Part shown: in pieces, positions 1-64,000 of the stretch
Numbering within the stretch: the first letter of the stretch is position 1
Layout of the letters: the number at the start of each line of letters is the position of its first letter
Source of the DNA: an uncultured Bacteroidales bacterium
GTDB taxonomy: Bacteria > Bacteroidota > Bacteroidia > Bacteroidales > UBA10428
Direction: 5' to 3'
NCBI GenBank assembly: GCA_963790105.1
Contig: CAWBNI010000025.1
Coordinates: 76,638-140,637 of the forward strand
DNA length: 64,000 nt
Program-made: the position numbers and the translations under genes
The notes under the pieces: model-generated
Seen by the model: only the letters and a program-made list of their open reading frames with translations
Database searches by the model: none
Told to the model about the DNA's origin: nothing

Positions 1-1
1 A

Positions 2-79
2 CTGAACTATAACCACATTGCTGATCCCGCCATGTATGAACGGTCGCAGTTTATGAAATACTTCTCCGACTTTCAATAA
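2..79 (+). CDS. 3' end of an unidentified CDS entering from the left edge
   Basis: Open frame from the window edge (..LNYNHIADPAMYERSQFMKYFSDFQ) to TAA at 77-79. No motif I recognise. Confidence 0.25.
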   Translation: MNYNHIADPAMYERSQFMKYFSDFQ

Positions 80-87
80 CCGGGGCC

Positions 88-1373
88 ATGACCGCATACC
101 GGGTCCTTCTGACAATATTTCTTTGTCTGGCATGCCATACCCTCTTTGGCCAGGATACTATTTATGCCAGGGAAGTCATTGGCCGTTTATGTGATCAGAG
201 AATGCATGGACGGGGATATGTGCGAAACGGGGATCATAAAGCAGCAGATTACATCCGGCATCAGTTTGAAGAAGATGGGATTCTCCCATTTGAAACCGGC
301 TATTTTCAGACTTTTCCGATAAGCATAAACACTTTTCCCGGAGCCATGAAAGTGTCCCTGAATAAAAAGACACTTATTCCGGGACGTGATTTTATTGTCG
401 ATCCAGGCTCACCTGAATTAAAGGGAAGTTTTGTTCCTGTCTTACCTGAATGTATCCGATGTGCTGAAGGGCAAATCGGATACTTTATTGAATGGTGCCG
501 GCAATAGGGTGGTTATTGTGGATGCCCGGGACCTGGCAACAGAAAAAGCCGACCTGAAAAAATTATGGAACGAGTGGAAAAATTCACAGCAACTTAATAA
601 TCCGCACAAGATTAAAGCATTGATAGAGGTTACGGATGAAAACCTGGTTTTTGGCGCAGCTACGGGATTATCGCTCATTCCAATCATCATTATACGTGGC
701 TACGGCATATCATTATCCGGTTGCTTCAGTGGATATTCACATAGAAAATAAATATATCGGGGAATACCGGACTCAAAATGTGGCCGGCTATATTCCGGGA
801 ACAGCATGTCCCGATTCCTTTCTTGTATATACAGCTCATTACGACCATCTTGGAATGATGGGAAAGGGTACTTTTTTCCCCGGTGCAAATGACAATGCCA
901 GTGGTACGGCCCTGATGCTCGGACTGGCACGGTACTTTAGCCGGCATCCTCAACGGTATTCCGTTGTTTTTATTGGATTTACCGGTGAAGAAGCAGGTTT
1001 GCTTGGTTCAGGTTTTTTTGCAGATCATCCCTTAATCCGCCTGGCAAATATAAAGTTCCTGGTCAATCTCGACCTGGTGGGAACAGGAGTTGATGGCATC
1101 ACCGTGGTCAATGCAACAGAGTTCCCCGATCAGTTTAAAATGCTCAGTCAGATCAATGACACCGGCCGGTATCTGGTAAACATCAAAAAAAGGGGAAAGG
1201 CCTGCAATAGTGATCATTGTCCTTTTTATACCAGGGGTGTGCCCTGCTTCTTCATCTATACACTGGGCGGCATTGCGGCGTACCACAACCTCGATGACCG
1301 GCCTGAAACGCTCCCGCTCACCTCATTTGAAGGGCTGACGAAACTATTAATAGCTTTTGGGGAGCGCCAGTAA
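88..1373 (+). pseudogene. M28-family Zn aminopeptidase, frame broken twice
   Basis: ORF pieces 88-507, 431-751 and 636-1373 (frames 1>2>0) join into one protein. It has a signal peptide and M28 motifs HYDHLG, NDNASGTA and FTGEEAGLLGS. Both junctions behave as +1 nt. Confidence 0.8.
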
Positions 1374-1435
1374 ATTTTAGTTTTGCGGTTTTGCAGTTCG
1401 GCTATCCCGTCAGGGATAGTCTGTTGGTAGAAAGA

Positions 1436-1544
1436 AGTCGTCAGTCGTGCAGTCGTGCAGTCTGAAAAGCCTAGATACCTAGATGCCTAGATGCCTAGAT
1501 GCCTAATATGCCTAATCGTAAATCGTAAATCGTAAATCGTAAAT
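1436..1544. repeat. Composite short-tandem-repeat array (three word types)
   Basis: AGTCGTGC about x3 (1437-1462). GCCTAGAT x4 plus GCCTAAT x2 (1469-1516). CGTAAAT x4 (1517-1544). The last unit runs into the minus-strand TGA stop of 1544-2062. A hairpin CTATCCC-GTCA-GGGATAG lies just upstream at 1402-1419. Confidence 0.95.
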
Positions 1545-2062
1545 CATTCTATGCTCTCAATCACCTTCCTCAATTCCCTGAAAAGGGGAAGTTTGTCATC
1601 AATAACCAGGTTTTCTGACTGTCTGAGATACCGGATGCATTCTGTTCTGTCCTGGTCGGTTGCATTAGGAAACGATTCTTCCAGAACTGTAAATGCCTCC
1701 AATGAGGTAAGATAATCGGAATAGATAAACAATTTTGCGAATACCGGGAGATATTTGCTGAAATCGAGTCCCGATTGCCAGCATGCTGCCACAAAGCCTG
1801 GCAGTTGTTCACCGAAATCCATATTTTCAAGCGAAGAAGCAATGACGGGAACGGCATCCTGCGATTTGATTTCACCCAGAAGGTTAAGTATCTCTGACCG
1901 GATGATCAGGGGAGTGTCTTTTCTTATCATCTGAAACAGCACCGGCAACATTTTAATCGAACCTGAATTCCGGATCTCATATATTGCGGGGATAGCCTGA
2001 TCCGGATCAAGTGATTCAAGTGCGCGGTTCCATTCTCTTTCAATGATGCTTTGCTTTTCCAT
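1544..2062 (-). CDS. Hypothetical protein, helical (HEAT/armadillo-like) repeats
   Basis: Intact 172-aa ORF with repeated helical segments (PVLFQMI.., ILNLLGEIKSQDAVPVIASSL). No catalytic motif. Confidence 0.45.
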   Translation of the reverse strand: MEKQSIIEREWNRALESLDPDQAIPAIYEIRNSGSIKMLPVLFQMIRKDTPLIIRSEILNLLGEIKSQDAVPVIASSLENMDFGEQLPGFVAACWQSGLDFSKYLPVFAKLFIYSDYLTSLEAFTVLEESFPNATDQDRTECIRYLRQSENLVIDDKLPLFRELRKVIESIE

Positions 2063-2105
2063 GATTAAAATTTTTCATAATAAGATACGGTCATGCACAA
2101 GTTGT

Positions 2106-3444
2106 TCATTCATGAACCGAAGTCCCGTATTCAATAAGCAGAATCCGGGAGGTCTTGTCTGTAAATCTATACCGGTCATCAATCCGGTGATTCACAACCC
2201 AAATGATATTCCCGGAGGATTCAATCACCCACACATGTTGTTTGTCGGGCAGGGGTACCTTATTGTCAATCAGAAAATCACTGATCTTTTTCGTTCCCTT
2301 CATTCCGAGCGGGTGAAAATGATCGCCGGCTCTCCATCGCCGCAAGGTAAGGGGAAAGACAAGCCGGTCGAAATCCAGAACAGCATATCTGTTTTCCGGA
2401 GGGACTGTATAACCCGGATTCACTTTTAAATTGCTAAAAATGAGATGAACAGGATATGTAACAAGAGCGGTGTCAGCATCGATTTCCATCTCGCTGTCAA
2501 TAGGAACCTCGTTTTTTGTAATTATAAGATGGGTACGGTCTCTTGTGATTAAATGGGTGCGGGTAATGAAACGCTTTCCGGGAGTGGCTTCAAACGAGGA
2601 CATAATGGACCGGACAAGAATTGGCGTACAGCCAAATTCCCTTAATAGTTCAAAAAGCAATGTTTCAACTGCCGGGTATTCGGTAAGCTTTTCAATGTCA
2701 ATAAGGAATTTGTCGGGCAATTCTATCCAAACCGATTTTTTTATTTGTGCCAATGCCAGATTGAGCAATTGTTCAGTTTGACTGAGCCGCGAAATCGTAT
2801 CCGTGGCATTTTGCATGAAGGCCGGATTGATGGCTTCAAATTCGGGAATCAGAACATGCCGGATGCGGTTACGGATATACTTCGTTTCGGCATTCGATGA
2901 GTCTTCCCGCCAGGTAAGCGAATGAGCATCAGCATATTTACGGATCTCTGCCCGTGATGCAAATAATAAGGGCCTTATTAAGAATCCATGCCTCGCCCGA
3001 ATTCCTGAGAGACCACGAATACCGCTTCCACGTGCGAAATTGATAAGAACGGTTTCCACCATATCATTGCGGTTATGACCTGTAGCTATAAAGTCATATC
3101 CGTTCTTTTCCCTGATGTCTTCAAACCATTCATATCTCAGATCCCGGGCAGCCATTTGAATGGATATCCCGTTTTTTGCTGGCATAATCCTGCGTATCAA
3201 AATGGTTAACAAAACAACTGACATTCATCCGCAGGGCCAGCTTTTCAACAAAAGCCTGGTCACCGTCCGATTCCTCACCTCGTAAATGAAAATTGCAATG
3301 CGCAAAATCGAAATCAATGCCGGCCGTATGAAAAAGTTCAGCCAGTACCACTGAATCAATGCCTCCGCTTACAGTGAGCAAAAACCGCTTTTCCGGTGAA
3401 CACCGGCAGATTAGTTTCAGGTATCTTTCAAATTCCTTTTGCAT
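2106..3444 (-). pseudogene. tilS: tRNA(Ile)-lysidine synthase TilS, one frameshift
   Basis: The N-terminal piece 3130-3444 carries the PP-loop SGGIDS. The C-terminal piece 2106-3224 continues the TilS body. The two join (..DYASK|NGISIQMAARDLRYEWF) if the T6 run at 3172-3177 (A6 on the coding strand) is one nt shorter. Confidence 0.85.
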
Positions 3445-3493
3445 AATTCAGATATTCCGGCAATAGGAAAGTTATCTAATTTTTTGGAATAAT

Positions 3494-3523
3494 AAAAAAC
3501 CTGACAGGTTGAACACTGTCAGG
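3494..3523 (-). terminator. Rho-independent terminator after the peroxiredoxin gene
   Basis: 8-bp stem CCTGACAG/CTGTCAGG (3500-3507 / 3516-3523), followed on the minus strand by a T-run (A-run 3494-3499 on plus). Confidence 0.7.
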
Positions 3524-3549
3524 TCAGATAGTAAAGGAAGAATAAGTAC

Positions 3550-4182
3550 TTACTTTGATGCAAGATACGAAGCAACACTATCCTGTGTTTCTTTCATGCC
3601 TTTATCACCCTTATGCCAGTCGGCCGGGCAAACTTCACCGTTTTCTTCACTAAATTGAAGTGCGTCGATAACCCTTATGGCTTCATCAATACTTCGGCCT
3701 ATAGGCATATCATTTACCAGCTGGTGCCTGACAATTCCCTGTTTGTCAATTAAGAACAAACCGCGATAAGCCTTGGGTGAACCAATAAATATAGCCTGGC
3801 CTGCCTCATTATAATCATATGTTCCGGCCAGTACATCGTAATTCTCTGAGATCGTTTTTGCAAGGTCAGCAACCAGGGGATACTTTACACCCTTGATGCC
3901 ACCATCTTTCTTTTCCGTTTGCAGCCATTTCCAATGTGAATATTCTGAATCAACAGAACAGCCTACCACTGCCACATTACGTTTTTCAAATTCTTCAATT
4001 TTATTTTGGAATGCAATAATTTCTGTAGGACATACAAAAGTAAAATCGGCAGGATAAAAATAGAATAAAACATATTTTTTACCCAGATACTGGTCGAGTG
4101 AAAATTCCTCAACTATCTGATCGCCGTTTAATACTGCTTTTGCACTAAATGAAGGTGCTTTCTTACCAACTAATACAGCCAT
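3550..4182 (-). CDS. Typical 2-Cys peroxiredoxin (AhpC/Prx1 family)
   Basis: Intact 210 aa. Peroxidatic motif FYPADFTFVCPTEI and resolving Cys in GEVCPADW. Confidence 0.9.
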   Translation of the reverse strand: MAVLVGKKAPSFSAKAVLNGDQIVEEFSLDQYLGKKYVLFYFYPADFTFVCPTEIIAFQNKIEEFEKRNVAVVGCSVDSEYSHWKWLQTEKKDGGIKGVKYPLVADLAKTISENYDVLAGTYDYNEAGQAIFIGSPKAYRGLFLIDKQGIVRHQLVNDMPIGRSIDEAIRVIDALQFSEENGEVCPADWHKGDKGMKETQDSVASYLASK

Positions 4183-4331
4183 GATATAAGTGATTTAATT
4201 ATATAAAGGAATAATTTGTTTAACAGAGTGCAAAAATAGTTAAATTAGTTTTATTTAATTCGAATATCTCCATCCTTCGATGTAATGAACTTTTATGTAT
4301 CACTTGCAGAAAATAAGAAATAGATAACAAA

Positions 4332-7028
4332 ATGAAGAAATTACGATTTATAGTTTTTATCTGCTTTTTGATTAATACAGTCAGTTTCTGTGGAACTATT
4401 TCAGATAAGTCCGGAACCGTAAATATTTTCGTGGAATGGCAAAATGAAAAGGCGTCGGGGACCATCGATGTGCTAAACGGCAAATTGGAGAACCTTGCCC
4501 TGGTCAAAGGAAGGGGTAAAGCCAGTGGAAATCATTTTGAATTTAACACTGACGGTCAAAACCGGATTCAGATTTCCCTGGAGGACGTGAATACAGGTCC
4601 GGGAAGCGGGACAACCCTGGTATCCATTCGTACAGGCTATAATTCCTTTTCTTTCTTTTTGAGAGATGTCAGTGCTGATTATCCGATCTGGATCCCGCAA
4701 TATCATGTTGTTGTATGCCAGTCAGGAGATAGTCGTTCCTACAGTCAAATAGAAACGGATATAAAGAACCGGAATCTTCAGTCAAAACGTTTGATAATGG
4801 AGAATGAGCCTGAAGAATCCTATGATTCGGCCGCAAGCCATACCCGAAACCAGATTTGCCCAACCTGGCTGGGAATTAGCCGCGATGTGAGAATATTTGA
4901 AATGGGATTGCCCCAGGATATGGAAACTATAATTCCGAGAATGGCTTCTTCGGACGCTAAAATTGCCGAAACCAATAACAATGGCGAAACATACTGTTAC
5001 CTGGCAGGACGGGGACAAAGTGTTGAACCGAATGCCCCGAGAAGGCTTGAAGACGGAGTATTGCCAATACTCCACACTACTCTTCTTGATGATGGCATTG
5101 AATATTATACAACTTCCTTCGTTTCGCTGGAATCTACCTCCCTGAATTCAAACTCACCTATTGGCACCCATTACCTTGTTGCGGACAGTTGCAGTTATGG
5201 TCACATGTTTACCAGGGAACAGAGGGAGACGGTAAAATTACGGTTCCAGGATGAGTTAAACAAAAGCGAAGAAACCGTTTTGTATTACCGGGCAGTGGCT
5301 ACCAATACATCATCTGTCCCGCGCTATGCATGGTTTAGAACCATCAAACCCGGCAGGGGCTGGTGGGATAAGAAAAGTTATTCTTATGACAGGGCAACCG
5401 GTTTTTCGAGTTATTCCGCTGACAGGGTTTTCGGGATTTCAAAACTAAACGGAAGTCCGCTGCCCGATGAGGAGATCGCAGTTTTGCTGAAGCCCAATGA
5501 AAAAGCAGTTTTTGAGTTCTGCCTGCCTCACAGTCCGGTTTCGAAAGTCAGGGCTGAACTGCTTTCAGGTCAATCCTTTACAGATAGATTTGAAGAATGT
5601 AAAAAATTCTGGCAGGAAAAGCTGTCCCATGCTGCCCGGATCAGGTTGCCTGAAAAACGTATTGAAGAAATGATACAGGCCGGGTTATTGCATCTCGATC
5701 TGATCACCTATGGTCTTGAACCGGACGGCGTTCTGGCACCTTGCATTGGAGTCTATTCACCTATCGGCACGGAAAGTTCACCCATTATGCAGTTTTATAA
5801 CAGCATGGGACTTCAGGAAACTGCCAGGCGATCCCTTATGTATTTTCTTGACAAACAGCATGACGACGGGATGATCCAGAATTTCGGGGGCTATATGGTT
5901 GAAACGGGGGCTGCCCTCTGGAGCATGGGTGAATATTACCGGTATACACATGATACCGCCTGGGTGAAACAGATTGAACCCAAACTGCTGAAATCATGTG
6001 AGTTTCTCCTGCAATGGAGGGAACGGAATAAAAAGGAAAGCCTTCGCGGTAAGGGATATGGAATGATTGATGGAAAAGTGGCAGACCCTGAAGATCCGTT
6101 TCACCAGTATATGCTCAACGCATATGCCTACCTGGGCATGAGCCGGGTGGCTGAAATGCTGCATGATATAGATTTGTCAAATTCAAACCGGTTGAAAAAG
6201 GAAGCGGAATCATGGAAACAAGACATCCGGACATCATTTGTCAATTCCATGGCCGGTTCACCGGTAGTGCCTTTGGGTGACGGAACCTGGTGTCCGACCG
6301 TTCCACCCTGGACTGAAGCCAGGGCATTGAGACTGCTTTACCTGAACAATGAAACTTTCCTTTCCCATGGAACATTTACGGTTTCGGATGCTATGCTCGG
6401 TCCCCTGTACCTTATCTTTTGCGAGGTGCTTGATCCAGGGGAGCCGGTTTCGCGAATGCTCCTGGATTACCACCAGGAATTGTTTTATCAGCGTAATGCA
6501 GCATTTAGCCAGCCATACTACAGCAGGCATAATTGGGTTCAGCTGAAACTTGGCATGACAAAACCTTTTCTGAAAACCTATTATAATACTTTTTCAGCAC
6601 TGTCTGATCGTGATACCTATACTTTTTGGGAGCATTTGTATAAAGTCAGTGTCCATAAAACACATGAAGAGGCCTGGTTTCTGATGGAAACCCGTTGGAT
6701 GCTTTACCTGGAAGAGGACCAATCGTTGAAATTACTTGCCGGAGTCCCCAGGAAATGGCTGGAGAATGGCAAAGAAATTGAGGTAACCAATGCTGCCAGT
6801 TATTTTGGACCGCTCTCGTTCCGGGTTGTCTCAAATACCGATAAAGGATATATTGAAGCAACCATTGAATGCAAATCGGAACGAATGCCTCAGCAGGTTA
6901 TCCTGAGAATACCTCATCCCGCGCTTAAAAATCCTGTAAAGGTTACCGGAGGATCATACAACGAGGCAGATGAAACCATAACGATAAAACCATTTAATGG
7001 CACAGCCAGCATCAGACTGGAATATTGA
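4332..7028 (+). CDS. Large secreted protein of unknown function, possibly (alpha/alpha)6-barrel glycoside-hydrolase-like
   Basis: Intact 898 aa with a signal peptide. The C-terminal two-thirds is helix-rich with segments such as GGYMVETGAALWSMGEYYRYTHD and NAYAYLGMSRVAEML. The fold call is my impression only. Confidence 0.4.
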   Translation: MKKLRFIVFICFLINTVSFCGTISDKSGTVNIFVEWQNEKASGTIDVLNGKLENLALVKGRGKASGNHFEFNTDGQNRIQISLEDVNTGPGSGTTLVSIRTGYNSFSFFLRDVSADYPIWIPQYHVVVCQSGDSRSYSQIETDIKNRNLQSKRLIMENEPEESYDSAASHTRNQICPTWLGISRDVRIFEMGLPQDMETIIPRMASSDAKIAETNNNGETYCYLAGRGQSVEPNAPRRLEDGVLPILHTTLLDDGIEYYTTSFVSLESTSLNSNSPIGTHYLVADSCSYGHMFTREQRETVKLRFQDELNKSEETVLYYRAVATNTSSVPRYAWFRTIKPGRGWWDKKSYSYDRATGFSSYSADRVFGISKLNGSPLPDEEIAVLLKPNEKAVFEFCLPHSPVSKVRAELLSGQSFTDRFEECKKFWQEKLSHAARIRLPEKRIEEMIQAGLLHLDLITYGLEPDGVLAPCIGVYSPIGTESSPIMQFYNSMGLQETARRSLMYFLDKQHDDGMIQNFGGYMVETGAALWSMGEYYRYTHDTAWVKQIEPKLLKSCEFLLQWRERNKKESLRGKGYGMIDGKVADPEDPFHQYMLNAYAYLGMSRVAEMLHDIDLSNSNRLKKEAESWKQDIRTSFVNSMAGSPVVPLGDGTWCPTVPPWTEARALRLLYLNNETFLSHGTFTVSDAMLGPLYLIFCEVLDPGEPVSRMLLDYHQELFYQRNAAFSQPYYSRHNWVQLKLGMTKPFLKTYYNTFSALSDRDTYTFWEHLYKVSVHKTHEEAWFLMETRWMLYLEEDQSLKLLAGVPRKWLENGKEIEVTNAASYFGPLSFRVVSNTDKGYIEATIECKSERMPQQVILRIPHPALKNPVKVTGGSYNEADETITIKPFNGTASIRLEY

Positions 7029-7444
7029 TTGAAGTATCCTGTTGTCAGCCGGGCAGTTTTTAGAAGTAGTTGCCACAGGTAGGGCACAAAGATGATAAGG
7101 CCCGATATCACAGCTATAAAGGAGGACAGCAGGACCACGGCTGCCGAGATATCCTTGATCACCCGGATCTGCTCATTTTTTTGAGGAGATACAATATCCG
7201 ACAATTTTTCAATGGTGGTATTGATCATTTCAGCCGTCAGCACCAATCCCATGCATAATAGCACCAGTACCCATTCCACTCGCCTTATATGAAGCAGAAA
7301 TCCCATGATCAGCACTACACCCGATATGAACAAATGTATTCTTGCGTTATGTTCATATCGAACAATATATATAAATCCCTGGGCAGCGTACCTGAAACTT
7401 TTCAGCCTTGCCGATATTGAAAACTGGTTATCTGACTTTTCCAT
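6914..7444 (-). CDS. dgkA: Diacylglycerol/undecaprenol kinase (DgkA family) with an over-long C-terminal tail
   Basis: Motifs YEHNARIH, TAEMINTTIEKLSD and KDISAAVVLL, plus three TM helices. The last ~45 codons overlap the convergent 4332-7028 CDS by 115 bp and look non-native. Confidence 0.7.
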   Translation of the reverse strand: MEKSDNQFSISARLKSFRYAAQGFIYIVRYEHNARIHLFISGVVLIMGFLLHIRRVEWVLVLLCMGLVLTAEMINTTIEKLSDIVSPQKNEQIRVIKDISAAVVLLSSFIAVISGLIIFVPYLWQLLLKTARLTTGYFNQYSSLMLAVPLNGFIVMVSSASLYDPPVTFTGFLSAG

Positions 7445-7482
7445 GGTCCTTTTTTTTCTGTCCTGCTAAATTAAGATTTCCT

Positions 7483-7986
7483 TTATATTAATTTGATTTT
7501 TATGCGTTTAAACCTGTTCAGGTCAAATACATCACCCATCAGCGTTTCACCATTTACCTTCAAATAAAGTTCTGTCGGATTTCCCGGTACATCAAAAACA
7601 AGCTTTGTTTGCTCTGAGGATCCATTGCCAGTGTTGTAAGTTGAACGCCATTCAAACGGTTCCTTTATGTTGAGCAGTCGTTGGGCTGCTGCAATATTTT
7701 CATATTTGTCGCCTTTTTCGGAAATAACATAAGCAATCCGGTTATCCCATTTATGGCCAACTCTTTTTGCATTATTTTCGACCTCAAAGGTGACAATGTA
7801 AAAGGTACCGCCGGCAAGCATCCGAACGCTGTCCGCAACAATGGATTTTCTTTTTTCAACCGCTGTAACACGGTAATTAAAATCGTCATGATGTATATTC
7901 TCATTCAGGCCGATAACTGTATCGGACCGACTGCAGCCATATCCGAAAACCATAAACAAAGCAATTGAAATAACTGCATTTTTCAT
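7483..7986 (-). CDS. Hypothetical lipoprotein (DUF4352-like beta-sandwich?)
   Basis: Intact 167 aa. Signal peptide with a lipobox-like VFGYGC|S. Confidence 0.45.
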   Translation of the reverse strand: MKNAVISIALFMVFGYGCSRSDTVIGLNENIHHDDFNYRVTAVEKRKSIVADSVRMLAGGTFYIVTFEVENNAKRVGHKWDNRIAYVISEKGDKYENIAAAQRLLNIKEPFEWRSTYNTGNGSSEQTKLVFDVPGNPTELYLKVNGETLMGDVFDLNRFKRIKIKLI

Positions 7987-8017
7987 AGGAATTACTTTTA
8001 AGTTTTATACTTGAAAA

Positions 8018-9346
8018 TCATTCAACTGGCGAATGTGGTTTCACCGATGAATACCAGTCGATTTTACGTGAAAAGTACATGACAAGTCCCAGTATGAATA
8101 CCAGTCCAACGTTACCAATGATCAAAGAATAATTTGCCAGCTGCAGAATTACAAACAGGTAGATATAAAGTGCAGCCAGTGTCATTGTAACAGTCAGCGT
8201 TACTTGTTTTTTGGAATAAAGTGAATTAGCAAACGCTGCAATCATTCCGATAATCACAATGCTTGCGATGAGGTAGGCAATAGTGAAGGGAATATACTCA
8301 GCCAGCGCAGTCAGTAACGAATAGAATATGCATAAGGCAATACCCACCAGGAGATAATTGAAGATATGGATCCGCACGGACGTCATGATCTCGGCAAAGA
8401 AGAATACAAGAAAGGTAAGCACGATAAAAAGGATTGCATACTTTGCAGATCGCATCGATTTCTGATAGGTATCAACCTGGGTTATAAGGTCAACACCAAA
8501 GGATGATTCATCAACTTTATATTGATTATCAATCCATTGCTGCGGGTAATTCCGGTTTAGCTGAAGAATATTCCAGTGGGCAGTAAATCCCTTATCATCC
8601 ACTTTCTGATTGTCGGGTATGAAAGCTCCCTTAAACCTGGGTGCAGTCCAGGTGGATACCAGGTCAACATTGGTTTCTTTACCGAGAGGGATGAAATTCA
8701 GGCCTGAGCTTCCGTTCAAATCTACATCAAAGGAGAATGCCACAGGGGATGAAAAATTGATCTTTACCCGCGCATGTACACCTGAAGGTACTATTTCCCG
8801 GCTTATTGTACCGGGTATGACAGGCGATACAGAATCACCCCAGTGTACCTGGATGTTTTGGTTTATTCCCCGCATATCGGGTATACCAATTTCAATCCAT
8901 GCGTCAAGGCCGGAAATTTCTTCCTTTGAGATTTTCAGCGATTCCAGGTCAGGAGGCATGAAATTACCGGTTACATGAAGTTTTGACCGGTAGGTGACCA
9001 CACGGTAAATCCCCCTGTGCCTTACTTCCGGTTCGGCATTCCCGGTTATTTTAAGGTTCTCGGGAAGAAAATGTACATACCGGGTAGTGGTTCCGGTTGA
9101 ATTCTCACCGGCCTTCGGTAATGTAACGACCTGAAGTGTAAGAACTGGGGCTGTAAGTGTCTGTTCATTTCCCCATAGGGAGGTTACCTCACTGATCGTT
9201 TCGTTGCTTCGTTGTTCCCTTTCGCGGATAAGGTTCATTATCATCAATGACGGTATCAGTAATAAAAGCGATAAAAAGGCAATCAGGACAAGCTTAAGAC
9301 CCACGGAGTTAAACAGGCTGTTTTTTACTTTTTCTAAATTTTCCAT
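8018..9346 (-). CDS. creD: Cell-envelope integrity inner-membrane protein CreD
   Basis: Intact 442 aa. N-terminal TM helix, a large periplasmic domain and a C-terminal bundle of 5 TM helices. The N-terminus (LIPSLMIMNLIREREQRSNETISEVTSLWG) is typical of the CreD family. Confidence 0.8.
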   Translation of the reverse strand: MENLEKVKNSLFNSVGLKLVLIAFLSLLLLIPSLMIMNLIREREQRSNETISEVTSLWGNEQTLTAPVLTLQVVTLPKAGENSTGTTTRYVHFLPENLKITGNAEPEVRHRGIYRVVTYRSKLHVTGNFMPPDLESLKISKEEISGLDAWIEIGIPDMRGINQNIQVHWGDSVSPVIPGTISREIVPSGVHARVKINFSSPVAFSFDVDLNGSSGLNFIPLGKETNVDLVSTWTAPRFKGAFIPDNQKVDDKGFTAHWNILQLNRNYPQQWIDNQYKVDESSFGVDLITQVDTYQKSMRSAKYAILFIVLTFLVFFFAEIMTSVRIHIFNYLLVGIALCIFYSLLTALAEYIPFTIAYLIASIVIIGMIAAFANSLYSKKQVTLTVTMTLAALYIYLFVILQLANYSLIIGNVGLVFILGLVMYFSRKIDWYSSVKPHSPVE

Positions 9347-9367
9347 AGTTTTTGAGATTTTAAAAGT

Positions 9368-9384
9368 ACTTTGTTATTCAAAGT
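9368..9384. promoter_or_regulatory. Palindrome ACTTTG-N5-CAAAGT just upstream of creD
   Basis: ACTTTGTTATTCAAAGT lies 21 nt from the creD ATG. It is preceded by TAAAAGT, the same 13-mer context as the site at 10663-10679. Confidence 0.4.
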
Positions 9385-9401
9385 TAATAGATAAAAAAAA
9401 A

Positions 9402-9438
9402 GGCTAGTATGGCTGTTAGAGGCTGTTAGGCTGTAGGC
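9402..9438. repeat. GGCTGTTA-type tandem words
   Basis: GGCTAGTAT GGCTGTTAGA GGCTGTTAG GCTGTAG. The same word family occurs at 19782-19830. Confidence 0.9.
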
Positions 9439-9443
9439 CGTAA

Positions 9444-9567
9444 AATCCGCTTTAAGGATTATATGATTGGTAGAAAAGGATTTAGCGGCAGCCTATAAAT
9501 CCCGAAGGGATTAAATTTGAGTGGATCGCAATTGTTTTTTCTACCGACAGGCAATCCCCAGGGGATT
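9444..9567. other. Cluster of AATCC(C)/(G)GGATT inverted-repeat modules
   Basis: AATCC-N7-GGATT (9444-9460), GGATTT (9478-9483), AATCCC-GAA-GGGATT (9498-9512) and AATCCCC-A-GGGGATT (9553-9567). These allow alternative pairings. Confidence 0.8.
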
Positions 9568-9579
9568 TCACTCTTTTCA

Positions 9580-9690
9580 CATTATTCATTATTCATTTTT
9601 AGTTCATTGTTCTGTTTAAAAGGATTCCTTACTCCCTACTCCTCTACTTCTCCTCGTCCCTACTGTCTCCCTCGTCCCTCGTCCCTAATC
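9580..9690. repeat. ATTATTC x2 followed by CTTACTC/CCTACTC/CTCGTCC word stutter
   Basis: CATTATTCATTATTCATTTTT (9580-9600). CCTTACTCCCTACTCCTCTACTTCTCCTCGTCCCTACTGTCTCCCTCGTCCCTCGTCCCTAATC (9627-9690). The last 30 nt encode the C-terminal RDEGRGRQ of the 9660-9920 CDS. Confidence 0.9.
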
Positions 9691-9920
9691 AGCATGGCCA
9701 GGTAATCCAAATGTTCCCTGAAAGCAGTCTTTCCTTCGGGAGTTGCCATATACTTCGTATTTGGCTTGCGACCGATGAATTGCTTCTTTACTTCAATGAG
9801 CCGGTTTTTTTCAAGAGCGGAAAGATGACTCGCCAGGTTACCATCGGTTATATCAAGCAAATCTTTCAGCGTAACAAAATCTACGGATTCATTTACCATT
9901 AATACTGACATAATACCCAA
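9660..9920 (-). CDS. Small winged-helix transcriptional regulator
   Basis: 86 aa from a TTG start. wHTH-like core: LKDLLDITDGNLASHLSALEKNRLIEVKKQFIGRKPNTKYMATPEGKTAF. The tail is supplied by the repeat array. Confidence 0.6.
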   Translation of the reverse strand: MGIMSVLMVNESVDFVTLKDLLDITDGNLASHLSALEKNRLIEVKKQFIGRKPNTKYMATPEGKTAFREHLDYLAMLIRDEGRGRQ

Positions 9921-9983
9921 CCTGATCCTGCTTTCAAATTGCTTATTTAATTTTGAAATTAATTCCTTAACCTGTTACACTAT

Positions 9984-10013
9984 TTCATTTTTCACTTTTT
10001 CACTTTTCACTTG
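9984..10013. repeat. TTTT(T)CAC x3 stutter
   Basis: TTTCATTTTTCACTTTTTCACTTTTCACTTG. It overlaps the stop and last codons (GTSEK*) of 10000-10653. Confidence 0.9.
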
Positions 10014-10653
10014 TACCTGCTTCATAGCGGAAATACATCATTAATCCATAAAATATATGCATTACGCCAAATCCGAAAGCCCAAAAAAGCAATCCATATC
10101 CGGGAAGCCACGACGCCATCAAACCCAGAATGATCTCGAAAATTCCAAGCACCCTGACTTCATGAAAAGTATATTTACTGGCATTGAGCAATGCGAGTCC
10201 ATAAAACAACAAGGTTGCCGGGGCCAGTAAAAAAACCAGGTGATGGGATAATAAAATTAAACAGAAAATGCCACCGCTTGTCAGCGGGATTAGCAGGTTT
10301 ATTACCATTCTTTGCGCAGTATTGTCCCATACTTTCAGACCCTTGTTGCGGGCTTTCCGCGTTGTGAAAAAAATACCTGAAGCCAGGGCTAGAATCAGAA
10401 TAGCCGATGCGTCCAGGATAATCAGACGCCAGGAATGGTTAAATCTTAAATAGGACATGCCATTAAAATAGCTATTCATATCGAAATAGCGCTGATCAAA
10501 ACCCAGGAAAAAAAAAGCTATTCCTGAACCAATCAGGGCAATAATTCCTGCTGCGACACCTGATAATCCACTGAGGGAAATAAAGCGGGAAGAGCGTTCC
10601 ATCATGCTCCGGATCTCGCTAAGCTGTTCAATCGGTTTCTGGGATATTTCCAT
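10000..10653 (-). CDS. Hypothetical multi-pass membrane protein
   Basis: Intact 217 aa with 5-6 hydrophobic helices. It is the first gene of an apparent trio with the wHTH regulator and creD. Confidence 0.5.
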   Translation of the reverse strand: MEISQKPIEQLSEIRSMMERSSRFISLSGLSGVAAGIIALIGSGIAFFFLGFDQRYFDMNSYFNGMSYLRFNHSWRLIILDASAILILALASGIFFTTRKARNKGLKVWDNTAQRMVINLLIPLTSGGIFCLILLSHHLVFLLAPATLLFYGLALLNASKYTFHEVRVLGIFEIILGLMASWLPGYGLLFWAFGFGVMHIFYGLMMYFRYEAGTSEK

Positions 10654-10662
10654 TATAAAAGT

Positions 10663-10679
10663 ACTTTGAGATACAAAGT
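10663..10679. promoter_or_regulatory. Second copy of palindrome ACTTTG-N5-CAAAGT
   Basis: ACTTTGAGATACAAAGT lies 9 nt from the ATG at 10653, with the same TAAAAGT prefix as the creD site. Confidence 0.4.
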
Positions 10680-10795
10680 AATAACTTTATGATTTCATTG
10701 CCAAATTTTTTCTGTTAAAATTTTATAAACAAAATACACTGTGGTATCATCTGACTAATTTAATTTTACATTCGTATTCCCAAAAAACCGATAAT

Positions 10796-11218
10796 ATGAT
10801 GAAAAGCCATCCATTCAGGATCCTTCTATTTTTTCTTGTGATTTTATGCCCATCATTTGTATATGGTCAGGATAAAAAGGCCGTAAAGCATAAACTGAAA
10901 AGCATCACGGAATATGAGCAGAAGTATGAGAAGGGCGTTGCCGGAAAAGCATTAAAGGAATCCGAGATCCTGTATGACACTGATGGCAATGTTGTTGAAG
11001 AAACGGAATACAAGCTGGGAAAGATAAGCAAGCACGTGATGTACCAGTACGATGATAACAACAACAAGATCCGAGAGACCGAGCTTGACCCATCCGGCAA
11101 AAAGATAAAAGTTACGGAATTCAAATATACTGCTGATGGTTTGAAGTCGGAGAAGACCGTTTACGACGCAAACAATAAGATCATATCAAAGAAGACGTAT
11201 AAGTACGAAACTTATTAG
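10796..11218 (+). CDS. Hypothetical secreted protein with short Y/D/G-rich beta-hairpin repeats
   Basis: Intact 140 aa with a signal peptide. Repeats of the type EYKLGKISKHVMYQYDDNNNKIRETE and FKYTADGLKSEKTVYDANNKI. Confidence 0.4.
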   Translation: MMKSHPFRILLFFLVILCPSFVYGQDKKAVKHKLKSITEYEQKYEKGVAGKALKESEILYDTDGNVVEETEYKLGKISKHVMYQYDDNNNKIRETELDPSGKKIKVTEFKYTADGLKSEKTVYDANNKIISKKTYKYETY

Positions 11219-11227
11219 GCGTATAGA

Positions 11228-11267
11228 CATCTAGGCATCTAGGCATCTAGGCTGCTGGGCTGTGAGG
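11228..11267. repeat. CATCTAGG x3 plus GCTG(G/T)G words
   Basis: ATCTAGGC is the reverse complement of the GCCTAGAT word at 1469-1500. The array sits between convergent genes. Confidence 0.95.
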
Positions 11268-11292
11268 TTTCCCTGGACCACAGGATCCATTT

Positions 11293-11727
11293 TTATGGGA
11301 CCTTATTCAATGCACAGCGGTGAGATTTTTCATCATATTGAAAAACGAGCTGGTCCCCCTTAAATAGCATAAAACTTACGATTTTAAGATTTGGACTATA
11401 ACTCGAGGTGTTGTATTTGTAGAGCGTCATATCATCCTGAATTTTAACCAGCTCCATAAATACCATCTGACCTGTAGCTTTTCCATCCATATATAACGGT
11501 AATCTTTTAAACACCTTACCATTTAATGAATAGGATTTAATCTGATCAATCGGGATAATTAATTTTTTGCCATTTTCAAGTAACAGTGCGGTCTTTGTTT
11601 CCCGAAAGCTAATCTTTTTTGCTTCTATCTTTCCTTCATTTGAAATCACCCATGAGCCAGTCGGATTATCTGCAAATCCCATAAAACAATAACACATGGC
11701 CAACATAAGAGTAAATATTTTTTTCAT
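11293..11727 (-). CDS. Small secreted protein, paralog family member P1
   Basis: Start taken at MKKIFTLML (11727), preceded by GGAAGGA. Shares GSWVISNEGK..ISF..LENGKKLIIPIDQIKSYSLNGKVFKRLPLY..FMEL with P2-P4. Confidence 0.6.
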   Translation of the reverse strand: MKKIFTLMLAMCYCFMGFADNPTGSWVISNEGKIEAKKISFRETKTALLLENGKKLIIPIDQIKSYSLNGKVFKRLPLYMDGKATGQMVFMELVKIQDDMTLYKYNTSSYSPNLKIVSFMLFKGDQLVFQYDEKSHRCALNKVP

Positions 11728-11832
11728 ATTGTATCCTTCCTGCTTTAATTGTTTAAATGGAAATCCTGGAAAGCATTTAAACATTTAAGAGAAGCAAAAG
11801 TTATGGAAGAATGAGAGTCATTTAAGTTAAAG

Positions 11833-11864
11833 AGGGCTGTCGATTATCTTAATCAGACAGCCCT
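11833..11864 (-). terminator. Terminator-like hairpin downstream of P2
   Basis: 9-bp stem AGGGCTGTC/GACAGCCCT with a 14-nt loop. The downstream T-run is weak. Confidence 0.4.
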
Positions 11865-11922
11865 TTCATCCTTAACTAACTTATGAAAAAACCACGATCT
11901 CTGCTCTAGGGAGAGGTTTCCA

Positions 11923-12384
11923 CTATTTGTAGCGTTGTTTGTTTTTATTATAAAGGCATGCCTCAGGCAATCCGATGCAGTTGCTGGCTATATGTAAATT
12001 TTTTCCTTTGTAAATATAATAGTCGTGCAGGCCATCCTTATCCTCAATGCTTTTGATTTTGCAGTGACCATAACGGTATAGAATACAGTCTTTTGACTTG
12101 CAGATCAGTTCCATAAATACCTCGTGACTGGTAATTTTTCCATTTTTATATAACGGAAGCTTGTGGAATTCGGAACCATTTAATGAATAGGAACTGACCA
12201 TTTCAACCGGAAAAGACATTTTTTCACCATTTTGCGTTACAATCCGCGCTCTGTGGCCACGGACACTGATCTCCTTACAGAAATATTTACCTTCTTTTGA
12301 AGCTATCCAGGAACTATTAGGTTCGCTGGCAATACTATCAATGCAGAAGAATGCAATCCAGAAAAGAACTATTATATTTTTCAT
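11923..12384 (-). CDS. Small secreted protein, paralog family member P2
   Basis: Intact 153 aa with a signal peptide. GGAGGAA lies 6 nt upstream of the ATG (12391-12397 on plus). Confidence 0.6.
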   Translation of the reverse strand: MKNIIVLFWIAFFCIDSIASEPNSSWIASKEGKYFCKEISVRGHRARIVTQNGEKMSFPVEMVSSYSLNGSEFHKLPLYKNGKITSHEVFMELICKSKDCILYRYGHCKIKSIEDKDGLHDYYIYKGKNLHIASNCIGLPEACLYNKNKQRYK

Positions 12385-12561
12385 CAGGTTTTCCTCCTAT
12401 CTTTAGTCCGGAATTCTTATGAACTGATAAAATCGGAATTTTTGAAAACCAGGATAAAGATATGAAACCAGGAGGGCGGAAATCCTATACAACAAGTTCA
12501 AAAGTTTGCAATTCTAGGTCAAATCAGGAATAAATTACTATATATTCAAAATATGAAGTTG

Positions 12562-15500
12562 TTAGGATCCATTTGTCTTTGCATATTCAACAGGAGATAC
12601 CCCAAATAACTTTTTAAACGACCGGTTGAAATAGGAAAGGTTATTAAACCCTACTTCAAGGGAAACCTGTGTCACATTGCCGAAATGCTGCTTTAGCAAA
12701 CTGGCCGCCCTTTTCAGTCGAATTGTGCGGATGAATTCAGTAGGACATTGTCCGGTCAGCGCATGTATCTTACGAAAAAGGGTGCTGCGGGTCATGTTCA
12801 TTTCTTCTCTTAATTTGTTGAGGTCGAAGTTTTCATCATCCATTAGTTTTTCAATAACCTCCATTGCCTTGTTCAGGAATTTCTCATCCATCGAAGTAAT
12901 TGAAATATCACTGGGTTGAAGGGTAACCTCCTGACGGAACCTCTCCCTGAGTTTTCTGCGTTGTTCAATCAGGTTGGATATCCTGGCTTTTAACTCAGTC
13001 ATATGAAAGGGTTTGGGTATATAATCATCGGCTCCCACAAGAAAACCGTTTATCTTTTCCTCCAGGGTAACTTTGGCGGTGAGCATGATGATGGGTATAT
13101 GACAGGTACGTTCATCATTCTTCAGTCTTTCACAAAGTTCTTTACCATCCATGTGCGGCATCATCAGATCGGTGATGATCAGATCGGGGATCGACTCAAT
13201 GGCTTTATTCAACCCGGCAACACCGTCAATGGCCTGCAGAATGGTATATTGCCTGAATAAATTTTCGGCCAGTTGCATCCGGATTTCCCGATTGTCATCT
13301 ACTATAAGTAAAATAGGTTTCTTTTCCGGGGATTTTTCTTCCTCTGGTTGGTTAGCCTCTTTACTGTGAGATTGCAGATCCGGTCTTAGATCAATGCATT
13401 CCGGTGATTCTTTCAGCAATATAAATTCTGATTCTTTCAGGTGATTTTTACCGAGGGGAAGAATAACTGTAAAGGAACTGCCTTTTCCGGGTGTACTTTC
13501 TACCAGGATATCCCCATGAAGTAATTTTACTATATCTCTGGTCAGTGAAAGCCCAATGCCGGTGCCTCCACTTTCCGATTTCAATGATGTCTCTACCTGG
13601 TAAAAACGGTCAAAGATCTTTTCAAGACTTTCGGCCGGAATTCCCGGTCCCGTATCTTTGACTGAGAATTCCAGAAACTGCTCAACCAGGCTATCATCGC
13701 TTTTTTTACAAATTGCGGTAAAAATGATTTCACCTCCCTGAGGTGTAAATTTAAAAGCATTTGAAAGCAGGTTACCGGTAATCTTTTCCAGTTTATCCGG
13801 ATCAAACCAGTATTTCGTTTCATACTTCTGGAAATGACACACATAGTTAATGCTTTTAGTTTCTGCCAGGGAAATAAAAATGCCTGTAATTGCCTGCAAG
13901 TGATTTATTACATTCGCTTCGATCAGTTCCAGCTTCATTTTGCTGCCATCCAGCTTGGATATATCAAGCAATTGATTGACCAGGTTTATCAGTCGCCGGA
14001 CATTTCGCTGAACCGTATTCAGTTTTCTCCGCTCTTTTTCAGTACGCCGCGGATCATCCAATAGTTCTTCAACCGGGCTCTGGATTAATGAAAGTGGTGT
14101 TCTGAATTCATGTGATACATTGGCGAAAAACCGGCTTTTTAATTCTTCATGTTCGGAAATCTGCCGATTTTGCTCTTCAAGCATGTCTCTTTGAGAAAGT
14201 ATCTCTTCTTTCTGTTCCCCAATTTGGCGGGTACGTAAATTAACCTGCCGTTCCAATTCCAGTTTTTCTTTTTTCAATCGCCAGAGCCGCAGACGGATAT
14301 ATGCAAAGACGAAGCCTAAAACTATCAGCACATACATGCTCTGGGCGAGGAATGTCGCCCACCAGGGTTTATGAATCTGGATGGTGAGTGAGATACCCTC
14401 TTCGTTCCATACGTCATGATTGTTTGAACCTTTAACCCTGAAAACATAAGTTCGCGGATCGAGATTCGTATAGGTTGCTATCCGGCTTTTAGCATCGGTA
14501 AATATCCATTCTTTATCATATCCTTCCAGTTTGTATGCATATTTGTTTTTATAAGGCTGATTATAATCCAAAGCGGCTAATTCAAAAGACAGATCATTTT
14601 GATTATGTTTCAGATTAATAGACTTTGTGTAGGCAATATTCCTGGTTAAAATATCATTTTTAGAGGTATTGGCCTTTACTGATTTGTTGAAGAGTCGCAG
14701 ATCACTAATAATAATGGGAGGTACATAATCATTTGTTTTGAAACTATCCGGATAAAAACTATAAAATCCTCCATAACCGCCAAAAAAAATCCTGCCTTCT
14801 TTGTCTTTGAATACGGAGTTTCTGCTGTAATATATAAGAGGAACTCCATCATCTTCTTCAAAGACTTTTAGTTTTCCTGTTTTCATGTTTAAGCGGCACA
14901 GTTTTTTATAGGTTCCTAGCCATAGATTATTTTTATTATCGGAAGTAATTGACATCACAGATTGAAAATCAGTATTTTCGAACAATTTGTAACTTTGATT
15001 TTCACCTGTATTTGGATCCAGTCGATGAACTCCTGTTTCATTTCCTATCCATAAAAATCCATTATTGTCTTCATAAAAAATATAATTTGTTGAAACGCCA
15101 ATTTCGGCATCAATAAATTTATTTTTATTTATTACGGGTGTCAGGTCCAGGATATCAAGTTTGGTATTGAGTTCAATTTTACGGATTCCATAAAAATTGC
15201 CAACTGCCCATATTTCACCATTCTTCTTTTTGATCAGGGAACCAACCATGGTGGCGGAACTAAATGACGTTTTATAAATCTTTTGATTTTCATAGTTGTA
15301 TGCAAATAAACCTATCGTGGTTGCTATATATAATAGTTTTCCATCATCCAGCAAATCCAGTGTCTCTACCTTCCGTAAATTGTCAGCTATTCCTGTGTGG
15401 GGTAAAGGATCACGAAATTCTCCTGTTTTGAGATTGAATTCAAGTATCCCTTTATCACTGCCAATCCATAATAATCCATTAGCAGAAGCGGGTATGAAAC

Positions 15501-16785
15501 AGGTAATTTTTTTAGTTGCCCCGGGATCATACTGGGTAACCTCATTAGATTCCGGTTTAATTTTGTATAATGCTTTATAATTGATTAGGATCCATAAGTT
15601 TTTCAGACTGTCTTCATAAATTTTACATATTCTAATACTATCGAGATTTTGGATGGTTAGTTTTTCATAGCTCGTAAATACCAGGCGGTTCATTTTAAAT
15701 TTGGATACTCCTGAAGAAACCTGTGCAATCCAGATTATTCCAGACTTGTCCTCAATTATATCATTTACCCTGAAGCGCAGTTCCTTATCGTTTGGATAGG
15801 TTGTGTTATAGCCTATTAATTCAAAGGAAATTTCTTTTGATTTATTGGCTTTGTTGATTAAGTAGACTTTTTTATCCACCATAACAAGAAAATTCTTATT
15901 TCCGTCAACGGACAAGATATTAATACTCTCTCCGCCTGTTAACTTTAAGGAAAAATCAAGCAACGAAACATCAGGGTCATTACCTTGAAGTGCCATTTTG
16001 ATATTGGTAAGCAGGTAAAGGCCTTTTGAATCCAAAATCCATGCAGAATTTTCATCAATCGGCAGTATTTTTCTCACAAATTGAATTTCCTGCCGCATTC
16101 CGCCGGAGGTCGTTCTATCCAGTCGTATGTAGGTATTTTGCCCCTTTTTCATTAGAAAGAGACCCTCTGCACAGCCCACCCATATATTTCCCTGCTCATC
16201 TTTGTTAAGAGAAAACACAGGATTATTAGCGCCCTGTTTTTGATATGGAGGTGGAAAAGATTCAATTTTAAAACTGTTATTTGCGCCCTGTTTAAATATC
16301 TCATCTTTTGTAATTGAGGTTTTCAGTTTTTCACTATACGATATTTTAAAAAGCGCTGCTAAATCAGCCGCCCATATATTGCCTTGATTATCTGAAAGCA
16401 TAGTTGACATCCAAAGGACTCCCTCATCGTGCTGATAGACCAGCATTGACCTTTCTTCTTCCGGATCATAAAGTCTTATTCCTGAATCTGTCAGCAACCA
16501 AAGTAAACCCAGGGTGTCCTCAACAATTTTCTGGATTTTACCAAATGAGCAATTTTCACAACCTCGGTTATCACTTATAGAAGTTACCTCATAGCCATTA
16601 TGTCTGTACAGGCCGGTCGGACCTCCCATCCAGATAAATCCTTTGGAATCCTGCATAATACAAGTAAATTCATGATCAGCAAGCCCCGGTTCGTCGGGAA
16701 GCTGCTCAAAATTTACTTTGGAATTCTGACAGAAAAGGCTGGGAACTGATGCTATAATTAAAAATATTAGCAAGACCTTTTTCAT
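12562..16785 (-). CDS. Hybrid two-component system sensor kinase/response regulator with AraC output (HTCS type)
   Basis: Intact 1407 aa. Signal peptide, periplasmic propeller-type repeats, a TM helix, the H-box FANVSHEFRTPLSLI, an HATPase domain (GGTGIGLSL), a receiver domain (LLIVDDN..DLIITDLMMPHMDG) and a C-terminal AraC HTH. Confidence 0.9.
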   Translation of the reverse strand: MKKVLLIFLIIASVPSLFCQNSKVNFEQLPDEPGLADHEFTCIMQDSKGFIWMGGPTGLYRHNGYEVTSISDNRGCENCSFGKIQKIVEDTLGLLWLLTDSGIRLYDPEEERSMLVYQHDEGVLWMSTMLSDNQGNIWAADLAALFKISYSEKLKTSITKDEIFKQGANNSFKIESFPPPYQKQGANNPVFSLNKDEQGNIWVGCAEGLFLMKKGQNTYIRLDRTTSGGMRQEIQFVRKILPIDENSAWILDSKGLYLLTNIKMALQGNDPDVSLLDFSLKLTGGESINILSVDGNKNFLVMVDKKVYLINKANKSKEISFELIGYNTTYPNDKELRFRVNDIIEDKSGIIWIAQVSSGVSKFKMNRLVFTSYEKLTIQNLDSIRICKIYEDSLKNLWILINYKALYKIKPESNEVTQYDPGATKKITCFIPASANGLLWIGSDKGILEFNLKTGEFRDPLPHTGIADNLRKVETLDLLDDGKLLYIATTIGLFAYNYENQKIYKTSFSSATMVGSLIKKKNGEIWAVGNFYGIRKIELNTKLDILDLTPVINKNKFIDAEIGVSTNYIFYEDNNGFLWIGNETGVHRLDPNTGENQSYKLFENTDFQSVMSITSDNKNNLWLGTYKKLCRLNMKTGKLKVFEEDDGVPLIYYSRNSVFKDKEGRIFFGGYGGFYSFYPDSFKTNDYVPPIIISDLRLFNKSVKANTSKNDILTRNIAYTKSINLKHNQNDLSFELAALDYNQPYKNKYAYKLEGYDKEWIFTDAKSRIATYTNLDPRTYVFRVKGSNNHDVWNEEGISLTIQIHKPWWATFLAQSMYVLIVLGFVFAYIRLRLWRLKKEKLELERQVNLRTRQIGEQKEEILSQRDMLEEQNRQISEHEELKSRFFANVSHEFRTPLSLIQSPVEELLDDPRRTEKERRKLNTVQRNVRRLINLVNQLLDISKLDGSKMKLELIEANVINHLQAITGIFISLAETKSINYVCHFQKYETKYWFDPDKLEKITGNLLSNAFKFTPQGGEIIFTAICKKSDDSLVEQFLEFSVKDTGPGIPAESLEKIFDRFYQVETSLKSESGGTGIGLSLTRDIVKLLHGDILVESTPGKGSSFTVILPLGKNHLKESEFILLKESPECIDLRPDLQSHSKEANQPEEEKSPEKKPILLIVDDNREIRMQLAENLFRQYTILQAIDGVAGLNKAIESIPDLIITDLMMPHMDGKELCERLKNDERTCHIPIIMLTAKVTLEEKINGFLVGADDYIPKPFHMTELKARISNLIEQRRKLRERFRQEVTLQPSDISITSMDEKFLNKAMEVIEKLMDDENFDLNKLREEMNMTRSTLFRKIHALTGQCPTEFIRTIRLKRAASLLKQHFGNVTQVSLEVGFNNLSYFNRSFKKLFGVSPVEYAKTNGS

Positions 16786-16939
16786 AGCAGATGGGTTTGG
16801 CCAAAGAGCTCGTAGAAATTATAAGGTAAGTTACAAAAGTCCTGATTCAAAGTCAAGTAACAGATTAATTAACTAAATATACATTATTTGAGATGGGATT
16901 CTCTAATCCCCGGAGCCCAAAATCTTGACATAATGATTC

Positions 16940-16967
16940 AAAAAAAAATCCTGCTGTTCAGGCAGGA
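16940..16967 (-). terminator. Rho-independent terminator after P3
   Basis: Stem TCCTGC/GCAGGA with a 7-nt loop, followed on the minus strand by T9 (A-run 16940-16948). Confidence 0.7.
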
Positions 16968-16991
16968 CTTTTAGAAGTTTCGGATGCTTCA

Positions 16992-17453
16992 TTATTCATA
17001 GTTCAGTTGAAGGCCAAAATACTTAAAGACATTTTCAATGGTTTTATCTGTTAGTGCCAAATGAAGCTTGTCGCCATCATAGATAGCGAAGTTGGCAACC
17101 GTATCATGAGGTTTAACTGATTCAAAATTGAAGGTTTCATACCGGTAAAGACTCAACTCACCCTTCTTTTGAAGCAGCTCCATGAAAGCCATATCACCCG
17201 TTGGTTTACCGTACTTGTACAACGGCATTTTATTAAATATTTTTCCCTCTACGGAATAAGAATTCAGCTTTTCAATAGGTAACTTCATTACCTTACCATT
17301 TTCCAGCACTGCCCGGACATTGGATATACCAAAGCTGATACTTTTTATGTTCATTTTACCAGACGTTGTTGATATCCAGGAACTGGTGGGTTCAGCTGCA
17401 ATTCCCGCGAGGCAATAACCGGCAGCTACTAAAAGAACAAACAATTTTTTCAT
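16992..17453 (-). CDS. Small secreted protein, paralog family member P3
   Basis: Intact 153 aa with a signal peptide. GGAGGAA lies 6 nt upstream of the ATG (17460-17466 on plus). Confidence 0.6.
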   Translation of the reverse strand: MKKLFVLLVAAGYCLAGIAAEPTSSWISTTSGKMNIKSISFGISNVRAVLENGKVMKLPIEKLNSYSVEGKIFNKMPLYKYGKPTGDMAFMELLQKKGELSLYRYETFNFESVKPHDTVANFAIYDGDKLHLALTDKTIENVFKYFGLQLNYE

Positions 17454-17527
17454 TTTTAATTCCTCCGATAGTTTAGTTTAAAATTTTTACTTTTTTAAGC
17501 CCGAAAGCTGAAGTAAAAATAAGTAAG

Positions 17528-17573
17528 GAGGAGGGGTGAAATCAAACACAATTGACTCATTGGTTTGAAGAAT
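17528..17573. promoter_or_regulatory. 46-nt element conserved upstream of P3 and P4
   Basis: GAGGAGGGGTGAAATCAAACACAATTGACTCATTGGTTTGAAGAAT is identical at 18327-18372. A degenerate copy lies upstream of P2 (about 12465-12530). Confidence 0.5.
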
Positions 17574-17586
17574 TGGATCAAAAAGT

Positions 17587-17640
17587 GATTTAACGATTTT
17601 TGGATTTACGATTTACGATTCTTCGTGGGTTGCACCCACG
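17587..17640. repeat. GATTTAC-type words followed by a hairpin
   Basis: GATTTAACGATTTTTGGATTTACGATTTACGATTCTTCG (ATTTACG is the reverse complement of CGTAAAT). Then a 7-bp stem CGTGGGT-TGC-ACCCACG (17624-17640). Confidence 0.9.
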
Positions 17641-17739
17641 AGTATTGAAATCAGGCACTTTGACGAGTTGATTTCCAAACCTGGTAGCCCAAAAGTTTAA
17701 CGTGTTTGCCCAGTTCTGGTCAGAATTAAATATTATCCC

Positions 17740-17767
17740 AAAAAAAAATCCTGCTTTTGGGCAGGAT
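17740..17767 (-). terminator. Rho-independent terminator after P4
   Basis: Stem ATCCTGC/GCAGGAT, followed on the minus strand by T9 (A-run 17740-17748). Confidence 0.7.
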
Positions 17768-17788
17768 CTTTCTTTAGCCTTCTAATAA

Positions 17789-18254
17789 TTACTCATATAC
17801 AATCTTCACATCAAAATACTTGCTGATATTTGCCATCGATTTTTCGTCCACTGCCAAATAAAAGTTGTCTCCCTTATAAACCAATAAGTTATAAGTTTCT
17901 TTCAGTGGGGTAGTAAATGGCTCGTAAATATAATCAGTACACCTATAAAGGCTTAATTCGCCTTGAGTCTTTATAAGTTCCATAAATGCCATCTGTTCAG
18001 TTGGCTTACCATTTTTATACAAGGTGAGTTTGTTAAACACCTTGCCATTGACTGAATATGAACTAAGCTGGTCAATGGGTAACTTAAGTTTCTTGCCATT
18101 TTCAAGTAAAATCCTGGCATTGGAAAGACCAAAGCTGATCCTTTTCATTTCCATTTTGCCTGATTTGGACATTATCCAGGAACTGGCAGGTTCAGCTGGC
18201 AATCCCCGCGACACAATATCCAGCGACAATCAAAAGAACAAATAACTTTCTCAT
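17789..18254 (-). pseudogene. Small secreted protein, paralog family member P4, frameshift in the signal peptide
   Basis: ATG at 18254 gives MRKLFVLLIVAGYCVAGIAS*. One extra A near 18190 separates this from AEPASSWIMSKSGK.. (ORF 17789-18229). GGAGGAA lies 5 nt upstream of the ATG. Confidence 0.65.
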
Positions 18255-18326
18255 TGTTTTTCCTCCTATAGTTAAGTTCAGAATTTTACTTATTTAAGGT
18301 TGAAAACTGAAGTAAAGATAAGGTAA

Positions 18327-18372
18327 GAGGAGGGGTGAAATCAAACACAATTGACTCATTGGTTTGAAGAAT
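18327..18372. promoter_or_regulatory. Second copy of the 46-nt conserved upstream element
   Basis: Identical to 17528-17573. Confidence 0.5.
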
Positions 18373-18385
18373 AGGACCAAACAAT

Positions 18386-18557
18386 GATTTACGATTTCTG
18401 GATTTACGATTTACGATTCTTCGCGATTACCGATTACCGACCTCACCCACACGCTGTCGCTGAAGCTTTAGCGTAAGCGTCCGAAGCCTCAGCGAAGGCG
18501 GGATACCGAACACCGAACACCGAATACCGGTTACCGGTTACCGATTATCGATTACCG
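18386..18557. repeat. Long composite array (ATTTACG, CGATTAC, CCGAACA, CGGTTAC words)
   Basis: ATTTACG at 18387, 18402 and 18409. CGATTAC x2 (18424-18437). A quasi-repeat AGCGTAAGCGT/CAGCGAAGGCG. CCGAACA x2, CGGTTAC x2 and CGATTAT CGATTAC (18505-18557). The 3' part encodes the VIDNR* tail of 18538-19738. Confidence 0.9.
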
Positions 18558-19738
18558 TCTGACTGATTACGCCCGTTTTCTTATCCTTGAGAATAACCTT
18601 CACAGAGCCATCCGGCATGGTTTCCTTCTTTACCAGGTAATGGCCGGCATCATAATCACGGGTGGCATGGATGGGTTCTGACTTGTCCTTGCCCCGCCAG
18701 ATATCGAGTTTCACCGGCTCCCATTTTTTTGATTTTGATGACCTGTAACAGGCATCCATGATCTCATTCACTACATACCCGTCATAGAATGTCTCATTTG
18801 GCTGGGTCTTGTTTTCATAGGCCCGGAACATATCGGTAAACATGTCTGTATATCCCAATTCCACGACCTCATCGCCCACGGGAAACAGCCATCCTTTTTC
18901 GGTCTCGGCTTTTTCAGCCACATAACCTCCTTTGCTGGAAGCTGTGAATATTTCAAATCCTGTTCTGAGGAAATTATTCACCCAGATAGTGCCTTCCGTT
19001 CCCATGGCTTCATCCCTCAGATCCATTCCGCCGCGGAAAGACCAGCTGACTTCAAACTGGCCGATGGCCCCATTTTCGTATTTCACCCATCCCAGGGCAT
19101 TGTCTTCGGCTTCAATGGGCTTTACCAGGGTATCAGCCCAGCACATGACCTCAACGGGGCGGATATCTTTACCAATATAATTCCTTGATATTTCAATGCA
19201 ATGACAACCCATATCAAGCAGCACGCCTCCACCGGAGATTTCTTTTGTCCAGAACCAGTCGCTGTGCGGACCGGGATGTGTTTCCCTTGACCTGGCCCAG
19301 ATCACATCACCTATTGCCCCTGACCTTACTGATTTCAGTGCTTTTAGTGTTTTTGGAGTATAAACCAGATCTTCCATGTATCCATGCATCACACCTGCTT
19401 TTTCTGCGAGTTCAAGCATCTCCATTGCTTCTGCAGCATTGCATCCAAGCGGCTTGGTGCAGAAAACTGCTTTCTTTGCTTTTGCAGCCAGCCTCACTGC
19501 CTCCAGGTGCAGGTTATTTGGCAGCGCCACTACTACAATGTCAACTTCAGGATCATTTACTGCCTTTCTCCATTGAAGTGGTCCATTCAGGTATGCCGTG
19601 TTTCTGGGCAAAGGCCTTTCCCCGGCCTTCATCCCGTGAATAAATGACCTGCACTGCATCACGGCTTCGCTGACCATGAATGGAAAAAGTATAAAAATCA
19701 CCGATAAATCCGGCACCGAGCATGGCTACTTTTGGCAT
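18538..19738 (-). pseudogene. Gfo/Idh/MocA-family NAD(P)-dependent oxidoreductase, one frameshift
   Basis: The N-terminal piece 19553-19738 has the Rossmann motif [11 protein letters not shown]. The remainder lies in 18538-19716. Frames 1>0 (one extra nt). Confidence 0.8.
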
Positions 19739-20002
19739 AGTTGTTAGTTGTTAGTTGTTAGTTGTTAGTTGTTAGGTATCAGGCTGTTAGGCTGTAGGCT
19801 GTTAGGCTGCTAGGCTGTTAGCGTACTAGGCTTCTGCAGGCTTGCACGTTGACTGCAGAACTGCAGACTGCACATCTGCATAACTATCAAATTTGCACAT
19901 TAGCACATTTGCACATTAGCAAATCTTGCACATTGTAAATTGCACATTGTATTGTCTTTCACTTTTAGTTATTAGTTTTTATCATTTATCTTTTATCTTT
20001 AT
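19739..20002. repeat. Largest composite array, filling a divergent spacer
   Basis: GTTGTTA x5 (19740-19774). GGCTGTTA/GGCTGTA/GGCTGCTA x5-6 (19782-19830). CTGCAG-containing units. Six GCACAT cores (19870-19947). TTAGTT and TTTATC stutters to about 20002. Confidence 0.95.
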
Positions 20003-20028
20003 GTCCCTAACTAAAATACATTATTCCC

Positions 20029-21357
20029 ATGAAAAGAATAACATGTCTGGGCATATTTTTGACCCTTTCTTTTTACCTGGTTGCACAAGTGTATCAGCCA
20101 ACCTGGGAATCTATCGATAAAAGACCTGTTCCCCAGTGGTTTACCAATGCAAAATTTGGCATTTTTATTCACTGGGGTGTGTATTCTGTTCCCTCATGGG
20201 CTCCCGCCAATGCACCCATTGGCGTTTATGCCAAATATGCCGAGTGGTACTGGTATAAAACTACTGTTAATTCCGGTGAAGAATACAAATATTTCAGGGC
20301 ATTTGATTCCACCATGTATGGTGCAAAGCATAAATACGCTGATTTTGCCGGACAGTTTAAGGCGGAATTGTTTGATCCCACGGCAATGGGCAGATGTTTT
20401 TGTAAGGTCGGGTGCAAAGTATGTGGTTCTCACCTCAAAACATCATGAAGGGTTCTGCCTCTGGCCCAGTGAGCAAAGCTGGAACTGGAATGCCGTGGAT
20501 ATCGGCCCGCACCGTGATCTGGCCGGCGATCTTACCAGGGCAGTAAAAGCCAGGGGACTGCATATGGGCTTTTATTATTCCCTGTATGAATGGTTTAATC
20601 CACTTTATAAAAACAATCTCGAAGAAATATGTGGATGATCACATGATCCCGCAAATGAAGGACCTTGTTACCAGGTATACCAGCCTGACATACTATGGAC
20701 TGATGGGGAATGGGAACATCCCAGTGAGGATTGGAAAAGCACTGACATTCCTGTCATGGCTGTACAATGAATCGCCCGTAAAAGACCAGGTTGTGGTTAA
20801 TGACCGGTGGGGCAAGGAAACAAGATCGGTACACGGTGGAATCTATACAACTGAATATGATCTGGTAAACGATAAAAAGGGAATCGGCAGTGCAGCTGCC
20901 CATCCATGGGAAGAATGCCGGGGTATCGGAACTTCTTTTGGTTACAACCGGGTTGAAGACCTGAATAATTATATGAGTTCAAAGGCACTGGTGGATTTGC
21001 TTATTGCGAAAGTGTCATCCGGCGGAAATCTTTTGCTTGATATCGGTCCTACAGCTGACGGACTGATTCCGGTTATCATGCAGCAACGGCTTGATTGATA
21101 TAGGCGACTGGCTGAAGGTAAACGGCGAAGCCATTTATGATTCCCGTGTATGGCAAAAGCAACCGTCCGCTGCAATCCCGGATGTGTATTTCACCTGCAA
21201 GGGCAGCGATCTGTATGTTATCTGCACAAAATGGCCTCAGAAATCACTTGTTATTCCGGGGATTCATTCAGCCGGAAAAGTATCCCTGTTGGGATCAGAC
21301 GTAAAGGTCAGTGCACAGGCAAATGGAAAACTCACAATTCGATCCACCTTCAATTAA
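20029..21357 (+). pseudogene. GH29 alpha-L-fucosidase, at least 3 frameshifts
   Basis: Pieces starting at 20029, 20081, 20586 and 21091 (frames 1>2>0>1). Motifs [47 protein letters not shown] and GGNLLLDIGPTADG. Confidence 0.85.
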
Positions 21358-21472
21358 TCCCGGGAAACATGCCCTGTTCATATGCATGGGTTTTCAAGGT
21401 AGAAAATTACCGGGATTAACAGCTACTTTTCTACTGAAATTACGTATACAAATCTGAGACTAAAAAGAACGC

Positions 21473-23691
21473 ATGTTACTACGGTGGATTATTACTTTTT
21501 ATGTATTGCAGGTATTTTTTCAAAGTTCATTCGCTCGGAATAACACAATTGATCATTGGGAAACGGTAGTGATGGCCAATGATACCTGGCATTATTTTGT
21601 GGGATTTAACATCGGACCTCCGTTAGGGCTGGCAGAATCCCGCTTTTAATGATGCCACCTGGCTAGCAAGGTCCCGGAGGATTTGGCTATGGCGACGGAG
21701 ATGACGCTACTTTGATTTCCACGTCCCGCCAAATCCTTACTCGGTCTTTATCCGCTTGCAGTTCACGATCCAGGATACCTCGAAAATCAGCATGGCGCTT
21801 TTGAATATGGACTTTGACGATGGTTTTGTTGCCTGGATCAATGGTGTTGAAATAGCCCGGTCAAACCTCGGAACGGTTGGTGATTATCCTGCCTTTAATG
21901 CCGCAGCCATTGATCATGAAGCAGTGATGTACAATCAGAATGGCTCCACCTTCTTACCTGGTTTCCAGGCAAAAGTTAAAGGATGCCTGATAAATGGTAC
22001 AAATGTAATCGCCATACAGGTGAATAATATTAAGCAATACTTCCAGTGATATGAGCTGTATTCCCTACCTGTCGGTGGCTATGAAAACCGCAGGACTCAC
22101 TTACCGGAATGTTCCTGCCTGGTTTGAAGAACCCTATGTAAATTTCGTCGGTTCCACTCTTCCTTTGATAATTATCAATACCGGTTCAAATGTTTTGCAA
22201 CAGGATGTTAAAACGATGGTGGACATGGGTATCATCGATAACGGACCCGGAGAAATGAATTATCTAACTGACGATTGGAACAATTACAATGGCAAAGCAG
22301 GAATTGAGATAAGGGGTTCATCCTCTACCATGTTTGATAAGAAGAATTATGGAATCGAACTTATGGAAAACGGCCGAAGATGATACCTCCTTTTCCCTGA
22401 TGGGCTTGCCGGCCGAAAGCGACTGGATTTTACATGGCCCTTATTCCGACAAAGCTCTGATTCGAAATTACCTGGCCTATACTCTGGCCCGTGATATGGG
22501 CCATTATGCATCCCGCACACGTTTCTGTGAATTGTTTCTGAATGATCAGTACAGGGGTGTTTACGTTCTTATTGAACGAATTAAACGTGACAGTGCCCGT
22601 GTGGATATTGCCAAATTGTTGCCTACCGATGTCACCGGCGATCAGCTTACCGGAGGGTATATCGTAAAAATCGACAGGTCAGCCGGTGATTATACAGATG
22701 GCTGGTTTTCTCCCTATCTTGGAACAGGAAGTGGCGGAAGCGGCCCGTTTTTTGCCTACAGTTATCCCCAGCGGGATAAAATTGCGCCAGATACAGAAAA
22801 CCTACATTAAAAATAAGATCACTTCTTTTGAAGATGCCCTGCACGGAAGCAAGTACCTTGATCCGTATGTGGGTTATAAGACTTTCATTGATGTGAGCTC
22901 TTTTGTTGATTATTTTATCATGGTTGAATTGAGCAAGAACACTGATGGATACAGGCTGAGTACCTTTCTTCATAAGGACCGCGATGGAAAGGATCCCAGA
23001 CTTCATATGGGCCCGATCTGGGATTATGACCTTGCATTATGGAAATGCCAATTATTATGAGTCTTTTAATACCTATGGGTGGAATTATACTTTTCAGTCG
23101 GACGGGTGGGGAACTCCCTTCTGGTGGAACAAGATGCTGACCGATCCCTATTTTGTGAATATGTTATATTGCCGGTGGCATGAGTTCAGGCAGGGAGTAC
23201 TATCCGATGAATCCATACTGGCACGCATTGATTCTGCTGTTTCTGTTATTGGTGCTGCTGCAGGACAGGAACTTTGTGCAGTGGCCGATCCTGGGAGTAT
23301 GGGTATGGCCAAATTATTATGTAGGATACACCTATGAGCAGGATGATCAGCTATATGAAAACATGGATCACTGACCGGGCTGCCTGGCTGGATTCCAATA
23401 TACCGGGAAACACCTGCCTTTCGCCGGTAAATGATAAGGATGCCACTTTTACCTTTCTTTTAAGGGCCTATCCAAATCCTGCCATCGAAGAGGTAAATAT
23501 TGAGATACAGAATGAAAGATCTGAAAAGCTGGGTCTGGAGATCTTTAATTACACAGGCCAGCTGGTATACAGTAAACAATTGTCCAGCTGAGCCAATGGT
23601 CACTGAAAAAATCAGGCTCCAGCCAGGTGCCTACCTTATTAAAGTAACCGGAAAAGAAAATTCAAGGACAGAAAAAATCATGGTGCAATAA
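21473..23691 (+). pseudogene. Secreted CotH-family protein with a T9SS C-terminal sorting domain, about 10 frameshifts
   Basis: Signal peptide at 21473. CotH core KKNYGIEL..WILHGPYSDKALIRNYLAYTLARDMGHYASRTRFCELFLNDQYRGVYVLIERIKRD. C-terminal domain YPNPAIEEVNIEI..GAYLIKV. Pieces step through frames 2>0>1>..>1. Confidence 0.75.
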
Positions 23692-23693
23692 TT

Positions 23694-25583
23694 TCAAAGC
23701 CTGTATTCCAGGATCAATGTTTCATATGGCTGAAAAGTTTGTTCAACAGAATTTGCAGCCATTTGAACCTGATTCTGTGCTTTTGGTAACTGAAAATTTC
23801 TGCTAAATGCATCAAAATTTCCTGCATTCATTTTTAGGATTATTTTGTATTCATCTATTCCGGTTATCATAACCTTCTGTTTTTGCCTTGTCATATTCGA
23901 TAGAAACAGCAGGCCGGAATCTTCACCTGCCACTGTGAAACCGTCTATAACCAGCGGATTTGTGCAGTAACTTCCTTGAACGCGGAATTTTCCTTTATTC
24001 AGCAGCGTACTAGAATATATAGAACAAGGGGAAAATCATGCCTTTGTCAGCATTAAACTTTTCCGGCCAGCGGCTGCCATATTCACCCATGAATAGGCCC
24101 CGTTCACCTACAGATTCATAATATGTAATACTGGTTGCCTCTGATTCAAGCAGGTACTTCAGGCTTCCGACCGTCCAAGCGGCGCCAAAAAGGGACATCT
24201 GTCGGGGATCTACCCCCAGGGGTATTTCATTGTCATTACCGGGCTCTTCATAATTATTGTTGTTTGCATTAAACCGTCTTTGCAGCGTCACAGGTGAAAC
24301 AATGACTGGTTTATGCAGTTCAAATTGTGCTGCGCTTTGAACTGCATATTGCTGGGCAGCCGTATTTTCAATAAGTGTGCGTTCATCAGAGGCATGTTCC
24401 TGGGGATGTATGGCGAAGGTGACAAAGTCGATGTCATTAAAATCAGGCCGCGACCGGTTTAGCTGGGCGAAATTGCAATTTGTCCCGGTCCCAGCCGGTA
24501 TTCCGGGAAACTCCTTGCGAATTGCAGGGATCACAGCGGATAACAGGTTATTCAAAGGTACCCTGGAATTTCGGGAAAAAACCAGGATGCGCCTCACTGG
24601 TACTGGGCATTGATTATAAAGGGCAAGGAACTTTGCCATTTCGGTGTGAGGATCATTCCCAAAGAAAAGGCATAGTTCTGCAGGAAGTTCTGCTTTTATT
24701 GCTTCACCTGAAAGAAGAACATATTGTTTTTCAAACCGGGTACTGAATAAATGCAATTCACCCCGGATATGCGAAAACGGAATCTTTTTAAGGATGCCGG
24801 CTTCCTGCTCATTCATTGGCTGAGGCCTGGAACTTAAACACACTCCTATCTCAGGCAGTATTGCCTGTCACCTGTTTTCCCACGTTGAAAAATATCTTTT
24901 CATCCTTCCTTTCAGTAACTGGAAGTTTACCTTCCAAAGAAAATTCAATACGCTGAAATAATGCGGTACCTTTTGCTGACTTTCGCTGGATAAGGCTGGT
25001 CGAGTGGGGTGCTGTATGTTTTATAGGATGCATCCGTCCAGTTTCGCTGATCTTCTGTTTCAAAAACATCTCCCTCGAAATACAGATGTGCTTCCATTGA
25101 ATCAGTGATTTTCCAGTGCATAGCCCGGATATCCCTAAAGGGCTGGTGTGGTGAAATTTCTTCAGGAAACCGGCTCAATAGTTGAACTGTTGTCCGGATG
25201 TGTAATTCTGCATTCATGTCCTGCACAGTTCATTATAGGATGAAGGATACAAAAGCCGATCCTGTTTTTCAGGAAAGTTGAATTTGCTTACCTTTCATTT
25301 CAAGTATCAACCGGTTTGGCGAGTGGAAGTTAATGGATATGCCTGCTTCAAAATCTATTTCATTATACCTGTAATGTGCCTTATAACGATTTCAAATCCA
25401 TTTCTCTTTTTTCTGAATTTTTTCATCCGATATGTCAGGGGAAATGGTCAGCCATTCCTTATCCCTCACGGCAAAGTAGATCATCCTGATTATTTCATAC
25501 CCTCCTGCGCTTATGTAACGAAGATTACCTGCTTCATAAAGCATACTGATATCTCCTGTTGCGAAGAATCTGGTTGCCGGCAT
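23694..25583 (-). pseudogene. Conserved hypothetical protein (~630 aa when pieces are joined), several frameshifts
   Basis: Pieces ending at 25583, 25226, 25069, 24843 and 23933 can be joined collinearly. No motif I can name. Confidence 0.4.
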
Positions 25584-25629
25584 GGCAGTCCCTTTTTCCG
25601 TTTAATTTAATATTCCGGATCATCGGGAA

Positions 25630-26644
25630 TTAAAGTGATTTTCTGCGGATGAGCTGAAATGGATTATATAATTTTTCTTTTTCCCCTGACAGGATGAGCC
25701 CGGCCGCGGTTTTTCCCATTGCTTCGAAATCGGTTGAAACCACGGATATTCCTCCTTCCAGTACTTCCTTCATGGGGGAGTCGTCAAAAGCTATGATTCC
25801 GATATCATGCCCGATCTTCCAGTTGTTCTCCTTTGCCTGTTTGATCAGGTAGATCAGATCATTGTCGGGAAAAACGATATACAGTTCTCCCGGTTTGATC
25901 TCATGATCACGGATATTTGGAATGACCATGCCGTTCAGATTGATGATCAGCAATAAACTGCTCAAATCCCCTGACGGATCCATCCGGAATGAACTGAAAC
26001 TTACTGGGTGACCTGGCAAAGATAATTTGCCTGTATTTGCTGATCTGATCAAGTCCGCTTTTTAATGCCTCATATATATCCTCTTTAAAATTCTGGCAAA
26101 TGGCGGCATATTTTCCCTTTAAGCCGGGGAACTTCTTTATCAATGATCAACAGCTTGTTTTCGGGGATCTTCATCAGTACTTCAGAAACATCATGATTAA
26201 AATGAGGCATTATAACGTAATAATTGAACTTTGCCCAGGTTATCCCGGATGAGGTTGTTGAACCGTACATCATCATAATGATGAAAGAACACCTGTACTG
26301 AAGCATTCGGCCCGATATGCTGAATAAACGAATCATACAGCATTTCCTTGTAAGTGTTGATCCGGTCAAACAACATGAAAGATGTTCAGCTTCTTTACCA
26401 CCCGGGTGTGGCTGATATAATATCCTTTTCCTTTTTTTGAAACCAGGATGCCGATGCGGCAGAGATCATCATAGGCTTTCAGCACAGTACCGGGGGAGAT
26501 GCCAAATTCACGGCAAATATTATGGATGGAAGGAACCCTGTCGCCTTTTTTCAGTAATCCCTGCTCAATGGCCCTTGTAATCGATTCCTTGATCTGCTCA
26601 TAAATGGGTGTGATCCATTTTGGATTAATTTCAATAAAACCCAT
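25630..26644 (-). pseudogene. GntR-HTH / periplasmic-binding-protein-fold (LacI-like sugar-binding) transcriptional regulator, 4 frameshifts
   Basis: N-terminus: GDRVPSIHNICREFGISPGTVLKAYDDLCRIGILVSKKGKGYYI. C-terminus: IGIIAFDDSPMKEV..VVSTDFEAMGK. Frames 1>0>2>1>0, each step one extra nt. Confidence 0.75.
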
Positions 26645-26676
26645 GTTTTTTTTAGCAAAAATATAAAACTCTTATT

Positions 26677-26684
26677 TATATTTG
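26677..26684 (+). promoter_or_regulatory. Bacteroidota -7 box candidate (TAnnTTTG)
   Basis: TATATTTG lies 60 nt upstream of the transporter ATG. Confidence 0.35.
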
Positions 26685-26687
26685 TAA

Positions 26688-26727
26688 TGAATAGGTATGA
26701 ATAAGTATATAAAGGTATAAATAAGTT
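26688..26727. promoter_or_regulatory. Four 10-bp direct repeats (candidate operator)
   Basis: TGAATAGGTA TGAATAAGTA TATAAAGGTA TAAATAAGTT, located between the divergent regulator and transporter genes. Confidence 0.4.
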
Positions 26728-26743
26728 TTAAAAAATTATCACT

Positions 26744-27745
26744 ATGATCCTTGTTCAGAATTACACTCTTGCCGTGCTCATGTGCGTCCTTGCCATGATT
26801 TGCTGGGGTTCATGGCAAAACACACAAAATCTTGCAGGCAAATCCTGGCGGTTTGAATTATTTTACTGGGATTTTATCCTTGGGATCCTCCTTTTCTCCC
26901 TTGTTATGGCGTTTACCTTTGGCAGCATGGGTACATCAGGGAGGGACTTCATTTCCGATCTGAAACAGGCTTCTGCCGGAAATCTTCTCAGTGCAGCACT
27001 GGGGGGTGCCATCTGGAATCTGGGAACACTGCTGCTTGTGGCGGCCATTTCCATAGCAGGTATGTCGGTCGCCTTTCCCATCGGAGGTGGTATTGGCTGG
27101 ATACTTGGCATTTTCATCAATTATGCAGGGAGTCCGGAAGGCAACCCCTGGTTTTTGTTTGGCGGATCACTTGTCATTGTATTTGCCATATTGTTCAGCA
27201 TGATTGCATACAGGCGGCTTGCCTATACACAAAAAAAGGCTCCCTTCAAGGGTATTATGTTATCCTTTGCTGCCGGTCTGCTGATTGCCTTCTTTTACCG
27301 CTTTGTCGCTTCTGCAATGGATACCGAATTTGTTCCTGCCACCGCCGGTAAGATCACTTCATACACTGCAGTTGTTGTTTTTTCTATCGGGGCCTTATTA
27401 TGCACAATTCTGTTCAATCCGTATTTTATGATGAAACCTGTGCAGGGATCACCGGTAAAGATGTCGGATTATTTCAAAGGAACAGGGAAAATGCACCTTT
27501 ATGGTATGCTGGGAGGTGCCATCTGGTGCCTTGGCAATTCAGTCAGTTTTATGGCCGTTGGCTCAGCCAGTCCGGCCATATCCTATGGACTTAGTAATTC
27601 CGCTCCTGTTGTTGCAGCTTTATGGGGAATATTGGTGTGGAAGGAATTCAGGGATGCACCCCGGGGCACCAATCGCCTGTTATTGCTGATGTTTGCCTGT
27701 TACCTCATTGGCTTGTCGATGATTGTGTATTCCAGGGTAGGGTGA
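26744..27745 (+). CDS. DMT-superfamily (GRP/GlcU-like) sugar transporter
   Basis: Intact 333 aa with ~10 TM helices and two-fold internal symmetry. Sits in a sugar-catabolism context. Confidence 0.5.
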   Translation: MILVQNYTLAVLMCVLAMICWGSWQNTQNLAGKSWRFELFYWDFILGILLFSLVMAFTFGSMGTSGRDFISDLKQASAGNLLSAALGGAIWNLGTLLLVAAISIAGMSVAFPIGGGIGWILGIFINYAGSPEGNPWFLFGGSLVIVFAILFSMIAYRRLAYTQKKAPFKGIMLSFAAGLLIAFFYRFVASAMDTEFVPATAGKITSYTAVVVFSIGALLCTILFNPYFMMKPVQGSPVKMSDYFKGTGKMHLYGMLGGAIWCLGNSVSFMAVGSASPAISYGLSNSAPVVAALWGILVWKEFRDAPRGTNRLLLLMFACYLIGLSMIVYSRVG

Positions 27746-27795
27746 GGTATTCGGTATTCAGGTAATCGGTAATCGGTAATCGGTATTCAGTAATG
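27746..27795. repeat. GGTATTC / GGTAATC heptamer array
   Basis: GGTATTC x2, GGTAATC x3, GGTATTC, AGTAATG. The array starts 1 nt after the transporter stop codon. GTAATCG is the reverse complement of CGATTAC. Confidence 0.95.
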
Positions 27796-27833
27796 GTGTT
27801 GGATAGTTTGATAACATCTGTGTATTAAATAAA

Positions 27834-29263
27834 ATGTATGAAAAAGTATTCAGTTTTATATTAATCTTTTGCAGTTATGTGTCATGGTAAATGCCCAGAT
27901 TGTGCCAAAGTCAGGACCTTCTGTAGATTTTAAACATGGCAGGCTGGTGGTATCGGATAATCACCGGTTTCTTGCAATTTCAGGATGGAACGCCTTTTTT
28001 CTACCTTGGGGATACAGGATGGGAATTCTTTCACCGTCTTACATACAAGGAGGCTGAAAAATATCTTGAAAACAGAAGGCAGAAAGGATTTACTGTCATC
28101 CAGGCTGTTATACTTGCGGAACTGGATGGACTCAACACACCAAACCGGAATGGAGATAAACCTTTTATTGACAATGATCCCGGGCGGCCGAACAAGGCAT
28201 ATTTCGCTTTTGTGGACAGTCTTATCCGTCTTGCTGAAAGCAAGGGCATATTCATCGGATTGTTGCCAACCTGGGGTGACAAGGTTGACAAGGCTACCTG
28301 GGGGAAGGGTCCGGAGATTTTTAACCCGGAGAATGCCTTTGCTTATGGAAAATTCCTGGGAGAACGTTATAAAAATTTTCCAAATATTATCTGGATTGGT
28401 GGCGGTGACCGTTCGGGAGGCACCAATTCCAAAAACACAGGATCCAATTTTCCCGGTATGGGATGCCATGGGCAAGGGAATAAAATCTGCCGATCCCAAT
28501 CACCTGATGACTTTTCATCCCTGGGGAGAAAAAAGCTCCTCGGAATGGTTTCAGAACTGTGACTGGCTCGATTTCAATATGGCCCAGACAGGTCATGGGC
28601 AGCGCACCTATGCAATTTACCGCATGATACAGCAGGATTATGCCCGGACTCCCGTTAAACCCTGCATGGATGGGGAACCCCGGTATGAGGACCATCCGAT
28701 AAACTGGCAACCTGATTCACTGGGGTGGTTCAATGAGATGCATGTAAGGCAGGCGGCCTACTGGAATCTGTTTACAGGTGCCCACGGACATACCTATGGC
28801 TGTCATCCCGTCTGGCAGATGGCAACTCCCGAACACGAACCCGTGGGTTATGCGCGTCATTACTGGTATGATGTGCTTGATCTGCCGGGCGCATGGCAAA
28901 TGCTGAATGTCAGGCGGCTCATGGAATCCAGGCCCATGCTGAACAGGGTGCCTTTTCCTGAAATTGTGCTGAATCCGGGTGATGAATACAGTCATATTGC
29001 AGCCACCCGCGGTGATGGATATATTATGGTTTATACTCCCTTGGGAAATGATATAGAGCTGGATGGAAATATGCTGCCGGCACTAAAATATACTGCCTGG
29101 TGGTTTGATCCCCGTTCGGGAAAATCAATTAAAGCAGGAACCGTTGAAAGGAAAAGCCAGCTTCGGTTTATGGCTCCTTCGCGCGGACCCGGATTTGACT
29201 GGGTATTGGTTCTGGATGAAGAAGGCAAAAATTTCAATCCCCCGGGCAGCGGGAATAAAATAA
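27834..29263 (+). pseudogene. DUF4038/GH140-like glycoside hydrolase, at least 3 frameshifts
   Basis: Signal peptide from ATG 27834. Motifs [52 protein letters not shown] and YTAWWFDPRSGK. The 3' end is uncertain (candidate TAA at 29261-29263 in the next frame). Confidence 0.7.
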
Positions 29264-29272
29264 GCACAAACC

Positions 29273-30092
29273 ATGCAAGACAGGCATCAGCACTTATACT
29301 TATACATGGGCCATTGGCGTTCCCGGTTCAGAACCGGAAAAACCCATGTCTGTCTTTTCGCTTATCAGGAAGGCTGCCGGATTCAAAGTGGACTGTGTTC
29401 AGCTGGCCGATAATTTGCCACCTCAACTGGCCTGACAGGGAAGAAATGTCCGGATCCTCGAGTTTGCCGCAAAGCAATAATATTCAAGATTGAAATCGGT
29501 GGCAGGGGACTTACAGAAGAAAATCTTCACACGCCATATTGAAATGGCCGCCTATTTTGGATCACCGATTGTTCGCATGGTTATCGATGGCAATGATTAT
29601 TATCCTGAATTGGACACCATCTTATCCGTTATCAGGAACAGCCGGCAGGAACTGGAATCAAAAGGAATTATCCTGGCCATTGAAAATCATGACCGCCTGC
29701 ATGCCTCAGTCTTTCAGGGATATTGTAGAGTCATCAGGCAGCAGCCAATGTGGGCATTTGCCTCGATTGTGTCAATTCAATCGGTATAGGGGAGGACATT
29801 GAAACCGTACTTAACTGCCTGGCCCCTTATACTGTAAATCTGCACATAAAAGATTTCAGTGTTAAACGGGTATCGCATAAAATGGGATTTATCATTGAAG
29901 GAACACCTGCAGGCCAGGGACTGTTGGATCTTCCGCGCATTCTCGAGAGACTGCAGCCTTATGGCCGTTGCCAGAGCGGTATCCTGGAATTATGGACACC
30001 GCCGGCTGGAAAGTCTAAGCGAAACCATTCAACTTGAAGACGTCTGGGCCCGTGCAAGCGTAAGCTATATAAAACAAATTTTAAACAGCTGA
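29273..30092 (+). pseudogene. Sugar-phosphate isomerase/epimerase (xylose-isomerase-like TIM barrel), multiple frameshifts
   Basis: Joined pieces read GISTYTYTWAIGVPG.., IEIGGRGLTEENLHRHIEMAAYFGSPIVRMVIDG, ILAIENHD, GICLDCVNSIG and NLHIKDF. Confidence 0.65.
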
Positions 30093-30093
30093 T

Positions 30094-30925
30094 ATGAAAA
30101 AGAAAATAACCCTTGTGGGAGCCGGTGGAAAAATGGGACTCCGTTTGACCCGGAATCTTAAGAATTCGGCCTTTGAAATGGCTTATCTTGAAGTGAGCCA
30201 GGCAGGCATCGATAAGCTGAAGGAACTGGGTGTTCTGTTTCTGCCGAGGAAAAGGCACTCGCGGATGCGGATGTGGTTATTCTGGCCGTGCCTGATACCC
30301 ATCTTGGCAAAGTATCCGCGGCAACTCATTCCGAAGATGAAAAAAAATGCCCTGGTGATGACGCTTGATCCTGCTGTTGCAAGGGCAGGAAAGCTTTTTC
30401 TCCGTGAGGATGTAGCTTATTTTATAACTCACCCGGCCCATCCTTCGGTATTTAACTGGGAGCCTACGCCGGAAGCCCAGGCTGACTTTTTCGGCGGATC
30501 GCTGGCTAAACAGCCGATAGTTTGCGCCCTTATGCACGGGGCTGAAGAATATTATGAACCTGGGTGAAGAGATAGCACGGCAAATGTATGCCCCGGTTTC
30601 AAAATCCTTCAGGGTGACCATGGAACAAATGGCACTTCTGGAACCCGCCCTGGTGGAAACCCTTTCATCTTCCTGCCTTGATCTGGTGAGGGAGGGTATG
30701 GAAGAGATCATTAAAAGGGGAGTACCTGCTGAGGCTGCCCGTGAATTTCTTTTCGGACATATTAACATCCAGCTGGCTGTTCTTTTCAAAGAATTGCCGA
30801 ATGCTGTTTTCTCCGATGCTGCCAACAAGGCCCTGCAAAGAGGACGAAGCATCCTGTTCAAGGAAGACTGGAAGAAGATCTTTGAACCTGACAATGTGCT
30901 GCAACAGGTAATGGACATCACTTAG
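30094..30925 (+). pseudogene. NAD(P)-binding dehydrogenase-like protein, frameshifted (includes a hidden compensating pair)
   Basis: Rossmann motif ITLVGAGGKMG. Segment ~30237-30325 reads sensibly only in another frame (VSAEEKALADADVVILAVPDTHLGKVSA). A further shift lies near 30555. Confidence 0.5.
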
Positions 30926-30930
30926 CAGTG

Positions 30931-31043
30931 AATTGATAGTTGATAGTTGATCGTGAGACTGGGAGTGAATGACTGCAAGCCTTGTTCATAACTCCAACTA
31001 CAACTACCAACAACTAACAACTAACAACTAACAACAATCAACT
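30931..31043. repeat. Composite array ending in the (TAACAAC)n leader
   Basis: TTGATAG x2-3 (30933-30953). AACTCCA/ACTACAA/CTACCAA words. TAACAAC x3 (31015-31035), then AATCAACT immediately before the ATG at 31044. Confidence 0.95.
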
Positions 31044-32096
31044 ATGCTAAAATATGCAGTATTCGGATGCGGTTTTTGGGCAAAATTTCAAATCGGAGCC
31101 TGGTCCGAAATTGAGGGGGTTGAATTGGTTGCCTTATATAACCGTACATTGGTGAAAGCACAAAAATTGGCTGAAATGTTTCACGTGCCACATGTGTATG
31201 ACAATGCGGAAGAATTGCTCCAAAATGAAAAGCCTGATTTTGTTGAAATAATTACTGATGTGGATACGCATGCCTTGTTCACGGAACTGGCAGTTAAACA
31301 TGGTGTTAAAAACATTATTTGCCAGAAACCGATGGCACCTGATTTTGAGACGGCCAAAACACATGGTGGATTTATGCAGGAATGCCGGGGTAAATTTATA
31401 CATCCATGAAAATTACCGTTGGCAGGCACCGGTCCGTCGTTTCCGTGAGATCATGGATTCGGGTATTATCGGCACGCCTTTTAAAGCCCGGGTTTCATTT
31501 CTGTCAGGTTTTCCTGTATTCGATAACCAGCCTTTTCTTAAAAATCTGGATAAGTTTATCCTCACGGATATGGGATCGCATATTCTTGATGTCACCCGTT
31601 ATCTTTTTGGAGAGGTCAAAACACTTTGGTGCCAGACCCGTTCAATTAATCCGGGGATTAAAGGGTGAGGATCTTGCGGTTGTGATGATGTGAAATGAAA
31701 AACAGGATGCCTGTATATACTGAAATGTCATATGCATCCATTGTTGAACATGATTCTTTCTCCACGGTTTTTATCCTGGTTGAAGGCGACAAAGGTTCTG
31801 TTTACCTGGGTCCCGGATTTGAGATCAGGACAACAACCCGTGAAAAAACTACATCTGAAATTGTGAAATTTCCGGGTTATCCCTGGGCTGACCCGAATTA
31901 TATTGTAAATCATGAAAGTGGTATACCGCTCAGCCGGAATATCCTGGCAGACATGCTCGCAAAGGGAAAGGCCGAAAATACAGGGGCTGATAATTTCGAA
32001 ACAGTAAAACTGGTATGGGCCTCCTATGAATCAGCAGCTACCGGAAAACTGATCGACGTGGATTCATTTAGTGGAAATAACGGCCATATTGAATAA
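31044..32096 (+). pseudogene. Second Gfo/Idh/MocA-family oxidoreductase, 2-3 frameshifts
   Basis: N-terminus FGCGFWAKFQ..ICQKPMA. Middle HENYRWQAPVRRF.. (frame of 31258). C-terminal piece 31695-32096. Confidence 0.75.
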
Positions 32097-32167
32097 ATCG
32101 CTGAAATCCTTCACGGGAAGGAGACGGTTTGTTATATTTGCACTGAAACAAACCAATTTATTAGAAC

Positions 32168-32895
32168 ATGGAACTTCGTCTATTTGAATCACCGGAGCAA
32201 CTCAGCGAATTTGCTGCATCTATTATTATTTACAGTATTAAGACCACGGATGGCCTTTTACTATGCACGGCTACCGGCAATTCGACAACCCTGACATACC
32301 AGAATCTGGTTGAACATAAGAAGCAATTTGAGGCGGATACGCTCCGTATTCTTAAACTGGATGAATGGGGCGGTGTGCCCATGACTGACCCTCAGTCCTG
32401 CGAAGTATATCTGCAGGAAAACCTTATTAAACCTTTGGGAATTGAAGAAGAAAACTACATTTCCTTTCAAAGTGATTCAGAAGTTCCTGCGGATGAATGC
32501 ACAAGGATTCAGGAATACCTTGAAGAGCAGGGACCCATTGACCTTTGCATTGTCGGAATTGGATTAAACGGGCATGTTGCCTTAAATGAACCGGCGGATG
32601 TTCTTCAGCCTCATTGCCATGTGCAGGAATTGTCACGAACAATCCCTCAGCCATCCGATGGCAGTTGGAATGGAAGTCAAACCAACCTACGGATTAACAC
32701 TGGGCATGGTTGATATACTAAATTCCAAACAGCTTATATTGATTGATCAGTGGTGCAAACAAGGCAGAGATAACAAAGGAATTCATGACAAAAAAGATCA
32801 CTACATCCCTTCCTGCTTCCCTGTTATGGCTGCATCCGAATGCACTTTGCCTGTGCGACCAGGATGCGTATAGTCTCGTTGGCCAGATCTCCTGA
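32168..32895 (+). pseudogene. Glucosamine-6-P deaminase/6-phosphogluconolactonase-family (NagB-like) protein, frameshifted
   Basis: Motifs LCTATGNST, LDEWGG and VGIGLNGHVALNEP. The C-terminus ITTSLPASLLWLHPNALCLCDQDAY lies in a third frame and ends at TGA 32893-32895. Confidence 0.7.
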
Positions 32896-32935
32896 TCTGA
32901 AAATCCGGTGTCGACCTATACCGGAAGATGTATTT

Positions 32936-35893
32936 CTATAATTCTGCAGTTAGTTTTGTTCCGGCATCATCCGTGGCCTGATCTACGAGGTATATGATGG
33001 ATTTATAGCTTATTCCGCTGTGATGGCTTAATCCTATTTCACAGGTCCGGCTTGTGCTGAATCCCAGGGTGATATCAGGTGTTATCTGTGGTTTTAATTC
33101 CCTGAGGGCTGACGCATTCAGCTCAGGGTATGTGAATCCCCTGTCCCCGGCCCACCCGCAGCAGCCAACATCTTCAGGGACCAGTATTTCTGCGGCACAC
33201 ATTCGGGCAAGTTCCTTCAATTGCTGGTCAAGTCCCATTTTCGTATTGCTGCATGTACTGTGAATCGCTACCTTCAGGGGAAGTTGCCGGAATGTAAGGC
33301 GCGATGGAAAGAATGTAAGCATAAACTCCACCGGTTCATATAATTTCAGACGTTTGTCGAGGGTCTCCTTCATCCTGAATAAACAGGGACTCATATCGCA
33401 AAAAACCGGGATTGTTCCATTTTCTGTAGCCAGAAGCAACGCTTTTTCCAGTTCAGCTGCCTTTTGTTTGCCCTGATTCTTAAAACCCTTGCTGTCAAAT
33501 GCCATCCCGCAGCATAATTCATTAAGATTTTCAGGATATACCACCTCATAACCGGCCTTTACCAAAAGTGCATGTGTTGCCTGGTGCAGGCTGTCTTCTT
33601 TTCCATAGTCGGCTGATTTACCCATCGCCCGGTTTATACACGAAGGGAAATATACAACCTTGTCCCTTTTCATCGAAACGGTTTTTGATACAATCAATCG
33701 GGGTGCTCCGGAGGGCATATAGGGATTCCAAAGCGGGATCATTCTGAAGGAAGCCTGGTGCAAAAACCGTGTAATGTGAGTCATTGTTTTCGTACCCAGG
33801 AATCTGTGTGTGCCAGCCGTAAAATTCAAACCCATCCTGAGAAAAGTGATTGTGCTCCCCATGTGACCTGCAATGAGGCTGGCAATCTTTTCAGCAATTA
33901 TTCCATGATGGGTAAACCGGAGTTCTTTTATCAGAATACCGGTATTAATTTCAACCGGACAGGCTGTTGCACAAAGTCCATCCGTTGCACAGGTGGCGTC
34001 GCCATGATAACGGAAATCCTTTTTAAGCCGGGCAAGTATCCGCTTGTTTCCGTTTTCACCCGAAAGACGTGTCATTTCCCTGAATATCACGATCCGCTGT
34101 CTTGGTGTAATCGTCAGGGATTTTGAAGGGCAACTGACTTCGCAAAATCCGCATTCAATGCAGGGATCGATAATGGGATCAGCAACAGGATATGATTTAA
34201 TGTTTTTAAGATGGATCCCGGGGTCATCATTTAAAATTACACCCGGATTTAGTATATGATCAGGATCAAAAATCTGTTTTATTTCGTGCATGACGGCATA
34301 TAACTCTTCACCCCATTCTTCCCTTACAAAAGGAGCCATATTCCTTCCCGTACCATGCTCACCTTTCAGGCTTCCATCATAACGGTGAATTGTAAGCATG
34401 ACGACTTCATGCATGAATTTATTGTAGTTGTCAATACTTCCCGGTTTGCTAAAATCCGGTGTGATTACAAAATGAATATTGCCATCCAGGATATGTCCCC
34501 AGATAACCGTCCGGTGATACCCGTATTTTTCCGTGAGTTTCCTAAGATCAGTGAGAGCATCAGCGATTACATCCTGCCTGAAAGCAAGATCTTCAATGAT
34601 GCAGGCAGCTCCTGCAGGGCGCGCTGCTGCTGCAGAAGTAAAAAGTCCCTTTCTAACCTTCCACAGTTTCTCGTAACGGTTCCTTTCTGTGGTAAATTCA
34701 ACAGGGAAAAGGGTTTCAACGCTTTCAACGACTTTTGTGATCTGAAGAATCTGCTTTTCAAGAGCCTCCTTTGTATAGGCAGATGTATCGATCAGCAAAG
34801 CCGCACAATCTTCACCCAGTTGTTTTAATTCAACCGGCATTCCGGGCCTTTCCTCTACTGACCGCAATGCATTGCGGTCCATCAGTTCAGATGCAGTGAC
34901 TATGCAGTTTTTAAGAAGCCGGGGAAACTCACAGGCATCTCTCAGGGTAGGAAAGAAAATCAACGAAGTTGCTTTTAACGGAAATTCAGGCACAGTTTTC
35001 AGGGTAACCGAGGAAATGAAACCGAGTGTGCCTTCCGCTCCCACCATGAGGTGTTCAAGAATATCAAATGGATCTGTGAAATCAATCAGTGCATTGATCC
35101 CATAACCGCATGTATTTTTCAATTCAAATTTATGACGGATTTTTTCTGACATCGCGTCATCTGATCTTACCCTTGCAGCGAGATTGGAAAGCTGTTCAAG
35201 GAGGCGGGAATGGGAACCTGCAAATGTTTTTCTGTCAATGGGATCCCGGGTATCTACAACGGCTCCGTCAGCCAGAATAACCCGCATTCCCTGCAAGGTA
35301 TTGTAGCTATTGTGCTGAATTCCAAAGGCTCCTCCGCTGGCATTATTTGAAACTATCCCGCCTATTTTTGCCGAGTTTATGGATGACGGATCAGGACCGA
35401 TCCGGCGGCCGAATCTTGCCAGTCGGGCATTTGCCATTGATCCTGTGATGCCGCATTGGAGAGTAACCTCCGAACCATTCTCTGAATGAAAGCCTGAAAA
35501 ACCATCGCCGATTTCAACCAGTACAGAATCAGAAATGGTTTGTCCGCTTAAGCTGGTTCCTCCGGCTTTAAAAGTTAACGAAATTCCTGATTCCGCGCAG
35601 CTGCGTATAACGTGAATGATTTCGGACTCTGATTCTACACGTACCACCAATTTTGGAACGAGGCGGTAAAAACCTGCATCCGTTCCTTTGGCCAGTGTAT
35701 AGAGCGGGTCAGTGAAAATCCTTGCTCCGGGAATGTTCCTTCTCAGTTTTTTGACCAGGAGTTTTATGGACGGGGAAAGAGGACAACTATTATTTTGTTT
35801 AGAATAATAGCCTAAAGATACAAAAAAAGACCTTCGGGGTTTTTTGAATACCCCGAAGGTCTTCTCGTTTAAAATCGGTAATCGTAGAGCCAA
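32936..35893 (-). CDS. FAD-linked oxidase fused to 4Fe-4S and CCG (cysteine-rich) domains (YdiJ / D-lactate-dehydrogenase-like)
   Basis: Intact. FAD-binding GGTSLSGQ, two CxxCxxCxxxCP-type clusters (CIECGFCEVSCP, CATDGLCATACP) and a C-terminal CCG pair. The true start is probably near 35790 and no ATG is present there. The 5' ~100 nt of the ORF crosses two hairpins. Confidence 0.8.
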   Translation of the reverse strand: MALRLPILNEKTFGVFKKPRRSFFVSLGYYSKQNNSCPLSPSIKLLVKKLRRNIPGARIFTDPLYTLAKGTDAGFYRLVPKLVVRVESESEIIHVIRSCAESGISLTFKAGGTSLSGQTISDSVLVEIGDGFSGFHSENGSEVTLQCGITGSMANARLARFGRRIGPDPSSINSAKIGGIVSNNASGGAFGIQHNSYNTLQGMRVILADGAVVDTRDPIDRKTFAGSHSRLLEQLSNLAARVRSDDAMSEKIRHKFELKNTCGYGINALIDFTDPFDILEHLMVGAEGTLGFISSVTLKTVPEFPLKATSLIFFPTLRDACEFPRLLKNCIVTASELMDRNALRSVEERPGMPVELKQLGEDCAALLIDTSAYTKEALEKQILQITKVVESVETLFPVEFTTERNRYEKLWKVRKGLFTSAAAARPAGAACIIEDLAFRQDVIADALTDLRKLTEKYGYHRTVIWGHILDGNIHFVITPDFSKPGSIDNYNKFMHEVVMLTIHRYDGSLKGEHGTGRNMAPFVREEWGEELYAVMHEIKQIFDPDHILNPGVILNDDPGIHLKNIKSYPVADPIIDPCIECGFCEVSCPSKSLTITPRQRIVIFREMTRLSGENGNKRILARLKKDFRYHGDATCATDGLCATACPVEINTGILIKELRFTHHGIIAEKIASLIAGHMGSTITFLRMGLNFTAGTHRFLGTKTMTHITRFLHQASFRMIPLWNPYMPSGAPRLIVSKTVSMKRDKVVYFPSCINRAMGKSADYGKEDSLHQATHALLVKAGYEVVYPENLNELCCGMAFDSKGFKNQGKQKAAELEKALLLATENGTIPVFCDMSPCLFRMKETLDKRLKLYEPVEFMLTFFPSRLTFRQLPLKVAIHSTCSNTKMGLDQQLKELARMCAAEILVPEDVGCCGWAGDRGFTYPELNASALRELKPQITPDITLGFSTSRTCEIGLSHHSGISYKSIIYLVDQATDDAGTKLTAEL
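35822..35862 (-). terminator. Rho-independent terminator after the YfiR-like gene
   Basis: 13-bp stem AGACCTTCGGGGT/ACCCCGAAGGTCT with a 9-nt loop, followed on the minus strand by T7. Confidence 0.75.
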
Positions 35894-35915
35894 GGCATTG
35901 CCTTGGCTCTACGAT
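35881..35915. other. 35-nt near-perfect palindrome
   Basis: ATCGTAGAGCCAAGGCA-T-TGCCTTGGCTCTACGAT, with 17-bp arms. Confidence 0.9.
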
Positions 35916-35939
35916 ATCCTATTCTATATCAAAATCAAT

Positions 35940-35967
35940 CGTAAATCGTAAATCGTAAATCGTAAAT
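35940..35967. repeat. CGTAAAT x4
   Basis: Four exact units. As at 1517-1544, the array runs directly into a minus-strand TGA stop (35967-35969). Confidence 0.95.
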
Positions 35968-36513
35968 CAATTTACTGCCATTTTTTCGAGCACCGAACTG
36001 GCCATCAGGTTATTTTTCCGGAGAATTTCCTTGTTCATTTCAAATTTCATAACACCGTTTACCGGGATAAAATTAATCATTGATCCTTTATCAATCAGAC
36101 CTTCGGTTTGAGAAACGATGAGCGTATGGCTTCCGCTGGTCTTTTGTACCAATGCATTTATTTTGTTGCTCTGCCAGTCAGCCACAAATACAATTTGCTG
36201 GTATCCTGAAACTTCATTCACCGAACTAAAATACCTTACAACGATAGGCTGCAAACCAACCCTCATGTTTTGAGTAAGCTTTGTCATTTCAGTATAAAGT
36301 TCCTTATCACCAACGATCGTAGATGACAAAGTCACCCGATTTGTTTTCTTCCGGCCAGTTAATGTTTCTCGAAAAATTGTAAAGACAATTTGAAAGATAC
36401 TTCGTCATTGAAACAATTTTCACATCCTGGGATTTACCTGACTCTGTAATTAAAAACAGCAGTATAAATGCAACTGTCAATCTGAGGCCGGTCTTTAAGA
36501 TAGATCTGTTCAT
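35967..36513 (-). pseudogene. YfiR-like (DUF4154) periplasmic protein, one frameshift
   Basis: Signal-peptide piece 36307-36513 plus body 35967-36335 (frames 0>2). The family call is from overall similarity only. Confidence 0.5.
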
Positions 36514-36664
36514 GTAGTTTGATAAATTATAGGATTATACAAAACGATTATTGAGGGTAAGGATGGTCAGTTTGTGGAGATACCCTTCCTTGAAAGAGCG
36601 TAAACTAAAAGAAGGGATTTCTGATGAAGTCATACTTTTTGTACGCAAAAAATCCCAAAAAGTT

Positions 36665-37198
36665 TCATCTCTTCAGTCCTGATGTGGGCAGGTAGGTTCC
36701 GAAACCTGCCAGGTGTTTCTTGTAATAAATTTCATCGAGATTGCTGATGGAAACGGACTTACCCTTGCCCGGAGAATGAATAAACTGATTATTGCCAAGA
36801 TAAATACCTACATGCGATATCTTTTTTCCACGGGTAACAAAAAATACAAGATCCCCGGGCTGGGCTTTGAAAGCCTTGATATGCCGGCTTTGTTTGTATT
36901 GCTCATACGAAGAACGGGGCAGCGAATAGCCAAAGTTTCCATAAACATATTTTACATATCCTGAACAATCGAAACCATTCTCATTGGATTGGCTGTATTG
37001 ATAGCTTACCCCAATGTACTTCTTTGCATTGGTAACCAGGCTGGCTCTTAATGAGTCTGTCAATACAGTGATCTTTGGTGTGTCATTAACTGCGGCTGGC
37101 GGGTCATCATCAAATATTACCTTAAAATCAGATTGGGACCAGCTTTTGAATGGCAATACAAGAATCAGAATCAATATGTTTATATACTTTAACTGCAT
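36665..37198 (-). CDS. NlpC/P60 (C40) cell-wall peptidase
   Basis: Intact 177 aa with a signal peptide. Catalytic GFDCSGYV and ISHVGIYLG motifs. Confidence 0.85.
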   Translation of the reverse strand: MQLKYINILILILVLPFKSWSQSDFKVIFDDDPPAAVNDTPKITVLTDSLRASLVTNAKKYIGVSYQYSQSNENGFDCSGYVKYVYGNFGYSLPRSSYEQYKQSRHIKAFKAQPGDLVFFVTRGKKISHVGIYLGNNQFIHSPGKGKSVSISNLDEIYYKKHLAGFGTYLPTSGLKR

Positions 37199-37322
37199 AT
37201 CTTTCCTATAACCGCAAAATTAGCCTGAATATTGTATTCAGCATCCGGACAGGGCTAATCTGATTGCAATACTTCTTATGTATACCAAACAGATTGGCTT
37301 GTTTTTGAAGTTCCACATCTCC

Positions 37323-38822
37323 TCATGGCTTTAATGGCAGGGAAAAATAAAAGGTTGCTCCCTTATCTACAATTCCTTCGGCCCAGACCCGGCCTTTCAT
37401 CCTGAGTATGATGCGCTGTACAATGGCCAATCCGACACCGGTACCCTCGAATTCGTTTATTGTATGCAATCGCTGGAATACTCCAAATAACTTGTCGGAA
37501 TAGGCCATGTTAAACCCGGCTCCATTATCCCTGACAGAATATACATTTTCCGTATCGGTAACATAACAATCCACTTCGATGACCGGTTTGGGCTTAAGCG
37601 AAGAAAATTTTATTGCGTTTCCTATCAGGTTCAGGAATATCTGCCTTACAAGGGAGGGATCACCAAATGAATCGGGAATATCATGCAATCGGAATTCGAT
37701 CTTATTTTTGTCCTCCATGGAAATAAGGTCATGAAATGCAGATTCCGCCATTGATTTCATGCTTATAACGGAAAATTTGAGTTCCTGGCGACCCAGACGG
37801 GAGAGAGAAAGGAGGTCATCAATGAGATAACCCATCCTTTGTGCGTTATCGATAATAATTTGAAGAATCCGGTTTACCTCCGGATCAAGGTTTTTTAGAT
37901 GTTCTTCCTGAAGAATTTTAGAAAAACCATTCATCGCCCTGAGCGGTGCCCGGAGATCGTGAGAAACAGAATAGCTGAATGCCTCAAGTTCCTTATTTGC
38001 CAGTTCAAGTTGCGCAGTTCGCCTGCTGACGCGATCTTCAAGCTCTTCATTGAGCCTTACCAGTTGTTCATGAACTCTTCTTTCATCTTCTGCCACACTA
38101 AGTAAGGCCCGCCTTGATTTATCGGCTATTTTCAGGAGAAGAAGGGCTTCCTCCGTGGCTGCCTGAGCCATATCTTCAGCTCTTTTGCGTCGGAAAGCAA
38201 CTGACACCATCTGGATAAATGATTTGATGATGTCCATGGATATTTCAGGTCTGTCAGAAACAAGCGAAACGGTAGACGAGCCATAAAGTTCATTATCAAT
38301 GAAATAGGCTATACTTAGGAAACAGTTAATGTTATTAATTTTTTGAATGGATTCTCCCATATTTTTTGGGATCAACCCTAAAGAAGCCTCGCTGAGCGTA
38401 TTCAGATAACGGATAGGTTCAGCCGCCATGGTCCTGTAATCTTCATCACTCACCGGGAAACCCACCTCCGAAGCGGGCTTGCCCCCCACGGCCCTGAGCA
38501 GTGATTCGGTAATCTGGACCTCCATTTCGGCATGCTTTAAATACAGGCATTTTTTTACAGGATCATAAATGCTCATCGTTACAGAAACTCCACCGGTAAG
38601 TTCCTTGAGTTTGTGAGAAATATCGGCATAAATTCCGGGTGTGTATTTTTCAGCGTTCAGAATGATTGATGTTTCATTCAGGATTTGCAGGCCGCGGTTG
38701 ATATTTCTAAGGGCTTCCTCAGCTTTCTTTCTCTCTTCAATTTCCCGGTACAGGTATTCTTTTTTTGAATCTTCTCCCGATTTTCCCGGATGCAAATGAC
38801 TGATTGATTTTTTTCTTTGCAT
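37323..38822 (-). CDS. Cytoplasmic sensor histidine kinase (GAF-like sensor, HisKA, HATPase)
   Basis: Intact 499 aa. H-box FSYSVSHDLRAPLRAMNGF, N/G boxes NLIGNAIKFS and GTGVGLAIV. No TM helix. Confidence 0.85.
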   Translation of the reverse strand: MQRKKSISHLHPGKSGEDSKKEYLYREIEERKKAEEALRNINRGLQILNETSIILNAEKYTPGIYADISHKLKELTGGVSVTMSIYDPVKKCLYLKHAEMEVQITESLLRAVGGKPASEVGFPVSDEDYRTMAAEPIRYLNTLSEASLGLIPKNMGESIQKINNINCFLSIAYFIDNELYGSSTVSLVSDRPEISMDIIKSFIQMVSVAFRRKRAEDMAQAATEEALLLLKIADKSRRALLSVAEDERRVHEQLVRLNEELEDRVSRRTAQLELANKELEAFSYSVSHDLRAPLRAMNGFSKILQEEHLKNLDPEVNRILQIIIDNAQRMGYLIDDLLSLSRLGRQELKFSVISMKSMAESAFHDLISMEDKNKIEFRLHDIPDSFGDPSLVRQIFLNLIGNAIKFSSLKPKPVIEVDCYVTDTENVYSVRDNGAGFNMAYSDKLFGVFQRLHTINEFEGTGVGLAIVQRIILRMKGRVWAEGIVDKGATFYFSLPLKP

Positions 38823-38875
38823 AATTATCCCGAATTATTGATTGAATAGCCTGTTATGATCCTTTAGTTATTTTG

Positions 38876-40201
38876 TCATCCGAATTTTGAGTCATTCATT
38901 TCGTTTGCCACACTGGCATAGCGAATAGGCTTCCCCATTGAAACAAGGAGTTCATTAACTTCCTGTTTCAATTCTATCACCCGGTTTTCCCGGTTCAGTG
39001 TTACATCATACCAGCGCCGCAGTTCCTCAAACTGATCCCTGTTTTTCTCCTCCGCCTCTATGCGCTTTGTTATGTCAATTACAGTAGTAAGCAGATGGGG
39101 CTTTCCTTTAATTTGCACAAAAACGATAGAAATCAGCCCAAAAATTAATTTACCCGATTTTGTTCTGAAACATGACTCATGAGCCAGGATATGGTTATCT
39201 TTTTTTAATATGTCAGCAATTTTATCCCTTTCTCCTTTTTCGGCAAACAGGCCCAGTTCTGACACTGTTTTACCAATAACCTCATCACGTGTATATTCAA
39301 GCTGATGAAGAAAAGTCTCATTTACATCTATTATTTTACTTTCGTCGGGTGTAGAAATTGCAAGGGCAGCAGGACTGTTATAAAAAATATTGGAAAATAG
39401 CCGGGCTGATTCCAAAATTGATTCATCCACCTTTTTCCGTTGGGTAATATCCTGGATGATGCCGTAGACAATTCCCTTTTCCCGGTCGAATGTGGCCTCG
39501 GAATGGATATCCTTTATTTCACCGGTATCTGCTGCTTCAATCCTGAATTCAACAACATAAGGTGTATCCTTTTCCAACAGATTTTTCAGGGCGCTATTGA
39601 GCAACGGACGGTCTTCACTTAATACAACATTCTTTATGAAAGGGTAGGATAATTCATCTTTATGCACGCCATAAATTTGTACTGCCCCCAAAGACGCAAA
39701 CATTTTCTGGGAATTAATATGAAGTTCCCAATTGCCGGTTTTGGAAGCCAGTTCTGCCCTGTTCAGGCGTGCCTCACTTATACGGATCTTTTCCTCGGCC
39801 TGTCTCCGTTCTGTCATATCGATGCCATAGGCCCAGGTGTATGGTCCGCTGGATCTGAAACCCCAGGAGATGCACCTGATGGAACCATCCTTGCATGAGA
39901 CAAAGGCTTCAATGGGTTGAACAGGTGTATTCGTTTCAAGAGTCTGTCTTTTTTTTTCTTCCCATTCACTTCTGATCTGGTCCCGGTATTTTCTATCAGG
40001 ATAGGCAATGGGCCACCAGGCGTCTATCGAAGGAATATCTTCGATCGTGTACCCGAACAACCGGATAAAAGTGGGATTAAAATACTCTACAACCTGTTCA
40101 GGACCCGAGAAGATACAGATGGCCAGCGGAGAATTTTCAACAATTGTTTTGAACTTTATCTCCTCAGGAGCAAGTTTCTCTTCCTGGTTAAAATTCACCA
40201 T
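38876..40201 (-). CDS. Multi-PAS-domain protein without an output domain
   Basis: Intact 441 aa. Three PAS-like modules and a C-terminal coiled-coil segment (RRWYDVTLNRENRVIELKQEVNELL). Confidence 0.7.
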   Translation of the reverse strand: MVNFNQEEKLAPEEIKFKTIVENSPLAICIFSGPEQVVEYFNPTFIRLFGYTIEDIPSIDAWWPIAYPDRKYRDQIRSEWEEKKRQTLETNTPVQPIEAFVSCKDGSIRCISWGFRSSGPYTWAYGIDMTERRQAEEKIRISEARLNRAELASKTGNWELHINSQKMFASLGAVQIYGVHKDELSYPFIKNVVLSEDRPLLNSALKNLLEKDTPYVVEFRIEAADTGEIKDIHSEATFDREKGIVYGIIQDITQRKKVDESILESARLFSNIFYNSPAALAISTPDESKIIDVNETFLHQLEYTRDEVIGKTVSELGLFAEKGERDKIADILKKDNHILAHESCFRTKSGKLIFGLISIVFVQIKGKPHLLTTVIDITKRIEAEEKNRDQFEELRRWYDVTLNRENRVIELKQEVNELLVSMGKPIRYASVANEMNDSKFG

Positions 40202-40213
40202 ATCATTATGTTA

Positions 40214-41614
40214 TTATAGTTTGATTACATTGCAAACAGTCATATTCCTGCTGTTTGAGATCTTTAACAGGTACGTTCCTGCAGGGAAAGAGCTCATATT
40301 AATTGAGAAACTATCCTTCCTGATGATTTGGCTTAACAGGAGCCGGCCGGTGTTGTTGAAAAGCTCTGCTTGCAGATCTCCCTGATCAGGTGAAATTACA
40401 ATGTTCATGAAATCCTTAACCGGATTCGGATATATCAGGATTTCAAATGAGTGTTCACTGTTTCTCAAAGATGTTGCCATACTTTCGGTGCCACCCCATG
40501 CGCCCATTGTGGTGGGCCTGCCGCCCGGGCCGGGTGATCCTGCATCAATGCAGGGTGATGATTCCTGCAAACTGAAATCGTTATGTTCAGGATCAACAAG
40601 TTTCGGATCACCGGAAATATTATGATTTCCGGGCAGGGCTTCACCATCTGAAATGGAGTAGGAAATGGTTAGAGAAGAGCTTGATTGTGTCAGTATTTCT
40701 GTCTGTGTGGTAGCTGAAAATATCGTGTTTTGCACAAATGCAGTGCCTCCTGTCTGGATACTTCCTTCCTCACTATGGTAACATTCAATTCCCCAGGTAT
40801 TATGATAAAGGGTATTGTAATTTGCATAAACTACTGCATGGTTATGAACCTGTATACCAGCATCATTATAGGAAAAGATATTATTTTCAATATAGGCCAG
40901 GGATGTTTCTCCCACTGTTGTACCATAATTGCAGTACGATATCCGGTTGCCCGAAATCAGGGCATACTTACTGCTTGTTCCGATGTCAACACCATCATCG
41001 CTGAAATGGGAAATGATGCTGTTCAGAACAAAACATGAATCCACATCATCCAGATCAATTGCATCGTTCTTGCTTCCCTGGGCAATTGTTCCCCCCATAC
41101 CGGTAAGCCTGATTGAATCAATATATACCCTTCCGGCCGAATGCACCGCAATACAATCCTCCCCGCTGCCTGTTGCCTTGCTTTCAATATCACAATTTGT
41201 AACCGATATATTTCCACCTGAAGCCCAAAGGAGCATCCGGCCTCCTTTAAAACTGCAATATTTTAAATCCACATTGGCCGAGGAAGAATTTATCCTCTGC
41301 CATGCCGAACCTGTGTTGGAGATAAAATAAATGCTGTCCGCCCGGGTTCCCCTTGCATACAATTCACCATTCACAGTCAGGGAGGCTCCGGCAGCGAACC
41401 TGATTACAACGCCGGCTTCAATTTGTAAAACAGTTCCTGCAGCGGTCGTCAGGTTTCCCTGGATAAGATAAGGGGAGTTCGCTTTTGTAAGCAGGGTATC
41501 TGAATTGAAAGAAGAGGGCAGGAGCGTCTGACTTACACCCAGCAATGAAATTTGCATGAATGAGAGAGAAAGCGTAAAACACTTTATGAGTGAGATATAA
41601 TTGTTGAACCTCAT
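40214..41614 (-). CDS. Secreted right-handed parallel beta-helix repeat protein with a T9SS C-terminal sorting domain
   Basis: Intact 466 aa with a signal peptide and beta-helix rungs. C-terminal domain IYPNPVKDFMNIVI..GTYLLKISN. Its ATG overlaps the stop of the upstream CotH gene (ATGA at 41611-41614). Confidence 0.75.
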   Translation of the reverse strand: MRFNNYISLIKCFTLSLSFMQISLLGVSQTLLPSSFNSDTLLTKANSPYLIQGNLTTAAGTVLQIEAGVVIRFAAGASLTVNGELYARGTRADSIYFISNTGSAWQRINSSSANVDLKYCSFKGGRMLLWASGGNISVTNCDIESKATGSGEDCIAVHSAGRVYIDSIRLTGMGGTIAQGSKNDAIDLDDVDSCFVLNSIISHFSDDGVDIGTSSKYALISGNRISYCNYGTTVGETSLAYIENNIFSYNDAGIQVHNHAVVYANYNTLYHNTWGIECYHSEEGSIQTGGTAFVQNTIFSATTQTEILTQSSSSLTISYSISDGEALPGNHNISGDPKLVDPEHNDFSLQESSPCIDAGSPGPGGRPTTMGAWGGTESMATSLRNSEHSFEILIYPNPVKDFMNIVISPDQGDLQAELFNNTGRLLLSQIIRKDSFSINMSSFPAGTYLLKISNSRNMTVCNVIKL

Positions 41615-43783
41615 TTCCTGATGATTTTTAAATAATAGGATTGATTCGTTGTTGAAACATGCAAAATATACAATCCGGATTGGACCTTCATACCATTGGC
41701 ATCAGTTCCCTCCCAGGGTATGTTTTCCTCAATCCCTGCCGTTTTTCCTGAAAAAAGAGTGGTTATAATTCGTCCGTCTTCGCCCAATACAGTAATGTTC
41801 AGAGGGACATTGATTTCAGAACTAATATGGATGGTGATCCTGTCATCGAATGGATTGGGAAAGGCACTGACAATCGTTGCCTGATGTAACTTCAGGTGCG
41901 GCGGTTACAAATGGAAGATATTCATACATTTGATTGCTGATCACGGTTGGACGATTCATGAGAAAATCGCGGATAGCCTGGACGTTATGTTCCCATTTTG
42001 TGTTTTCAGGAGCCCACCGGTTAAGTTCACCCGCCATTTCGGGTTTAATGATCTGATATAATGAATCCAAAACCGCAATTGAATTATCAGGTCTGAAAAC
42101 AGTCTGGAGCAGGGTACGCAGCCGGGCGGAATAGATTTTTTTGAATTCCTCATTTTTCATGAGGTTCCGTGTAATATTGTTGGCCCAGTAGAGACCAGTG
42201 TTATCGGTTTCCAGCGCTTTAAATCCGTCCCACTGGGGGTTATTGAACGACCTGTCGGCATCCCATATTGATAACTGCCATTTTGCCGGAGCCATATTGT
42301 CGCGGAACATGGAAATTCCCCATCCCCATGAATAGTAAACTGTGCATTGAACAAAGGCCATAAGGTTCGCAAATTCATCCATATCAAGCACTTCGGCTAG
42401 TTTTTGATAATTTTCCGGAATGGAAAGATCGCTTTTAGATGGCCATATCATACATTGCCGACCAGTTATTCAGCGTTCCGTATTCAAGGTCGGGCCCTTC
42501 ATTCCTGAGTCGCACCAGGTCAAAGTCAACCAGGTTGGTATGGGCTTTTACAAAATTCTCATCCACGCTTTCACGCAAATTATAAATACCCCAATACTGG
42601 TTGTTCAGATATAGAATAATGAATTCGCTCAATTGTTTCATTCCGCCGGTTTTCTTCCATAACTCAAGAGCCAGTGGATCTCTGAGCAGGGTTCCGAAAT
42701 CCATTGTCATGTCATCATCATAACCTGGCTTAACAACCAGTTTCTGAATGATTGCAAATTCTCAGAACCAAAGACCGGATAGTTGAATACGGAAGTTCCA
42801 TAATCTCCTCTGAAAAAGAAGCGGAATCCTTTTTTAGGCATGAAGGTGGAACTTGCGCCCTGTATTCTCAAGCCGGCATTCACTTCAGCATCGAGATTAC
42901 CGTTTGCAAAATAGTTGATCCGGCAATATCTTTCCCAGGGTTCTTCATAATTTGTATAAATACCCGAGGGTCCGTAAAGATTCAGTGAATCGGTAAGTAT
43001 AGCCATGACGGGTAATGTAAACAAAGGCCGGAACAAATATAAACCGCTGTATGGAGAGCTGTTGATATATCCGCTTTTTGCATCCACTGCATTGATAACC
43101 CGGGTTTGGTTCAGAACCAACGGATTCTTGTAAGGAAAGGATGACCGGGTAGGGATTGTATTGTTTGTTGCATAGAAAATAGAATCACCTGGCCTGGACG
43201 GACTAAGACCCAGTTGAACGGAAGAATTATAAAAAGCTGGTTTAACATTCGGAACAGGCGGATCGAGAACACCTTTAAATGCCGGGGTATTATTTTCTGA
43301 TCCCGGCGTGGGCGATGAAAAGTATTTCCACGTATAGGGAGCGCCGGGCATCCTTCCATAGGATATATTCAGGTATTGTTGCCCGTAATTAACTGAATCA
43401 ATAAGCTGATCGGTTGGAGAATAGAGGGCTATCAATCCGCCTTTGGATGAAATATTAAAGTTAAGGTGTCTTTTACCCTGGCTTGTCTCATCATCAGCCC
43501 ATAAGACAATATAACCGTGAGCCGGTACAACCAGTTCATTTCCCGATGACGAAAACTGAAATCGGGTGGTCCGGGCAAGATCATCGGTAATGTAATATCC
43601 GTTCAGATTTATGTCCAGTCCTGAAACATTTGCAATTTCAATCCAGTCATCATATTCCAGGTAATTGTCTGCAATAGTTGATACGTTTTTTGTCTGAAAT
43701 TCATTGATTTTCAATGATTGCGCCATTCCCTGACCAACAACGTGTAAACAAAAAACAAGGAACAACAAAAAATTCTTACTCAT
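41611..43783 (-). pseudogene. Second secreted CotH-family protein (lamin-tail-like N-domain, T9SS C-terminal domain), at least 3 frameshifts
   Basis: N-terminus LKINEFQTKN..DWIEIANVS..YYITDD. CotH-core pieces 42435-42710 and 41843-42451. The C-terminal domain FPNPFDDRITIHISS..GLYILHV is readable at 41611-41880 in another frame. Confidence 0.75.
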
Positions 43784-43795
43784 CTTTCTTGTATA

Positions 43796-44032
43796 TCAAG
43801 CATTTAACTGATCAGGCAGCGTAAAATAAAATGTTGCCCCTTCATCTTCGATTCCTTCAGCCCGGATACGTCCGTTCAGGCGAAGAATAATGCGCTGCAA
43901 ATTTTCCGGAAGTTTTGTCAGGGCAGCAGGAATAGCGGTCTTATTGAACAGAAAGTTATACTGTTCCCGGGCCATTTTGGTATTGATAATATTCCCTGAA
44001 TGTTTAGACATATATCCGGTTTTCAATTGCAC
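43796..44032 (-). pseudogene. Remnant of a histidine-kinase C-terminus
   Basis: ..RIILRLNGRIRAEGIEDEGATFYFTLP aligns with the end of the 37323-38822 kinase ([27 protein letters not shown]). There is no H-box or N/G1 boxes upstream. Confidence 0.55.
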
Positions 44033-44301
44033 TTAAAACCTGTTGTCAAATACGATTACAAAGTAGCAAAAAAGCGGAATTATCTATTCACCTAAGCAAT
44101 AATGATGCTAAGTGGTGAGAAGCAATTGACAATAAATTGCAGATTTCAATCAAAACGATTTTTAAATTGTTAATACTAATTGATTCAGTGCATTTTGATA
44201 TTCAGGTACCCCGCTGATATAATTTAGTAAAGATAGGTCAATATGAAAGAAAATCCTCAGTATCATAAAACTGCCCTGCCATATTACGAAGGAAGAATAT
44301 C

Positions 44302-45808
44302 ATGAAAACAAAAGAAAAGGAAAGCCCCACAGTTTTCGCAATATTCGGAGGGGGTGGAGATCTTGCATGGAGAAAGCTGGTACCTGCTTTGTTTGATCTG
44401 TTTCAGGACCGCACTATGCCGCGGCAGCTTTCAATTATTGCTATTGACCGTCTGGCATTCAGCGATGAAGATCTGCGGAAACGCCTGCATGAAGGGGTGA
44501 ATACCTTTTCGCGGTACGGTAGGGTAAGTGAGAAGAAATGGAAAGAATTTGCCACCCATATATATTATCAGCAGGGGGATTTTAAAAAACCTGAAACCTA
44601 TGCAGCTTTAAAGAATCAGTGCGATAAACTTGAAAAGTTATGGGGAGCCAAAGCACAGCTGATTTTTTATATGGCTACACCGCCGATAATGTTTGGAGAA
44701 ATACCGAAGCAGTTAAATATGGCCGGATTATCAAAGGACGTTCAGTTCTCCCGGCTTGTTGTGGAAAAGCCTATAGGTTCCAGTCTTGAAACAGCCAGGG
44801 CACTCAACCTGGTTTTTACAGAGAACTTCCACGAATCACAGATATTCCGGATCGACCATTACCTGGGCAAGGAAACCGTACAAAATATCCTGGTATTCAG
44901 GTTTGCCAACCCGCTTTTTGAACCCATCTGGAACAGGCGGTTTGTAGATTATGTGACAATCACTGTGGCTGAGGAAATTGGGATCGAACACAGGGGATCT
45001 TATTATGACAAGGCCGGTGCATTGCGCGATATGGTCCAGAACCATCTGATGCAGTTGCTTTGCCTCGTAGCCATGGAACCCATGATCTCATTTGATGCAG
45101 ATGAAATCCGGAATAAAAAGGTGGATGTGTTGCATGCTGTTCGACCGATCCCCCGTAACAAGGTGGATCAATACGTTGCAAGAGGACAGTATAAAGGCGG
45201 TAAGGTAAAAGATCAGGTACTGGCCGGTTATCGTGAGGAAGAAGGTGTTGATCCGGATTCCGAGACCGAAACTTTTGTGGCACTTAAATTATTTGTTGAT
45301 AACTGGCGATGGCACGATATTCCCTTTTACCTGAGAACCGGCAAACGACTCACCCGGCAATCTTCTGAAATAGTCATCCAGTTTAAAGGAGTTCCCCATC
45401 AGGCTTTTCCGAAAGAAGCCACTTTTGACTGGCAATCAGCCCGGATTGTCATGTCAATTCAGCCGGATGAAACCATCATTCTTCATTTTCAGGCCAAAAA
45501 ACCGGGACCAAAAGTATTGCTGAAGCAGGTGGACATGAATTTCAATTATAAAGAAAGCTTTAAAGGCCCGTTTCCCGATGCCTATGAAACTCTTCTCTGG
45601 GATGTGATGAATAATGATGCCACCCAATTTATGCGGGCAGACCAGATTGAGGCAGGCTGGAAAATTCTGATGCCTGTATTGGAAGCCTGGGCTGATAATA
45701 AAACCAGTGATTTTCCAGAATTATGCCCCGGGCACGTGGGGACCAAAAACCGCTTCAAAACTTCTGGCATCCGGACATAAATGGATACAATCCGATGGTC
45801 ATAAATAA
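44302..45808 (+). pseudogene. zwf: Glucose-6-phosphate 1-dehydrogenase, one frameshift near the 3' end
   Basis: Motifs FGGGGDLAWRKL and RIDHYLGKE. After ~45712 the native tail FPNYAPGTWGPKTASKLLASGHKWIQ is in the +1 frame and ends at TAA 45806-45808. Confidence 0.9.
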
Positions 45809-45892
45809 AGAATGGGTTCAGTGCCACCATAATCCGGCAGGAGGTTTCGGATTAAAAAGTTGAATAGAATGCCTTAACTAAATTGAAACATC

Positions 45893-46362
45893 ATGAACAC
45901 TAAAAAAATTGGCATTTCAGCAGATCATGGCGGATTCGAATTAAAAGAGTTTTTAAAAAAGACCTTGCATGAAATGGGATATGAAGTAATTGATTTTGGA
46001 AATCACCAATTTGTCAGGGGATGATGATTATCCCGATTTCGTAATACCAATGGCACGAGGCTGTTTCCCGGGGAGAAATTGAGCGGGGTATTGCTGTATG
46101 TGGCAGCGGGGTAGGGGCCTGCATTGCTGTAAATAAGATCAGGGGTGCACGTGCATGCCTTATCAGTGATTCATTTTCAGCTCACCAGGGAGTGGAAGAT
46201 GATAACATGAACATCATTTGCCTGGGTGGAAGAATTATGGGACAGTCGCTGGCGCTTGAAATTGCGAAGATCTTTCTATCGGCCAGTTTTAGCGGAGCAG
46301 AAAGACATCTTCGACGGGTTGCCAAAGTGGCTGAACTTGAATCGCATAAAGGCGAGAATTAA
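45893..46362 (+). pseudogene. rpiB: Ribose-5-phosphate isomerase B, two frameshifts
   Basis: MNTKKIGISADHGGFELKEFL.. then DDDYPDF.. then AVSRGEIERGIAVCGSGVGACIAVNKIRGARA..ICLGGR. Extra G near 46017 and near 46055. Confidence 0.85.
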
Positions 46363-46437
46363 ACTTTTTAAATACCAGTTTGTTCTAATTTAATTAATCA
46401 TCATTAAATATTTTACACCTAAATAATCCAATAATTA

Positions 46438-47001
46438 TGAAAAATTTAAGATCTGTTATGATTATCCTGGCAATTGCCCTGTATTTACTGTAAATGCGAT
46501 GGCACAGGATAAAAACAATATGGATATGGCAAACATGAAGGACGCAAAAGTCGTGCATCCTGCTGTTTGTGTGCTTTATCCTACCCAGGGCAACAAGGTT
46601 ACCGGAACTGTAAGGTTTACCCAGGTACCCGGAGGGGTTAAAGTAGTAGCCGATCTGCAGGGATTAACCAAAGGAAAACACGGTATCCATATTCATGAAT
46701 GTGGTGATTGTACTGCTCCGGATGGAACGTCCGCAGGCGGCCATTTCAATCCGAAGTCAATGAATCATGGATCACCCAATGGATGCCATGCGCCATGAAG
46801 GAGATATGGGAAATATCGAGGCTGATGAAGTCGGGAAATGCCCATCTTGATTATGTTGATAAAACGATGTCCTTTGACGGAGATGCTTCCATTATCGGAA
46901 GATCAATAATTGTACATCAGAATGAAGATGATATGAAAACGCAGCCCACAGGAAATGCAGGCCCACGAATAGCATGCGGCGTTATCGGTATTGGTAAATA
47001 A
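46438..47001 (+). pseudogene. sodC: Periplasmic Cu/Zn superoxide dismutase, three frameshifts
   Basis: Signal-peptide piece from 46438. Motifs GIHIHECGDC, HFNP, HEGDMGN and GNAGPRIACGVIG. Frames 1>2>0>1. Confidence 0.85.
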
Positions 47002-47022
47002 CTGAATTGAATTAAGAGTCTC

Positions 47023-47566
47023 ATGCGGATCATACTTGTTTTTGTATCCACATTGGATGGAAAAATTACGAGATGGGGAGATCCTAAAGTAAGTTCCTGG
47101 ACATCAGAGGAAGACAAGAAATATTTCAGGAAAACATGGAATGAAGCGCCGTTGATCGTCATGGGCAGCAATACATTCCGGGCTGAAAAACTGGGATCTG
47201 TAAGGGATCACCTCATTGTGGTCATGACCCGGCATCCGTCCTCTTATAAAGATAAAGAGGTAAGGGGCCGGCTTGAATTTTCAGATGAATCACCCGCTCA
47301 ACTGGCATCCCGTTTTGAAAAGGACAATTTCGAAACCATGCTGGTTGTCGGAGGAGCCCATATAGCCACTTCTTTTCTAAAGGAAGGATTTGATAGATGA
47401 AATATGGCTGACAATCGAACCCAGAATTTTTGGCAAGGGAGGGAGTTTTGTTACTGAACAGGAACTTGACCTTGAATTACGGTTGATAAGTTGCGAACAA
47501 GTCAACCCCGAAGGTACCCTGATCACCAAATACAAGGTGCTGAAAAAATCAGGAAAGCCGGATTAA
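47023..47566 (+). pseudogene. RibD C-terminal-domain / dihydrofolate-reductase-like protein, one frameshift
   Basis: VSTLDGKIT.., PLIVMGSNTF and MLVVGGAHIATSFL. Then DEIWLTIEPRIFGKG in the +1 frame, up to the TAA stop at 47564-47566. Confidence 0.65.
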
Positions 47567-47573
47567 TTTTATT

Positions 47574-47861
47574 TTGAACGCTATGCATAAGATAATTGAA
47601 TTTATTCTGGTCACGGATCCCCAGTCGTTGAAGGAAAAATTGGAACAAATGGTTAACAGGGGTTGGGAAATCAAAGGCTTTGTTACATTCAATTCCGATA
47701 CTTCCTATAACGAATCCTATGCCGTGATGGAAAGCTTTGCGGAAACCGAATCCGCAAAGGTGGAGGAAATTGAAGAGGAATTACCCGAATCTCCTGAAAA
47801 TTCGATCTACCCGAAGTCTCCCAAAAAGAAGGAAGCCTCCATCAGTCTGGGCAATAATTGA
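47574..47861 (+). CDS. Small hypothetical protein with an acidic/lysine-rich tail
   Basis: Intact ORF of 95 aa (or 92 aa from ATG 47583). No motif recognised. Confidence 0.35.
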   Translation: MNAMHKIIEFILVTDPQSLKEKLEQMVNRGWEIKGFVTFNSDTSYNESYAVMESFAETESAKVEEIEEELPESPENSIYPKSPKKKEASISLGNN

Positions 47862-47882
47862 AACCTGCCATCAGCGGTTCAA

Positions 47883-48197
47883 TTATTGGGCCGGTTGTAT
47901 AATGGCATCTATTTTTTTTGCCAGGTCAAAATCCAGTTGAGTTATTCCCTTTGCTGAATGGGTGTTTAGCGATATGGTAACCTGGTCATATACATTTTTC
48001 CAATCAGGGTGGTGATCCATTTTTTCAGCCTCAAGGGCTATTCCTGTCATAAATGAAAAGGCATCGACAAAATTCCTGAATTTAAATTCACGGGTGATGG
48101 CCGTTTCTGTTTGGGTCCAGCTCTTTAAATTCAGGGCCAGGTAGCTGTTCACTTCTTCTTTGGTGAATGGTTTCATATGGTTAGTTTTAGGTTTCAT
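47883..48197 (-). CDS. phhB: Pterin-4-alpha-carbinolamine dehydratase
   Basis: Intact 104 aa. EAEKMDHHPDW..V.ISL.TH core. Confidence 0.85.
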   Translation of the reverse strand: MKPKTNHMKPFTKEEVNSYLALNLKSWTQTETAITREFKFRNFVDAFSFMTGIALEAEKMDHHPDWKNVYDQVTISLNTHSAKGITQLDFDLAKKIDAIIQPAQ

Positions 48198-48207
48198 GTA
48201 TCAGTTT

Positions 48208-48256
48208 CCCGGGGCGTTGCCCCGGGTTAATGATGTGACGCTTTCAGCGTCATCCT
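48208..48256. other. Two adjacent GC-rich hairpins
   Basis: CCCGGGGC-GTT-GCCCCGGG (48208-48226) and GACGCT-TTC-AGCGTC with flanking GAT/ATC (about 48233-48256). Confidence 0.8.
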
Positions 48257-48310
48257 CTTCATCGGTCCTCATCTCTTACTCCTTACTCCCTAGTCCCTAG
48301 TCCCTCTTCC
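48254..48310. repeat. TCC(C/T)TA(G/C) heptamer stutter
   Basis: CTCTTAC TCCTTAC TCCCTAG TCCCTAG TCCCTCT (48273-48307) with degenerate units before. It contains the stop and the last codons (RKRD*) of cydB. Confidence 0.9.
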
Positions 48311-49297
48311 TAAATTTAAACACCTTAAACAAGTACGCAAACGCCGGAAAGATTAAAACGATCCCTACAATCAGTGCATACTAAGCAAATAATACATTGT
48401 TTTTTCAGGTGCCCTTGTATTCCATACAGTCAGATGTCTGTCCGCCTGAAATATAAACCATTACCGGGAACTGCACCGCAAACCAGCCAGTGAGTATGCA
48501 GGCAGTTTGAATACCCGCCAGGATCCGTGTCCACACTGCATTCTTCCTTTTGATCTGGATCCACATAATTGGAATAAGCAGGGTAGCCATGATCATACAA
48601 CCCATACTTACATATGAATGAAGGAACTTCTGCAGAAAATGCAGCTCGTAATAATGCGCTGCAATAAAAACGATCAAACCGCTCAGCGATCAGGAATGAG
48701 AATAAAATAATGGCAGTCCGTGCAAACAGGGGATATGTTTCATCTGTAGCCTCACCAATCAGGTAAACCGAGGCGATCCAGCCAAACAAAAGGGTTAAAA
48801 ACAGACCTGTGGCAATTGAAAATCCATTCAGCCAGGGTGCCATGAATACCTGAATAAAATGTACCTTCCGCACTATCCGGTATCTTTCCCAGCATGACAG
48901 CACCCAGAACAATTCCCAGAAAAAACGGGGTGAGCAGGCTTGAAAAGCGGAACAGAAAGGAATAATATTGATTTCCTGTTTCATGCGGAACATCATAATA
49001 CCTGAATGTAAAGGCTGAGCCACGGATAATTATCCCGATGAGTATGATCAGCAGGGGAATATGGAGGTAGGTGGTGAGCCGTGTATAAACAAGTGGAAAG
49101 CCGTTAAACAGAATGACAACGGCCAGGATAATCCAGATGTGATTTGCCTCCCACACAGGGGCTATAGCCTGGGAGATTGTTTTAATTCCTTTTTTTCCGG
49201 TAATCCATTCCACTATTCCGGCCCCAAAATCGGCACCTCCCAGCAGCACATACAACAGGATGGCAATTCCCAATATGCCAATTATGATCTCAGTCAT
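48297..49297 (-). pseudogene. cydB: Cytochrome bd ubiquinol oxidase subunit II, about 4 frame changes
   Basis: Pieces ending at 49297, 49023 and 48677. Then ..LTVWNTRAPEKTMYYLLS and ALIVGIVLIFPAFAYLFKVFKFRKRD* in other frames. Confidence 0.8.
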
Positions 49298-50614
49298 GGC
49301 TGTATGCTTTTTGAGGTATCCTTTTGCAGGGCTGCTATCTGCCTTTTCATCAGCAGAAAAACAACCATCGTGAGGGTAAGATAAATAAAAGTGACAAGGT
49401 AAAATGAATACCGGATACCGGGCATAGGAGTAACCGATTCACTTGTTCTTAGAATGCCATAAATGATCCACGGTTGACGTCCTGTTTCAGTGACAATCCA
49501 TCCGGCTTCCACTGCAATAAATCCCGCAGGTGTGAGCCAGGCCAGTGTGGTGAGCCACCATCGCTTTTGCAGGGTTTCTTTCCATTTAAATGTAAAGAGC
49601 AGGTTCATTAACGCAGCAAGGGCCATGATCACTTCCCATGAAGACCATGAGCTGAAATGCGATATGCACTATTGGAACAGGCGGCCAGTCGGTTTTTTTG
49701 AATTTGTCCAGGCCGGTAACCTCCGCATTAAAATCCCCATGTGCCAGAAAACTCAATAACCCGGGAATGTGAATGGCATATTTTACCTCTTCTTTTGATG
49801 TGTCGGGAATTCCACCGATTACCATGCGGGCCGGTGCAGAGGTTTTAAAAAGAGATTCCATGGCTGCCAGTTTTGCAGGTTGAAGGCGGGCTACATTTTT
49901 TGCTGAAATATCACCGCTTATGGGCTGCAATAATGCAGCCACGGTGGCAAAGGCCAGGGATATCCTCACGGCTTTTTGATGAACCGGGTTGTCCTTATCC
50001 TTAAGCAGCAACCAGGAGTGAATTCCGGCCACTGCAAAACAGGTTGAGGCAAAGGATGCAATTGTCATGTGCAGGGCCTGTTGAAACCACGCCTTGTTGA
50101 ACATAGCCTTAACCGGATCTATATTGATCGCCTGCCCGTTTACCCAGTCAAATCCGGCCGGAGAATTCATCCAGGCATTGGCTGACACAACAAAGATTCC
50201 CGATATTACACCGGCTATTCCAACAACCAGTCCCGACATGAGGTGCACATACCTGTTCACCCGGTTCCATCCATACAGGAATACCCCGAGTGCTATGGCT
50301 TCGAGAAAGAAAGCAGTTCCTTCCCATGAAAAGGGCATGCCAATAATTGATCCGGCATGCTCCATAAATTTGGGCCACAGCAAGCCCAGTTCAAAAGATA
50401 AAACCGTGCCTGAAACAGCACCTACAGCGAAGAAAATTGCAACCCCCCGGGACCAGGCCTTGGCAAGATCGAGATAATACGATTTTCCTGTCCTTATCCA
50501 TTTATATTCCGCAACAAACATCAGCCATGGCATGGCCATACCAATGCAGGCAAATACAATGTGAAAAATAAATGAAACCGACATCTGATAGCGTGCCGCA
50601 AGTAAATTATCCAT
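49294..50614 (-). pseudogene. cydA: Cytochrome bd ubiquinol oxidase subunit I, one frameshift
   Basis: N-terminus MDNLLAARYQMSVSFIFHIVFACIGMAMPW.. (49586-50614) plus the C-terminal piece 49294-49632. Frames 1>0. Confidence 0.85.
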
Positions 50615-52511
50615 TTCGTATCCGGTTTACAAGAGAGAAAAATTTTTGTCCATGTACAAGGATCTTTAATCCCTGTCTTTTGAGTGATATGTTGGCATTG
50701 GTTTTTACATGTTCACCCGACCGGTGTGAATAGGCTGATAAAATATCCTTATAGGATAATATCCCGATTACCTTATCAGGTTCTTTATCCGACACCACCG
50801 GCAGAACTTCAAGATCCTCCCTGGCCATGATTTCAACTGCCGTTCTCAGGTTGCTTTCATTGCTTATTACAACCTGGTGTTTTTTTATGAGCGAATCAAT
50901 TAACTCTTCACCCCGGTTAAAAAGGCTGTATATATCGATCAGACTGACAATCCCTTTGAATTCTCCCTCGTTTGTCACCACAATAAAATAATTTGAATTG
51001 ATTTGCAGGTTGCTTTTAAGCCATTCCCTTATTTCGCCGATTGTATTTTCAGAACTCAGGGCAATTTCATTTGGTTTTATAACCTGCCTTAACGTTAATT
51101 TTTCCAGTACATCGGGTTCATACGAATGCGGGGTTTTAATGCCCCTTCGGGCTATTTTTTCGGTCATGATAGTAGTTTCCATCAGTAAAAAGGAAACAAA
51201 GTAAGAGGTAATGCAGGCTGCCAGAAGTGGAAGCAGGGCATTGATCTGCAAGGTGGTTTCAAGGGCGAAAATTATGGAAGTCATTAGGGCCCTGGATGCA
51301 CCAGCGAACATGGCTGACATTCCAACCAAAGCGCAGACAGGAATTGAAACACCCGAATAGGGGAAAAGATATAAGGATCAATTTACCGGCCAATGCACCG
51401 GTGGCTCCTCCGATGGTCAGCAGGGGAGCCAGTGTTCCACCGGATGTTCCGCTTCCCAGGGCAATAGCCCATGAGATAAATTTCAAAATAGCCAAGGTGA
51501 ACAGGATGTTTAGCGTCACATGCCCTGTAAGAATATCTTTAATATTTTCATAACCCACACCCAGGGTGCGGGGTGCATAATATCCGATAATACCTACTGC
51601 GAGTCCGCCGATGGCCGGCCACCACATCCAGTGAACAGGAAGCTTGCCGAATCCGTCTTCAATGACAAAAACAATGCGTGTGACCAGGGCCGACATTACG
51701 CCAATGAATAAACCAATTACCGCATACCCGGCAAGTGCCGGTAATACCATTATGTATTATCAACATTGTTCATTCCGAATACAGGCTCAGGTCCGAACAG
51801 GATAACATGGGCAGCAGCACCGGTAATGCAGGCCAGGGACACAGGAATAATGGAAACATGCGAAAATTCAAACAGCAGCAATTCAATGGCAAGAAATATG
51901 GCAGCGATGGGACTTCCGAAAATTGCCGACATACCTGCCGCGGCTCCGGCAGCCAAAAGTATCTTCCGTTCATGGGAGGATATTTTAAACAACTGCCCGA
52001 TAGTGGATCCGAGGGCTCCGCCTGTAGCAATGATGGGGCCTTCTGCGCCAAAGGGTCCGCCGGTTCCGATAGAAATTGCAGATGAAAGTGGTTTTAAAAA
52101 CGTAATGGAAGGTTTTATCCGGCTCTGGTTGACCAGAATCTGCTCCATGGCTTCGGGTATCCCATGGCCCCGGATAGCTTTCGAACCATACATGGCCATT
52201 AATCCAACTATAATCCCCCCCGCCACAGGTACCAGGATCACAAAAATTCCCAAGGAATTACCGGCCGGTCCAACGTGTATTGTCGAAAAAGTACCATGAA
52301 ATGCAATGTTTGTAAATAAATCAATCAGGTAAATGAGCAGTTTGGCAATTATGCTTACCAGGAGAGCAATGAGCAAGGCCAGGAGCGATATAGTGATCAA
52401 CCTTGATTTATTGGCACTAACATTCTGCTGAATGTGTTCTGCTTCGAGCGTAGGTTTAAGTGAAATTGATATAGGAATTCCGTTTGTATAAACGTGTGGG
52501 TTTTTCATCAT
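50607..52511 (-). pseudogene. ClC-family chloride channel/antiporter with a C-terminal CBS pair, 2 frame changes
   Basis: Motifs GHGIPEAME, GTGGPFGAEGP and GSPIAAIFLAIE. CBS domains lie in 50607-51329. Confidence 0.8.
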
Positions 52512-52584
52512 GGCACCTGATAATTGATTAACCAGGGTAATAAAAAAACAAGTGAACGGAACTTTTGTTGATCCCCGAACTCTT

Positions 52585-54022
52585 CTATATGATCGCCGAA
52601 AAGCGGTTGATGATCTCTGACAGGAATGATGGGATTATCCCCAGGAGAAGAATACCGATCACCACAATGGCAAGGACCAGATTTCCGGTGAGAGGATAAA
52701 CGAACATGTTCCCGGGATTCGGATTCTGTAAACATGATTTTTATTATTCTCAGGTAGTAATAAATGCTGATCACACTATTGATTATCAGGCTCATTACAA
52801 GCAGCCATAAGCCGGAGCGAATACCCGCAAGTACCAGGTAAAACTTGGCTATAAATCCGGCAGTTAATGGAATTCCGGCCAATGAAAGAAGGGTCAGGGA
52901 CAACACAATGGCAATCCAGGGATTTTTCCAGAAAAGGCCTTTCAGGTCTTCAGTATTTTCAGCCTCACTTTCACAAACCGATAACAGGGAAATGATCCCA
53001 AAGGCTCCTACCGTTGTGATCATGTAGGAGATCATATAAAACACGGCGGCCTGGGTTCCCAGTTCTGTCCCCGTCAGCAACGTAATCATCAGGTATCCGA
53101 GGTGGGCGATGGATGAATAGGCAAGCAGCCGCTTAAAGTTGGTCTGGTTTAAGGCCAGCAGGTTTCCTGCAAACATCGAAATCACGGATATAACAGAAAT
53201 GATCACTATCAATGTTTCAGATTGAGAGCCCCGGATGGCATAAAAGAAGCGGATGGAGATGGCCAGTACGGATCCCTTTGAAATAGTGGCAATAAACGTT
53301 GTTACAGGTGCAGGAGCTCCCTGGTAAACGTCTGGTATCCACATGTGAAAGGGCACCAGGGCCAGTTTAAATCCTATGCCCACAAGCATCATCCCTATGC
53401 CGATGGTTATGAGGGGAGAAATATGTGGCCCGGAAAAAAAAGGAGTTAAATTGCTAAAGCTCATGGTACCTGTGGCTGCATATACCAGGGCCATTCCAAA
53501 CAGCAAGGAAAGCAGTGGACAAGGGATGCAATAACAAGAAATTTCACCCCTGCTTCCACACTGTAATCCCTCTGCTTTACATAAGCAATGAGAACATACA
53601 GCGAAATACTCAGCGTTTCAAGTCCGATGAAGAAGGTTACGAAATGGCTTGCCGTAACCAGCACACTGGCACCCAGGGTGGCCACGAAAAGACAGGATAA
53701 AATATTCCTCACGTTGTCCGCCATGCTGGGTAAGATAAACATAGGAGATGACCGTGATTAGCAAACATACACACAATAAAGCTCCCAAAAATACAAGGCT
53801 GAAATTATCAATCACCAGCAAGGGTTCAATCCGGTGGGGAATATCCGGCACTATAAAAAAGATGGAAAGAAATGCTGCAGCAAACATGATGAGCGAAAAG
53901 CCGTAAATGACCTTCAGGTTTCGGGATACTGTGATGGTGAGCATCATGATAACCGGAGCACTTGCTAAAATCAGCAAGGGAAGCAGGCACAGAAAATCAA
54001 GTTTAGTCATACTACCGTGCAT
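52585..54022 (-). pseudogene. nuoN: NADH:quinone oxidoreductase subunit N, about 3 frame changes
   Basis: Pieces ending at 54022, 53742 and 53506. The native tail PLTGNLVLAIVVIGILLLGIIPSFLSEIINRFSAII* ends at TAG 52585-52587. Confidence 0.75.
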
Positions 54023-54099
54023 TGTTTTTCAGCTTTGTTGTTTCAGAAGGACTAAAATGTTCATCACTTAATACATATTCTCCCTGCCGGGTCTTTTTT

Positions 54100-55576
54100 T
54101 CAAATGCCGGGCCGGTTGCCGTTGAGTGTTTTCAATATGGCCGGTCTGGCAGTATTGATAACCTGATTGAGGAAAAAAGCCCAGGTAGAATATTACAATC
54201 ACCATGACTCCCAGTGTAAATGATTCCCTCATGCGAAAGATCCTTCAGTGGCTTATCTGAATTTCGTTTTCCATAAAACACCCGCTGCATGATCCGGATC
54301 GAATACAGGGTTGCAAAAACCAATCCGATGCTGGCAAGACAGGCAAACAGAACATTAACTTTAAAGACTCCTGTTAGTGTGAGGAATTCTGCAATAAAAT
54401 TGCCTAGACCCGGCAATCCGAGTGAGGCCATGACAAACACCAGTCCGATGGCACCCATGGCGGGCACCTGTTCCCATAAACCTCCCATCTTACGGAGGTC
54501 ACGTGTATGCATGCGTTCATACAGCTGGCCTGAAATAATAAACAGGGCACCTGTACTGATGCCATGCGCGATCATCTGCATCACCACGCCCTGGTATGCC
54601 ATCTCATTAAAGGCAAAGACTCCCAGTACAATAAAACCCATATGATTTACGCTGGTATATGCCACCAGCCTTTTAAGATCCGTCTGCGCAAAGGCCAGTA
54701 TGGCTCCGTATAAAATGCCGGCCACGCCCAGGATCATGCCTGCCGGCGCAAAGACCTCGGATGCATGCGGGAATAACGGAATAACAAATCGCAATAAGCC
54801 ATAGGCGCCGGTTTTCAGCATCAGCGAAGCCAGGATGAGACTTCCTGCTGTAGGAGCTTCTGTATGTGCATCGGGTAGCCAGCTATGGAACGGTACCACG
54901 GGTAATTTAACAAGAAATGCCGCCAGGAAACCACCCATGATCAGCATTTCAGCCCTGGGGGTCATGGATGTACCGATCAGTTCCTGGTAATCAAAGGTAT
55001 AAAGACCCGTGTTGTGTCCATGAATAAGGTATAGGGCAATGATGGCAATAAACATCAGCAATCCGCTGGCCTGGGTAAATATGAAAAACTTATAGGAAGC
55101 ATATATCCTGTTTTCATGTCCCCAGATGCCAATCAGAAAATACATGGGGATCAGCATTACTTCCCAGAAGAAATAAAACAGAAACAGGTCCATCGAAAGA
55201 AATACGCCGGTAATTCCAGCGAGTATCCACAGGATGTTAAAATGAAAGAAGCCGGTTCTGTATAGATATTTCACGCCAGGAAATCAGAACTGCGAGTATT
55301 CCGATGAAGTAGGTAAGAATCAGCAGGAGAAGGCTTAATCCATCCAGAGCCAGGTGAAGCTGAATGCCAAACAAGGGTATCCAGGTTCTTGTAAATTCGG
55401 TTATCCACATACTTTGCGGGTCATAACCCCGGCCATAAACGGACAGTACCAGGAGTAAATCAACCGTGACCGAAAGGAGGGAAACATAGCGTGAAATCAC
55501 CGGATTGTTTTTTCCGGCTAACCAGGCTATCACGCCCCCGGCCATCAAAATAAGGATAAGGTATTACGAGTATCAT
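54100..55576 (-). pseudogene. nuoM: NADH:quinone oxidoreductase subunit M, 4 frameshifts
   Basis: The ATG at 55576 overlaps the nuoL stop (ATGA). Frames 1>0>2>1>0, each step one extra nt. Ends at TGA 54100-54102. Confidence 0.8.
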
Positions 55577-57454
55577 ATCGTAAGCATAATAGTGAGTAAA
55601 ATCACCAGTCCAGCCGTCAATACAAGGGCATACAACCTGAGTTTGCCGTTTTGCGACCTGCTGAGCAAACCGTTAAAGAACATGACGGACTGCGCTATAT
55701 AGGTAAAGATCTTATCGAGCACATCGTTTTTGTTAATAGCGGATATCCATTCAACAGGCCTTACGATCAACCGGTCATACAGCCAGTCGAATCCCCATCC
55801 CCTATAAAAAAAGTCATTCAGTCCGTGCTGATTGAACAGGGCAGGGAAGGACTTCTTTTTATAATAATAGACATATGCCAGCCAGACACCGCCCAGCGCT
55901 ATAATCGCAGAAATAACCTGGAACAGCCATTCCGGTAAGTGCCTCGCCGGTCAGATGTGACTTCCGGAAACAGGGGGTTCAACAAGGTTGAAAAAAGATG
56001 TACTGGTCCCAGGTTTTCAGGCAATTCTATAAAACCGCCGGCCAGCGAAAGAAAGGCAAGAACTAGCCAGCGGAATTCCCATCAGAATGCCGGGTTTATG
56101 TTTGGGTTCAATTTTAAGCTCTCCGAAAAAGGTAAGAAATATCATCCGGAAAGTATACAGCGAGGTAATCAGGGCACCCGCAATACCGGCAAGCCATAGC
56201 CATTTGCTTCCCATGCCGGACGACCACGAAAACCAGAGGATCTGGTCCTTGCTGTAAAAGCCTGCCGTGATGAGAGGCAGTGCAGACAGTGATGCACCGC
56301 CAATGAGGAAGGTGATGAAAACCAGGGGCAGTTTTTTTCGCAAACCTCCCATTTTGTGCATATCGTGTTCCTCATGCAGCAACAATATCACACTTCCGGC
56401 GCCAAGAAAGAGCAGAGCCTTAAAGAACGCATGGATCATGAAATGGAAAATGGCAGCTGACCAGGCGCCCACTCCCAGGGCAAGGAACATATAACCGATC
56501 TGGCTTATCGTGGAATAGGCAAGTACACGTTTCAGATCGTGCTGGTTCAAAGCACTGAAGCCGGCAATAAACAGGGTTGCTGCGCCGATGATGGCTACCA
56601 GGGTCTGAACTGCAGGTGCCAGGCTGAACAGAACATGGGTGCGGGCAATCAGGTATACTCCGGCTGTTACCATGGTTGCTGCATGGATGAGTGCACTGAC
56701 CGGCGAGGGACCGGCCATGGCATCAGGCAGCCAGGTCTGCAGGGGCAGCTGGGCGGATTTTCCCACCGCTCCTCCCAGCAGCAGCAAGGCAGAGATCACC
56801 GCAAGCGGCGAGCCGGAATGCCATTGAACAGGCGCCTGCTGCATGAGGGTATCAATATCCAGGGTTCCAAAACTTACAAAAACAGGAATAATCCGATGAT
56901 CATGAAGGTATCACCGATACGGGTAACGATAAATGCTTTGCGGGCAGCATTGTTGTTTTCAGGATCCTTATACCAGAAGCCGATCAGCAGGTAACTGCAT
57001 AATCCGACTCCTTCCCATCCAAGGTAAAGAAGCAAGCAGATTTCCGGCCAGCACCAGGACAAGCATGGAGGCAACAAACAGGTTCATATAGGCGAAAAAC
57101 CGCGAAAAGCCCTCATCGTCCTGCATGAATTCAACCGAATACAGATGGATCAGGGCACCCACAAAGGTGATGACAAAACAAAATACAAGGGAAAGGGCAT
57201 CCAGTTTAAGGGTTATGCCGGCAGTAAATCCACCTGCATTCATCCAGGTATACAGGGTGGATGTAACTGCTGTTCCCCCGGGATGTGAAGAGAGAAAATT
57301 AATCCCCGATAACCATGGTAAGCATGGCAGACAGGCAGACAGAGCCAACGGCAATGACGGCAACAGCCCGGCGTGACAGTATCCTGCCAAAGAAAACGAT
57401 AATCAGAAAACTGAGAACAGGCAAACCGGGTATTAGTCCAATATAGGCATCCAT
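55573..57454 (-). pseudogene. nuoL: NADH:quinone oxidoreductase subunit L, about 6 frame changes
   Basis: Start MDAYIGLIPGLPVLSFLII at 57454. Pieces ending at 57390, 57077, 56844 and 55770, with further shifts in 55770-56017. Confidence 0.75.
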
Positions 57455-57480
57455 CTGCAATTGTTTATATTACTTTTTTA

Positions 57481-57786
57481 TCATGCAACTTTCTGAATCG
57501 AATCCGCATCAAGGGTTTTGAAATGATGATACATCTGAAGGATAAGGGAAAGCCCGACAGAAACCTCGGCCGCCGAAACCGTCAGAATAAAAATAAACAT
57601 TACCTGTCCGTCGGTCTGCATCCAGTGCGATCCGGCAATCACAAAAGCAAGTCCGGCACTGTTCAGCATGATTTCAATGGATAACAGCATATAAATCACA
57701 TTCCGGCGCACCAGGAAACCGACCAGTCCGATCAGGAAGATCATCCCGGCAAACATCAATTGAATTTCCATTGACAGGGTTACCAT
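57481..57786 (-). CDS. nuoK: NADH:quinone oxidoreductase subunit K
   Basis: Intact 101 aa with three TM helices, in the correct position between nuoJ and nuoL. Confidence 0.85.
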   Translation of the reverse strand: MVTLSMEIQLMFAGMIFLIGLVGFLVRRNVIYMLLSIEIMLNSAGLAFVIAGSHWMQTDGQVMFIFILTVSAAEVSVGLSLILQMYHHFKTLDADSIQKVA

Positions 57787-57789
57787 ATC

Positions 57790-58348
57790 TTAAGCCTGTT
57801 TGTTTAGTTAACGTCTTTTCTTCCCCGGGTTGTTTTACCAGGAACCGGTGGATGACTTTCTTTTTCTGTTTACCCAGGTGATAGGCCCCGACTATACCGG
57901 CCATCAGAACACTGCAGCTATTTCAACAGCAATAAGATAGGTTGTGAAAAGGGAAACGCCAACCTGTTTGGGTGTAATTACAACCGCTGACTGTATTCAC
58001 CGAATGCAATTGCCTCATGGCATACACCAGAATGGCCAGCAGTGCACAGTGACAGGAATAACAGGCAAAATCCACATCCGGGGTTTCAGCCATTTGTTTT
58101 CGATTTCTTCTTCCAGGCCAATGTTGAGGATCATCACAACAAATATGAACAATACCATGATGGCACCGGCATAGACAATCACTTCAAGGGCTGCAATAAA
58201 AGGTGCACCCGAAATATAAAATATGATTGAAATGGAAAGAAGCGACAGGATCAGGTACAGCAGGGCATGAATAGCATTGCGGTTGGTGATCGACATCAGC
58301 GATGAGATCAGGGCGATGGATGGCTGCAATAATAAAAATCGTATTCAT
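57790..58348 (-). pseudogene. nuoJ: NADH:quinone oxidoreductase subunit J, 2-3 frame changes (3' end approximate)
   Basis: ATG at 58348 (MNTIFIIAAI) shifts into ALISSLMSITNRNAIHALLYL..VYAGAIMVLFIFVVMIL. The tail is in 57674-57904. Confidence 0.65.
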
Positions 58349-58369
58349 GTATTCACTGAATATTATTTT

Positions 58370-58885
58370 CTAATGAATCAGACTTTTCAAATCAACCGGG
58401 GGTTCTTCATTTTCACCCGTTCCGGTATCTTTCACTCCCATATCTACTCCTGCCACACGGTAAAAATTATATCCCGGATATTTTCCCTGTCCGCTGATCA
58501 GCAGGTGCTCTTTTTCATAGACCAGGTTCTGACGGTCATATTCTGCCATTTCAAAATCGGGGATCAGCTGGATGGCATAGGTAGGGCATGCCTCTTCACA
58601 AAGGCCGCAATAAATACATCGCGAAAAATTGATCCTGAAAAACTCCGGATACCGCCTTCCGTCCGTATCCTCGGTCGACTGCAAGGCGATGCAGTCCACC
58701 GGGCAGGCAGCTGCACATAGATTACAGGCAACACATCTTTCTTTCCCGTCAGGGTCGCGGGTCAGCACAATCCTTCCCCTGTAACGCGGCGGCAAATAGG
58801 GTTTCTTTTCAGGATATCCCCTGGTTTCGCGTTTATGAAATGCATGCAGGAATGTGATCCATATGCTTCTTAATATACTTATCAT
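58370..58885 (-). CDS. nuoI: NADH:quinone oxidoreductase subunit I (2x[4Fe-4S])
   Basis: Intact 171 aa. [12 protein letters not shown] and [12 protein letters not shown]. Confidence 0.9.
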
Positions 58886-59830
58886 ACCGTTCTATAAATT
58901 ATAACTGCACCAGTAATTAATATGTTGAGCAAAACAAGGGGTAACAGAACTTTCCAGCCCACTTCCATCAGCTGGTCATATCTCGGCCGGGGAAGTGAAG
59001 CCCGGATAAGAATGAACATGCAGATAAAAAACGCTGTTTTGAAAAAGAACCAGAATGCGGGCGGTAAAAAAGCGGGACCCAGCCAGCCCCCAAAGAAAAG
59101 AGTGGCAATGAGGGCAGAAATAAGGGTAACACCCATATATTCACCGACGAAGAACATGCCGAATTTCATTCCCGAATATTCGGAATGATATCCTGCCACC
59201 AGTTCGCCTTCTGCTTCCGGAATATCGAAGGGTGTACGGTGTGTTTCTGCCAGACCGGCGATAAAGAATATCACAAAACCCGACAAACTGGGGAAGTATA
59301 AACCAGCCTCCCCGCTGTGCTTCAACAATTTCGCGAAGGCTGAAGCTGTCGGCCATCATAACGACACCCACAAGCGACAGACCCATAAATACTTCATAGG
59401 TAAGCATCTGGGCTGAACCACGGATTGATCCCAAAAGGGAATATTTATTGTTTGAAGCCCATCCGCCGAGGACAATGCTGTATACGCCCAGGGAAGAATT
59501 GCCCAGGAAGAAAAGCAGGCCGATGTTGGAATCCAGTACCAGGAATTTATCGGTAAAAGGAATAACGGCAAAGGTGAGCAGGATACTGCCTACCAGGATG
59601 CCGGGCGCCAGAACAAACACTCTTTTATCGGCAAAGGGCGGGATCCAGTCTTCTTTGAAAAAGATCTTTATCACATCGGCAATTACCTGCAGCAGACCGA
59701 ACGGACCCACACGGTTCGGACCATACCTGTCCTGGAAAAGCGCCAGCAGCCTTCTTTCAACATATATCAGGCCTGCCGCTATGGTCAGCACAATCAGTAA
59801 TACACCTGCAATAATAAATACATACTTCAT
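58882..59830 (-). pseudogene. nuoH: NADH:quinone oxidoreductase subunit H, one frameshift
   Basis: 59141-59830 (VERRLLALFQDRYGPNRVGPFGLLQ) plus 58882-59328 ([27 protein letters not shown]). Frames 1>0. Confidence 0.85.
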
Positions 59831-59870
59831 ACTGTATCCATTTCAAAAGTTATTTTCTATCCTAACATTT

Positions 59871-59946
59871 CGAAATCGTAAATCGTACAATCGCGATTAC
59901 CGTATCCTACCGATGTACCGATTACCGATTACCGATCACCGATCAC
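59871..59946. repeat. Word-stutter array inside the nuo operon (nuoG-nuoH spacer)
   Basis: CGAAAT CGTAAAT CGTACAAT CGCGATTAC .. CGATGTAC CGATTAC CGATTAC CGATCAC CGATCAC. The last units encode GVIGDR* of nuoG. Confidence 0.95.
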
Positions 59947-62640
59947 CCCCCAGGCCGGCAATCCTATAAAAGGGATTTCCGGCAACATGGAAATACCCGC
60001 AATGCCATCCGGAATATGAGGATCTGTAAGGATCACAGCCTCCAGATTATTTTCATTTATGCTGATCTTGTAAACTGTGTTTTCACTGAGCTTTAATTTT
60101 GCTGCCATTCCAATACTGAGCAGAACAAAGGGTTGTGGAATTAGTTCAGCAATTGCCTGACCATGAGCACTTAATTCCTCTGAGCCGAAAATGCGGTGTA
60201 CCGGGACAAACAGAAATTCCCCGTTCCTTTGTTTAAAGGGTTCCGGCACCCTGATGATTTATCAGTCCGGAAGGCAAAGCAGTCCGGTCAAACAGCCGCA
60301 CACCCGGATTGCCATCCCATACCGGTCCGTCAGGTTCTTTCAGGTATTTATTGATCGCCTGTGCTGAATTCCAGCCGGGTGACCAGTAGTAGGGAATGAG
60401 TTCAGCGGGAGGATATCCCTTGTATCCTTCCATGCTGAATTTCAGGGGTGAATCCGGATCCTGGGGCGGTTCGGGTTCACTTACGTTTTGCCTTGCATTC
60501 ATGGCAGTGCGGCCACTGAATCGTGATGTTTGCCGCGCGATCTTTTCGTTATAAAAGGTAAATCCTGCATCCGGCATTTGCTCCTTAATTCCTGAAAAAA
60601 CAGGATAGGCTTCCACAAGCGAATTCAACCACCTCGTCAAATTTTTGCCATGAATGGATATTTTTGCCGGATAGATTCATCAGATCCGATGATCCATTGC
60701 CAGTTTTCTTTCACCGGATCCCTGGCAGGCAAAGCACTGTAATACCTTTGTGCACGGCCTTCGTGGTTCACAAGGGTGCCGGCCGATTCAGCATACACGG
60801 CGGAGGGGATTACCAGGTCTGCCTTGAGAGCAGTGGCATGCATCAGGTGATCGAGCACAATAACATGCGGGCATTTTTCAAGAATTTTATCTGCCTGTTT
60901 TGCCGGAAGCCTTCTGTAAAGATCGTTTTCAAGAATGATCAGTACCTCGGGCGGCTGCTGTGTCAATCTGTGCGAGTGCATCGTTCAGATGCCCGCCTTC
61001 CATCATACCAAGTCCTGCGCTGTTGCTTTCAGGGAAAGCGATCGCAATGGACAGCTTTTTATTCCTTCCCGGTAAACGCTTTACATTATTTTGGTCACTG
61101 CATCCAGAATCTCCATGCTGCCTCCGGTAATACCTGTGACGATCAAAGGATTTTCCGCTGAAAGAAGGGTCTCACTTATCCTGGAGGCCATTTCTTTCAA
61201 TGATTTGTCAGTCATCTTTATCTTCAGAATCCGGCGGATCCGATGGCAGATGCAACTGCAAAGCCCAGGCGGGCTATATCATCCGGAGCGGCATACCATG
61301 TTTCCGTAGCCACATCATCGAGTTTGGTTGAGAAGGGGAGGCAATAAACAAGGGACTTTTCACCTCATGATTCAGCTGGCGGACAGCAGAATCGTTCCAT
61401 TCAGGAATTCCCATTTTGGAAGCGATGCCGATGGACTTGTTCCGGATGCACTGGCGGACCGACAACGCCATCATGGGTGCCGTATTTGTAATGTCTTCTC
61501 CCAGGATCAAAACAGCATCGCATTTTTCAATTTCTTTCAGCGAGGGTATATGCGCCATGCCTGATCTGCAGGATCTCCAGTGCTTTTTTTACCATTTCAT
61601 ATTCCCTTGGATGAAACTCCATGGTAGAAATTATCCTTTCCGACAAATTCTGACAAGGCAAAATTTGCCTCCAGGGATGCCCTCGGAGAGCCAATTCCCA
61701 TTAATTCATTTCCTTCGAGGGAAGCAGTAAGTCCGGTCAATTGATCCAGGCCATGTATTTCATTCAAGGGATCTTTTTTTGAATCCCGAACAAGGATCTG
61801 CCGGATACGGTCTGTACTTTCAATGAATTCATAGCCAAACCGTCCCCGGTCGCACAGGAAATAGCCGTTAATATCCCCGTGATACCGGCTCAGCGTGCGT
61901 CTTACTGATCCATACCGCTCGCCGAGGATGGTATTGCAGCCCACACTGCAATGCACGCATACCGATGGTCCATTGGTGAGGTCCCATTTACGGGTATAAT
62001 GTTTTTTCAGGGTTTTATCGGTAAAAACACCGGTGGGGCATACTTCAACAAGGTTTCCGCTGAATTCGCTTTCAAGGGTTCCTTCCTTCTGTCGTCCAAA
62101 ATAAACATGATTTGCAGAACCATATACATTCAGGTCCTTTCCGCCTGCATAGTCCTTATAAAATCTTACACACCGGTAACACTGGATGCAGCGGTTCATT
62201 TCATGCTGAATGAAAGGGCCCAGGTATTGATTTGTATAGGTTCTCTTTTTAAATACAAACCGCCTGTAGTTATGACCGGTCATCACGGTCATGTCCTGCA
62301 GGTGACATTCTCCTCCTTCATCGCATATGGGGCAATCATGGGGATGATTGGTCATCAGTCCTTCCACAACGCCAGCCCTGAAATCCGCTGCATCTTTATC
62401 ATCAACTGAAACCAGCATGCCATCGGTTACAGGTTCCATGCATGACATCACAATTTTGCCTGTTTTGTCGTCGGGATTTGCATATTTCTTAACTGCGCAC
62501 TGACGGCATGCACCCACTGATCCCAGGGCAGCATGATAGCAAAAATAGGGAACATCGATACCCAGGGCAATACAGGTTTCGAGAAGATTTTTGCCTTCCT
62601 TTACCTCATAAATAATACCGTCTATCTGTATTTTTATCAT
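59929..62640 (-). pseudogene. nuoG: NADH:quinone oxidoreductase subunit G (long, E. coli-like form), at least 5 frame changes
   Basis: Start MIKIQIDG at 62640. Motifs [25 protein letters not shown] and [11 protein letters not shown]. Collinear pieces end at 61558, 60981, 60640 and 60249. Confidence 0.85.
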
Positions 62641-62642
62641 AA

Positions 62643-63915
62643 TCACCTCCAGGGACAATGTTTCTCATGAATATGCCTCAGAAAATCATCCTTATAATAT
62701 TTCAGTCCGCTTTGCAGCGGTTCCATTGCACCGGGAGCATGGGCGCAAAAGGTATTGCCGGGTCCCATATACCGGGTATGAAACGACAGGATATCCAGAT
62801 CTTCAGGCCGGGCTGTTCCATCTTCAAATGACTGCAGGATCCTTTCGCTCCAGGGAAGTCCCTCCCTGCAGGGGGTGCACCATCCGCAGCTTTCAAGGGC
62901 AAAAAAACGGATCAGGTTCTTTATAAAAGCTACCGGACACGTTTTATCATCCAGCACGATAATGGTACCTGTTCCCATCCGGCTTCCTGCTGCTTTCACA
63001 GAAGTAAAATCCATCTTTGTATCCAGGTGATCGGCCATCATAAAATCGGTAGAACCGCCGCCCGGAATTATTCCGCGCAGAACATAACCATCCTGCATTC
63101 CTCCTGCATGTTCTTCAATGATCTCACGCAAGCTGGTTCCCATGGGAAGTTCCCATAATCCCGGCTTTTTCACATGACCGCTTACCCCGTAAATTTTTGT
63201 TCCTCCTTCACCGGTAAGGCTGAGTTTAGTGAACCAGTCGGTTCCTTTTTCAACAATATGCGGTATCCAGCACAGCGTTTCCACATTATTCACCACCGTT
63301 GGCTGACCAAAAAGTCCGCTGGTGGCGGGGAAAGGAGGTTTGGCACGCGGAATTCCCCTTTTTCCTTCAAGGGAATTGATGAGGGCAGTTTCTTCACCGC
63401 AGATATACCGGCCTGCACTGCTATGAAGATAAAGATCGAGGTCATATCCGGTGCCCAGTATGTTTTTACCCAGATAGCCGGCTTCATAGGCTTCTGCAAT
63501 GGCCTTTCGCAGATATGATCTCCGCTTTTTTATAGGCCCACCGGATAAAAATATAGGCTTTCTGTGCCTGGATGGCATACGCAGCGATTATCATACCGGC
63601 AATCAGCTGATGGGGATTTCCCTCCATCAGGAATTTATCCTTGTATGTACCGGGTTCCATTTCATCGGCATTGGCGATCAGGTATTTAATACCTGTGCCA
63701 TGCGCCTTTTTAGGGACAAGGCTCCATTTGAGCCCGGTCGGAAATCCGGCCCCTCCGCGTCCCAGCAGATTGGATGTTTTTACCAGCCCGATTACTTCAT
63801 CCGGGGTCATTTCCTTCAATGCCTTGTTCACTCCCCGGTATCCGCCGGCAAGCTCATATTCCTTAAATCCCGGAGGCTTTTCCAGGTTAATATGTTCTGT
63901 TAACGGAGTTTCCAT
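62643..63915 (-). pseudogene. nuoF: NADH:quinone oxidoreductase subunit F, one frameshift
   Basis: 63484-63915 ([13 protein letters not shown]) plus 62643-63578 (GYLGKNILG.., ICGEETALINSLEG, ESCGWCTPCREG). One extra T near 63520 separates ..KKAEII from LRKAIAEAY. Confidence 0.9.
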
Positions 63916-63920
63916 AGACG

Positions 63921-64000
63921 GCTATCTGTAATTTTCAAGAATTTCATCTATCTTACTGATTTCTATATTATTATGTAAATCATTATTGATCATCATCGAA
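63921..64000 (-). CDS. nuoE: 3' end of NADH:quinone oxidoreductase subunit E (partial, runs off the window)
   Basis: ..[24 protein letters not shown] ends at TAG 63921-63923, directly upstream of nuoF. The call rests on position and tail pattern. Confidence 0.5.

Follow-up and report, generated by a model that had tools for sequence, protein, structure and literature searches.

We set out to determine what the short tandem words are that fill the intergenic spacers of this 64-kb stretch of DNA (hereafter the window), which comes from a Bacteroidales bacterium, a source that analysis of its genes supports. The initial annotation had described at least 13 spacers with tandem runs of 7-8 nt words, and all 13 loci that it listed do contain them, both by TRF and by reading of the sequence; two further arrays, at 1379-1398 and, more weakly, at 57326-57342, were missing from its list. 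Counting as an exact run at least two copies plus 3 nt, we found 20 runs in the window, 16 of period 7 and four of period 8, and none of period 5, 6 or 9-15, and twenty dinucleotide-type shuffles of the window gave a mean of 0.0 runs for periods 7 and 8. Non-coding DNA makes up 12,366 bases (19%) of the window and holds 19 of the 20 runs (binomial p = 4e-13), a density far from that of coding sequence. The sole 'coding' run, at 9668-9686, corresponds to the C-terminal 9 residues of an HTH_34 protein (9660-9911) whose Pfam domain ends before this tail, at residue 74 of 83, which agrees with the earlier remark that runs enter coding sequence only at extreme 3' ends. By TRF, arrays of period 7 or 8, with their double periods of 14-16, cover 942 bp of the window, 818 bp of it non-coding, or 6.6% of the window's non-coding DNA. 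The padding of intergenic spacers by short runs of 7-8-base words is thus real. What had been proposed as a window-wide family is indeed lineage-wide; period 7-8 arrays recur, patchily, in 1.86 Mb of related loci (116 arrays of period 7, 54 of period 8, nine of period 9 and none of period 10).

The many frameshifted genes in the window suggest indel errors and raise the concern that the arrays are artefacts of sequencing or of error-prone long-read assembly. We consider this wildly improbable. Three arrays occur at identical copy number in an independent contig that is 99% identical to the window (L081; run ERR10755939), like arrays are found in MEGAHIT or SPAdes assemblies of relatives (L005, L009, L012) and in JGI contigs such as L082-L085 and L094, and orthologous arrays are common to five species. 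The independent contig, the short-read MAGs of relatives and the orthologous arrays effectively refute an artefactual origin, the possibility that the initial annotation had wanted checked.

Comparison between strains bears on how the arrays change. At 99% identity, between the window and L081, arrays differ by point substitutions only and never in copy number: the GATTTAC array at 17603-17620 (2.6 copies) has an unchanged copy number, and the tract at 18386-18440 (GATTTAC x4.6, then CGATTAC x2.4) has two substitutions, one per word, at constant copy number. Strains that are 96-97% identical differ by indels of whole units, 14 and 22 nt in (TCCAAAC)n, 21 nt in (ACGAATT)n and 21 nt in (GTGATAA)n. 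The initial annotation had held that many different words per locus do not look like slippage, and these indels speak against that view. Neighbouring words, moreover, lie one or two substitutions apart, as in the minus-strand words CGGTAAT/CGGTAAC/CGGTATT/CGGTGTT of the array at 18504-18557, and likely seeds of words are found in compact, array-free spacers of relatives, for example AACAAC before the ATG of L011. On this sequence evidence, the word diversity of a locus probably reflects mutate-and-amplify slippage.

Among 161 related loci, the array trait is patchy inside a clade of uncultured Bacteroidales; L006 is nearly array-free though as close as L001 by marker protein. The divergent spacer between a fucosidase and an oxidoreductase gene measures 73-75 nt, without arrays, in L006, L008 and L011, and 226-290 nt, filled with arrays, in the window, L001, L002 and L005. 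The shorter length is the ancestral one, swollen by arrays to the longer. Orthologues of the arrays at 18386-18440 are present in L002 and missing in L001. Where arrays persist, their arrangement can persist with them. Directly adjoining the ATG (19738-19736) of a minus-strand GFO/IDH/MocA oxidoreductase gene the window has (AACAACT) x5.4 at 19738-19775, an A/C-rich leader, followed by arrays at 19770-19832 (TGTTAGGC x6.8; CAGCCT theme), 19851-19885 (ACTGCAGA x4.4; CTGCAG theme, common to L002, L003 and L005), 19888-19948 (ATTTGCAC x5.4; AATGTGC theme, common to L001 and L002) and 19977-20002 (TTTATC(T) x3.8; AAAGATA theme, common to L001, L002 and L003). The themes AAAGATA, AATGTGC, GCAGTYNT, CAGCCT and TAACAAC-ATG keep a constant order across five species where present, over 7-20% protein divergence; some species lack the full five, and spellings and copy numbers differ between species. 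At the orthologous ATG, AACAACT tracts of 2.3-2.6 copies are kept in L005 and L001, and L002 and L003 have the tract in degenerate form.

The initial annotation had also reported a vocabulary shared between loci in both orientations, and each word it named is present where it was placed: CGTAAAT/ATTTACG, GCCTAGAT/ATCTAGGC, GTTGTTA/TAACAAC, CGATTAC/GTAATCG and GGCTGTTA. Different spacers of the window share 15 identical canonical-word pairs, against expectations of 0.29 (letter-permuted words) and 0.31 (random non-coding k-mers), with no more than 4 in any of 2000 simulations; one of the 15 is the product of a local tandem gene duplication (17431-17625 vs 18232-18423). Identity extends beyond single words. 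Positions 1514-1546 and 35937-35969 match at 33 of 33 nt, and the 19-mer AGGCTGTTAGGCTGTAGGC, with its irregular 7-nt unit, is identical at 9420-9438, within the GGCTGTTA/AGGCTGT array at 9411-9442, and at 19781-19799. The block of the GCCTAGAT array (x5.6; 1469-1514) recurs in inverted orientation at 11213-11253, non-periodic ends included (1468-1508 vs 11253-11213; 90% over 41 nt). Two spacers of L003 that lie 4 kb apart have a block of about 200 nt in common, 95 nt of it identical and partly non-periodic. Word reuse across spacers is real and beyond what slippage alone explains; it needs an extra copying process, and at least part of it comes from the copying of whole composite blocks.

Such blocks could be a dedicated dispersal system or its products, either a small non-autonomous mobile cassette that moves with neighbouring REP-like hairpins, in RAYT or IS200-IS605 style, or the output of a lineage-specific polymerase or template-switching activity that writes 7-8 nt units. 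The duplication of non-periodic sequence along with the arrays and the inverted copy fit this proposal, as do a dispersed double-hairpin element located among arrays in several species, the co-location of arrays with hairpins, an array-built higher-order repeat in L021 some 440 nt long, and a patchy phylogenetic distribution such as the gain or loss of a factor would produce. However, a Pfam scan covering 40 ORFs of the window turned up no gene for a transposase, a reverse transcriptase or the like, the block ends inspected had neither terminal inverted repeats nor target-site duplications, most arrays appear to have grown locally from resident sequence, and gene conversion between homologous arrays is a simpler explanation of the block copies. 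We regard a dedicated system as decidedly unlikely, and favour slippage supplemented by recombination between arrays.

The arrays are not placed at random with respect to genes. Across the related loci, at gene 3'-end flanks an array overlaps the stop codon or lies within 3 nt of it in 43 of 113 cases (median distance, 8 nt); at 5'-end flanks only 6 of 93 overlap or come as close to the start codon (median, 59 nt). AATCGTA arrays of 4.6 copies enter the TGA stops of two minus-strand genes (1514-1545, gene 1544-2062; 35937-35968, gene 35967-36335), and the TCCCTAC/TCCCTCG composite at 9626-9686, whose G3N4 units are G-quadruplex-capable, makes up, on the minus strand, the end of the HTH_34 gene, namely its final 9 codons and TAG stop. 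CACTTTT(T) x4.6 (9978-10012) overlaps the stop and last codons of minus-strand gene 10000-10653, the first unit of TAGGCATC x4.6 (11216-11252) starts with the TAG stop of gene 10796-11218, the TACCGAT-type array at 18504-18557 (x7.7) contains the TAA stop of an oxidoreductase gene, and GGTAATC/GGTATTC x6.9 (27746-27794) begins 1 base past the TGA stop of gene 26744-27745. Arrays also lie close to hairpins: 4 of 8 strong non-coding hairpins have an array within 25 nt (permutation P = 0.003). The GC-rich hairpin CTATCCC-GTCA-GGGATAG at 1402-1419, likely a bidirectional terminator, stands in a convergent spacer with arrays on either side, the nearest 4 nt away; between it and the plus-strand gene stop (1373) lies AGTTTTGC x2.5 (1379-1398), whose GCAGTTTT word is used also in L002, L003 and L005, and beyond it AGTCGTGC x3.5 (1436-1462). 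The array at 17603-17620 lies 3 nt from the hairpin TCGTGGGT-TGC-ACCCACGA (17623-17641), a member of a dispersed family found too in L001, L002 (three times) and L003. A hairpin with a 16-bp stem (35881-35915) is 22 nt from the 35937 array, and CTTACTC x2.1 and TCCCTAG x2.7 (48275-48305) adjoin hairpins at 48208-48226 and 48236-48252. The remaining arrays are CATTATT x2.6 (9580-9597), TTGATAG x2.7 (30933-30951) and, at 59873-59947, AAATCGT x2.9 followed by CGATTAC x7.1 in inverted orientation, the two joined at the palindrome AATCGCGATT. All arrays were delimited by TRF. Convergent, divergent and tandem spacers hold arrays alike, and there is therefore no single functional niche.

This placement, flush with stop codons and beside hairpins, could nevertheless mark functional cis-elements on RNA or DNA that are maintained by selection. 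They might be repeated sites at which an S1, Csp or CsrA-like regulator binds single strands, stretches of 3' UTR that separate the stop codon from the terminator, or translation leaders free of structure. A regulator-binding role of the first kind has been proposed for TAACTGA repeats (MacGregor 2015; PMC4679880). In stop-touching arrays stop triplets fall on the sense strand in 33 of 52 cases and on the antisense strand in 11 of 52, an excess that arises partly by construction but would also fit a role at the ends of genes. (TAACAAC)n is sense-oriented at the ATG of two oxidoreductase genes, the second, also of the GFO/IDH/MocA type, having (AACAACT) x5.1 at 31000-31044 on the plus strand, abutting its ATG (31044); this tract matches 19730-19773 at 93% over 44 nt, start codon included. 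Five species and one paralogue retain the (TAACAAC)n-ATG junction, and its conservation, like that of the theme order, could reflect selection instead of inertia. Reuse of the same words between spacers points the same way, as does a Nostoc preprint in which deletion of heptamer repeats is reported to have altered the behaviour of the recO promoter (10.1101/2022.06.06.494920). Against a general function, however, no common motif was found among 112 distinct words from the sampled loci, an Rfam search gave no match, and folding of the arrays gave no structure signal (mean z = 0.07). Arrays stand in both orientations relative to transcription without significant strand bias (positive skews 36/63 and 38/63), and their sense strand is G-rich, not C-rich, the opposite of Rho utilisation sites. 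All spacer types hold them equally, the array-free orthologous spacers of 73-75 nt work in close relatives, and a gene followed by arrays in the window and in L002 has none after it in L001. On balance, we think it unlikely that the arrays at large are selected cis-elements.

We consider it probable that the arrays are slippage-generated heptamer and octamer repeats, of the STRR or LSSR(5-11) kind, occupying spacer DNA that is free of constraint. Strand slippage in DNA replication or repair, with a strong preference for a 7-8 nt register, would duplicate and delete whole units, and point mutations in units would be amplified in turn into chains of related words. Reading frames would be purged of arrays, we propose because neither 7 nor 8 is divisible by three, and about the last 60 nt before start codons, with promoter and leader, would also be kept array-free. 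Arrays would grow up to the nearest constrained element, which may be why they come to lie flush with stop codons and terminator-like hairpins; where flush with a gene end, they would often supply the stop codon. Concerted evolution would make them long-lasting at orthologous spacers, and homology between arrays would permit composite blocks to spread by copying into further spacers, the probable route being recombination or gene conversion; this could account for the shared vocabulary. The arrays are then most likely near-neutral debris of copying slippage that accumulates where it is harmless, and most of them probably lack a sequence-specific function. The (TAACAAC)n tracts at two start codons may be an exception, serving as an unstructured A/C-rich translation leader in Bacteroidota, a phylum whose members do not depend on Shine-Dalgarno pairing. 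The restriction to 7-8 nt registers is beyond what slippage by itself explains, periods 6 and 9 being rare although tolerable even in genes, and so is the patchiness among close relatives.

The best reading is that these are lineage-specific simple-sequence repeats, kin in kind to the heptamers of Xanthomonas, Nostoc, Beggiatoaceae and some Bacteroidetes, and so a new example of a known, still poorly explained phenomenon. The likeness to cyanobacterial STRR heptamers, short tandemly repeated repetitive sequences reportedly described by Mazel and colleagues in 1990, is apt as to kind: both are intergenic tandem heptanucleotides with words reused at many loci of one genome, a lineage-specific distribution and an unresolved function. 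Membership of the STRR family proper is another matter, as the host is a Bacteroidales bacterium and none of the canonical words CCCCAGT, TTGGTCA and CAACAGT occurs; here, too, word types are many more (the 112 of the sampled loci), octamers are common, and several words are usually concatenated per spacer. TAACTGA repeats and the GGGAATC word are likewise absent, and the arrays therefore belong to none of these three families. As cited in PMC4679880, Mrazek, Guo & Shah (2007) found heptamers to be the most abundant long SSRs, proposed polymerase slippage with a contact of about 7 nt as their cause, and placed Burkholderia, Cyanobacteria, Actinobacteria and Xanthomonas, not Bacteroidetes, in the top ten genomes rich in 5-11-nt repeats. 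The LSSR(5-11) class, as it is represented there, resembles the arrays in its 5-11 nt units, predominance of heptamers, mostly non-coding location and patchy phylogeny; it is a statistical class and carries no mechanism. The initial annotation knew of no equivalent in Bacteroidota, but MacGregor 2015 (PMC4679880) described direct heptamer (TAACTGA) repeats from Beggiatoaceae and Cyanobacteria and also from five Bacteroidetes, namely Flexibacter litoralis, Paludibacter, Gramella forsetii, Aequorivita sublithincola and Elizabethkingia. In that report, the repeat-bearing spacers of Gramella forsetii and Aequorivita sublithincola hold further heptamer repeats as well, and relatives have shorter, repeat-free spacers, which is the pattern seen here; some of those repeats lie directly upstream of start codons, as does (TAACAAC)n. 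Unlike them, the window's arrays have a much more diverse vocabulary and lie mostly at stop codons, not start codons. The heptamers of Xanthomonas and Nostoc lie about 28 nt from the upstream ORF and about 160 nt from the downstream one, and related species keep them between the same genes, with length and sequence varying extensively (Rehm 2015; PMC4692102). Those repeats (GGGNATC/GGGGAYT) share with ours an intergenic location nearer the upstream ORF end, heterogeneous units and retention between the same genes despite such variation, and some of our words (GGGACGA, GGGACTA, GGGACAA) are G-quadruplex-capable too; theirs, however, are dominated by one G-rich consensus, whereas G3 words are a small minority here. 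Phase-variation microsatellites also consist of short tandem units whose copy number changes by slippage. Their units, mostly of 1-5 nt, occur inside the ORFs of surface or restriction-modification genes or separate the promoter elements of such genes, and within a population they are hypervariable. The window's arrays, in contrast, have 7-8 nt units past the stop codons of housekeeping and glycan-utilisation genes, and their copy number is stable at 99% identity.

The tandem arrays of 7-8-nt words that the initial annotation placed in the window are robust: Tandem Repeats Finder gives a period of 7 or 8 at every locus it named, and direct inspection of the sequences agrees. We scored exact runs strictly, as lag-p identity over at least two copies plus three bases. 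By this definition the window holds 16 runs of period 7 and four of period 8, and none of periods 5, 6 or 9-15; shuffled window sequence yields 0.0 runs at periods 7 and 8 against the 20 observed. Crude gene calls leave 12,366 bases non-coding, and these contain 19 of the 20 runs (binomial p = 4e-13), including 15 of the 16 with period 7. The lone coding run (9668-9686) encodes the nine C-terminal residues of an 83-residue HTH_34 protein, past the end of its domain at residue 74, in line with the earlier claim that coding runs are confined to extreme 3' ends. With double periods (14-16) included, arrays cover 942 bp of the window, and the 818 bp that are non-coding make up 6.6% of its non-coding DNA. 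Across 161 related loci (1.86 Mb), we counted 116 exact runs of period 7, 54 of period 8, nine of period 9 and none of period 10, an excess of about 65-fold for period 7 and about 120-fold for period 8 over our own rough random-sequence estimate; 34 of the 161 loci carry at least two exact runs. Set beside the LSSR(5-11) class, the arrays agree: runs exceed chance, heptamers dominate, and units that are not multiples of three are kept to non-coding DNA.

Many window genes are broken by frameshifts, one of which is missing from L081, a 2-kb contig assembled independently (run ERR10755939) and 99.0% identical to window 16433-18479, so an error-prone long-read assembly is the probable source of the window. 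The alpha-L-fucosidase gene (20029-21098) and a GFO/IDH/MocA gene (31044-32096) are each split over three ORFs, nuoH (58882-59830) is likewise split, the oxidoreductase ATG (19716-19738) lies in a different frame from its ORF, and a small paralogue (18172-18252) has one extra C relative to both L081 and the related locus L001. The split genes suggest long-read indel errors rather than true pseudogenes. As to whether the arrays themselves could be artefacts, three of them are found in L081 with equal copy numbers and only point substitutions differing within them, and arrays of like kind occur in relatives' MEGAHIT/SPAdes MAGs and JGI metagenome contigs. The arrays are therefore not artefacts, an explanation we hold to be next to impossible; the doubt raised at the outset, that they might be an assembly artefact, is effectively answered by their recurrence in L081 and the relatives. 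Exact-protein look-ups for strain-level copies gave one match (L081) and three queries without a match, and a metagenome scan returned no same-species contig (best identity 85%) and supplied close strain pairs of other species.

The setting is ordinary chromosomal DNA, with genes for TilS, a peroxiredoxin, cytochrome bd, G6PD, Nuo subunits and glycosidases, and for a T9SS-sorted protein and a hybrid two-component regulator that are typical of Bacteroidota. The GFO/IDH/MocA oxidoreductase gene at 18538-19738 (minus strand) has two array-rich spacers beside it, and its nearest relatives are in uncultured Bacteroidales (best 93% identity), environmental MAGs with contigs of up to 2.7 Mb. On a neighbour-joining tree of this oxidoreductase, the window and loci L005, L003, L001 and L002 form an array-bearing subclade; the trait is patchy in the rest of the Bacteroidales and absent from outgroup phyla, with L057 and Flavilitoribacter nigricans (L074) as exceptions. 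The divergent spacer between the fucosidase and oxidoreductase genes measures 73-75 nt and is array-free in L006, L008 and L011, and it is array-filled at 226-290 nt in the window, L001, L002 and L005, and even longer in L003. Gene order is common to the species, so the ancestral (73-75 nt) and expanded (226-290 nt) forms can be aligned; this compact spacer is the clearest case of expansion, with both its edges still detectable at the edges of the expanded spacer. Compact spacers also hold likely seeds of two themes (word types that recur at orthologous spacers with drifting spelling), an A-rich GATAAAA stretch and AACAAC ahead of the ATG. The five array-bearing species have a theme order in common (AAAGATA, AATGTGC, GCAGTTTT/GCAGTCGT, CAGCCT, TAACAAC-ATG); not all five themes are found in every species, and copy number and spelling vary. 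The kept order with drifting spellings argues that the arrays descend from arrays of a common ancestor and evolve in concert, and are neither conserved elements nor ephemeral noise. Downstream of the oxidoreductase gene, (CGGTAAY)n and (AATCGTA)n tracts are found in the window and L002, and a short hairpin alone in L001.

Unit-number dynamics were read from long indels inspected in pairs of loci 95-99.9% identical. Indels of 14 and 22 nt fall within a (TCCAAAC/TCTAAAC)n array, and one of 21 nt within each of (ACGAATT)n and (GTGATAA)n; these are whole-unit changes, as slippage predicts. In this small sample no copy-number change was seen at 99% identity or above (including three arrays at 99.0%) and the first appeared at about 96-97%, a constancy suggesting that the arrays are much less mutable than contingency loci. 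Adjacent words lie one or two substitutions apart (CGGTAAT, CGGTAAC, CGGTATT, CGGTGTT), and 7- and 8-nt units interconvert inside a single array (GGGCTGTTA-type/GGCTGTA); both patterns fit a process of mutation and amplification. The variety of words, which the initial annotation had read as unlike slippage, is compatible with it. We consider it probable that the arrays are slippage-generated and largely neutral: strand slippage would generate units of 7-8 nt, mutated units would then be amplified, the resulting heptamer and octamer arrays would expand into unconstrained spacer DNA, and block copying would spread their words between spacers.

The shared words and orientations noted earlier are all present. 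There are 15 cases of one canonical word recurring identically in separate spacers, where about 0.3 would be expected and 2000 simulations never gave more than four; one of the 15 pairs is explained by a local tandem gene duplication. In the 64 kb sampled, AAATCGT is dispersed at five loci and AATCGGT at three. Oligonucleotide frequency was rejected as the cause of this reuse, as coding DNA shows no surplus of single copies of these words. In L003, two spacers 4 kb apart have in common a composite block of about 200 nt, 95 nt of it identical and partly non-periodic, in which the identical stretch is followed by arrays differing in length. Within the window, 1468-1508 matches 11253-11213 in inverted orientation through its non-periodic ends, 9420-9438 equals 19781-19799 with an irregular 7-nt unit included, and 1514-1546 equals 35937-35969. 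Copying of composite blocks between spacers explains word reuse at separate loci, at least in part. Neither terminal inverted repeats nor target-site duplications were visible at the inspected block ends, and we infer, as the simplest route for the copying, that arrays recombine or undergo gene conversion with one another.

A dedicated writing or mobilising system behind the arrays was also considered. None of the 40 scanned window ORFs is a mobile-element or polymerase gene, no enzyme genes associated with the arrays were found in the window, and we judge such a system improbable. We give equally little credence to a further reading, in which the arrays are not passive slippage debris and which takes one of two forms: a lineage-specific writer or copier of 7-8-nt units, gained and lost, that moves composite word cassettes, possibly working with adjacent REP-like hairpins; or a protein-read, genome-wide 3'-UTR/leader code. 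If either were true, the sister MAGs, array-rich and array-poor, are sampled densely enough to reveal the responsible gene, and the way bacterial heptamer repeats arise, cyanobacterial STRRs included, would become open to mechanistic study for the first time.

At 59873-59947, (AAATCGT)n and (CGATTAC)n stand head-to-head at the palindrome AATCGCGATT and, being near-complementary, together make up a long, imperfect inverted repeat (fold z -2.1). The (GCAGTTTT)n array of L003 is inverted relative to those of L002 and L005; the inversions there and at 59873-59947 suggest strand-switching at palindromic cores such as CTGCAG. L021 carries at 19200-20950 a satellite-like higher-order tandem repeat of about 440 nt in 3-4 copies; in each unit, about 170 nt of unique sequence accompany arrays of (AAGACCGC)n and (CAGGTGT/CAGGGGT)n.

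Arrays occupy convergent, divergent and tandem spacers alike, with no preference for spacer type. At the 3'-end flanks of 103 array-bearing spacers, the array overlaps the stop codon or lies within 3 nt of it in 43 of 113 cases (median 8 nt); at 5'-end flanks, it comes within 3 nt in 6 of 93 cases (median 59 nt). Where an array touches the stop codon, its sense strand contains a stop triplet in 33 of 52 cases, and its antisense strand in 11 of 52, a difference partly true by construction, and arrays thus often supply the stop codon and C-terminal tail (window 9660, 10000, 11216, 18538). Of the eight strongest non-coding hairpins, four have an array no more than 25 nt away (permutation P = 0.003). 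Together, the flank distances, hairpin proximity and stop-touching arrays point to a typical layout of stop codon, array, hairpin, about 60 nt of array-free promoter/leader and next gene, and arrays seem to fill whatever spacer DNA is unconstrained. A near-identical T/A-run and stem start are found at 16939-16955 and in a canonical intrinsic terminator at 17748-17775 (ATCCTGC-TTTTGG-GCAGGAT, then T9) after the gene at 17789-18252, so at least some terminators of this genome are of the classic hairpin and U-tract type.

We also weighed whether the arrays are selected cis-elements. The 112 words share neither a motif nor a rule of composition: purines and pyrimidines cluster only weakly (z -2.65), and overall the words neither avoid start codons nor are enriched in stops. 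Eighteen array tracts folded on both strands have no excess structure (mean z 0.07, neither above nor below shuffles), with negative fold scores only where words are palindromic (ACCGGT, CTGCAG) or adjacent arrays are inverted; on this mean and the absence of any Rfam match in the window, a structured-RNA reading was rejected. Strand bias relative to transcription is not significant. Rho-utilisation sites were rejected because the sense strand is G-rich, and phase variation on position, gene functions and copy-number stability. Mimicry of the Bacteroidetes -7/-33 TTTG promoter boxes by (GCAGTTTT)n seems doubtful: the word is also found in a convergent spacer (1379-1398) and is inverted in L003. 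Only for (TAACAAC)n does a function look possible: in sense orientation it directly adjoins the ATG of two GFO/IDH/MocA genes (19738, 31044), and it is found at the orthologous ATG in 5/5 species. Its leader is A/C-rich with A at -3 and -6; given Shine-Dalgarno-independent initiation in Bacteroidota, such a leader could favour translation. For the arrays as a whole, selection as cis-elements seems unlikely to us.

Several other elements accompany the arrays. GGGACNA words (9626-9690 and 48287-48305, minus strand; L005 9750-9780) have at least four G3 tracts with 4-nt loops and are thereby predicted to be G-quadruplex-capable, like the Xanthomonas GGGNATC repeats. A dispersed double hairpin, GNCCCC-GAA-GGGGNC + TGATTTCAATAAC + CGTGGGT-N3-4-ACCCACG, looks REP-like and occurs in several spacers of several species, often among arrays (window 17622-17665; L001 ~9905-9955; L002 ~9895-9935 and 11330-11390; L003 ~11195-11250). 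A second hairpin type, ATCCC-GNNN-GGGAT, is found at window 1402-1419 and 9493-9510 and also in L001 and L003. Two tandem paralogous genes for 153-aa proteins, neither with an assigned function, are each preceded by a conserved leader of about 140 nt (window 17454-17592 and 18253-18392, minus strand; L001 11212-11352; L002 11468-11610). This leader contains an operator-like perfect inverted repeat, TCAAACCAAT-N6-ATTGTGTTTGA, and a CCUCC...GGAGG pairing beside a GGAGG 8-10 nt before the ATG, which is unusual for Bacteroidota; covariation support and Rfam matches for this leader are both nil.

Heptamer repeat families have reportedly been known in bacteria since 1990, when Mazel and colleagues are said to have described STRR1 (CCCCAGT), STRR2 (TTGGTCA) and STRR3 (CAACAGT). 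The likeness to STRR drawn by the initial annotation stands in kind: tandem intergenic heptamers are present in the window, and where STRR disperses one unit at many loci of one genome, we find 15 shared word pairs. However, STRR hosts are (heterocystous) cyanobacteria and the present host is a member of the Bacteroidales, and tandem STRR1-3 doublets number zero in the window and the 161 loci. The accompanying view that such arrays were undescribed in Bacteroidota does not stand, as TAACTGA repeats occur in Beggiatoaceae, Cyanobacteria and five Bacteroidetes, some with other heptamers in the same spacers, relatives' spacers being shorter and repeat-free (MacGregor, 2015; PMC4679880). As summarised there, Mrazek et al. 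(2007) found that heptanucleotides outnumber other long SSRs in most genomes and that unit lengths not divisible by three avoid genes, and a polymerase contact of about 7 nt was proposed as the cause. We found no TAACTGA doublets; TAACTGA repeats lie forward a few nt upstream of starts, whereas here the two (TAACAAC)n tracts alone do so, and overall 6 of 93 5' flanks are within 3 nt, against 43 of 113 3' flanks. Xanthomonas and Nostoc heptamers lie about 28 nt from the upstream ORF's end versus about 160 nt from the downstream ORF; sister species retain them at equivalent gene junctions, though they vary extensively in length and sequence (Rehm et al., 2015; PMC4692102). Our arrays resemble GGGNATC repeats in lying nearer the upstream ORF's end and being kept between the same genes with length variation; the GGGAATC-type consensus of that family is absent, and only a few words carry G3, where each of its units has a G3-4 tract.

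Contingency SSRs lie within an ORF or between promoter elements, switch expression by unit number and are hypervariable among near-identical strains, whereas the arrays come after stops or at least ~60 nt upstream of starts, affect only C-terminal tails, and are unchanged at 99.0% identity (three arrays, a small sample). REP/BIME and MITE units are palindromic or bear TIRs, whereas the arrays have no excess structure and their block copies no visible TIRs or TSDs; what is REP-like here is the neighbouring hairpins. CRISPR repeats of 23-50 nt alternate with unique spacers of similar length, whereas the arrays are head-to-tail, spacerless units of 7-8 nt. The arrays share features of known heptamer repeats but by sequence are neither STRR, TAACTGA nor GGGNATC. 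New here are the lineage (an uncultured Bacteroidales clade), the rich vocabulary, octamer co-dominance, the demonstrated conservation of theme order, block copies, and abutment on stop codons and hairpins; a 2026 preprint on genomic-language-model intergenic features makes no mention of such arrays.

Why the register is 7 nt and how identical words spread through a genome are long-standing questions, for which this clade is unusually well suited to comparison: species rich in arrays and others almost free of them are closely related, gene order is common, and long-read MAGs are many. If neutral, the arrays plainly show how mutation can drive the growth of non-coding DNA in bacteria. They give rise to and reshape C-terminal tails and stop codons, add length to 3' and 5' untranslated regions, and in these genomes will mislead gene callers, repeat maskers and searches for intergenic motifs. 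The cultured Saprospiraceae isolate F. nigricans DSM 23189 (NZ_PDUD01000004.1) carries five exact period-7/8 runs in 21 kb, and is an experimentally tractable organism for the array trait.

Follow-up and report, generated by a model that had tools for sequence, protein, structure and literature searches.

The 290-nt spacer that separates a Gfo/Idh/MocA-family oxidoreductase gene from a divergent alpha-L-fucosidase gene in an uncultured Bacteroidales bacterium is largely taken up by five consecutive tandem arrays with periods of 6–8 nt. Comparison with orthologous spacers suggests that these are probably hepta- and octamer arrays born by slippage and shuffled by recombination, which lie beside a compact promoter core, form for the most part a G-poor oxidoreductase leader, and can be dispensed with. 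Such arrays are a habit of this genome and its relatives; they are no switch built for the fucosidase/oxidoreductase locus. Positions refer to the window, the whole stretch of 64,000 nt of DNA that was analysed, whose closest relatives are all Bacteroidales MAGs.

The oxidoreductase begins on the minus strand (CAT at 19736–19738) with an N-terminus that agrees with those of homologues, and the fucosidase ATG lies on the plus strand at 20029, which leaves 290 nt between the two starts. This divergent layout is kept in many relatives. Also present in the window is a hybrid two-component regulator with Reg_prop/Y_Y_Y/HisKA/HATPase/receiver/AraC domains. The two genes and the repeat segments between them are as follows (TRF, Tandem Repeats Finder).

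18538–19738, minus strand: Gfo/Idh/MocA-family oxidoreductase gene (Pfam GFO_IDH_MocA domains, translations).
19738–19775, minus strand: TAGTTGT array, reading (AACAACT)5 on the oxidoreductase strand (TRF, 5.4 copies, 100% identity).
19770–19821, or to 19832 as a 16-mer: TGTTAGGC / AGGCTGTT octamer array, AACAGCCT on the oxidoreductase strand (TRF).
19833–19885: degenerate CTGCAG-containing octamers of the ACTGCAGA type (TRF, 4.4 copies at 19852–19885, 77%).
19888–19951: ATTTGCAC octamer / CAAATTTGCACATTAG 16-mer array (TRF, 3.9 copies of the 16-mer at 19888–19948, 85%).
19960–20002, plus strand: AT-rich TTAGTT / TTTATC stutter (TRF, 3.8 copies of TTTATC at 19978–20002).
20029–21460, plus strand: alpha-L-fucosidase gene (Pfam Alpha_L_fucos matches on fragments).

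Arrays cover 216 of the 290 spacer nucleotides, compared with a mean of 3.4 (standard deviation 8.6, maximum 52) in 500 dinucleotide-preserving shuffles, and the preliminary description of the spacer as a chain of repeats is thus borne out. As in long SSRs, copies of 5–11-nt units stand head to tail beyond chance expectation. An exact motif count found every motif listed in that description, with its count: GTTGTTA occurs five times, GGCTG five times and GGCTT twice, CTGCAG three times (19834, 19853 and 19861), GCACAT six times (19870, 19895, 19903, 19911, 19928 and 19942, at spacings of 8–25 nt) TTTATC three times and, in the AT-rich end, TTAGTT twice. Five of the six GCACAT cores belong to the ATTTGCAC array; the sixth (19870) lies in the preceding part with the CTGCAG units. 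The TGTTAGGC array has 6.8 imperfect copies and was resolved by the repeat search into two families, D1 and D2. The TTTATC stutter, made of tandem copies of a −7-like box, forms the conserved edge towards the fucosidase. Of the five arrays, four have imperfect copies (77%–89% identity), and the one pure tract has 5.4 copies. Because neighbouring arrays have parts of their units in common (TTAGTTGT, TTAGGCTG, CTAGGCTT, CTGCAGGC, ACTGCAGA, CTGCACAT and TTTGCACAT), the chain looks like the outcome of serial duplication with drift at the array borders. Apart from a single weak pair of 14 nt in the region of the CTGCAG units, an inverted-repeat search of the spacer found nothing that would make a cruciform or hairpin. 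We rejected an origin from a transposon or MITE, as the arrays have neither terminal inverted repeats nor target duplications and their units are 7–8 nt long.

The sequence beside the spacer calls for some care. The oxidoreductase has 98.8% nucleotide identity to the intact gene of L089; in the window its coding sequence falls into two frames, owing to one extra base near 19565 relative to the relatives. The fucosidase, an intact protein of 460 aa in L087, L088, L089 and L091, is fragmented in the window by about eight single-base extra nucleotides (compared with L087 and L088). The window's extra bases cluster at 20.4–22.4 kb, within a tract that is 7%–17% divergent from L089. We set aside the possibility that the flanking genes are pseudogenes, since the differences are all 1-nt extra bases clustered in a divergent tract, a pattern that a strain-mixed or poorly polished long-read consensus fits better. 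Since such extra bases lie beside the spacer, the arrangement of the arrays is better established than their exact copy numbers in the window.

Arrays of 7–8-nt units also occupy about a dozen other spacers of the window.

1436–1545, 9632–9686, 9978–10012, 11216–11252, 18386–18418 and 18504–18557: the first six of the other arrays.
27746–27794, 30933–30951, 31009–31044, 35937–35968, 48287–48305 and 59894–59947: the last six.
18504–18557, minus strand: among these, a (TACCGAT)7.7 array of the AATCGGT family that overlaps the oxidoreductase stop codon (TRF).

Some of these sites lie in front of start codons, others follow immediately on stop codons or overlap them, and a convergent spacer carries such an array as well. 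Open frames of at least 120 codons make up 81% of the window, and 13 of the 14 exact arrays fall outside them; over all loci, 8 of 137 arrays are inside ORFs, which is the mainly non-coding location of long SSRs whose unit length is no multiple of three. The array at 18504–18557 shows that the same repeat habit extends to gene 3′ ends, and the AATCGGT family is found at the orthologous oxidoreductase 3′ end in L085, L086 and L087 as well. Since similar arrays also occur at gene 3′ ends and between convergent genes, they express a genome-wide habit and are no promoter-region device. The earlier view of this spacer as such a device fails on this point, and also because array-free relatives keep both genes.

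The unit vocabulary is small. AATCGGT and AAATCGT each recur three times in the window, AACAACT and AGATGCCT twice, and these families are shared with other genomes; across loci, AATCGGT recurs nine times and AAATCGT and AACAACT five times each. A few specific heptamers thus stand in tandem at many loci of one genome, as is the case for STRR sequences. In ~1.3 Mb of related loci the histogram of periods peaks at 7 (63 arrays) and 8 (35 arrays), with harmonics at 14 and 16. The number of arrays per 10 kb is 3.2 within the close clade; it drops to 0.7 for other Bacteroidales and to 0.3 for the outgroups. Hence heptamers are the most abundant class and abundance is lineage-specific, both of which are properties of long SSRs.

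Orthologous spacers range from array-free to repeat-rich. In L005, L009, L010, L011 and L091 the spacer is 73–75 nt long and free of arrays, and both genes are intact; L091 belongs to the close clade (88.8% nucleotide identity). The spacer measures 132 nt in L093 and 207–290 nt in the window and in L002, L004, L007, L085, L087, L088 and L089. It reaches ~380 nt in L003, where AAAACTGC is present in 22 copies, and 445 nt, the greatest length given, in L094. As the relatives with 73–75-nt spacers keep both genes intact, the arrays are, on this comparison, dispensable insertions into an ancestrally short spacer. Units vary by genome (GGGACAA, CAGTTTTG, GTTCGAT, GTGACTG, CAGCCTT, CAAATCA, GCAGTCAT and others). 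The TGTTAGGC unit family of the window is also present in L003, and octamers of the N-ACTGC family are found again in L003, L024, L027, L087, L088 and L094. The fucosidase side is constant: ~45 nt adjoining the fucosidase start are conserved (GGRAAWANTGTATTTTAGTTNGGGNCATAAAGATAAAAGA), and the block CATAAAGATAAAAGA within 19960–20002 is kept in all close relatives. The opposite edge is conserved too, as most close relatives have an AACAACT-type array immediately before the oxidoreductase start codon.

Array length and content differ even between strains. L089, a 659-kb ENA contig from another assembly, represents the same species as the window and is ~99% identical to it, with a background of 0–5 mismatches per 200 nt over 7.2 kb. 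Against this background of ~1%, the segment 19788–19986 differs by 54 mismatches and 25 extra nucleotides. The L089 spacer has 258 nt compared with 290 nt in the window, and its AACAACT array falls one unit short of the window's; the AACAGCCT array persists, altered by substitutions and a 1-nt indel, and ACGATTT-family arrays take the place of the GCACAT array and CTGCAG units. Judged from the alignment, slippage alone cannot account for this difference in unit sequence between conspecific central blocks. ACGATTT arrays, the central allele of the L089 type, also occur in L090, and because both central-block alleles have counterparts in other species, replacement of the block by recombination appears as likely as the birth of new arrays. 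In the sister species, L094, L095 and L096 (JGI samples) carry 9, 6 and 9 copies of a terminal pure TCATGCAG run, numbers that may be imprecise as these are probably short-read assemblies; their oxidoreductase genes are 99.8%–100% identical and their spacer flanks identical.

Other arrays are stable. Those downstream of the oxidoreductase stop have equal copy numbers in the window and L089, with few substitutions. L085 and L086, whose genes are 94% identical (91% over a 1.3-kb stretch extending past the stop), have the same number of CAAATCA copies, with substitutions, and the GTGACTG array alone differs between them (five versus three units). A difference in CAAATCA copy number seen by eye was rejected, as alignment gives equal copies. 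Copy number thus holds over 1%–9% divergence in some cases, namely for the 3′ array and for CAAATCA in L085/L086. The arrays are unstable, then, but not uniformly so, and long pure runs are the least stable. An exact-pattern scan of JGI metagenomes matched four contigs, none of them conspecific, and a look-up of the 153-aa neighbour in the window yielded just one 2-kb contig.

The consensus of the Bacteroidetes −7 promoter element is TAnnTTTG, and two candidates for it lie at the conserved fucosidase-side edge.

19994–20001, plus strand: TATCTTTA, candidate Bacteroidetes-type −7 box of the fucosidase (conserved TAnnTTTA).
20011–20018, minus strand: TATTTTAG, candidate −7 element of the oxidoreductase, conserved in relatives.

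TATCTTTA has one mismatch to the consensus. All 11 relatives scanned, with or without arrays, have a TAnnTTTA box 27–28 nt ahead of the fucosidase start codon; from this and the match to the consensus we infer that TATCTTTA is a candidate fucosidase promoter element. With the box in the conserved edge, the variable arrays would lie upstream of the fucosidase core promoter, and none between its elements. It had been proposed that both promoters must lie inside repeats, which the conserved position of this box does not bear out, and that changes in copy number would shift promoter spacing for both genes: the arrays do vary between strains, but the fucosidase box remains at a fixed distance from its ATG. 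On the oxidoreductase strand, TATTTTAG/TAGTTTG is the sole conserved consensus-like box; it is found 11–23 nt from the fucosidase ATG in all relatives, and as a perfect TAGATTTG in L010. It could alternatively be conserved merely as part of the fucosidase leader. A search for TTTG on the oxidoreductase strand found none within 149 nt of the oxidoreductase ATG. Given these positions, we see about an even chance that there is a compact bidirectional core by the fucosidase start and that the arrays, or at least the 140–150 nt nearest the ATG, are transcribed as oxidoreductase leader. A sigma-70 promoter and terminator scan gave two promoter-like sites where 1.5 were expected, sigma-70 being the wrong type for Bacteroidota.

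The (AACAACT)5 array directly abuts the oxidoreductase ATG, and the last 45 nt before this codon are 49% A, 31% C, 18% T and 2% G. From −50 to +20 the MFE is −1.0 kcal/mol, versus −12.9±4.6 kcal/mol for random 70-mers of the window, and the whole spacer as RNA is less stable than its shuffles (z=+1.5). A structured RNA was rejected, since the spacer folds worse than its shuffles, and no Rfam family matched the window spacer or that of L088. Initiation without a Shine-Dalgarno sequence is usual in Bacteroidota. By its position and composition, the array is probably the 3′ end of the oxidoreductase 5′ leader, where it would make a translation-initiation region free of G and of structure. The same AACAACT array, there ending in CAACTATG, precedes another Gfo/Idh/MocA gene, at 31044, that is unrelated to the first, and the arrays abut the ATGs at 19738 and 31044 in forward orientation, the position taken by TAACTGA-type repeats. 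AACAACT-type arrays also abut the orthologous ATG in L002, L003, L004, L007, L087, L088 and L089. In L085, L086 and L094 the ATG-proximal unit is CAAATCA, likewise G-free, whereas L091 lacks such a unit. Before the oxidoreductase ATG, as these alignments read, it is the composition that persists and not the unit sequence.

The favoured history is then as follows. The ancestral spacer would have been ~75 nt long and would have held a compact bidirectional core by the fucosidase start. Replication slippage and duplication of units with drift would have inserted, expanded and replaced arrays between this core and the oxidoreductase ATG, and recombination between alleles or arrays probably contributed to their turnover. 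The fucosidase core promoter would keep a fixed distance to its ATG, with the arrays upstream. At least the 140–150 nt nearest the oxidoreductase ATG would most likely be transcribed, as a long C/A-rich, G-poor, unstructured 5′ leader in which (AACAACT)5 supplies a structure-free initiation region without a Shine-Dalgarno sequence. The arrays would be largely neutral, tolerated under strand-compositional constraints, with VNTR-like variation in length between strains, and would be no dedicated on/off switch of the pair.

Function, through protein or RNA binding, could take the place of neutrality, as unit families recur, composition is strand-specific and arrays end exactly at start and stop codons. 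One such reading is contingency, or VNTR tuning: slippage, notably in (AACAACT)5, would alter the leader and thereby grade or switch oxidoreductase expression. This fits the perfect 5.4-copy array, the one-unit difference from the ~99%-identical L089, the 9, 6 and 9 units in near-identical strains of the sister species, and the probable location of the arrays in the 5′ leader. There is precedent for a transcribed heptamer tract that controls expression: in Haemophilus influenzae hmw1A, the length of a phase-variable (ATCTTTC)n tract in the 5′-UTR sets expression via an RNase III-cleaved hairpin (PMC12721329). As in hmw1A, a 7-nt tract whose copy number varies between strains lies here between a promoter (putative in our case) and the ATG. 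However, the hmw mechanism needs at least 11 pure repeats that form a long hairpin with a G-rich arm (PMC12721329), whereas the pure tract here has five units, the leader is essentially structureless (by both folding comparisons above) and the gene encodes a cytoplasmic catabolic enzyme. Four of the five arrays are, moreover, imperfect (77%–89%), the same arrays are also found at 3′ ends and in convergent spacers, both genes are kept in array-free relatives, and the would-be targets are catabolic enzymes of the housekeeping type and no surface antigens. We regard such tuning as unlikely.

A second reading treats the arrays as RNA-level cis-elements, i.e. multivalent sites at which an RNA-binding protein particular to the lineage (S1, Csp or RRM-type) would control the translation or the stability of mRNAs; a role of this kind has been proposed for TAACTGA repeats in Beggiatoaceae. 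In favour of such sites, AACAACT stands in sense orientation right in front of the start codons of two unrelated Gfo/Idh/MocA genes in the window and of seven orthologues, the unit vocabulary is small, and all three of the window's AATCGGT arrays read in the sense direction of the adjacent genes. Over all loci, the sense-strand composition differs between start-abutting arrays (46% A, 12% G) and stop-abutting arrays (30% G, 33% T), and similar proposals have been made in PMC4679880 and for the heptamers of Nostoc. Yet AAATCGT arrays run both with and against transcription, the ATG-proximal unit is replaced by CAAATCA in L085, L086 and L094 and missing in L091, and the binding protein remains purely hypothetical; we would rate this reading as quite improbable. 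A functional role, by graded tuning of leader length or by RNA-protein recognition of a limited unit vocabulary, is possible all the same. In its broadest and rather doubtful form, the lineage would keep a strand-specific hepta- and octamer vocabulary as UTR elements read by an RNA-binding factor, with strain-specific tunable expression. A/C-rich, G-free arrays would stand before starts and G/T-rich arrays after stops, and slippage and replacement would set the tuning. If this were true, hundreds of genes, including the fucosidase/oxidoreductase pair, would have heritable expression settings.

It is very unlikely that the GCACAT/TTGCACAT array is a set of transcription-factor sites, used for example by the neighbouring AraC-type hybrid regulator to co-regulate the pair. 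The TTTTGAT heptads of the ctxAB promoter are a model for such a battery, and it would agree with the six cores at 8–25-nt spacing, with a related AATGTGC array at the same position in L002, L007, L087 and L094, and with a regulator gene that is syntenic. But the ~99%-identical L089 has an ACGATTT array in place of the GCACAT array, which is also missing from L003, L004, L085, L088 and all array-free relatives and has many counterparts of the same kind that are built from other units. The clustered 1-nt extra bases and fragmented genes beside the spacer might point to an artefact of assembly from error-prone long reads. This can safely be dismissed, since many relatives have equivalent arrays in assemblies made independently from Illumina data (k141, NODE, JGI) and from long reads, the window's array types are common to other species, and its errors are single-base insertions and not 7–8-nt duplications.

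On the favoured reading of slippage-born, dispensable arrays, repeat-filled spacers are a signature of the lineage, and they will confuse both promoter prediction and assembly. The arrays could serve as VNTR markers for strain typing in metagenomes. The clade offers a natural series for the function of 7–8-nt arrays, with the same gene pair, from 0 to ~40 units and conserved edges, and conspecific genomes that differ only in their arrays are suited to testing leader tuning without Shine-Dalgarno-led initiation. If the arrays are neutral, they report an unusual regime of slippage and recombination in the lineage.

Several known systems resemble what is seen here. Direct repeats of TAACTGA have been described from marine Beggiatoaceae, some cyanobacteria and five Bacteroidetes; the arrays are in forward orientation a few nucleotides from start codons, in regions without Shine-Dalgarno sequences (MacGregor 2015, PMC4679880). 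The intergenic regions of Gramella and Aequorivita hold several heptamer arrays, and the spacers of their close relatives are shorter and repeat-free (PMC4679880). Unlike in those repeats, the unit before the start codon here is AACAACT (TAACAAC), and there are many unit families with no single dominant one; a search of the window found six single copies of TAACTGA and none in tandem. In cyanobacteria, STRR sequences and the contiguous heptamer repeats of Nostoc are found near promoters and start codons, where a regulatory role is suspected (10.1101/2022.06.06.494920). They share with our arrays a small heptamer vocabulary in tandem at many intergenic sites, and differ in phylum and in the sequence of the units; the arrays described here are known from sequence alone. 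The canonical units here (AATCGGT, AAATCGT and AACAACT) are, we assume, distinct from the STRR units.

The closest match is the class of long SSRs with 5–11-nt units, of which heptanucleotides are the commonest in SSR-rich prokaryotes and for which polymerase slippage has been proposed (Mrazek 2007, as summarized in PMC4679880). The lineages highlighted in that summary are Burkholderia, cyanobacteria, actinobacteria and Xanthomonas (Mrazek, Guo & Shah 2007, via PMC4679880). Relative to the survey as summarized there, the present case differs in that the host belongs to the Bacteroidales, octamers come close to heptamers in frequency, and a single spacer strings several different arrays together. 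In both, short units stand head to tail, mostly between genes, in scattered lineages, and slippage is the presumed source; the spacer has every property of the long-SSR class for which we tested.

Across all loci, the 7–8-nt arrays that adjoin start codons are A-rich and G-poor on the sense strand (A 46%, G 12%), whereas those that adjoin stop codons are rich in G (30%) and T (33%), a comparison drawn from a small sample with approximate gene calls. The window holds three AATCGGT-family arrays:

18504–18557, AATCGGT-family array
27746–27794, AATCGGT-family array
59894–59947, AATCGGT-family array

All three carry AATCGGT on the sense strand of the adjacent genes, and two start at a stop codon. 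The orthologous 3′ array of this family is retained in the conspecific genome L089 and in the related loci L085, L086, and L087. A second, unrelated Gfo/Idh/MocA oxidoreductase gene, likewise frameshifted in the window, begins at 31044, and the spacer before it contains two arrays:

30933–30951, (TTGATAG)2.7, the reverse-complement unit, just past the preceding stop codon
31009–31044, (AACAACT)n, the same array as that of the first oxidoreductase gene, ending in CAACTATG directly 5′ of the ATG

Two identical 32-nt arrays, (AATCGTA)4.6 at 100% identity, are also found at unrelated loci (1514–1545 and 35937–35968), each sharing two bases with the TGA that ends a minus-strand ORF. Arrays of the AATCGTA type, together with the motif TTCACCCCTCCTCC, recur within a duplicated segment of about 150 nt (17470–17625 and 18255–18425), the copies of which lie upstream of two small minus-strand genes (16992–17453 and 17789–18229) that appear to be paralogues. 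Since the duplicated segment contains these arrays, a gene and its arrays can be duplicated together.

In three relatives, a double hairpin is conserved in the orthologous spacers, with GACCCCGAAGGGGTC ahead of CCGTGGGTnnnACCCACGG and the pair just 5′ of the AACAACT array:

L002, 9905–9953, double hairpin
L007, about 9870–9935, double hairpin
L088, 2925–2973, double hairpin

The L002 copy carries a compensatory change, GCCCC/GGGGC. The double hairpin has no match in Rfam and does not occur in the fucosidase/oxidoreductase spacer of the window; a similar hairpin is seen elsewhere in the window, at 17623–17641.

Single-base extra nucleotides break up the fucosidase and CotH genes in the window, and most of the window's extra nucleotides of this kind fall in the fucosidase/CotH tract, over about 20300–22400. 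Within it, positions 20387–21784 diverge by 7%–17% from L089, a genome that is otherwise roughly 99% identical. Such a pattern would fit a recombination tract, a long-read consensus built from mixed strains, or both, better than it would fit pseudogenes.

The oxidoreductase/fucosidase/CotH cluster neighbours this gene in the window:

12562–16785, hybrid two-component system, AraC-type HTH, 1,407 aa

This gene is syntenic with the cluster in the window, in L089, and in the related loci L088, L092, and L093, and the hybrid two-component system is a plausible candidate regulator of the cluster.

Follow-up and report, generated by a model that had tools for sequence, protein, structure and literature searches.

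G-free TAACAAC arrays abutting two start codons in a Bacteroidales genome as candidate Shine-Dalgarno-free initiation regions

Cyanobacterial STRR sequences were reportedly described by Mazel in 1990. The study of Mrazek (2007) includes long simple sequence repeats (LSSR) with units of 5-11 nt. TAACTGA direct repeats placed immediately ahead of start codons have been found in Cyanobacteria, marine Beggiatoaceae and a small number of Bacteroidetes (MacGregor 2015, Front Microbiol, PMC4679880). In Nostoc PCC 7120, heptamer repeats lie at the start codons of recO and recF (Pradhan 2022, bioRxiv 10.1101/2022.06.06.494920). The same preprint reports contiguous heptamers that, in at least 13 genes, overlap the start codon or lie within 30 nt of it, and suggests a general regulatory role; in E. 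coli, deletion of the repeats altered how the recO promoter reacted to NtcA and LexA, with no clear mechanism. The (ATCTTTC)n repeat of Haemophilus influenzae hmw exerts its effect via RNase III and a long hairpin, one arm of which is G-rich (Rapun-Araiz 2025, PMC12721329). With respect to initiation itself, CA-repeat tails strongly raise initiation via ribosome standby, the effect peaking at a tail length of 16-18 nt (Sterk, Romilly and Wagner 2018, NAR, PMC5934652), and initiation in Flavobacterium johnsoniae is promoted by A at -3, -6, -12 and -13 and by low structure (Baez 2019, PMC6847099).

We analyzed a 64-kb stretch of Bacteroidales DNA, referred to here as the window. Two genes in it, both within one apiose/fucose utilisation locus, are immediately preceded by (TAACAAC)n arrays. 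Related loci are designated L with a number. The genes and their arrays are:

31044..32096, plus strand: gene 1, Gfo/Idh/MocA oxidoreductase of the D-apiose dehydrogenase type, frame broken by three 1-nt insertions, syntenic with L203 and L210, where the locus is intact
18538..19738, minus strand: gene 2, Gfo/Idh/MocA oxidoreductase, 399 aa once reconstructed, with one frame-breaking 1-nt insertion
31001..31043, plus strand: gene 1 array, CAACTA-CAACTAC-CAACAAC-(TAACAAC)3-AATCAAC-T, slightly degenerate, abutting the gene 1 start codon
19739..19775, minus strand: gene 2 array, perfect (TAACAAC)5.4, its final CAACT on the gene 2 start codon

Read directly from the window sequence, positions 31001-31046 of the plus strand are CAACTACAACTACCAACAACTAACAACTAACAACTAACAACAATCAACT-ATG and positions 19775-19736 of the minus strand are CCTAACAACTAACAACTAACAACTAACAACTAACAACT-ATG. 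TRF assigned period 7 to both, with 5.4 copies and 100% matches at 19738-19775, and 5.1 copies and 89% matches at 31009-31044. The distance between array and ATG is 0 nt for both genes, and the two arrays are in identical register. The two-unit 14-mer (up to one mismatch) was found at 7 places in the window, all within these arrays, whereas 0.01 occurrences were expected from dinucleotide shuffles. The pair of start-abutting arrays recorded in an earlier, sequence-only reading was thus confirmed in position and register; the arrays are genuine and far beyond chance. Neither contains a G or an AUG, GUG or UUG, and their pairing potential is almost nil. Because every TAACAAC unit brings a TAA and 7 is coprime with 3, stop codons occur in all three forward frames.

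Both ATGs are the true starts, as the orthologues share this first codon, with the N-termini M[LT]KYAVFGCG (gene 1) and M[PAT]KVAMLGAG (gene 2). The two proteins are 24% identical and, judged from their sequences, belong to one superfamily without being recent paralogues. The sequence-only reading had argued against a recent duplication of gene plus leader, which holds for the genes; the leaders are alike through a copied non-coding cassette (see below). At its other end, gene 2 has its final five codons and stop codon inside a (GGTAATC)-family array. Relative to intact orthologues, single-base insertions affect several window genes (three insertions in gene 1, one in gene 2), which points either to errors in the assembly of the window or to pseudogenes within it.

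The closest match is the TAACTGA repeat of MacGregor (2015). Both are tandem intergenic 7-nt units in forward orientation a few nt from the ATG, with no Shine-Dalgarno motif and with stop codons in three frames; both occur in the same phyla, upstream of genes that, for TAACAAC across the other genomes listed, are functionally unrelated, with 7-nt-step indels between close strains and further heptamer arrays in the spacers, and both units start with TAAC. In contrast, the unit described here, TAACAAC, is G-free and is not mentioned by MacGregor (2015), only two loci are present in the 64 kb, compared with many loci per genome for the TAACTGA type, and they are embedded among many 7-/8-nt families and hairpins. 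A literature search on the literal TAACAAC heptamer returned nothing relevant. The Nostoc recO and recF repeats are likewise contiguous heptamers at start codons, built from different units (GACYAAT and TTCAAAA). The start-abutting arrays are therefore a local case of a little-studied habit already described in Cyanobacteria and Bacteroidota; the start-abutting anatomy was known for TAACTGA, and what is new is the quantification of orientation, proximity and G-poverty given below.

In their sequence features, the (TAACAAC)n tracts are STRR/LSSR-type heptanucleotide microsatellites. As in those classes, heptamer-dominated arrays of a few unit families are dispersed over many intergenic sites, and slippage has been proposed as their origin; the arrays are longer than chance allows, and whole-unit copy changes separate genomes. 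Unlike STRRs, which are said to have been described without reference to start codons, the arrays come from a member of the Bacteroidota, as T9SS sorting domains and a regulator of the hybrid two-component kind show, and octamers are common as well.

About 45 further 7- and 8-nt tandem arrays are present in the window. Some six unit families recur, at 2-5 sites each, and they occupy 5', 3' and convergent intergenic DNA. The spacers ahead of the two genes and three informative arrays elsewhere are:

30926..31000, plus strand: remainder of the 118-nt spacer ahead of gene 1; the co-directional upstream gene stops at 30925
19776..20028, minus strand: remainder of the divergent spacer ahead of gene 2, consisting of further arrays in a chain
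19781-19832, read on the gene 2 strand: (CCTAACAG)n, gene 2 upstream region
19851-19885, read on the gene 2 strand: (TGCAGTNN)n, gene 2 upstream region
19888-19948, read on the gene 2 strand: (AATGTGCW)n, gene 2 upstream region
19977-20002, read on the gene 2 strand: (AAAGATA)n, gene 2 upstream region
35935..35968, minus strand: (GATTTAC)4.9 directly 3' of the stop codon of a DUF4154 gene, position kept in relatives with 1.5 to 9.5 copies
1379..1545, no strand: space between the ends of two convergent genes, with four distinct 7/8-nt arrays that cannot serve as leaders there
27746..27794, plus strand: (GGTAATC/GGTATTC)n array 3' of the stop of a sugar transporter gene

The gene 1 spacer also contains (TTGATAG)2.7 at 30933-30951, and no terminator was predicted in it. 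The chain upstream of gene 2 varies among relatives, and at the far end of that spacer a conserved TATTTTAG box adjoins the fucosidase start. Transcription of gene 2 is predicted to start near this box, which would give a leader of about 270 nt. The GGTAATC/GGTATTC family recurs at 18420, 18501 and 59916. Only the G-free family reaches an ATG. Array-led starts make up 2 of about 50 window genes and, in each related locus, a single one of the 12-14 starts called; ordinary leaders must suffice, since most genes have no start-abutting array. The idea of a module special to gene 1 and gene 2 was not sustained, because (TAACAAC)n is one family among the many 7/8-nt arrays that fill the intergenic DNA of this lineage. 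Rfam 15 gave no match at the gathering score over the whole window. Scans for sigma-70 promoters and terminators, which are not designed for Bacteroidota, stayed close to shuffle expectation around both leaders, and a search of the spacers for the Bacteroidetes -7 box (TAnnTTTG) gave nothing near the arrays, the distant TATTTTAG in the gene 2 spacer being its only result.

Both array-led leaders have A at -3, -6 and -13 (also -14) and C at -12, thus matching three of the four favourable A positions of Baez (2019). They resemble Bacteroidia initiation regions (Baez 2019; Jha 2021, PMC7797042) in the A at -3, -6 and -13, the A-rich stretch from -14 to -11, the low predicted structure from -20 to +20 and the absence of a nearby AUG. 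They differ from ordinary Bacteroidia leaders, which are non-repetitive and A/U-rich, in being repeats and in the C at -12. Predicted accessibility from -20 to +10 was 0.66 and 0.75 for the two leaders, compared with a mean of 0.46 and a maximum of 0.63 for 24 neighbouring gene starts. It fell whenever the array was deleted, reverse-complemented or exchanged for any other array family, and the gene 2 leader folds more weakly than 200 of 200 shuffles (z = +2.25). A candidate hmw-like hairpin between (TTGATAG)3 and the gene 1 array was rejected as not significant: the pairing of the array with (UUGAUAG)3 in the minimum-free-energy fold has an ensemble frequency of 0.005 (z = -0.9).

The arrays are longer than the 16-18 nt at which CA tails reach their maximum, and they are C/A-rich and predicted to be single-stranded. 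The likeness to the tails of Sterk et al. (2018), a C/A-only unstructured tract upstream of an initiation site, concerns the would-be mode of action proposed here and not family membership. Those tails are synthetic dinucleotide repeats placed upstream of a structured Shine-Dalgarno site in E. coli, whereas here a natural heptamer array faces a ribosome that ignores Shine-Dalgarno sequences, with none present. The proposal of a translation-initiation (or putative enhancer) module is partly supported by the initiation region (G-free, predicted to be accessible, with favourable A positions); it is not private to the two genes.

Outside the window, we considered at least 120 genome loci with (TAACAAC)3 and 44 viral contigs; among the loci listed, 67 were from Cyanobacteria and 33 from Bacteroidota. 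Orientation was counted for the 99 arrays in these loci that were away from a locus edge, with a gene start defined as an ATG opening at least 100 codons. Among these listed matches, 22 arrays in the C/A sense and 1 in the G/T sense were located at most 10 nt upstream of an ATG (p=1e-5), and the 44 viral contigs contained 9 start-proximal arrays in the C/A sense and 0 in the opposite one. The enrichment directly upstream of start codons that the sequence-only reading called for, in this orientation, was therefore borne out in other genomes. Considering arrays up to 300 nt upstream of a gene among the matches listed, about half of those in the C/A sense were within 10 nt of the ATG, compared with about 5% in the opposite orientation, which argues for positive concentration at the start beyond mere avoidance. 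The rule extends to other arrays at the same listed loci, where the G-poor strand was the sense strand in 19 cases vs 2 (p=2e-4). Start-abutting arrays averaged 7% G and 41% A, vs 20% and 30% for arrays elsewhere at the loci listed. No Shine-Dalgarno motif was found between array and ATG in the listed cases with a gap of up to 10 nt, and the genomes listed revealed no preferred register relative to the ATG.

Down to about 89% protein identity, orthologues of gene 1 (L203, L204, L205, L206, L208/L209, L210) and of gene 2 (L121, L122, L124) retain an A/C-rich array abutting the ATG, with 1.5 to at least 5.4 copies; more distant orthologues have plain leaders. At the closest orthologue of gene 2, L123, (CAAATCAW)8 occupies the array site in place of TAACAAC, so the TAACAAC unit sequence is replaceable and not essential. 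In L207 (86%), a 28-nt spacer holds one TAACAAC, possibly the seed of an array. Outside the array, the spacer differs through replacement even in genomes that share 91% DNA identity. In two relatives, the sequences ahead of the two genes align over 91 nt with 90% identity, indicating that the likeness of the leaders is due to common descent of a longer non-coding cassette and not to convergence or independent selection.

Taken with the orientation bias, these observations are consistent with a slippage-born repeat that would form a Shine-Dalgarno-free, single-stranded initiation region, a reading to which we assign roughly even chances. In this lineage, 7-/8-nt arrays and small hairpins would build, expand and reshuffle intergenic DNA, with turnover probably through replication slippage and ectopic recombination. 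At gene 1 and gene 2, an array would have become the translation-initiation region, transcribed as the final 37-43 nt of the leader with UAA in every frame. As the Bacteroidia ribosome ignores Shine-Dalgarno sequences, the tract would serve as a single-stranded platform, probably an unstructured landing strip, on which the 30S subunit could load beside the start codon, probably via protein S1, with a possible quantitative effect on expression. It may also shield the start from G-containing, foldable arrays farther upstream. Slippage would be tolerated because a periodic tract presents the same -1 to -20 context whatever its number of units. Selection would permit, or favour, only G-poor arrays beside a start codon, which would explain why (TAACAAC) is the only family of the window on ATGs; the two leaders would match because, in an ancestor, one of the genes received a copy of the other's non-coding upstream cassette.

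These observations bear on how start sites are chosen without Shine-Dalgarno pairing in Bacteroidia and at many cyanobacterial genes. The G-free periodic leaders offer a natural allele series of about 1 to more than 5 units, plus unit swaps. If the tracts recruit ribosomes, long-unexplained bacterial microsatellites (STRR, heptamer simple sequence repeats) would be tied to translation, and compact Shine-Dalgarno-free initiation parts would become available for Bacteroidota engineering. If they do not, the orientation and G-poor rule still reads out which sequence is forbidden beside start codons in these phyla. A broader version, which we consider unlikely, is that heptamer arrays poor in G form an initiation module, independent of Shine-Dalgarno pairing, that expands by itself and can be transferred; it would be used across Shine-Dalgarno-poor lineages (Cyanobacteria, Bacteroidota, Beggiatoaceae and their phages), be moved between genes by recombination with small hairpin cassettes and act as a 30S/S1 standby platform; "junk" microsatellites would then be a widespread ribosome-recruitment device.

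Alternatively, the arrays may be a neutral by-product, selfish or slippage-born and without a role, that came to lie on these two ATGs through the copied cassette and through selection removing all but G-poor repeats near a start codon. We regard this as possible, if somewhat doubtful. The window is full of arrays where a leader role is impossible, most genes have none at their start, and the homology of the cassette between the two genes, the replaceable unit in L123 and the lack of a fixed register across genomes all fit neutrality. The 3'-side arrays keep their position as well as the start-abutting ones, with variable copy number, so persistence of an array is not specific to the initiation region; the argument that conservation implies selection on the leader was ruled out by this observation. 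Orientation bias and G-poor rule are equally expected from mere tolerance beside a start, i.e. from a filter and not a function. Against neutrality speak the concentration of C/A-sense arrays within 10 nt of the ATG, the constancy of the start-proximal array alone amid turnover of the remaining spacer, and a predicted accessibility that is extreme relative to neighbouring genes.

A very unlikely alternative is a regulatory tag, with the heptamer bound by a small RNA or by a protein that recognises a specific sequence in single-stranded RNA or DNA (as Csp, S1, CsrA or TRAP proteins might) and that would co-regulate both genes through occlusion or exposure of the start codon. The genes share a utilisation locus, a unit and a register; the same idea was put forward for TAACTGA (MacGregor 2015), and a heptamer-binding partner was speculated about for Nostoc (Pradhan 2022). 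Across the genomes listed, however, genes downstream of (TAACAAC)n have unrelated functions and none in common, so a shared tag found no cross-genome support. The different unit in L123 and the drift in copy number from 1.5 to more than 5 also speak against it, as does the neighbourhood: inspection of the adjoining genes revealed no candidate binding protein beside the arrays. The regulators present at the locus are of the GntR type and a hybrid two-component system, binders of double-stranded DNA that are not known to use 7-nt direct repeats.

Similarly improbable is a phase-variable rheostat, in which frequent slippage in unit number would tune expression of both genes within a population. 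The hmw repeat sets the precedent, being a heptamer repeat of variable copy number transcribed in the 5'-UTR; the arrays here lie in a presumed 5'-UTR, and close relatives differ in copy number. Unlike at hmw, a complementary arm and a significant hairpin are absent, and the genes encode catabolic enzymes and not phase-variable surface antigens. A periodic tract would moreover keep the start-proximal context despite gain or loss of units, and similar arrays are found at 3' ends and between convergent genes.

An assembly or sequencing artefact, which the single-base insertions in several window genes might suggest, is refuted by arrays at orthologous sites in at least 10 independent contigs, which stem from different projects and were sequenced on different platforms; the arrays are real because independently assembled relatives, several of them JGI metagenome contigs, have them too.

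The repeats in front of the two Gfo/Idh/MocA oxidoreductase genes, gene 1 and gene 2, both end directly on the start codon:

31001-31043, plus strand: gene 1 leader array, CAACTA CAACTAC CAACAAC (TAACAAC)3 AATCAAC T, A/C-rich with period 7, ATG directly after at 31044
19775-19739, minus strand: gene 2 leader array, perfect (TAACAAC)5.4, ATG directly after at 19738

TRF assigned 5.1 copies (89%) to the former and 5.4 copies (100%) to the latter. All seven two-unit matches in the window (at most one mismatch; 0.01 expected) lie within these two arrays. Lone TAACAAC units elsewhere in the window are dispersed through coding sequence, and none of them adjoins a start. Dozens of orthologues open at the same codon, which establishes both ATGs as the true starts. 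The claim of the sequence-only reading that a heptamer leader ends with CAACT on the ATG of both genes was confirmed by coordinates, TRF and the chance test, and the (TAACAAC)n leader is a real, non-random feature.

The leader is not a module peculiar to these two genes. TRF returned 52 rows for the window, most of period 7 or 8 and concordant with our own scan, and the arrays form recurring unit families:

GATTTAC / AATCGTA: five window sites
GATTACC: four window sites
GCCTAGAT: two window sites
AGGCTGT(T): two window sites
TCCCTAC / TCCCTAG / TCCCTCG: two window regions
TGCAGTNN and AATGTGCW: chain upstream of gene 2

The arrays lie 5' of genes, directly after stops, and between convergent gene ends (1379-1545). 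Since such families fill the window, the (TAACAAC)n tracts are one family of a landscape resembling the short tandemly repeated repetitive-type (STRR) arrays of Cyanobacteria, and among these families they alone are G-free and alone contact a start codon. Cyanobacterial STRRs were reportedly treated by Mazel in 1990, and Elhai is said to have described small dispersed hairpin repeats in Nostoc in 2008. The final five codons and stop of gene 2 (…VIDNR*) are built from (GGTAATC)-family units (18501-18557, minus strand), so an array has reshaped its C-terminus.

Leaders were read in 80 related loci for gene 2; gene 1 loci were fetched singly. Identities are for protein unless stated otherwise:

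Gene 2, L121 (92%): ACAACT AACAACT ATCAACT AACAACT-ATG
Gene 2, L122 (92%): TAACAAC AAACAAC TATCAAC TAACAAC TATAAT-ATG
Gene 2, L124 (93%): about 1.5 units
Gene 2, L123:223-283 (96%, closest orthologue): (CAAATCAW)8 octamer in place of (TAACAAC)n, G-free, 4 nt from the ATG
Gene 2, remaining orthologues (86% or less): plain A/T-rich leaders, a few with unrelated arrays farther upstream
Gene 1, L203 (94%), L205 (92%), L204 (91%), L206 (89%), L208/L209 (89%) and L210 (87% DNA): A/C-rich array on the ATG
Gene 1, L207:1473-1500 (86%): 28-nt spacer accacaactttcTAACAACctataccaa with one TAACAAC and no array

Unit number in the gene 1 orthologue arrays is about 2 to 5, and the spacer outside the array is wholly different between L203 and L210, although these share 91% DNA identity. 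The lone TAACAAC in the L207 spacer may plausibly be a proto-repeat (seed) that grew into the array. L208 and L209, Logan contigs of two different runs, both start within the array, 31 nt ahead of the ATG. Assembly apparently tends to break off at array repeats, and such leaders are therefore likely under-represented in short-read assemblies.

A scan for (TAACAAC)3 with one genome per species gave at least 120 loci; among the matches listed, 67 were cyanobacterial, concentrated in filamentous forms, 33 were from Bacteroidota, and a few were from Thermoanaerobaculia and other groups. Arrays of three or more units were also present in 44 viral contigs, three giant-virus bins included. We extended the arrays across degenerate units and measured, in both orientations, the distance to the next ATG opening at least 100 codons. 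Among the matches listed, 99 arrays lay clear of a locus edge; 22 of these were within 10 nt of an ATG in the C/A sense (the G-free strand, as at gene 1 and gene 2) versus 1 in the opposite G/T sense, pairing by G-skew gave 21 versus 1 (p = 1e-5), and C/A-sense start proximity was present in both Cyanobacteria and Bacteroidota. The viral contigs, an independent set, gave 9 versus 0 within 10 nt and 14 versus 0 within 30 nt; word and orientation are enriched upstream of starts in other genomes and viruses.

Other 7/8-nt arrays of the same loci had the G-poor strand as sense in 19 of 21 G-skewed, start-abutting cases (p = 2e-4), and start-abutting arrays averaged 7% G and 41% A versus 20% and 30% elsewhere, both among the matches listed. 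In the same set, neither a Shine-Dalgarno motif between array and ATG (gaps up to 10 nt) nor a common array register relative to the ATG was found; longer gaps, at genome loci and in viral contigs, contained an AGGAG-type motif in several cases. The rule of orientation, proximity and low G content thereby gains new quantitative support across phyla and phages. In 2010, Nakagawa is said to have found Shine-Dalgarno usage low in Cyanobacteria and Bacteroidota.

TAACTGA heptamers directly upstream of starts have been described in Beggiatoaceae, 15 Cyanobacteria and 5 Bacteroidetes, and a translational role was proposed for them (MacGregor 2015, PMC4679880). The present leaders resemble them in forward orientation, lack of a Shine-Dalgarno sequence, stops in all frames and, across other genomes, unrelated downstream genes. 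In Nostoc, heptamers overlap the recO start and occur close to 13 or more further starts, and their effects are unclear (bioRxiv 10.1101/2022.06.06.494920). The (TAACAAC)n leaders are a new unit and a new lineage within this kind of start-codon heptamer repeat.

Mean unpaired probability over -20..+10 is predicted to be 0.66 for gene 1, 0.75 for gene 2 and 0.56-0.82 for six orthologues; 24 of 24 other gene starts of related loci lie lower than gene 1 and gene 2 (mean 0.46, maximum 0.63), as expected from the unstructured leader first suggested. Swapping the tract for any other window array family gave 0.29-0.63, reverse-complementing it 0.13-0.42, and deleting it about 0.48. The whole gene 2 leader is predicted to fold more weakly than 200 of 200 shuffles (z = +2.25), and the gene 1 spacer had no significant structure relative to shuffles (z = -0.9).

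The CAA-rich TMV omega leader acts by S1-dependent enhancement. Initiation in a Bacteroidia is promoted by A at -3, -6, -12 and -13 and by low structure (Baez 2019, PMC6847099), and the CAACT-ATG register places A at -3, -6, -13 and -14. Single-stranded CA-repeat tails strongly enhance initiation via ribosome standby, with saturation at 16-18 nt (Sterk 2018, PMC5934652). We favour, with about even confidence, an array serving as landing pad or standby site at the start: a slippage-generated heptamer microsatellite would have been turned into the initiation region of two genes, single-stranded and free of a Shine-Dalgarno sequence.

A purely neutral origin, in which a G-poor array would merely be the sole repeat kind tolerated on a start codon, appears less likely. 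It draws support from an array at a stop codon that is kept like the start arrays, and array persistence was accordingly rejected as a sign of selection:

35935-35968, minus strand: (GATTTAC)n directly after the DUF4154 stop codon
L203:16750-16905, L204:4975-5220, L206:3331-3460 and L210:16750-16925: (GATTTAC)n of relatives, position kept, 1.5 to 9.5 copies

This array was not present in the more distant L207. A specific regulator acting through the array is improbable; Pfam matches identify the ORFs downstream of arrays elsewhere as real genes beginning at those ATGs, and their unrelated functions (Fmt, SurE, ribosomal protein L2, histidine kinase, glycosyltransferase and PlsY among them) speak against the shared regulatory tag once proposed. 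We give equally little credence to a phase-variation rheostat working through unit number, since the hmw heptamer repeat of H. influenzae acts via a hairpin and RNase III (PMC12721329) and, unlike it, gene 1 and gene 2 have no hairpin of that kind.

The two genes evidently share the array through a copied upstream cassette. The L203 DNA in front of gene 1 and the L121 DNA in front of gene 2 show 90% identity across 91 nt (E = 9e-27); genome-wide, L203 and L121 reach only about 80%. The cassette runs (TGCAGTYK)n, hairpin GACCCCGAAGGGGTC, hairpin CCGTGGGTGAAACCCACGG, (AACAACT)n, ATG; both hairpins are small, GNRA-type and recur beside other arrays:

L121:9884-10000, L203:9868-9994 and L204:214-279: hairpin cassette
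window 17623-17641, minus strand: related hairpin

In L204 the cassette is duplicated. This array-flanked unit has the look of a small intergenic element that is mobile or converting. Upstream of gene 1 and gene 2 in the window, the array alone (27 nt) is still common. The earlier exclusion of a recent gene-plus-leader duplication stands for the proteins, which are 24% identical; the non-coding cassette was evidently copied or converted between the genes.

Both genes belong to an apiose/fucose utilisation locus with a fucosidase, an apiosidase, an apionate lactonase and a GntR-type regulator; the names of source entries assign gene 1 to the D-apiose dehydrogenase type. T9SS sorting domains and a hybrid two-component regulator encoded near the locus mark the window as Bacteroidota DNA. 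Many window genes are overlapping ORF fragments (31044-32096, 18538-19738, 20029-23600, 29481-30925, 48430-49632, 56017-61000), and long genes of 4.2, 2.9 and 2.7 kb are unbroken despite this. Relative to intact orthologues, gene 1 has three single extra bases and gene 2 one (for example GGCC[A]AAAC, GGGA[T]TAAA), reflecting either error-prone assembly or real pseudogenes.

The window also has two tandem small paralogous genes:

16992-17453, minus strand: 153 aa
17789-18229, minus strand: 146 aa

A Pfam search gave no match for either. They share about 170 nt of near-identical upstream DNA, reaching about 17640 and 18420, with (AATCGTA)n arrays ahead of it, and both have GGAGGA 7-9 nt ahead of the ATG, which is uncommon in a Bacteroidia. 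A TATTTTAG box (20005-20020, minus strand) adjoins the divergent fucosidase start, and almost every gene 2 orthologue with that neighbour retains it. The box is similar to the Bacteroidetes -7 promoter element TAnnTTTG; if it is the promoter, arrays have drawn out a gene 2 leader of about 55-65 nt to one of about 270 nt.

Follow-up and report, generated by a model that had tools for sequence, protein, structure and literature searches.

Phase-variable contingency SSRs lie in the 5' coding regions or promoters of host-adapted pathogens, where slippage acts as an on/off switch for a gene. The REP/BIME elements of E. coli, reportedly treated by Liang, Rudd and Deutscher in 2015, are extragenic palindromes near stop codons, and the STRR of heterocystous cyanobacteria, which are said to go back to Mazel et al. 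in 1990, are heptamers. Closer to the repeats discussed here are the TAACTGA direct repeats of marine Beggiatoaceae, some Cyanobacteria and Bacteroidetes (MacGregor 2015, PMC4679880). In the forward direction these provide stops in three frames and are therefore found at ORF ends, and further heptamer repeats were reported in the same work from Bacteroidetes spacers. Rehm et al. (2015, PMC4692102) described G-rich heptamer SSRs with the units GGGAATC in Xanthomonas and GGGGA[C/T]T in Nostoc PCC 7120. Long SSRs with units of 5-11 nt are also attributed to prokaryotes by Mrazek, Guo and Shah (2007), as summarized in PMC4679880.

We have analyzed a window of 64,000 nucleotides (the whole stretch presented here) from the genome of an uncultured Bacteroidales bacterium, together with the rest of that genome and those of its relatives. 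The tandem arrays of 7-8-nt units that it carries lie directly against many stop codons. For the most part they start with the native stop and do not touch the protein; they are not a tail-rewriting switch. The initial annotation had noticed that two unrelated minus-strand genes end identically in TGA-(TTTACGA)4, and this is borne out at 35937-35969 and 1514-1546. The exact 33-nt sequence TGATTTACGATTTACGATTTACGATTTACGATT has these two matches in the window, both on the minus strand, and none in 100 shuffles, and at both sites the TGA is the stop of the ORF. The first array, (TTTACGA)x4.6 at 35937-35968 (minus strand), shares its first two bases, GA, with the last two of the TGA stop at 35967-35969; the second, also of 4.6 units, at 1514-1545 (minus strand), joins the TGA stop at 1544-1546 in an identical phase. 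The unit contains a single G, with G equal to C, and the array at 35937-35968 shows no structure as RNA (MFE 0). Both genes keep their native C-termini and native stop positions, the array coming only after the stop.

The gene upstream of the first array is the 3' part of a DUF4154/YfiR-like gene (35967-36335, minus strand; Pfam PF13689, 1e-18), whose N-terminal part sits in a different frame. Its C-terminus, SSVLEKMAVN, is native, since orthologs show EKMA(V/T)N before their stop and, array-bearing or not, align through residue 121-122 of 122. In the relative G020 an identical (TTTACGA)4 stands at the orthologous stop, and a degenerate copy is present in G001. The copy number is thus equal in the source genome (G000) and in G020 at a protein identity of 87%, so the array looks constrained rather than freely slipping. 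About 25 nt 3' of this array there is a strong 16-bp hairpin (35881-35915, minus strand; fold z = -6.1), with a core, CAAGGCAWTGCCTTG, that belongs to a dispersed family. As it lacks a T-run it is not a canonical terminator, and no canonical intrinsic terminator was found directly 3' of the array other than this T-less hairpin. The second array is followed in the same spacer by further minus-strand arrays at 1436-1514, (ATCTAGGC)x5.6 and (GCACGACT)x3.5, and by a hairpin of the ATCCC..GGGAT family at about 1404. The gene that it adjoins (1544-2062, minus strand) encodes 172 amino acids with a weak HEAT_2 match and a native C-terminus, RKVIESIE. Orthologs keep this C-terminus while the array on the stop differs between species, with the units ATTATGA in G020 and G048, AGGCTGN in G046, AGGGACG in G002 and TGATGAG in G044; in remoter orthologs the array is absent. 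Judged from these sequences, the change from TTTACGA to TTTATGA or ATTATGA at the same site and copy number looks like mutation in situ followed by homogenization. A search of the window for Rfam families gave no matches.

The other junctions of arrays with ORF ends listed in the initial annotation are all present in the sequence, and its proposal that arrays supply C-terminal tails stands for some of them. A GGGACGA-type array at 9660-9686 (minus strand) is read into the end of an HTH_34 regulator ORF (9660-9920, ending IRDEGRGRQ), of which it encodes about DEGRGRQ and the TAG stop. The tails of the orthologs are all different (tinneq, nkgq, lkr and others). For a Gfo/Idh/MocA oxidoreductase gene (18538-19716), a CGGTAAT/CGGTGTT-type array (18504-18557, minus strand) overlaps the final 5 or so codons (TVIDNR and stop). 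Beyond a shared (S/T)Q its orthologs carry 2-6 variable residues, many of them with different arrays right behind their stops, and in G020 the stop lies within the loop of one ATCCCGTAGGGAT hairpin. At the end of cydB (KFRKRD) there are GGGACTA and GGAGTAA arrays (48275-48305, minus strand), the first unit giving the final 1-2 codons and the TAG stop at 48297-48299, which lies within GGGACTA units; cydB of G048 ends in KFRDK, with its TGA within an AGGGACA/AGTGACA array. The nuoG C-terminal ORF (59929-60249) is overlapped at its end by a CGGTAAT/GTGATCG-type array (59894-59947, minus strand). It finishes in WGVIGDR at 59929-59947, where only DR lies past the conserved WG(V/K)IG, and the same unit family is found in G020 at higher copy number. 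Both nuoG and cydB are frameshift-broken in the source assembly; in G048 they are intact, nuoG with an open frame of 908 aa and cydB with a protein of 331 aa. The lineage-specific tails encoded in this way are short: 7 aa in the HTH regulator, about 5 in the oxidoreductase, 3-4 in cydB and 2 in nuoG.

At the two TTTACGA genes, alignment with orthologs shows the C-termini to be native and not supplied by the arrays, and the same holds for a third gene. A GTGAAAA(A) array (9978-10012, minus strand) overlaps the stop and final codons of the ORF 10000-10653 (GTSEK and stop, 10000-10012). Its SEK ending is native, as array-free orthologs finish in DEK (G048) and REK (G020), and to judge from the letters the array appears to have been seeded by the end of the gene itself. 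On the plus strand, a GGTAATC/GGTATTC array (27746-27794) stands directly behind the TGA (27743-27745) of a permease gene (26744-27745). The array does adjoin the stop, as initially described: it starts on the next base, with a gap of 0 nt. In the G020 ortholog of the permease it is reduced to a degenerate remnant.

Arrays of this kind are abundant in the whole genome. There are hundreds of exact runs with 13 or more matches at periods 7 and 8 and 0-4 at periods 5, 6, 9, 10 and 11, and TRF returned 952 rows of period 7, 670 of period 8, 130 of period 6 and 286 of period 10. With gene calls from a crude ORF model on a frameshift-bearing assembly, 73 of the 974 clusters of 7-8-nt arrays lie within called genes and the others in spacers or across gene ends. 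Cluster density is 1.67/kb in convergent spacers, 0.66-0.72/kb in co-directional and 0.40/kb in divergent ones (Fisher p = 6e-26), in agreement with 1.46 (convergent) versus 0.22 (divergent) clusters/kb in 400 kb sampled from G048, a high-quality relative. Among 542 co-directional clusters, 147 are at most 3 nt from a stop (null 68.7 +/- 7.0), compared with 32 within the same distance of a start. The distribution has a sharp peak at offset -2, that is, with the array beginning at the second base of the stop codon (45 loci, neighbor mean 11.8, Poisson p = 1.5e-13). Thus the suspicion that arrays crowd at gene 3' ends is confirmed by distances from the stop that are far from uniform. Two classes of units separate cleanly: overlaps of -20 to -3 involve 109 stop-containing and 16 stop-free units, and offset -2 involves 8 stop-containing and 38 stop-free ones. 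We also considered, and set aside, degenerate units that continue within coding sequence ahead of the fused stop, their similarity being no higher than that of permuted pairs (p = 0.17). The vocabulary is limited, one word recurring at about 40-90 loci. Because the same words recur at many loci, purely local birth of an array at each stop was rejected as a general rule; it fits the GTGAAAA array at 9978-10012.

Comparison between species shows that arrays persist at orthologous 3' ends while their unit changes. Between G000 and G020, orthologous 3' ends have arrays in both genomes in 13 cases, in one of them in 15 and 4, and in neither in 142, and at the 13 shared sites the unit differs in 10. 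The corresponding figures for G000 and G048 are 6, 8, 8 and 85 (Fisher p = 0.003). Wherever an offset -2 locus has a close ortholog that can be aligned (at least 86% identity), the two proteins match up through the last residue. In a 96%-identical pair, TAA-TT-GGGACAA.. is replaced by TGA-CGAGGGA.., with an apparent loss of 6 nt and the stop position unchanged. In one case the G048 ortholog continues for 11 aa within an array, whereas its G000 counterpart stops ahead of it. Exact protein look-up for two proteins found no strain-level variants on record, and an exact 28-nt gene-end pattern had no match in metagenome contigs; the differences observed are all between species.

The reading that we prefer, to which we assign a probability of a little under 60%, is that this lineage carries downstream of its genes mosaics of 7-8-nt arrays that grow by slippage, with an edge limited by selection and a protein that is largely insulated. 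The mosaics are ordered, draw on a shared vocabulary and are often followed by small dispersed hairpins, all in fixed orientation to transcription and just downstream of genes. Replication slippage would lengthen or shorten the arrays, the unit sequence would turn over fast, and the arrays would be tolerated, or perhaps used, chiefly downstream of genes. Their proximal edge would be pressed toward the ORF, with loss of spacer, until purifying selection on the protein halts the advance. Two outcomes are expected, and both are seen in the data. In the case of units that are stop-free on the sense strand (TTTACGA, GGGACGA, CAGTTCTG and others), the first two bases coincide with bases 2-3 of the native stop. 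The stop is then T plus the beginning of the unit, and offset -2 is the closest approach of an array that does not open the frame. Stop-containing units (AATTATG, CGGTAAT, GTGAAAA) offer every reading frame a stop by the third unit at the latest, and the ORF may enter them by 1-6 codons and acquire a short lineage-specific tail. C-terminal rewriting would be an occasional by-product over evolutionary time, with copy-number change largely sparing the protein. A neutral ratchet alone leaves several features unaccounted for: the vocabulary shared across about 100 loci per word, the fixed module order counted from the stop and the strong strand polarity. The same applies to the excess of TAG at fused and nearby stops and to a secondary mode, a weak one, near 4 copies.

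Several of these features would suit functional transcribed 3'-UTR cis-elements that need a position right behind the stop and a fixed orientation, an explanation that could coexist with slippage and that we regard as possible, at clearly lower odds. Candidate roles are the binding of RNA-binding proteins, a C-poor "anti-rut" filler that keeps Rho from loading, and G-rich non-template tracts that favor pausing or R-loops. Strand polarity points in this direction, as the sense strand has G>C in 186 of 204 stop-proximal arrays (91%) and 90% of the start-proximal arrays have C>G. So does the module order, which is fixed relative to the stop: GGGACNA stands ahead of GAGAGRT in 17:0 cases, of TGCAG in 21:0 and of the hairpin in 38:0. 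Also consistent with it are the retention of arrays at orthologous 3' ends even where the unit has turned over, the conservation of (TTTACGA)4 between species, the position of arrays with the stop on one side and a hairpin or terminator on the other, and the secondary mode at about 4 units in the copy-number distribution (compare Rehm 2015 for G4-forming repeats). However, unrelated words swap at the same stop, which is hard to square with sequence-specific recognition, an array is missing from many orthologs, and the TTTACGA array has neither structure nor an excess of G over C.

A bolder version seems unlikely to us, namely that the arrays, rather than being passive microsatellites, come from a dedicated, transcription-oriented process or element that sets cassettes of 7-8-nt words, in order, in the register of the stop, and that these form a Bacteroidales-specific 3'-UTR code deciding the fate of ribosome or mRNA once translation has terminated. 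The first unit would here begin with the two final bases of the stop, often making TAG. We hold it to be slightly less likely still that a targeted "writer" inserts mosaic cassettes, mobile or templated, which join at the stop codon or bring one along in a defined orientation, possibly by a REP/RAYT-like or other single-strand mechanism. TAG accounts for 17% of stops genome-wide, 33-42% of nearby unfused stops and 60% of fused ones, and a head of the form "TAG-GGAC" recurs often, TAGGGAC[AG]AGGGAC having 57 matches in the genome. These figures argue for such a writer, together with the shared vocabulary and the module order that starts at the stop. Two dispersed hairpin families accompany the arrays, CAAGGCAWTGCCTTG (38 genomic copies) and ATCCC..GGGAT (about 148), and the hairpin with the oxidoreductase stop in its loop in G020 would also fit. 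Against insertion, the junction changes between close relatives resemble small local indels, at least one array (GTGAAAA, 9978-10012) was apparently seeded from the gene's own end, and the unit changes at constant site and copy number resemble mutation in situ and homogenization.

The initial annotation had gone further and suggested that gene ends are where arrays become inserted or enlarged, and that copy-number change, by altering tail length and frame, rewrites C-termini. On this view the arrays would be contingency loci whose slippage yields protein variants, which we consider improbable. About 108 ORFs do have 1-15 array-encoded terminal codons, the tails of the HTH_34 regulator, the oxidoreductase and cydB vary between species, and the 11-aa read-through in G048 is of the expected kind. 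The effect of gaining or losing one unit was simulated at 211 stop-adjacent loci. At overlaps of at least 21 nt, 48% of the events alter the protein, yet the share is 15% for all single-unit events, and copy-number change fails as a general cause of new C-termini. A single-unit change can never alter the protein at 105 of the 211 loci, the median length change is at most 1 aa, and at the two TTTACGA loci, which lie behind native stops, 0% of the events have an effect. An ORF enters a perfect array in a fixed phase and stops within at most three units, so that gain or loss of a unit leaves the tail unchanged. Moreover, stop-free arrays sit exactly at the stop (38 of 46 at offset -2), the opposite of what a tail-varying device would require, and the genes concerned are housekeeping ones (nuoG, cydB, the oxidoreductase) rather than surface or contingency genes. 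Finally, an artifact of a noisy long-read MAG, which might be suspected because G000 is only 83% complete and has many frameshifted genes, is effectively refuted by the same arrays and stop docking in many independent assemblies, including short-read MAGs and G048 (4 contigs, 99% complete).

About 5% of the gene ends in this lineage adjoin fast-evolving repeat arrays, with proteins that are largely shielded in one of two ways: by a stop codon at the first unit, or by a unit with stops in all three frames. For annotation, the 1-6 terminal residues that arrays encode in about 100 ORFs should not be taken as conserved features. We think that the split between stop-free words at offset -2 and stop-containing words that are read into provides a testable rule for selection on microsatellites at coding boundaries. 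Strand polarity, the fixed word order and the TAG excess go beyond the present explanation.

In comparison with known systems, the arrays share with the SSRs in the accessible text of Rehm et al. the tandem heptamers, the mostly intergenic location, the scarcity between divergent ORFs and the preference for about 4 units. Their position at most 50 bp from a stop or overlapping it, the G-rich coding strand and the depletion between divergent ORFs are as described there. They differ in that one word is replaced by dozens of 7- and 8-nt words, in fixed-order chains with hairpins, and in the Bacteroidales host. The G-quadruplex definition given in that text (G-tracts of at least 3, at least 4 units) does not apply to TTTACGA, although a subset of the words fits G3N4, with 43 occurrences of (GGGACNA)3GGG; for the many words without a G-tract, TTTACGA included, no G-quadruplex is possible. 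The same portion of the article gives no account of a phase-locked stop made of T plus unit, or of the split between stop-containing and stop-free units.

With the TAACTGA system the arrays have in common gene-oriented intergenic direct repeats of heptamers, some of which overlap the stop of the upstream ORF; TAACTGA repeats mostly end 1 nt upstream of starts, whereas here the dominant site is the stop codon. A Beggiatoaceae-type TAACTGA system was considered for this genome and discarded, as TAACTGATAACTGA occurs 0 times on either strand, that is, there are no TAACTGA doublets. The head-to-tail units, far above what composition predicts and predominantly intergenic, place the arrays among the long SSRs with 5-11-nt units. 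From the summary of that work they share the dominance of heptamers, the lineage-specific scatter over phyla, the proposed origin by slippage and the exclusion from coding regions of units that are not a multiple of three; abundance is what the surveys, as summarized there, report, and not stop docking, module order or strand polarity.

The cyanobacterial STRR reportedly involve other words in another host lineage, and a cyanobacterial origin, considered at first, was rejected: the genome here contains only 24 GCGATCGC (HIP1) sites, and its relatives are MAGs of Bacteroidales. Contingency loci are likewise made of tandem units near coding sequence that are not multiples of three. Unlike them, the arrays here are at or after the stop, beside housekeeping genes and mostly buffered in copy number, and a change of copies does not generally alter the protein in the simulation described above. 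REP/BIME elements are said to be similar in being dispersed, transcribed and extragenic at 3' ends, a subset of them a few nucleotides from the stop; REPs are palindromic hairpins, whereas the arrays are non-palindromic tandem units that two dispersed hairpin families accompany. The type of repeat has thus already been published (Rehm 2015; MacGregor 2015), and what is found here is the local version of a known bacterial repeat habit.

Tandem arrays with units of 7 or 8 nt are abundant in the source genome of the window (G000; 5.48 Mb, 50 contigs, 83% complete). Over the whole genome TRF gave 952 period-7 and 670 period-8 rows, with far lower numbers for other periods, and exact runs with at least 13 matches amount to hundreds for periods 7 and 8 and to 0–4 for periods 5, 6, 9, 10, and 11. 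The vocabulary of units is limited, words such as AACTGCAG, ACGAGGG, AAATCGT, AATTATG, and AATCGGT being found at 92, 69, 65, 59, and 47 loci, respectively. A dozen perfect TTTACGA arrays have lengths of 30–33 nt. Of the 35 genomes of the genus, only 6 (G000, G020, G046, G019, G001, and G003) contain the string TGA-(TTTACGA)3, with 2–7 copies per genome; thus, single words are confined to subclades.

The initial annotation reported that two unrelated genes of the window end identically in TGA-(TTTACGA)4 and that other arrays are read into ORF ends. The window contains the 33-nt string TGA-(TTTACGA)4-TT exactly two times, on the minus strand at 1514–1546 and 35937–35969, whereas shuffles never contain it, and at both sites its TGA is the stop codon of a minus-strand ORF. 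One of them, at 35967–36335, is a DUF4154/YfiR-like gene (PF13689, 1e-18), and the other, at 1544–2062, codes for a protein of 172 aa whose only match, to HEAT_2, is weak. The remaining junctions were all found in the sequence as described, and at 27746 the first array base is the first base past the stop. The observation of arrays at stops is, therefore, confirmed.

The positional claim also holds, since array-to-stop distances are not uniform. Based on gene calls from a simple codon-usage ORF model, 974 groups of arrays (clusters) are distributed very unevenly, with 1.67 per kb in convergent, 0.66–0.72 per kb in co-directional, and 0.40 per kb in divergent spacers; a cluster is held by 42% of the convergent spacers versus 15% of the divergent ones (Fisher p = 6e-26). 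The same bias was repeated in a 400-kb sample of the relative G048 (1.46/kb versus 0.22/kb). Of the 542 clusters in co-directional spacers, 147 overlap the stop codon or lie within 3 nt of it, compared with 68.7 ± 7.0 expected within 3 nt when clusters are placed at random in those spacers, and only 32 lie within 3 nt of a start codon. The histogram of offsets has one sharp peak, at −2: in 45 loci, compared with a mean of 11.8 at neighbouring offsets, the array sets in at base 2 of the stop codon (p = 1.5e-13).

What happens at the junction depends on the unit. Arrays were oriented with the upstream gene and classed by the presence of a sense-strand stop triplet in the periodic unit, which divides the junctions cleanly into two classes. 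When the ORF enters the array by 3–20 nt, stop-containing units outnumber stop-free ones by 109 to 16; at offset −2, the figures are 8 and 38. With a stop-containing heptamer, three units suffice to place a stop in every frame, so that an entering ORF ends after 1–6 extra codons, as in VIDNR*, GVIGDR*, and GTSEK*. With stop-free words (TTTACGA, GGGACGA, CAGTTCTG, and GAGAGAT), the array starts exactly at the stop, giving junctions such as TAG|GGACGAG.., TGA|TTTACGA.., and TAG|TTCTGCAG.., in which the T stands for the base predicted by the period. The coding sequence upstream of this T is no more unit-like than permuted pairs (p = 0.17), and the boundary is thus sharp.

These arrangements speak against the proposal that copy-number change rewrites C-termini as a general rule. 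All single-unit deletions and duplications were simulated for 211 arrays touching or abutting an ORF end. No event changed the protein at 105 of the loci, the two TGA-(TTTACGA)4 loci and the one at 27746 included; over all loci, an average of 15% of events changed it. For overlaps of 3–20 nt, the largest length change per locus had a median of 1 aa, and the only sensitive group was that of the 17 loci with overlaps of at least 21 nt, at which 48% of events alter the protein. In principle, an ORF that enters a perfect array does so in one set phase and frame and ends within three units (within the first one at offset −2), so gaining or losing a unit, which leaves these first units as they are, spares the protein. 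Thus, in the prevailing arrangement proteins are protected from the dynamics of the arrays, which is the opposite of a contingency switch. For real length variants, look-ups of two proteins by identical sequence, and of a 28-nt gene-end pattern in metagenome contigs, returned no matches.

Lineage-specific tails supplied by arrays, also proposed initially, stood in four of seven cases, in which they are short, and failed in three, including both TGA-(TTTACGA)4 genes, whose ends are native. Each case of the window was compared with orthologs within the genus, from genomes that are uncultured Bacteroidales MAGs; the closest available one, G020, is syntenic with the window at ~85–98% protein identity, and G048 is 99% complete in 4 contigs. 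The YfiR-like C-terminus, ..SSVLEKMA(V/T)N*, is conserved, with an identical TGA-(TTTACGA)4 in G020, a decayed copy in G001, and no array in G018 and G010. That of the HEAT-like protein (..RKVIESIE*) is conserved too, the word on its stop varying by lineage (ATTATGA, AGGCTGN, AGGGACG, or TGATGAG) and farther orthologs having no array. The third native end is GTSEK* of ORF 10000–10653, for which G048 (..DEK*) and G020 (..REK*) have no array; here the array appears to be a duplicate of the terminal sequence of the gene itself. The HTH_34 regulator at 9660–9920 does obtain its DEGRGRQ* from GGGACGA units, with a different tail in each ortholog, and VIDNR* of the Gfo/Idh/MocA protein (18538–19716) is array-encoded and variable. 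In the G020 ortholog of the latter (locus L160, contig C13), the stop codon lies in the loop of a dispersed-family ATCCCGTAGGGAT hairpin, and this element, not an array, supplies both the TAG and the terminal residues ..IIP*.

The two other array-derived tails belong to genes that are among the many broken by frameshifts in the assembly (cydA, cydB, a CLC channel, nuoG, nuoH, nuoL, nuoM, and nuoN), hence each of the "nuoG" and "cydB" ends is that of the final piece of a disrupted gene model; the terminal frames nevertheless match those of intact orthologs. The counterparts are whole in G048 (nuoG, a 908-aa open frame; cydB, 331 aa), which points to assembly indel errors rather than real pseudogenes. 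Core respiratory genes at 48400–62700 appear as several ORFs in alternating frames (e.g., 48405–49297, 49294–50614, 50607–52511, and 59929–62658), and the median ORF is 238 aa in the G000 assembly versus 290 aa in G048. The cydB fragment ends at 48297 with ..KFRKRD* (..KFRDK* in G048), both ends lying within GGGAC-type units, and in nuoG (59929–60249) only the last two residues, ..DR* past the conserved WG(V/K)IG, derive from the array.

Between relatives, arrays recur at the 3' ends of orthologs, mostly with different units. Among 174 ortholog pairs of G000 and G020, an array is present in both for 13, only in G000 for 15, only in G020 for 4, and in neither for 142, and 10 of the 13 shared sites have different units; the corresponding counts against G048 are 6, 8, 8, and 85 (Fisher p = 0.003). 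Spacers lacking arrays show good conservation between these two genomes. By contrast, the gene at 30554–30925, with 98% protein identity between G000 and G020, has entirely different arrays downstream; at 30926–31043, TTGATAG.. of G000 is replaced by AATGTGCT.. and GTTATGCA.. in the G020 counterpart. At all offset −2 loci for which a close ortholog (at least 86% identity) could be aligned, the alignment of the two proteins extends through the last residue, so the array is docked on a native stop position. One 96%-identical pair has TAA-TT-GGGACAA.. versus TGA-CGAGGGA.. at the same position, a difference to be expected from a loss of 6 nt that spares the stop's T. At 1544–2062, four TTTACGA units in G000 correspond to TTTATGA plus three ATTATGA in G020, with equal copy number and 1–2 point changes per unit, which looks like unit turnover in situ.

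We think that the best explanation, with a probability of somewhat under 60%, is that the arrays are 3'-flank microsatellites, which would be driven by slippage with fast turnover of units and whose proximal edge would be set by selection on the protein. The initial interpretation is partly supported: arrays concentrate on 3' ends and at times give a few terminal residues, but the two TGA-(TTTACGA)4 genes are untouched and copy-number change is mostly incapable of rewriting C-termini.

Several features go beyond this neutral account and keep two rivals alive, namely a transcript-level function, with the arrays having a role in 3'-UTRs, and a cassette-like origin. The first is strand polarity: on the sense strand, G exceeds C in 186 of 204 stop-proximal arrays, and C exceeds G in 94 of 104 start-proximal ones. 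Along co-directional spacers of the whole genome, composition flips from G>C near stops to C>G near starts. Words also follow a fixed order outward from the stop, GTGACNA/GGGACNA, then GGGAGTA/GAGAGRT, then TGCAGNNN, and then an ATCCC..GGGAT hairpin, with genome-wide precedence counts of 17:0, 21:0, and 38:0; examples in the window are 9541–9690 and 1380–1546. TAG, the rarest stop (17% genome-wide, genes of at least 200 aa), rises to 60% at fused stops, which the array overlaps, and to 33–42% where an array follows within 60 nt. Among period-7 arrays, copy number has a secondary mode at 4.0–4.5 instead of declining monotonically. Finally, both TTTACGA arrays of the window are followed downstream by members of dispersed hairpin families; the copy at 35881–35915 has the core CAAGGCAWTGCCTTG, found 38 times genome-wide. 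Similar hairpins also come after arrays in other places, including in G048 on the 3' side of nuoG.

Repeats of the same kind have been described in other lineages. Heptamer repeats rich in G, with four units preferred, are known from Xanthomonas and Nostoc (Rehm et al., 2015, PMC4692102). Those with the word TAACTGA, which in some cases are from Bacteroidetes, were reported by MacGregor (2015, PMC4679880), according to whom forward repeats hold stops in all three frames and hence lie at ORF ends. The present arrays extend such repeats to a new lineage and differ in having many words instead of one, most of which, TTTACGA included, are incapable of forming a G-quadruplex, unlike the G-rich repeats; TAACTGA repeats are absent from this genome. 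Compared with what we have drawn from both reports, three points appear to be new, namely the division of units by whether they contain a stop, the phase-locked "T + unit" stop, and the quantitative demonstration that this arrangement buffers proteins against slippage.
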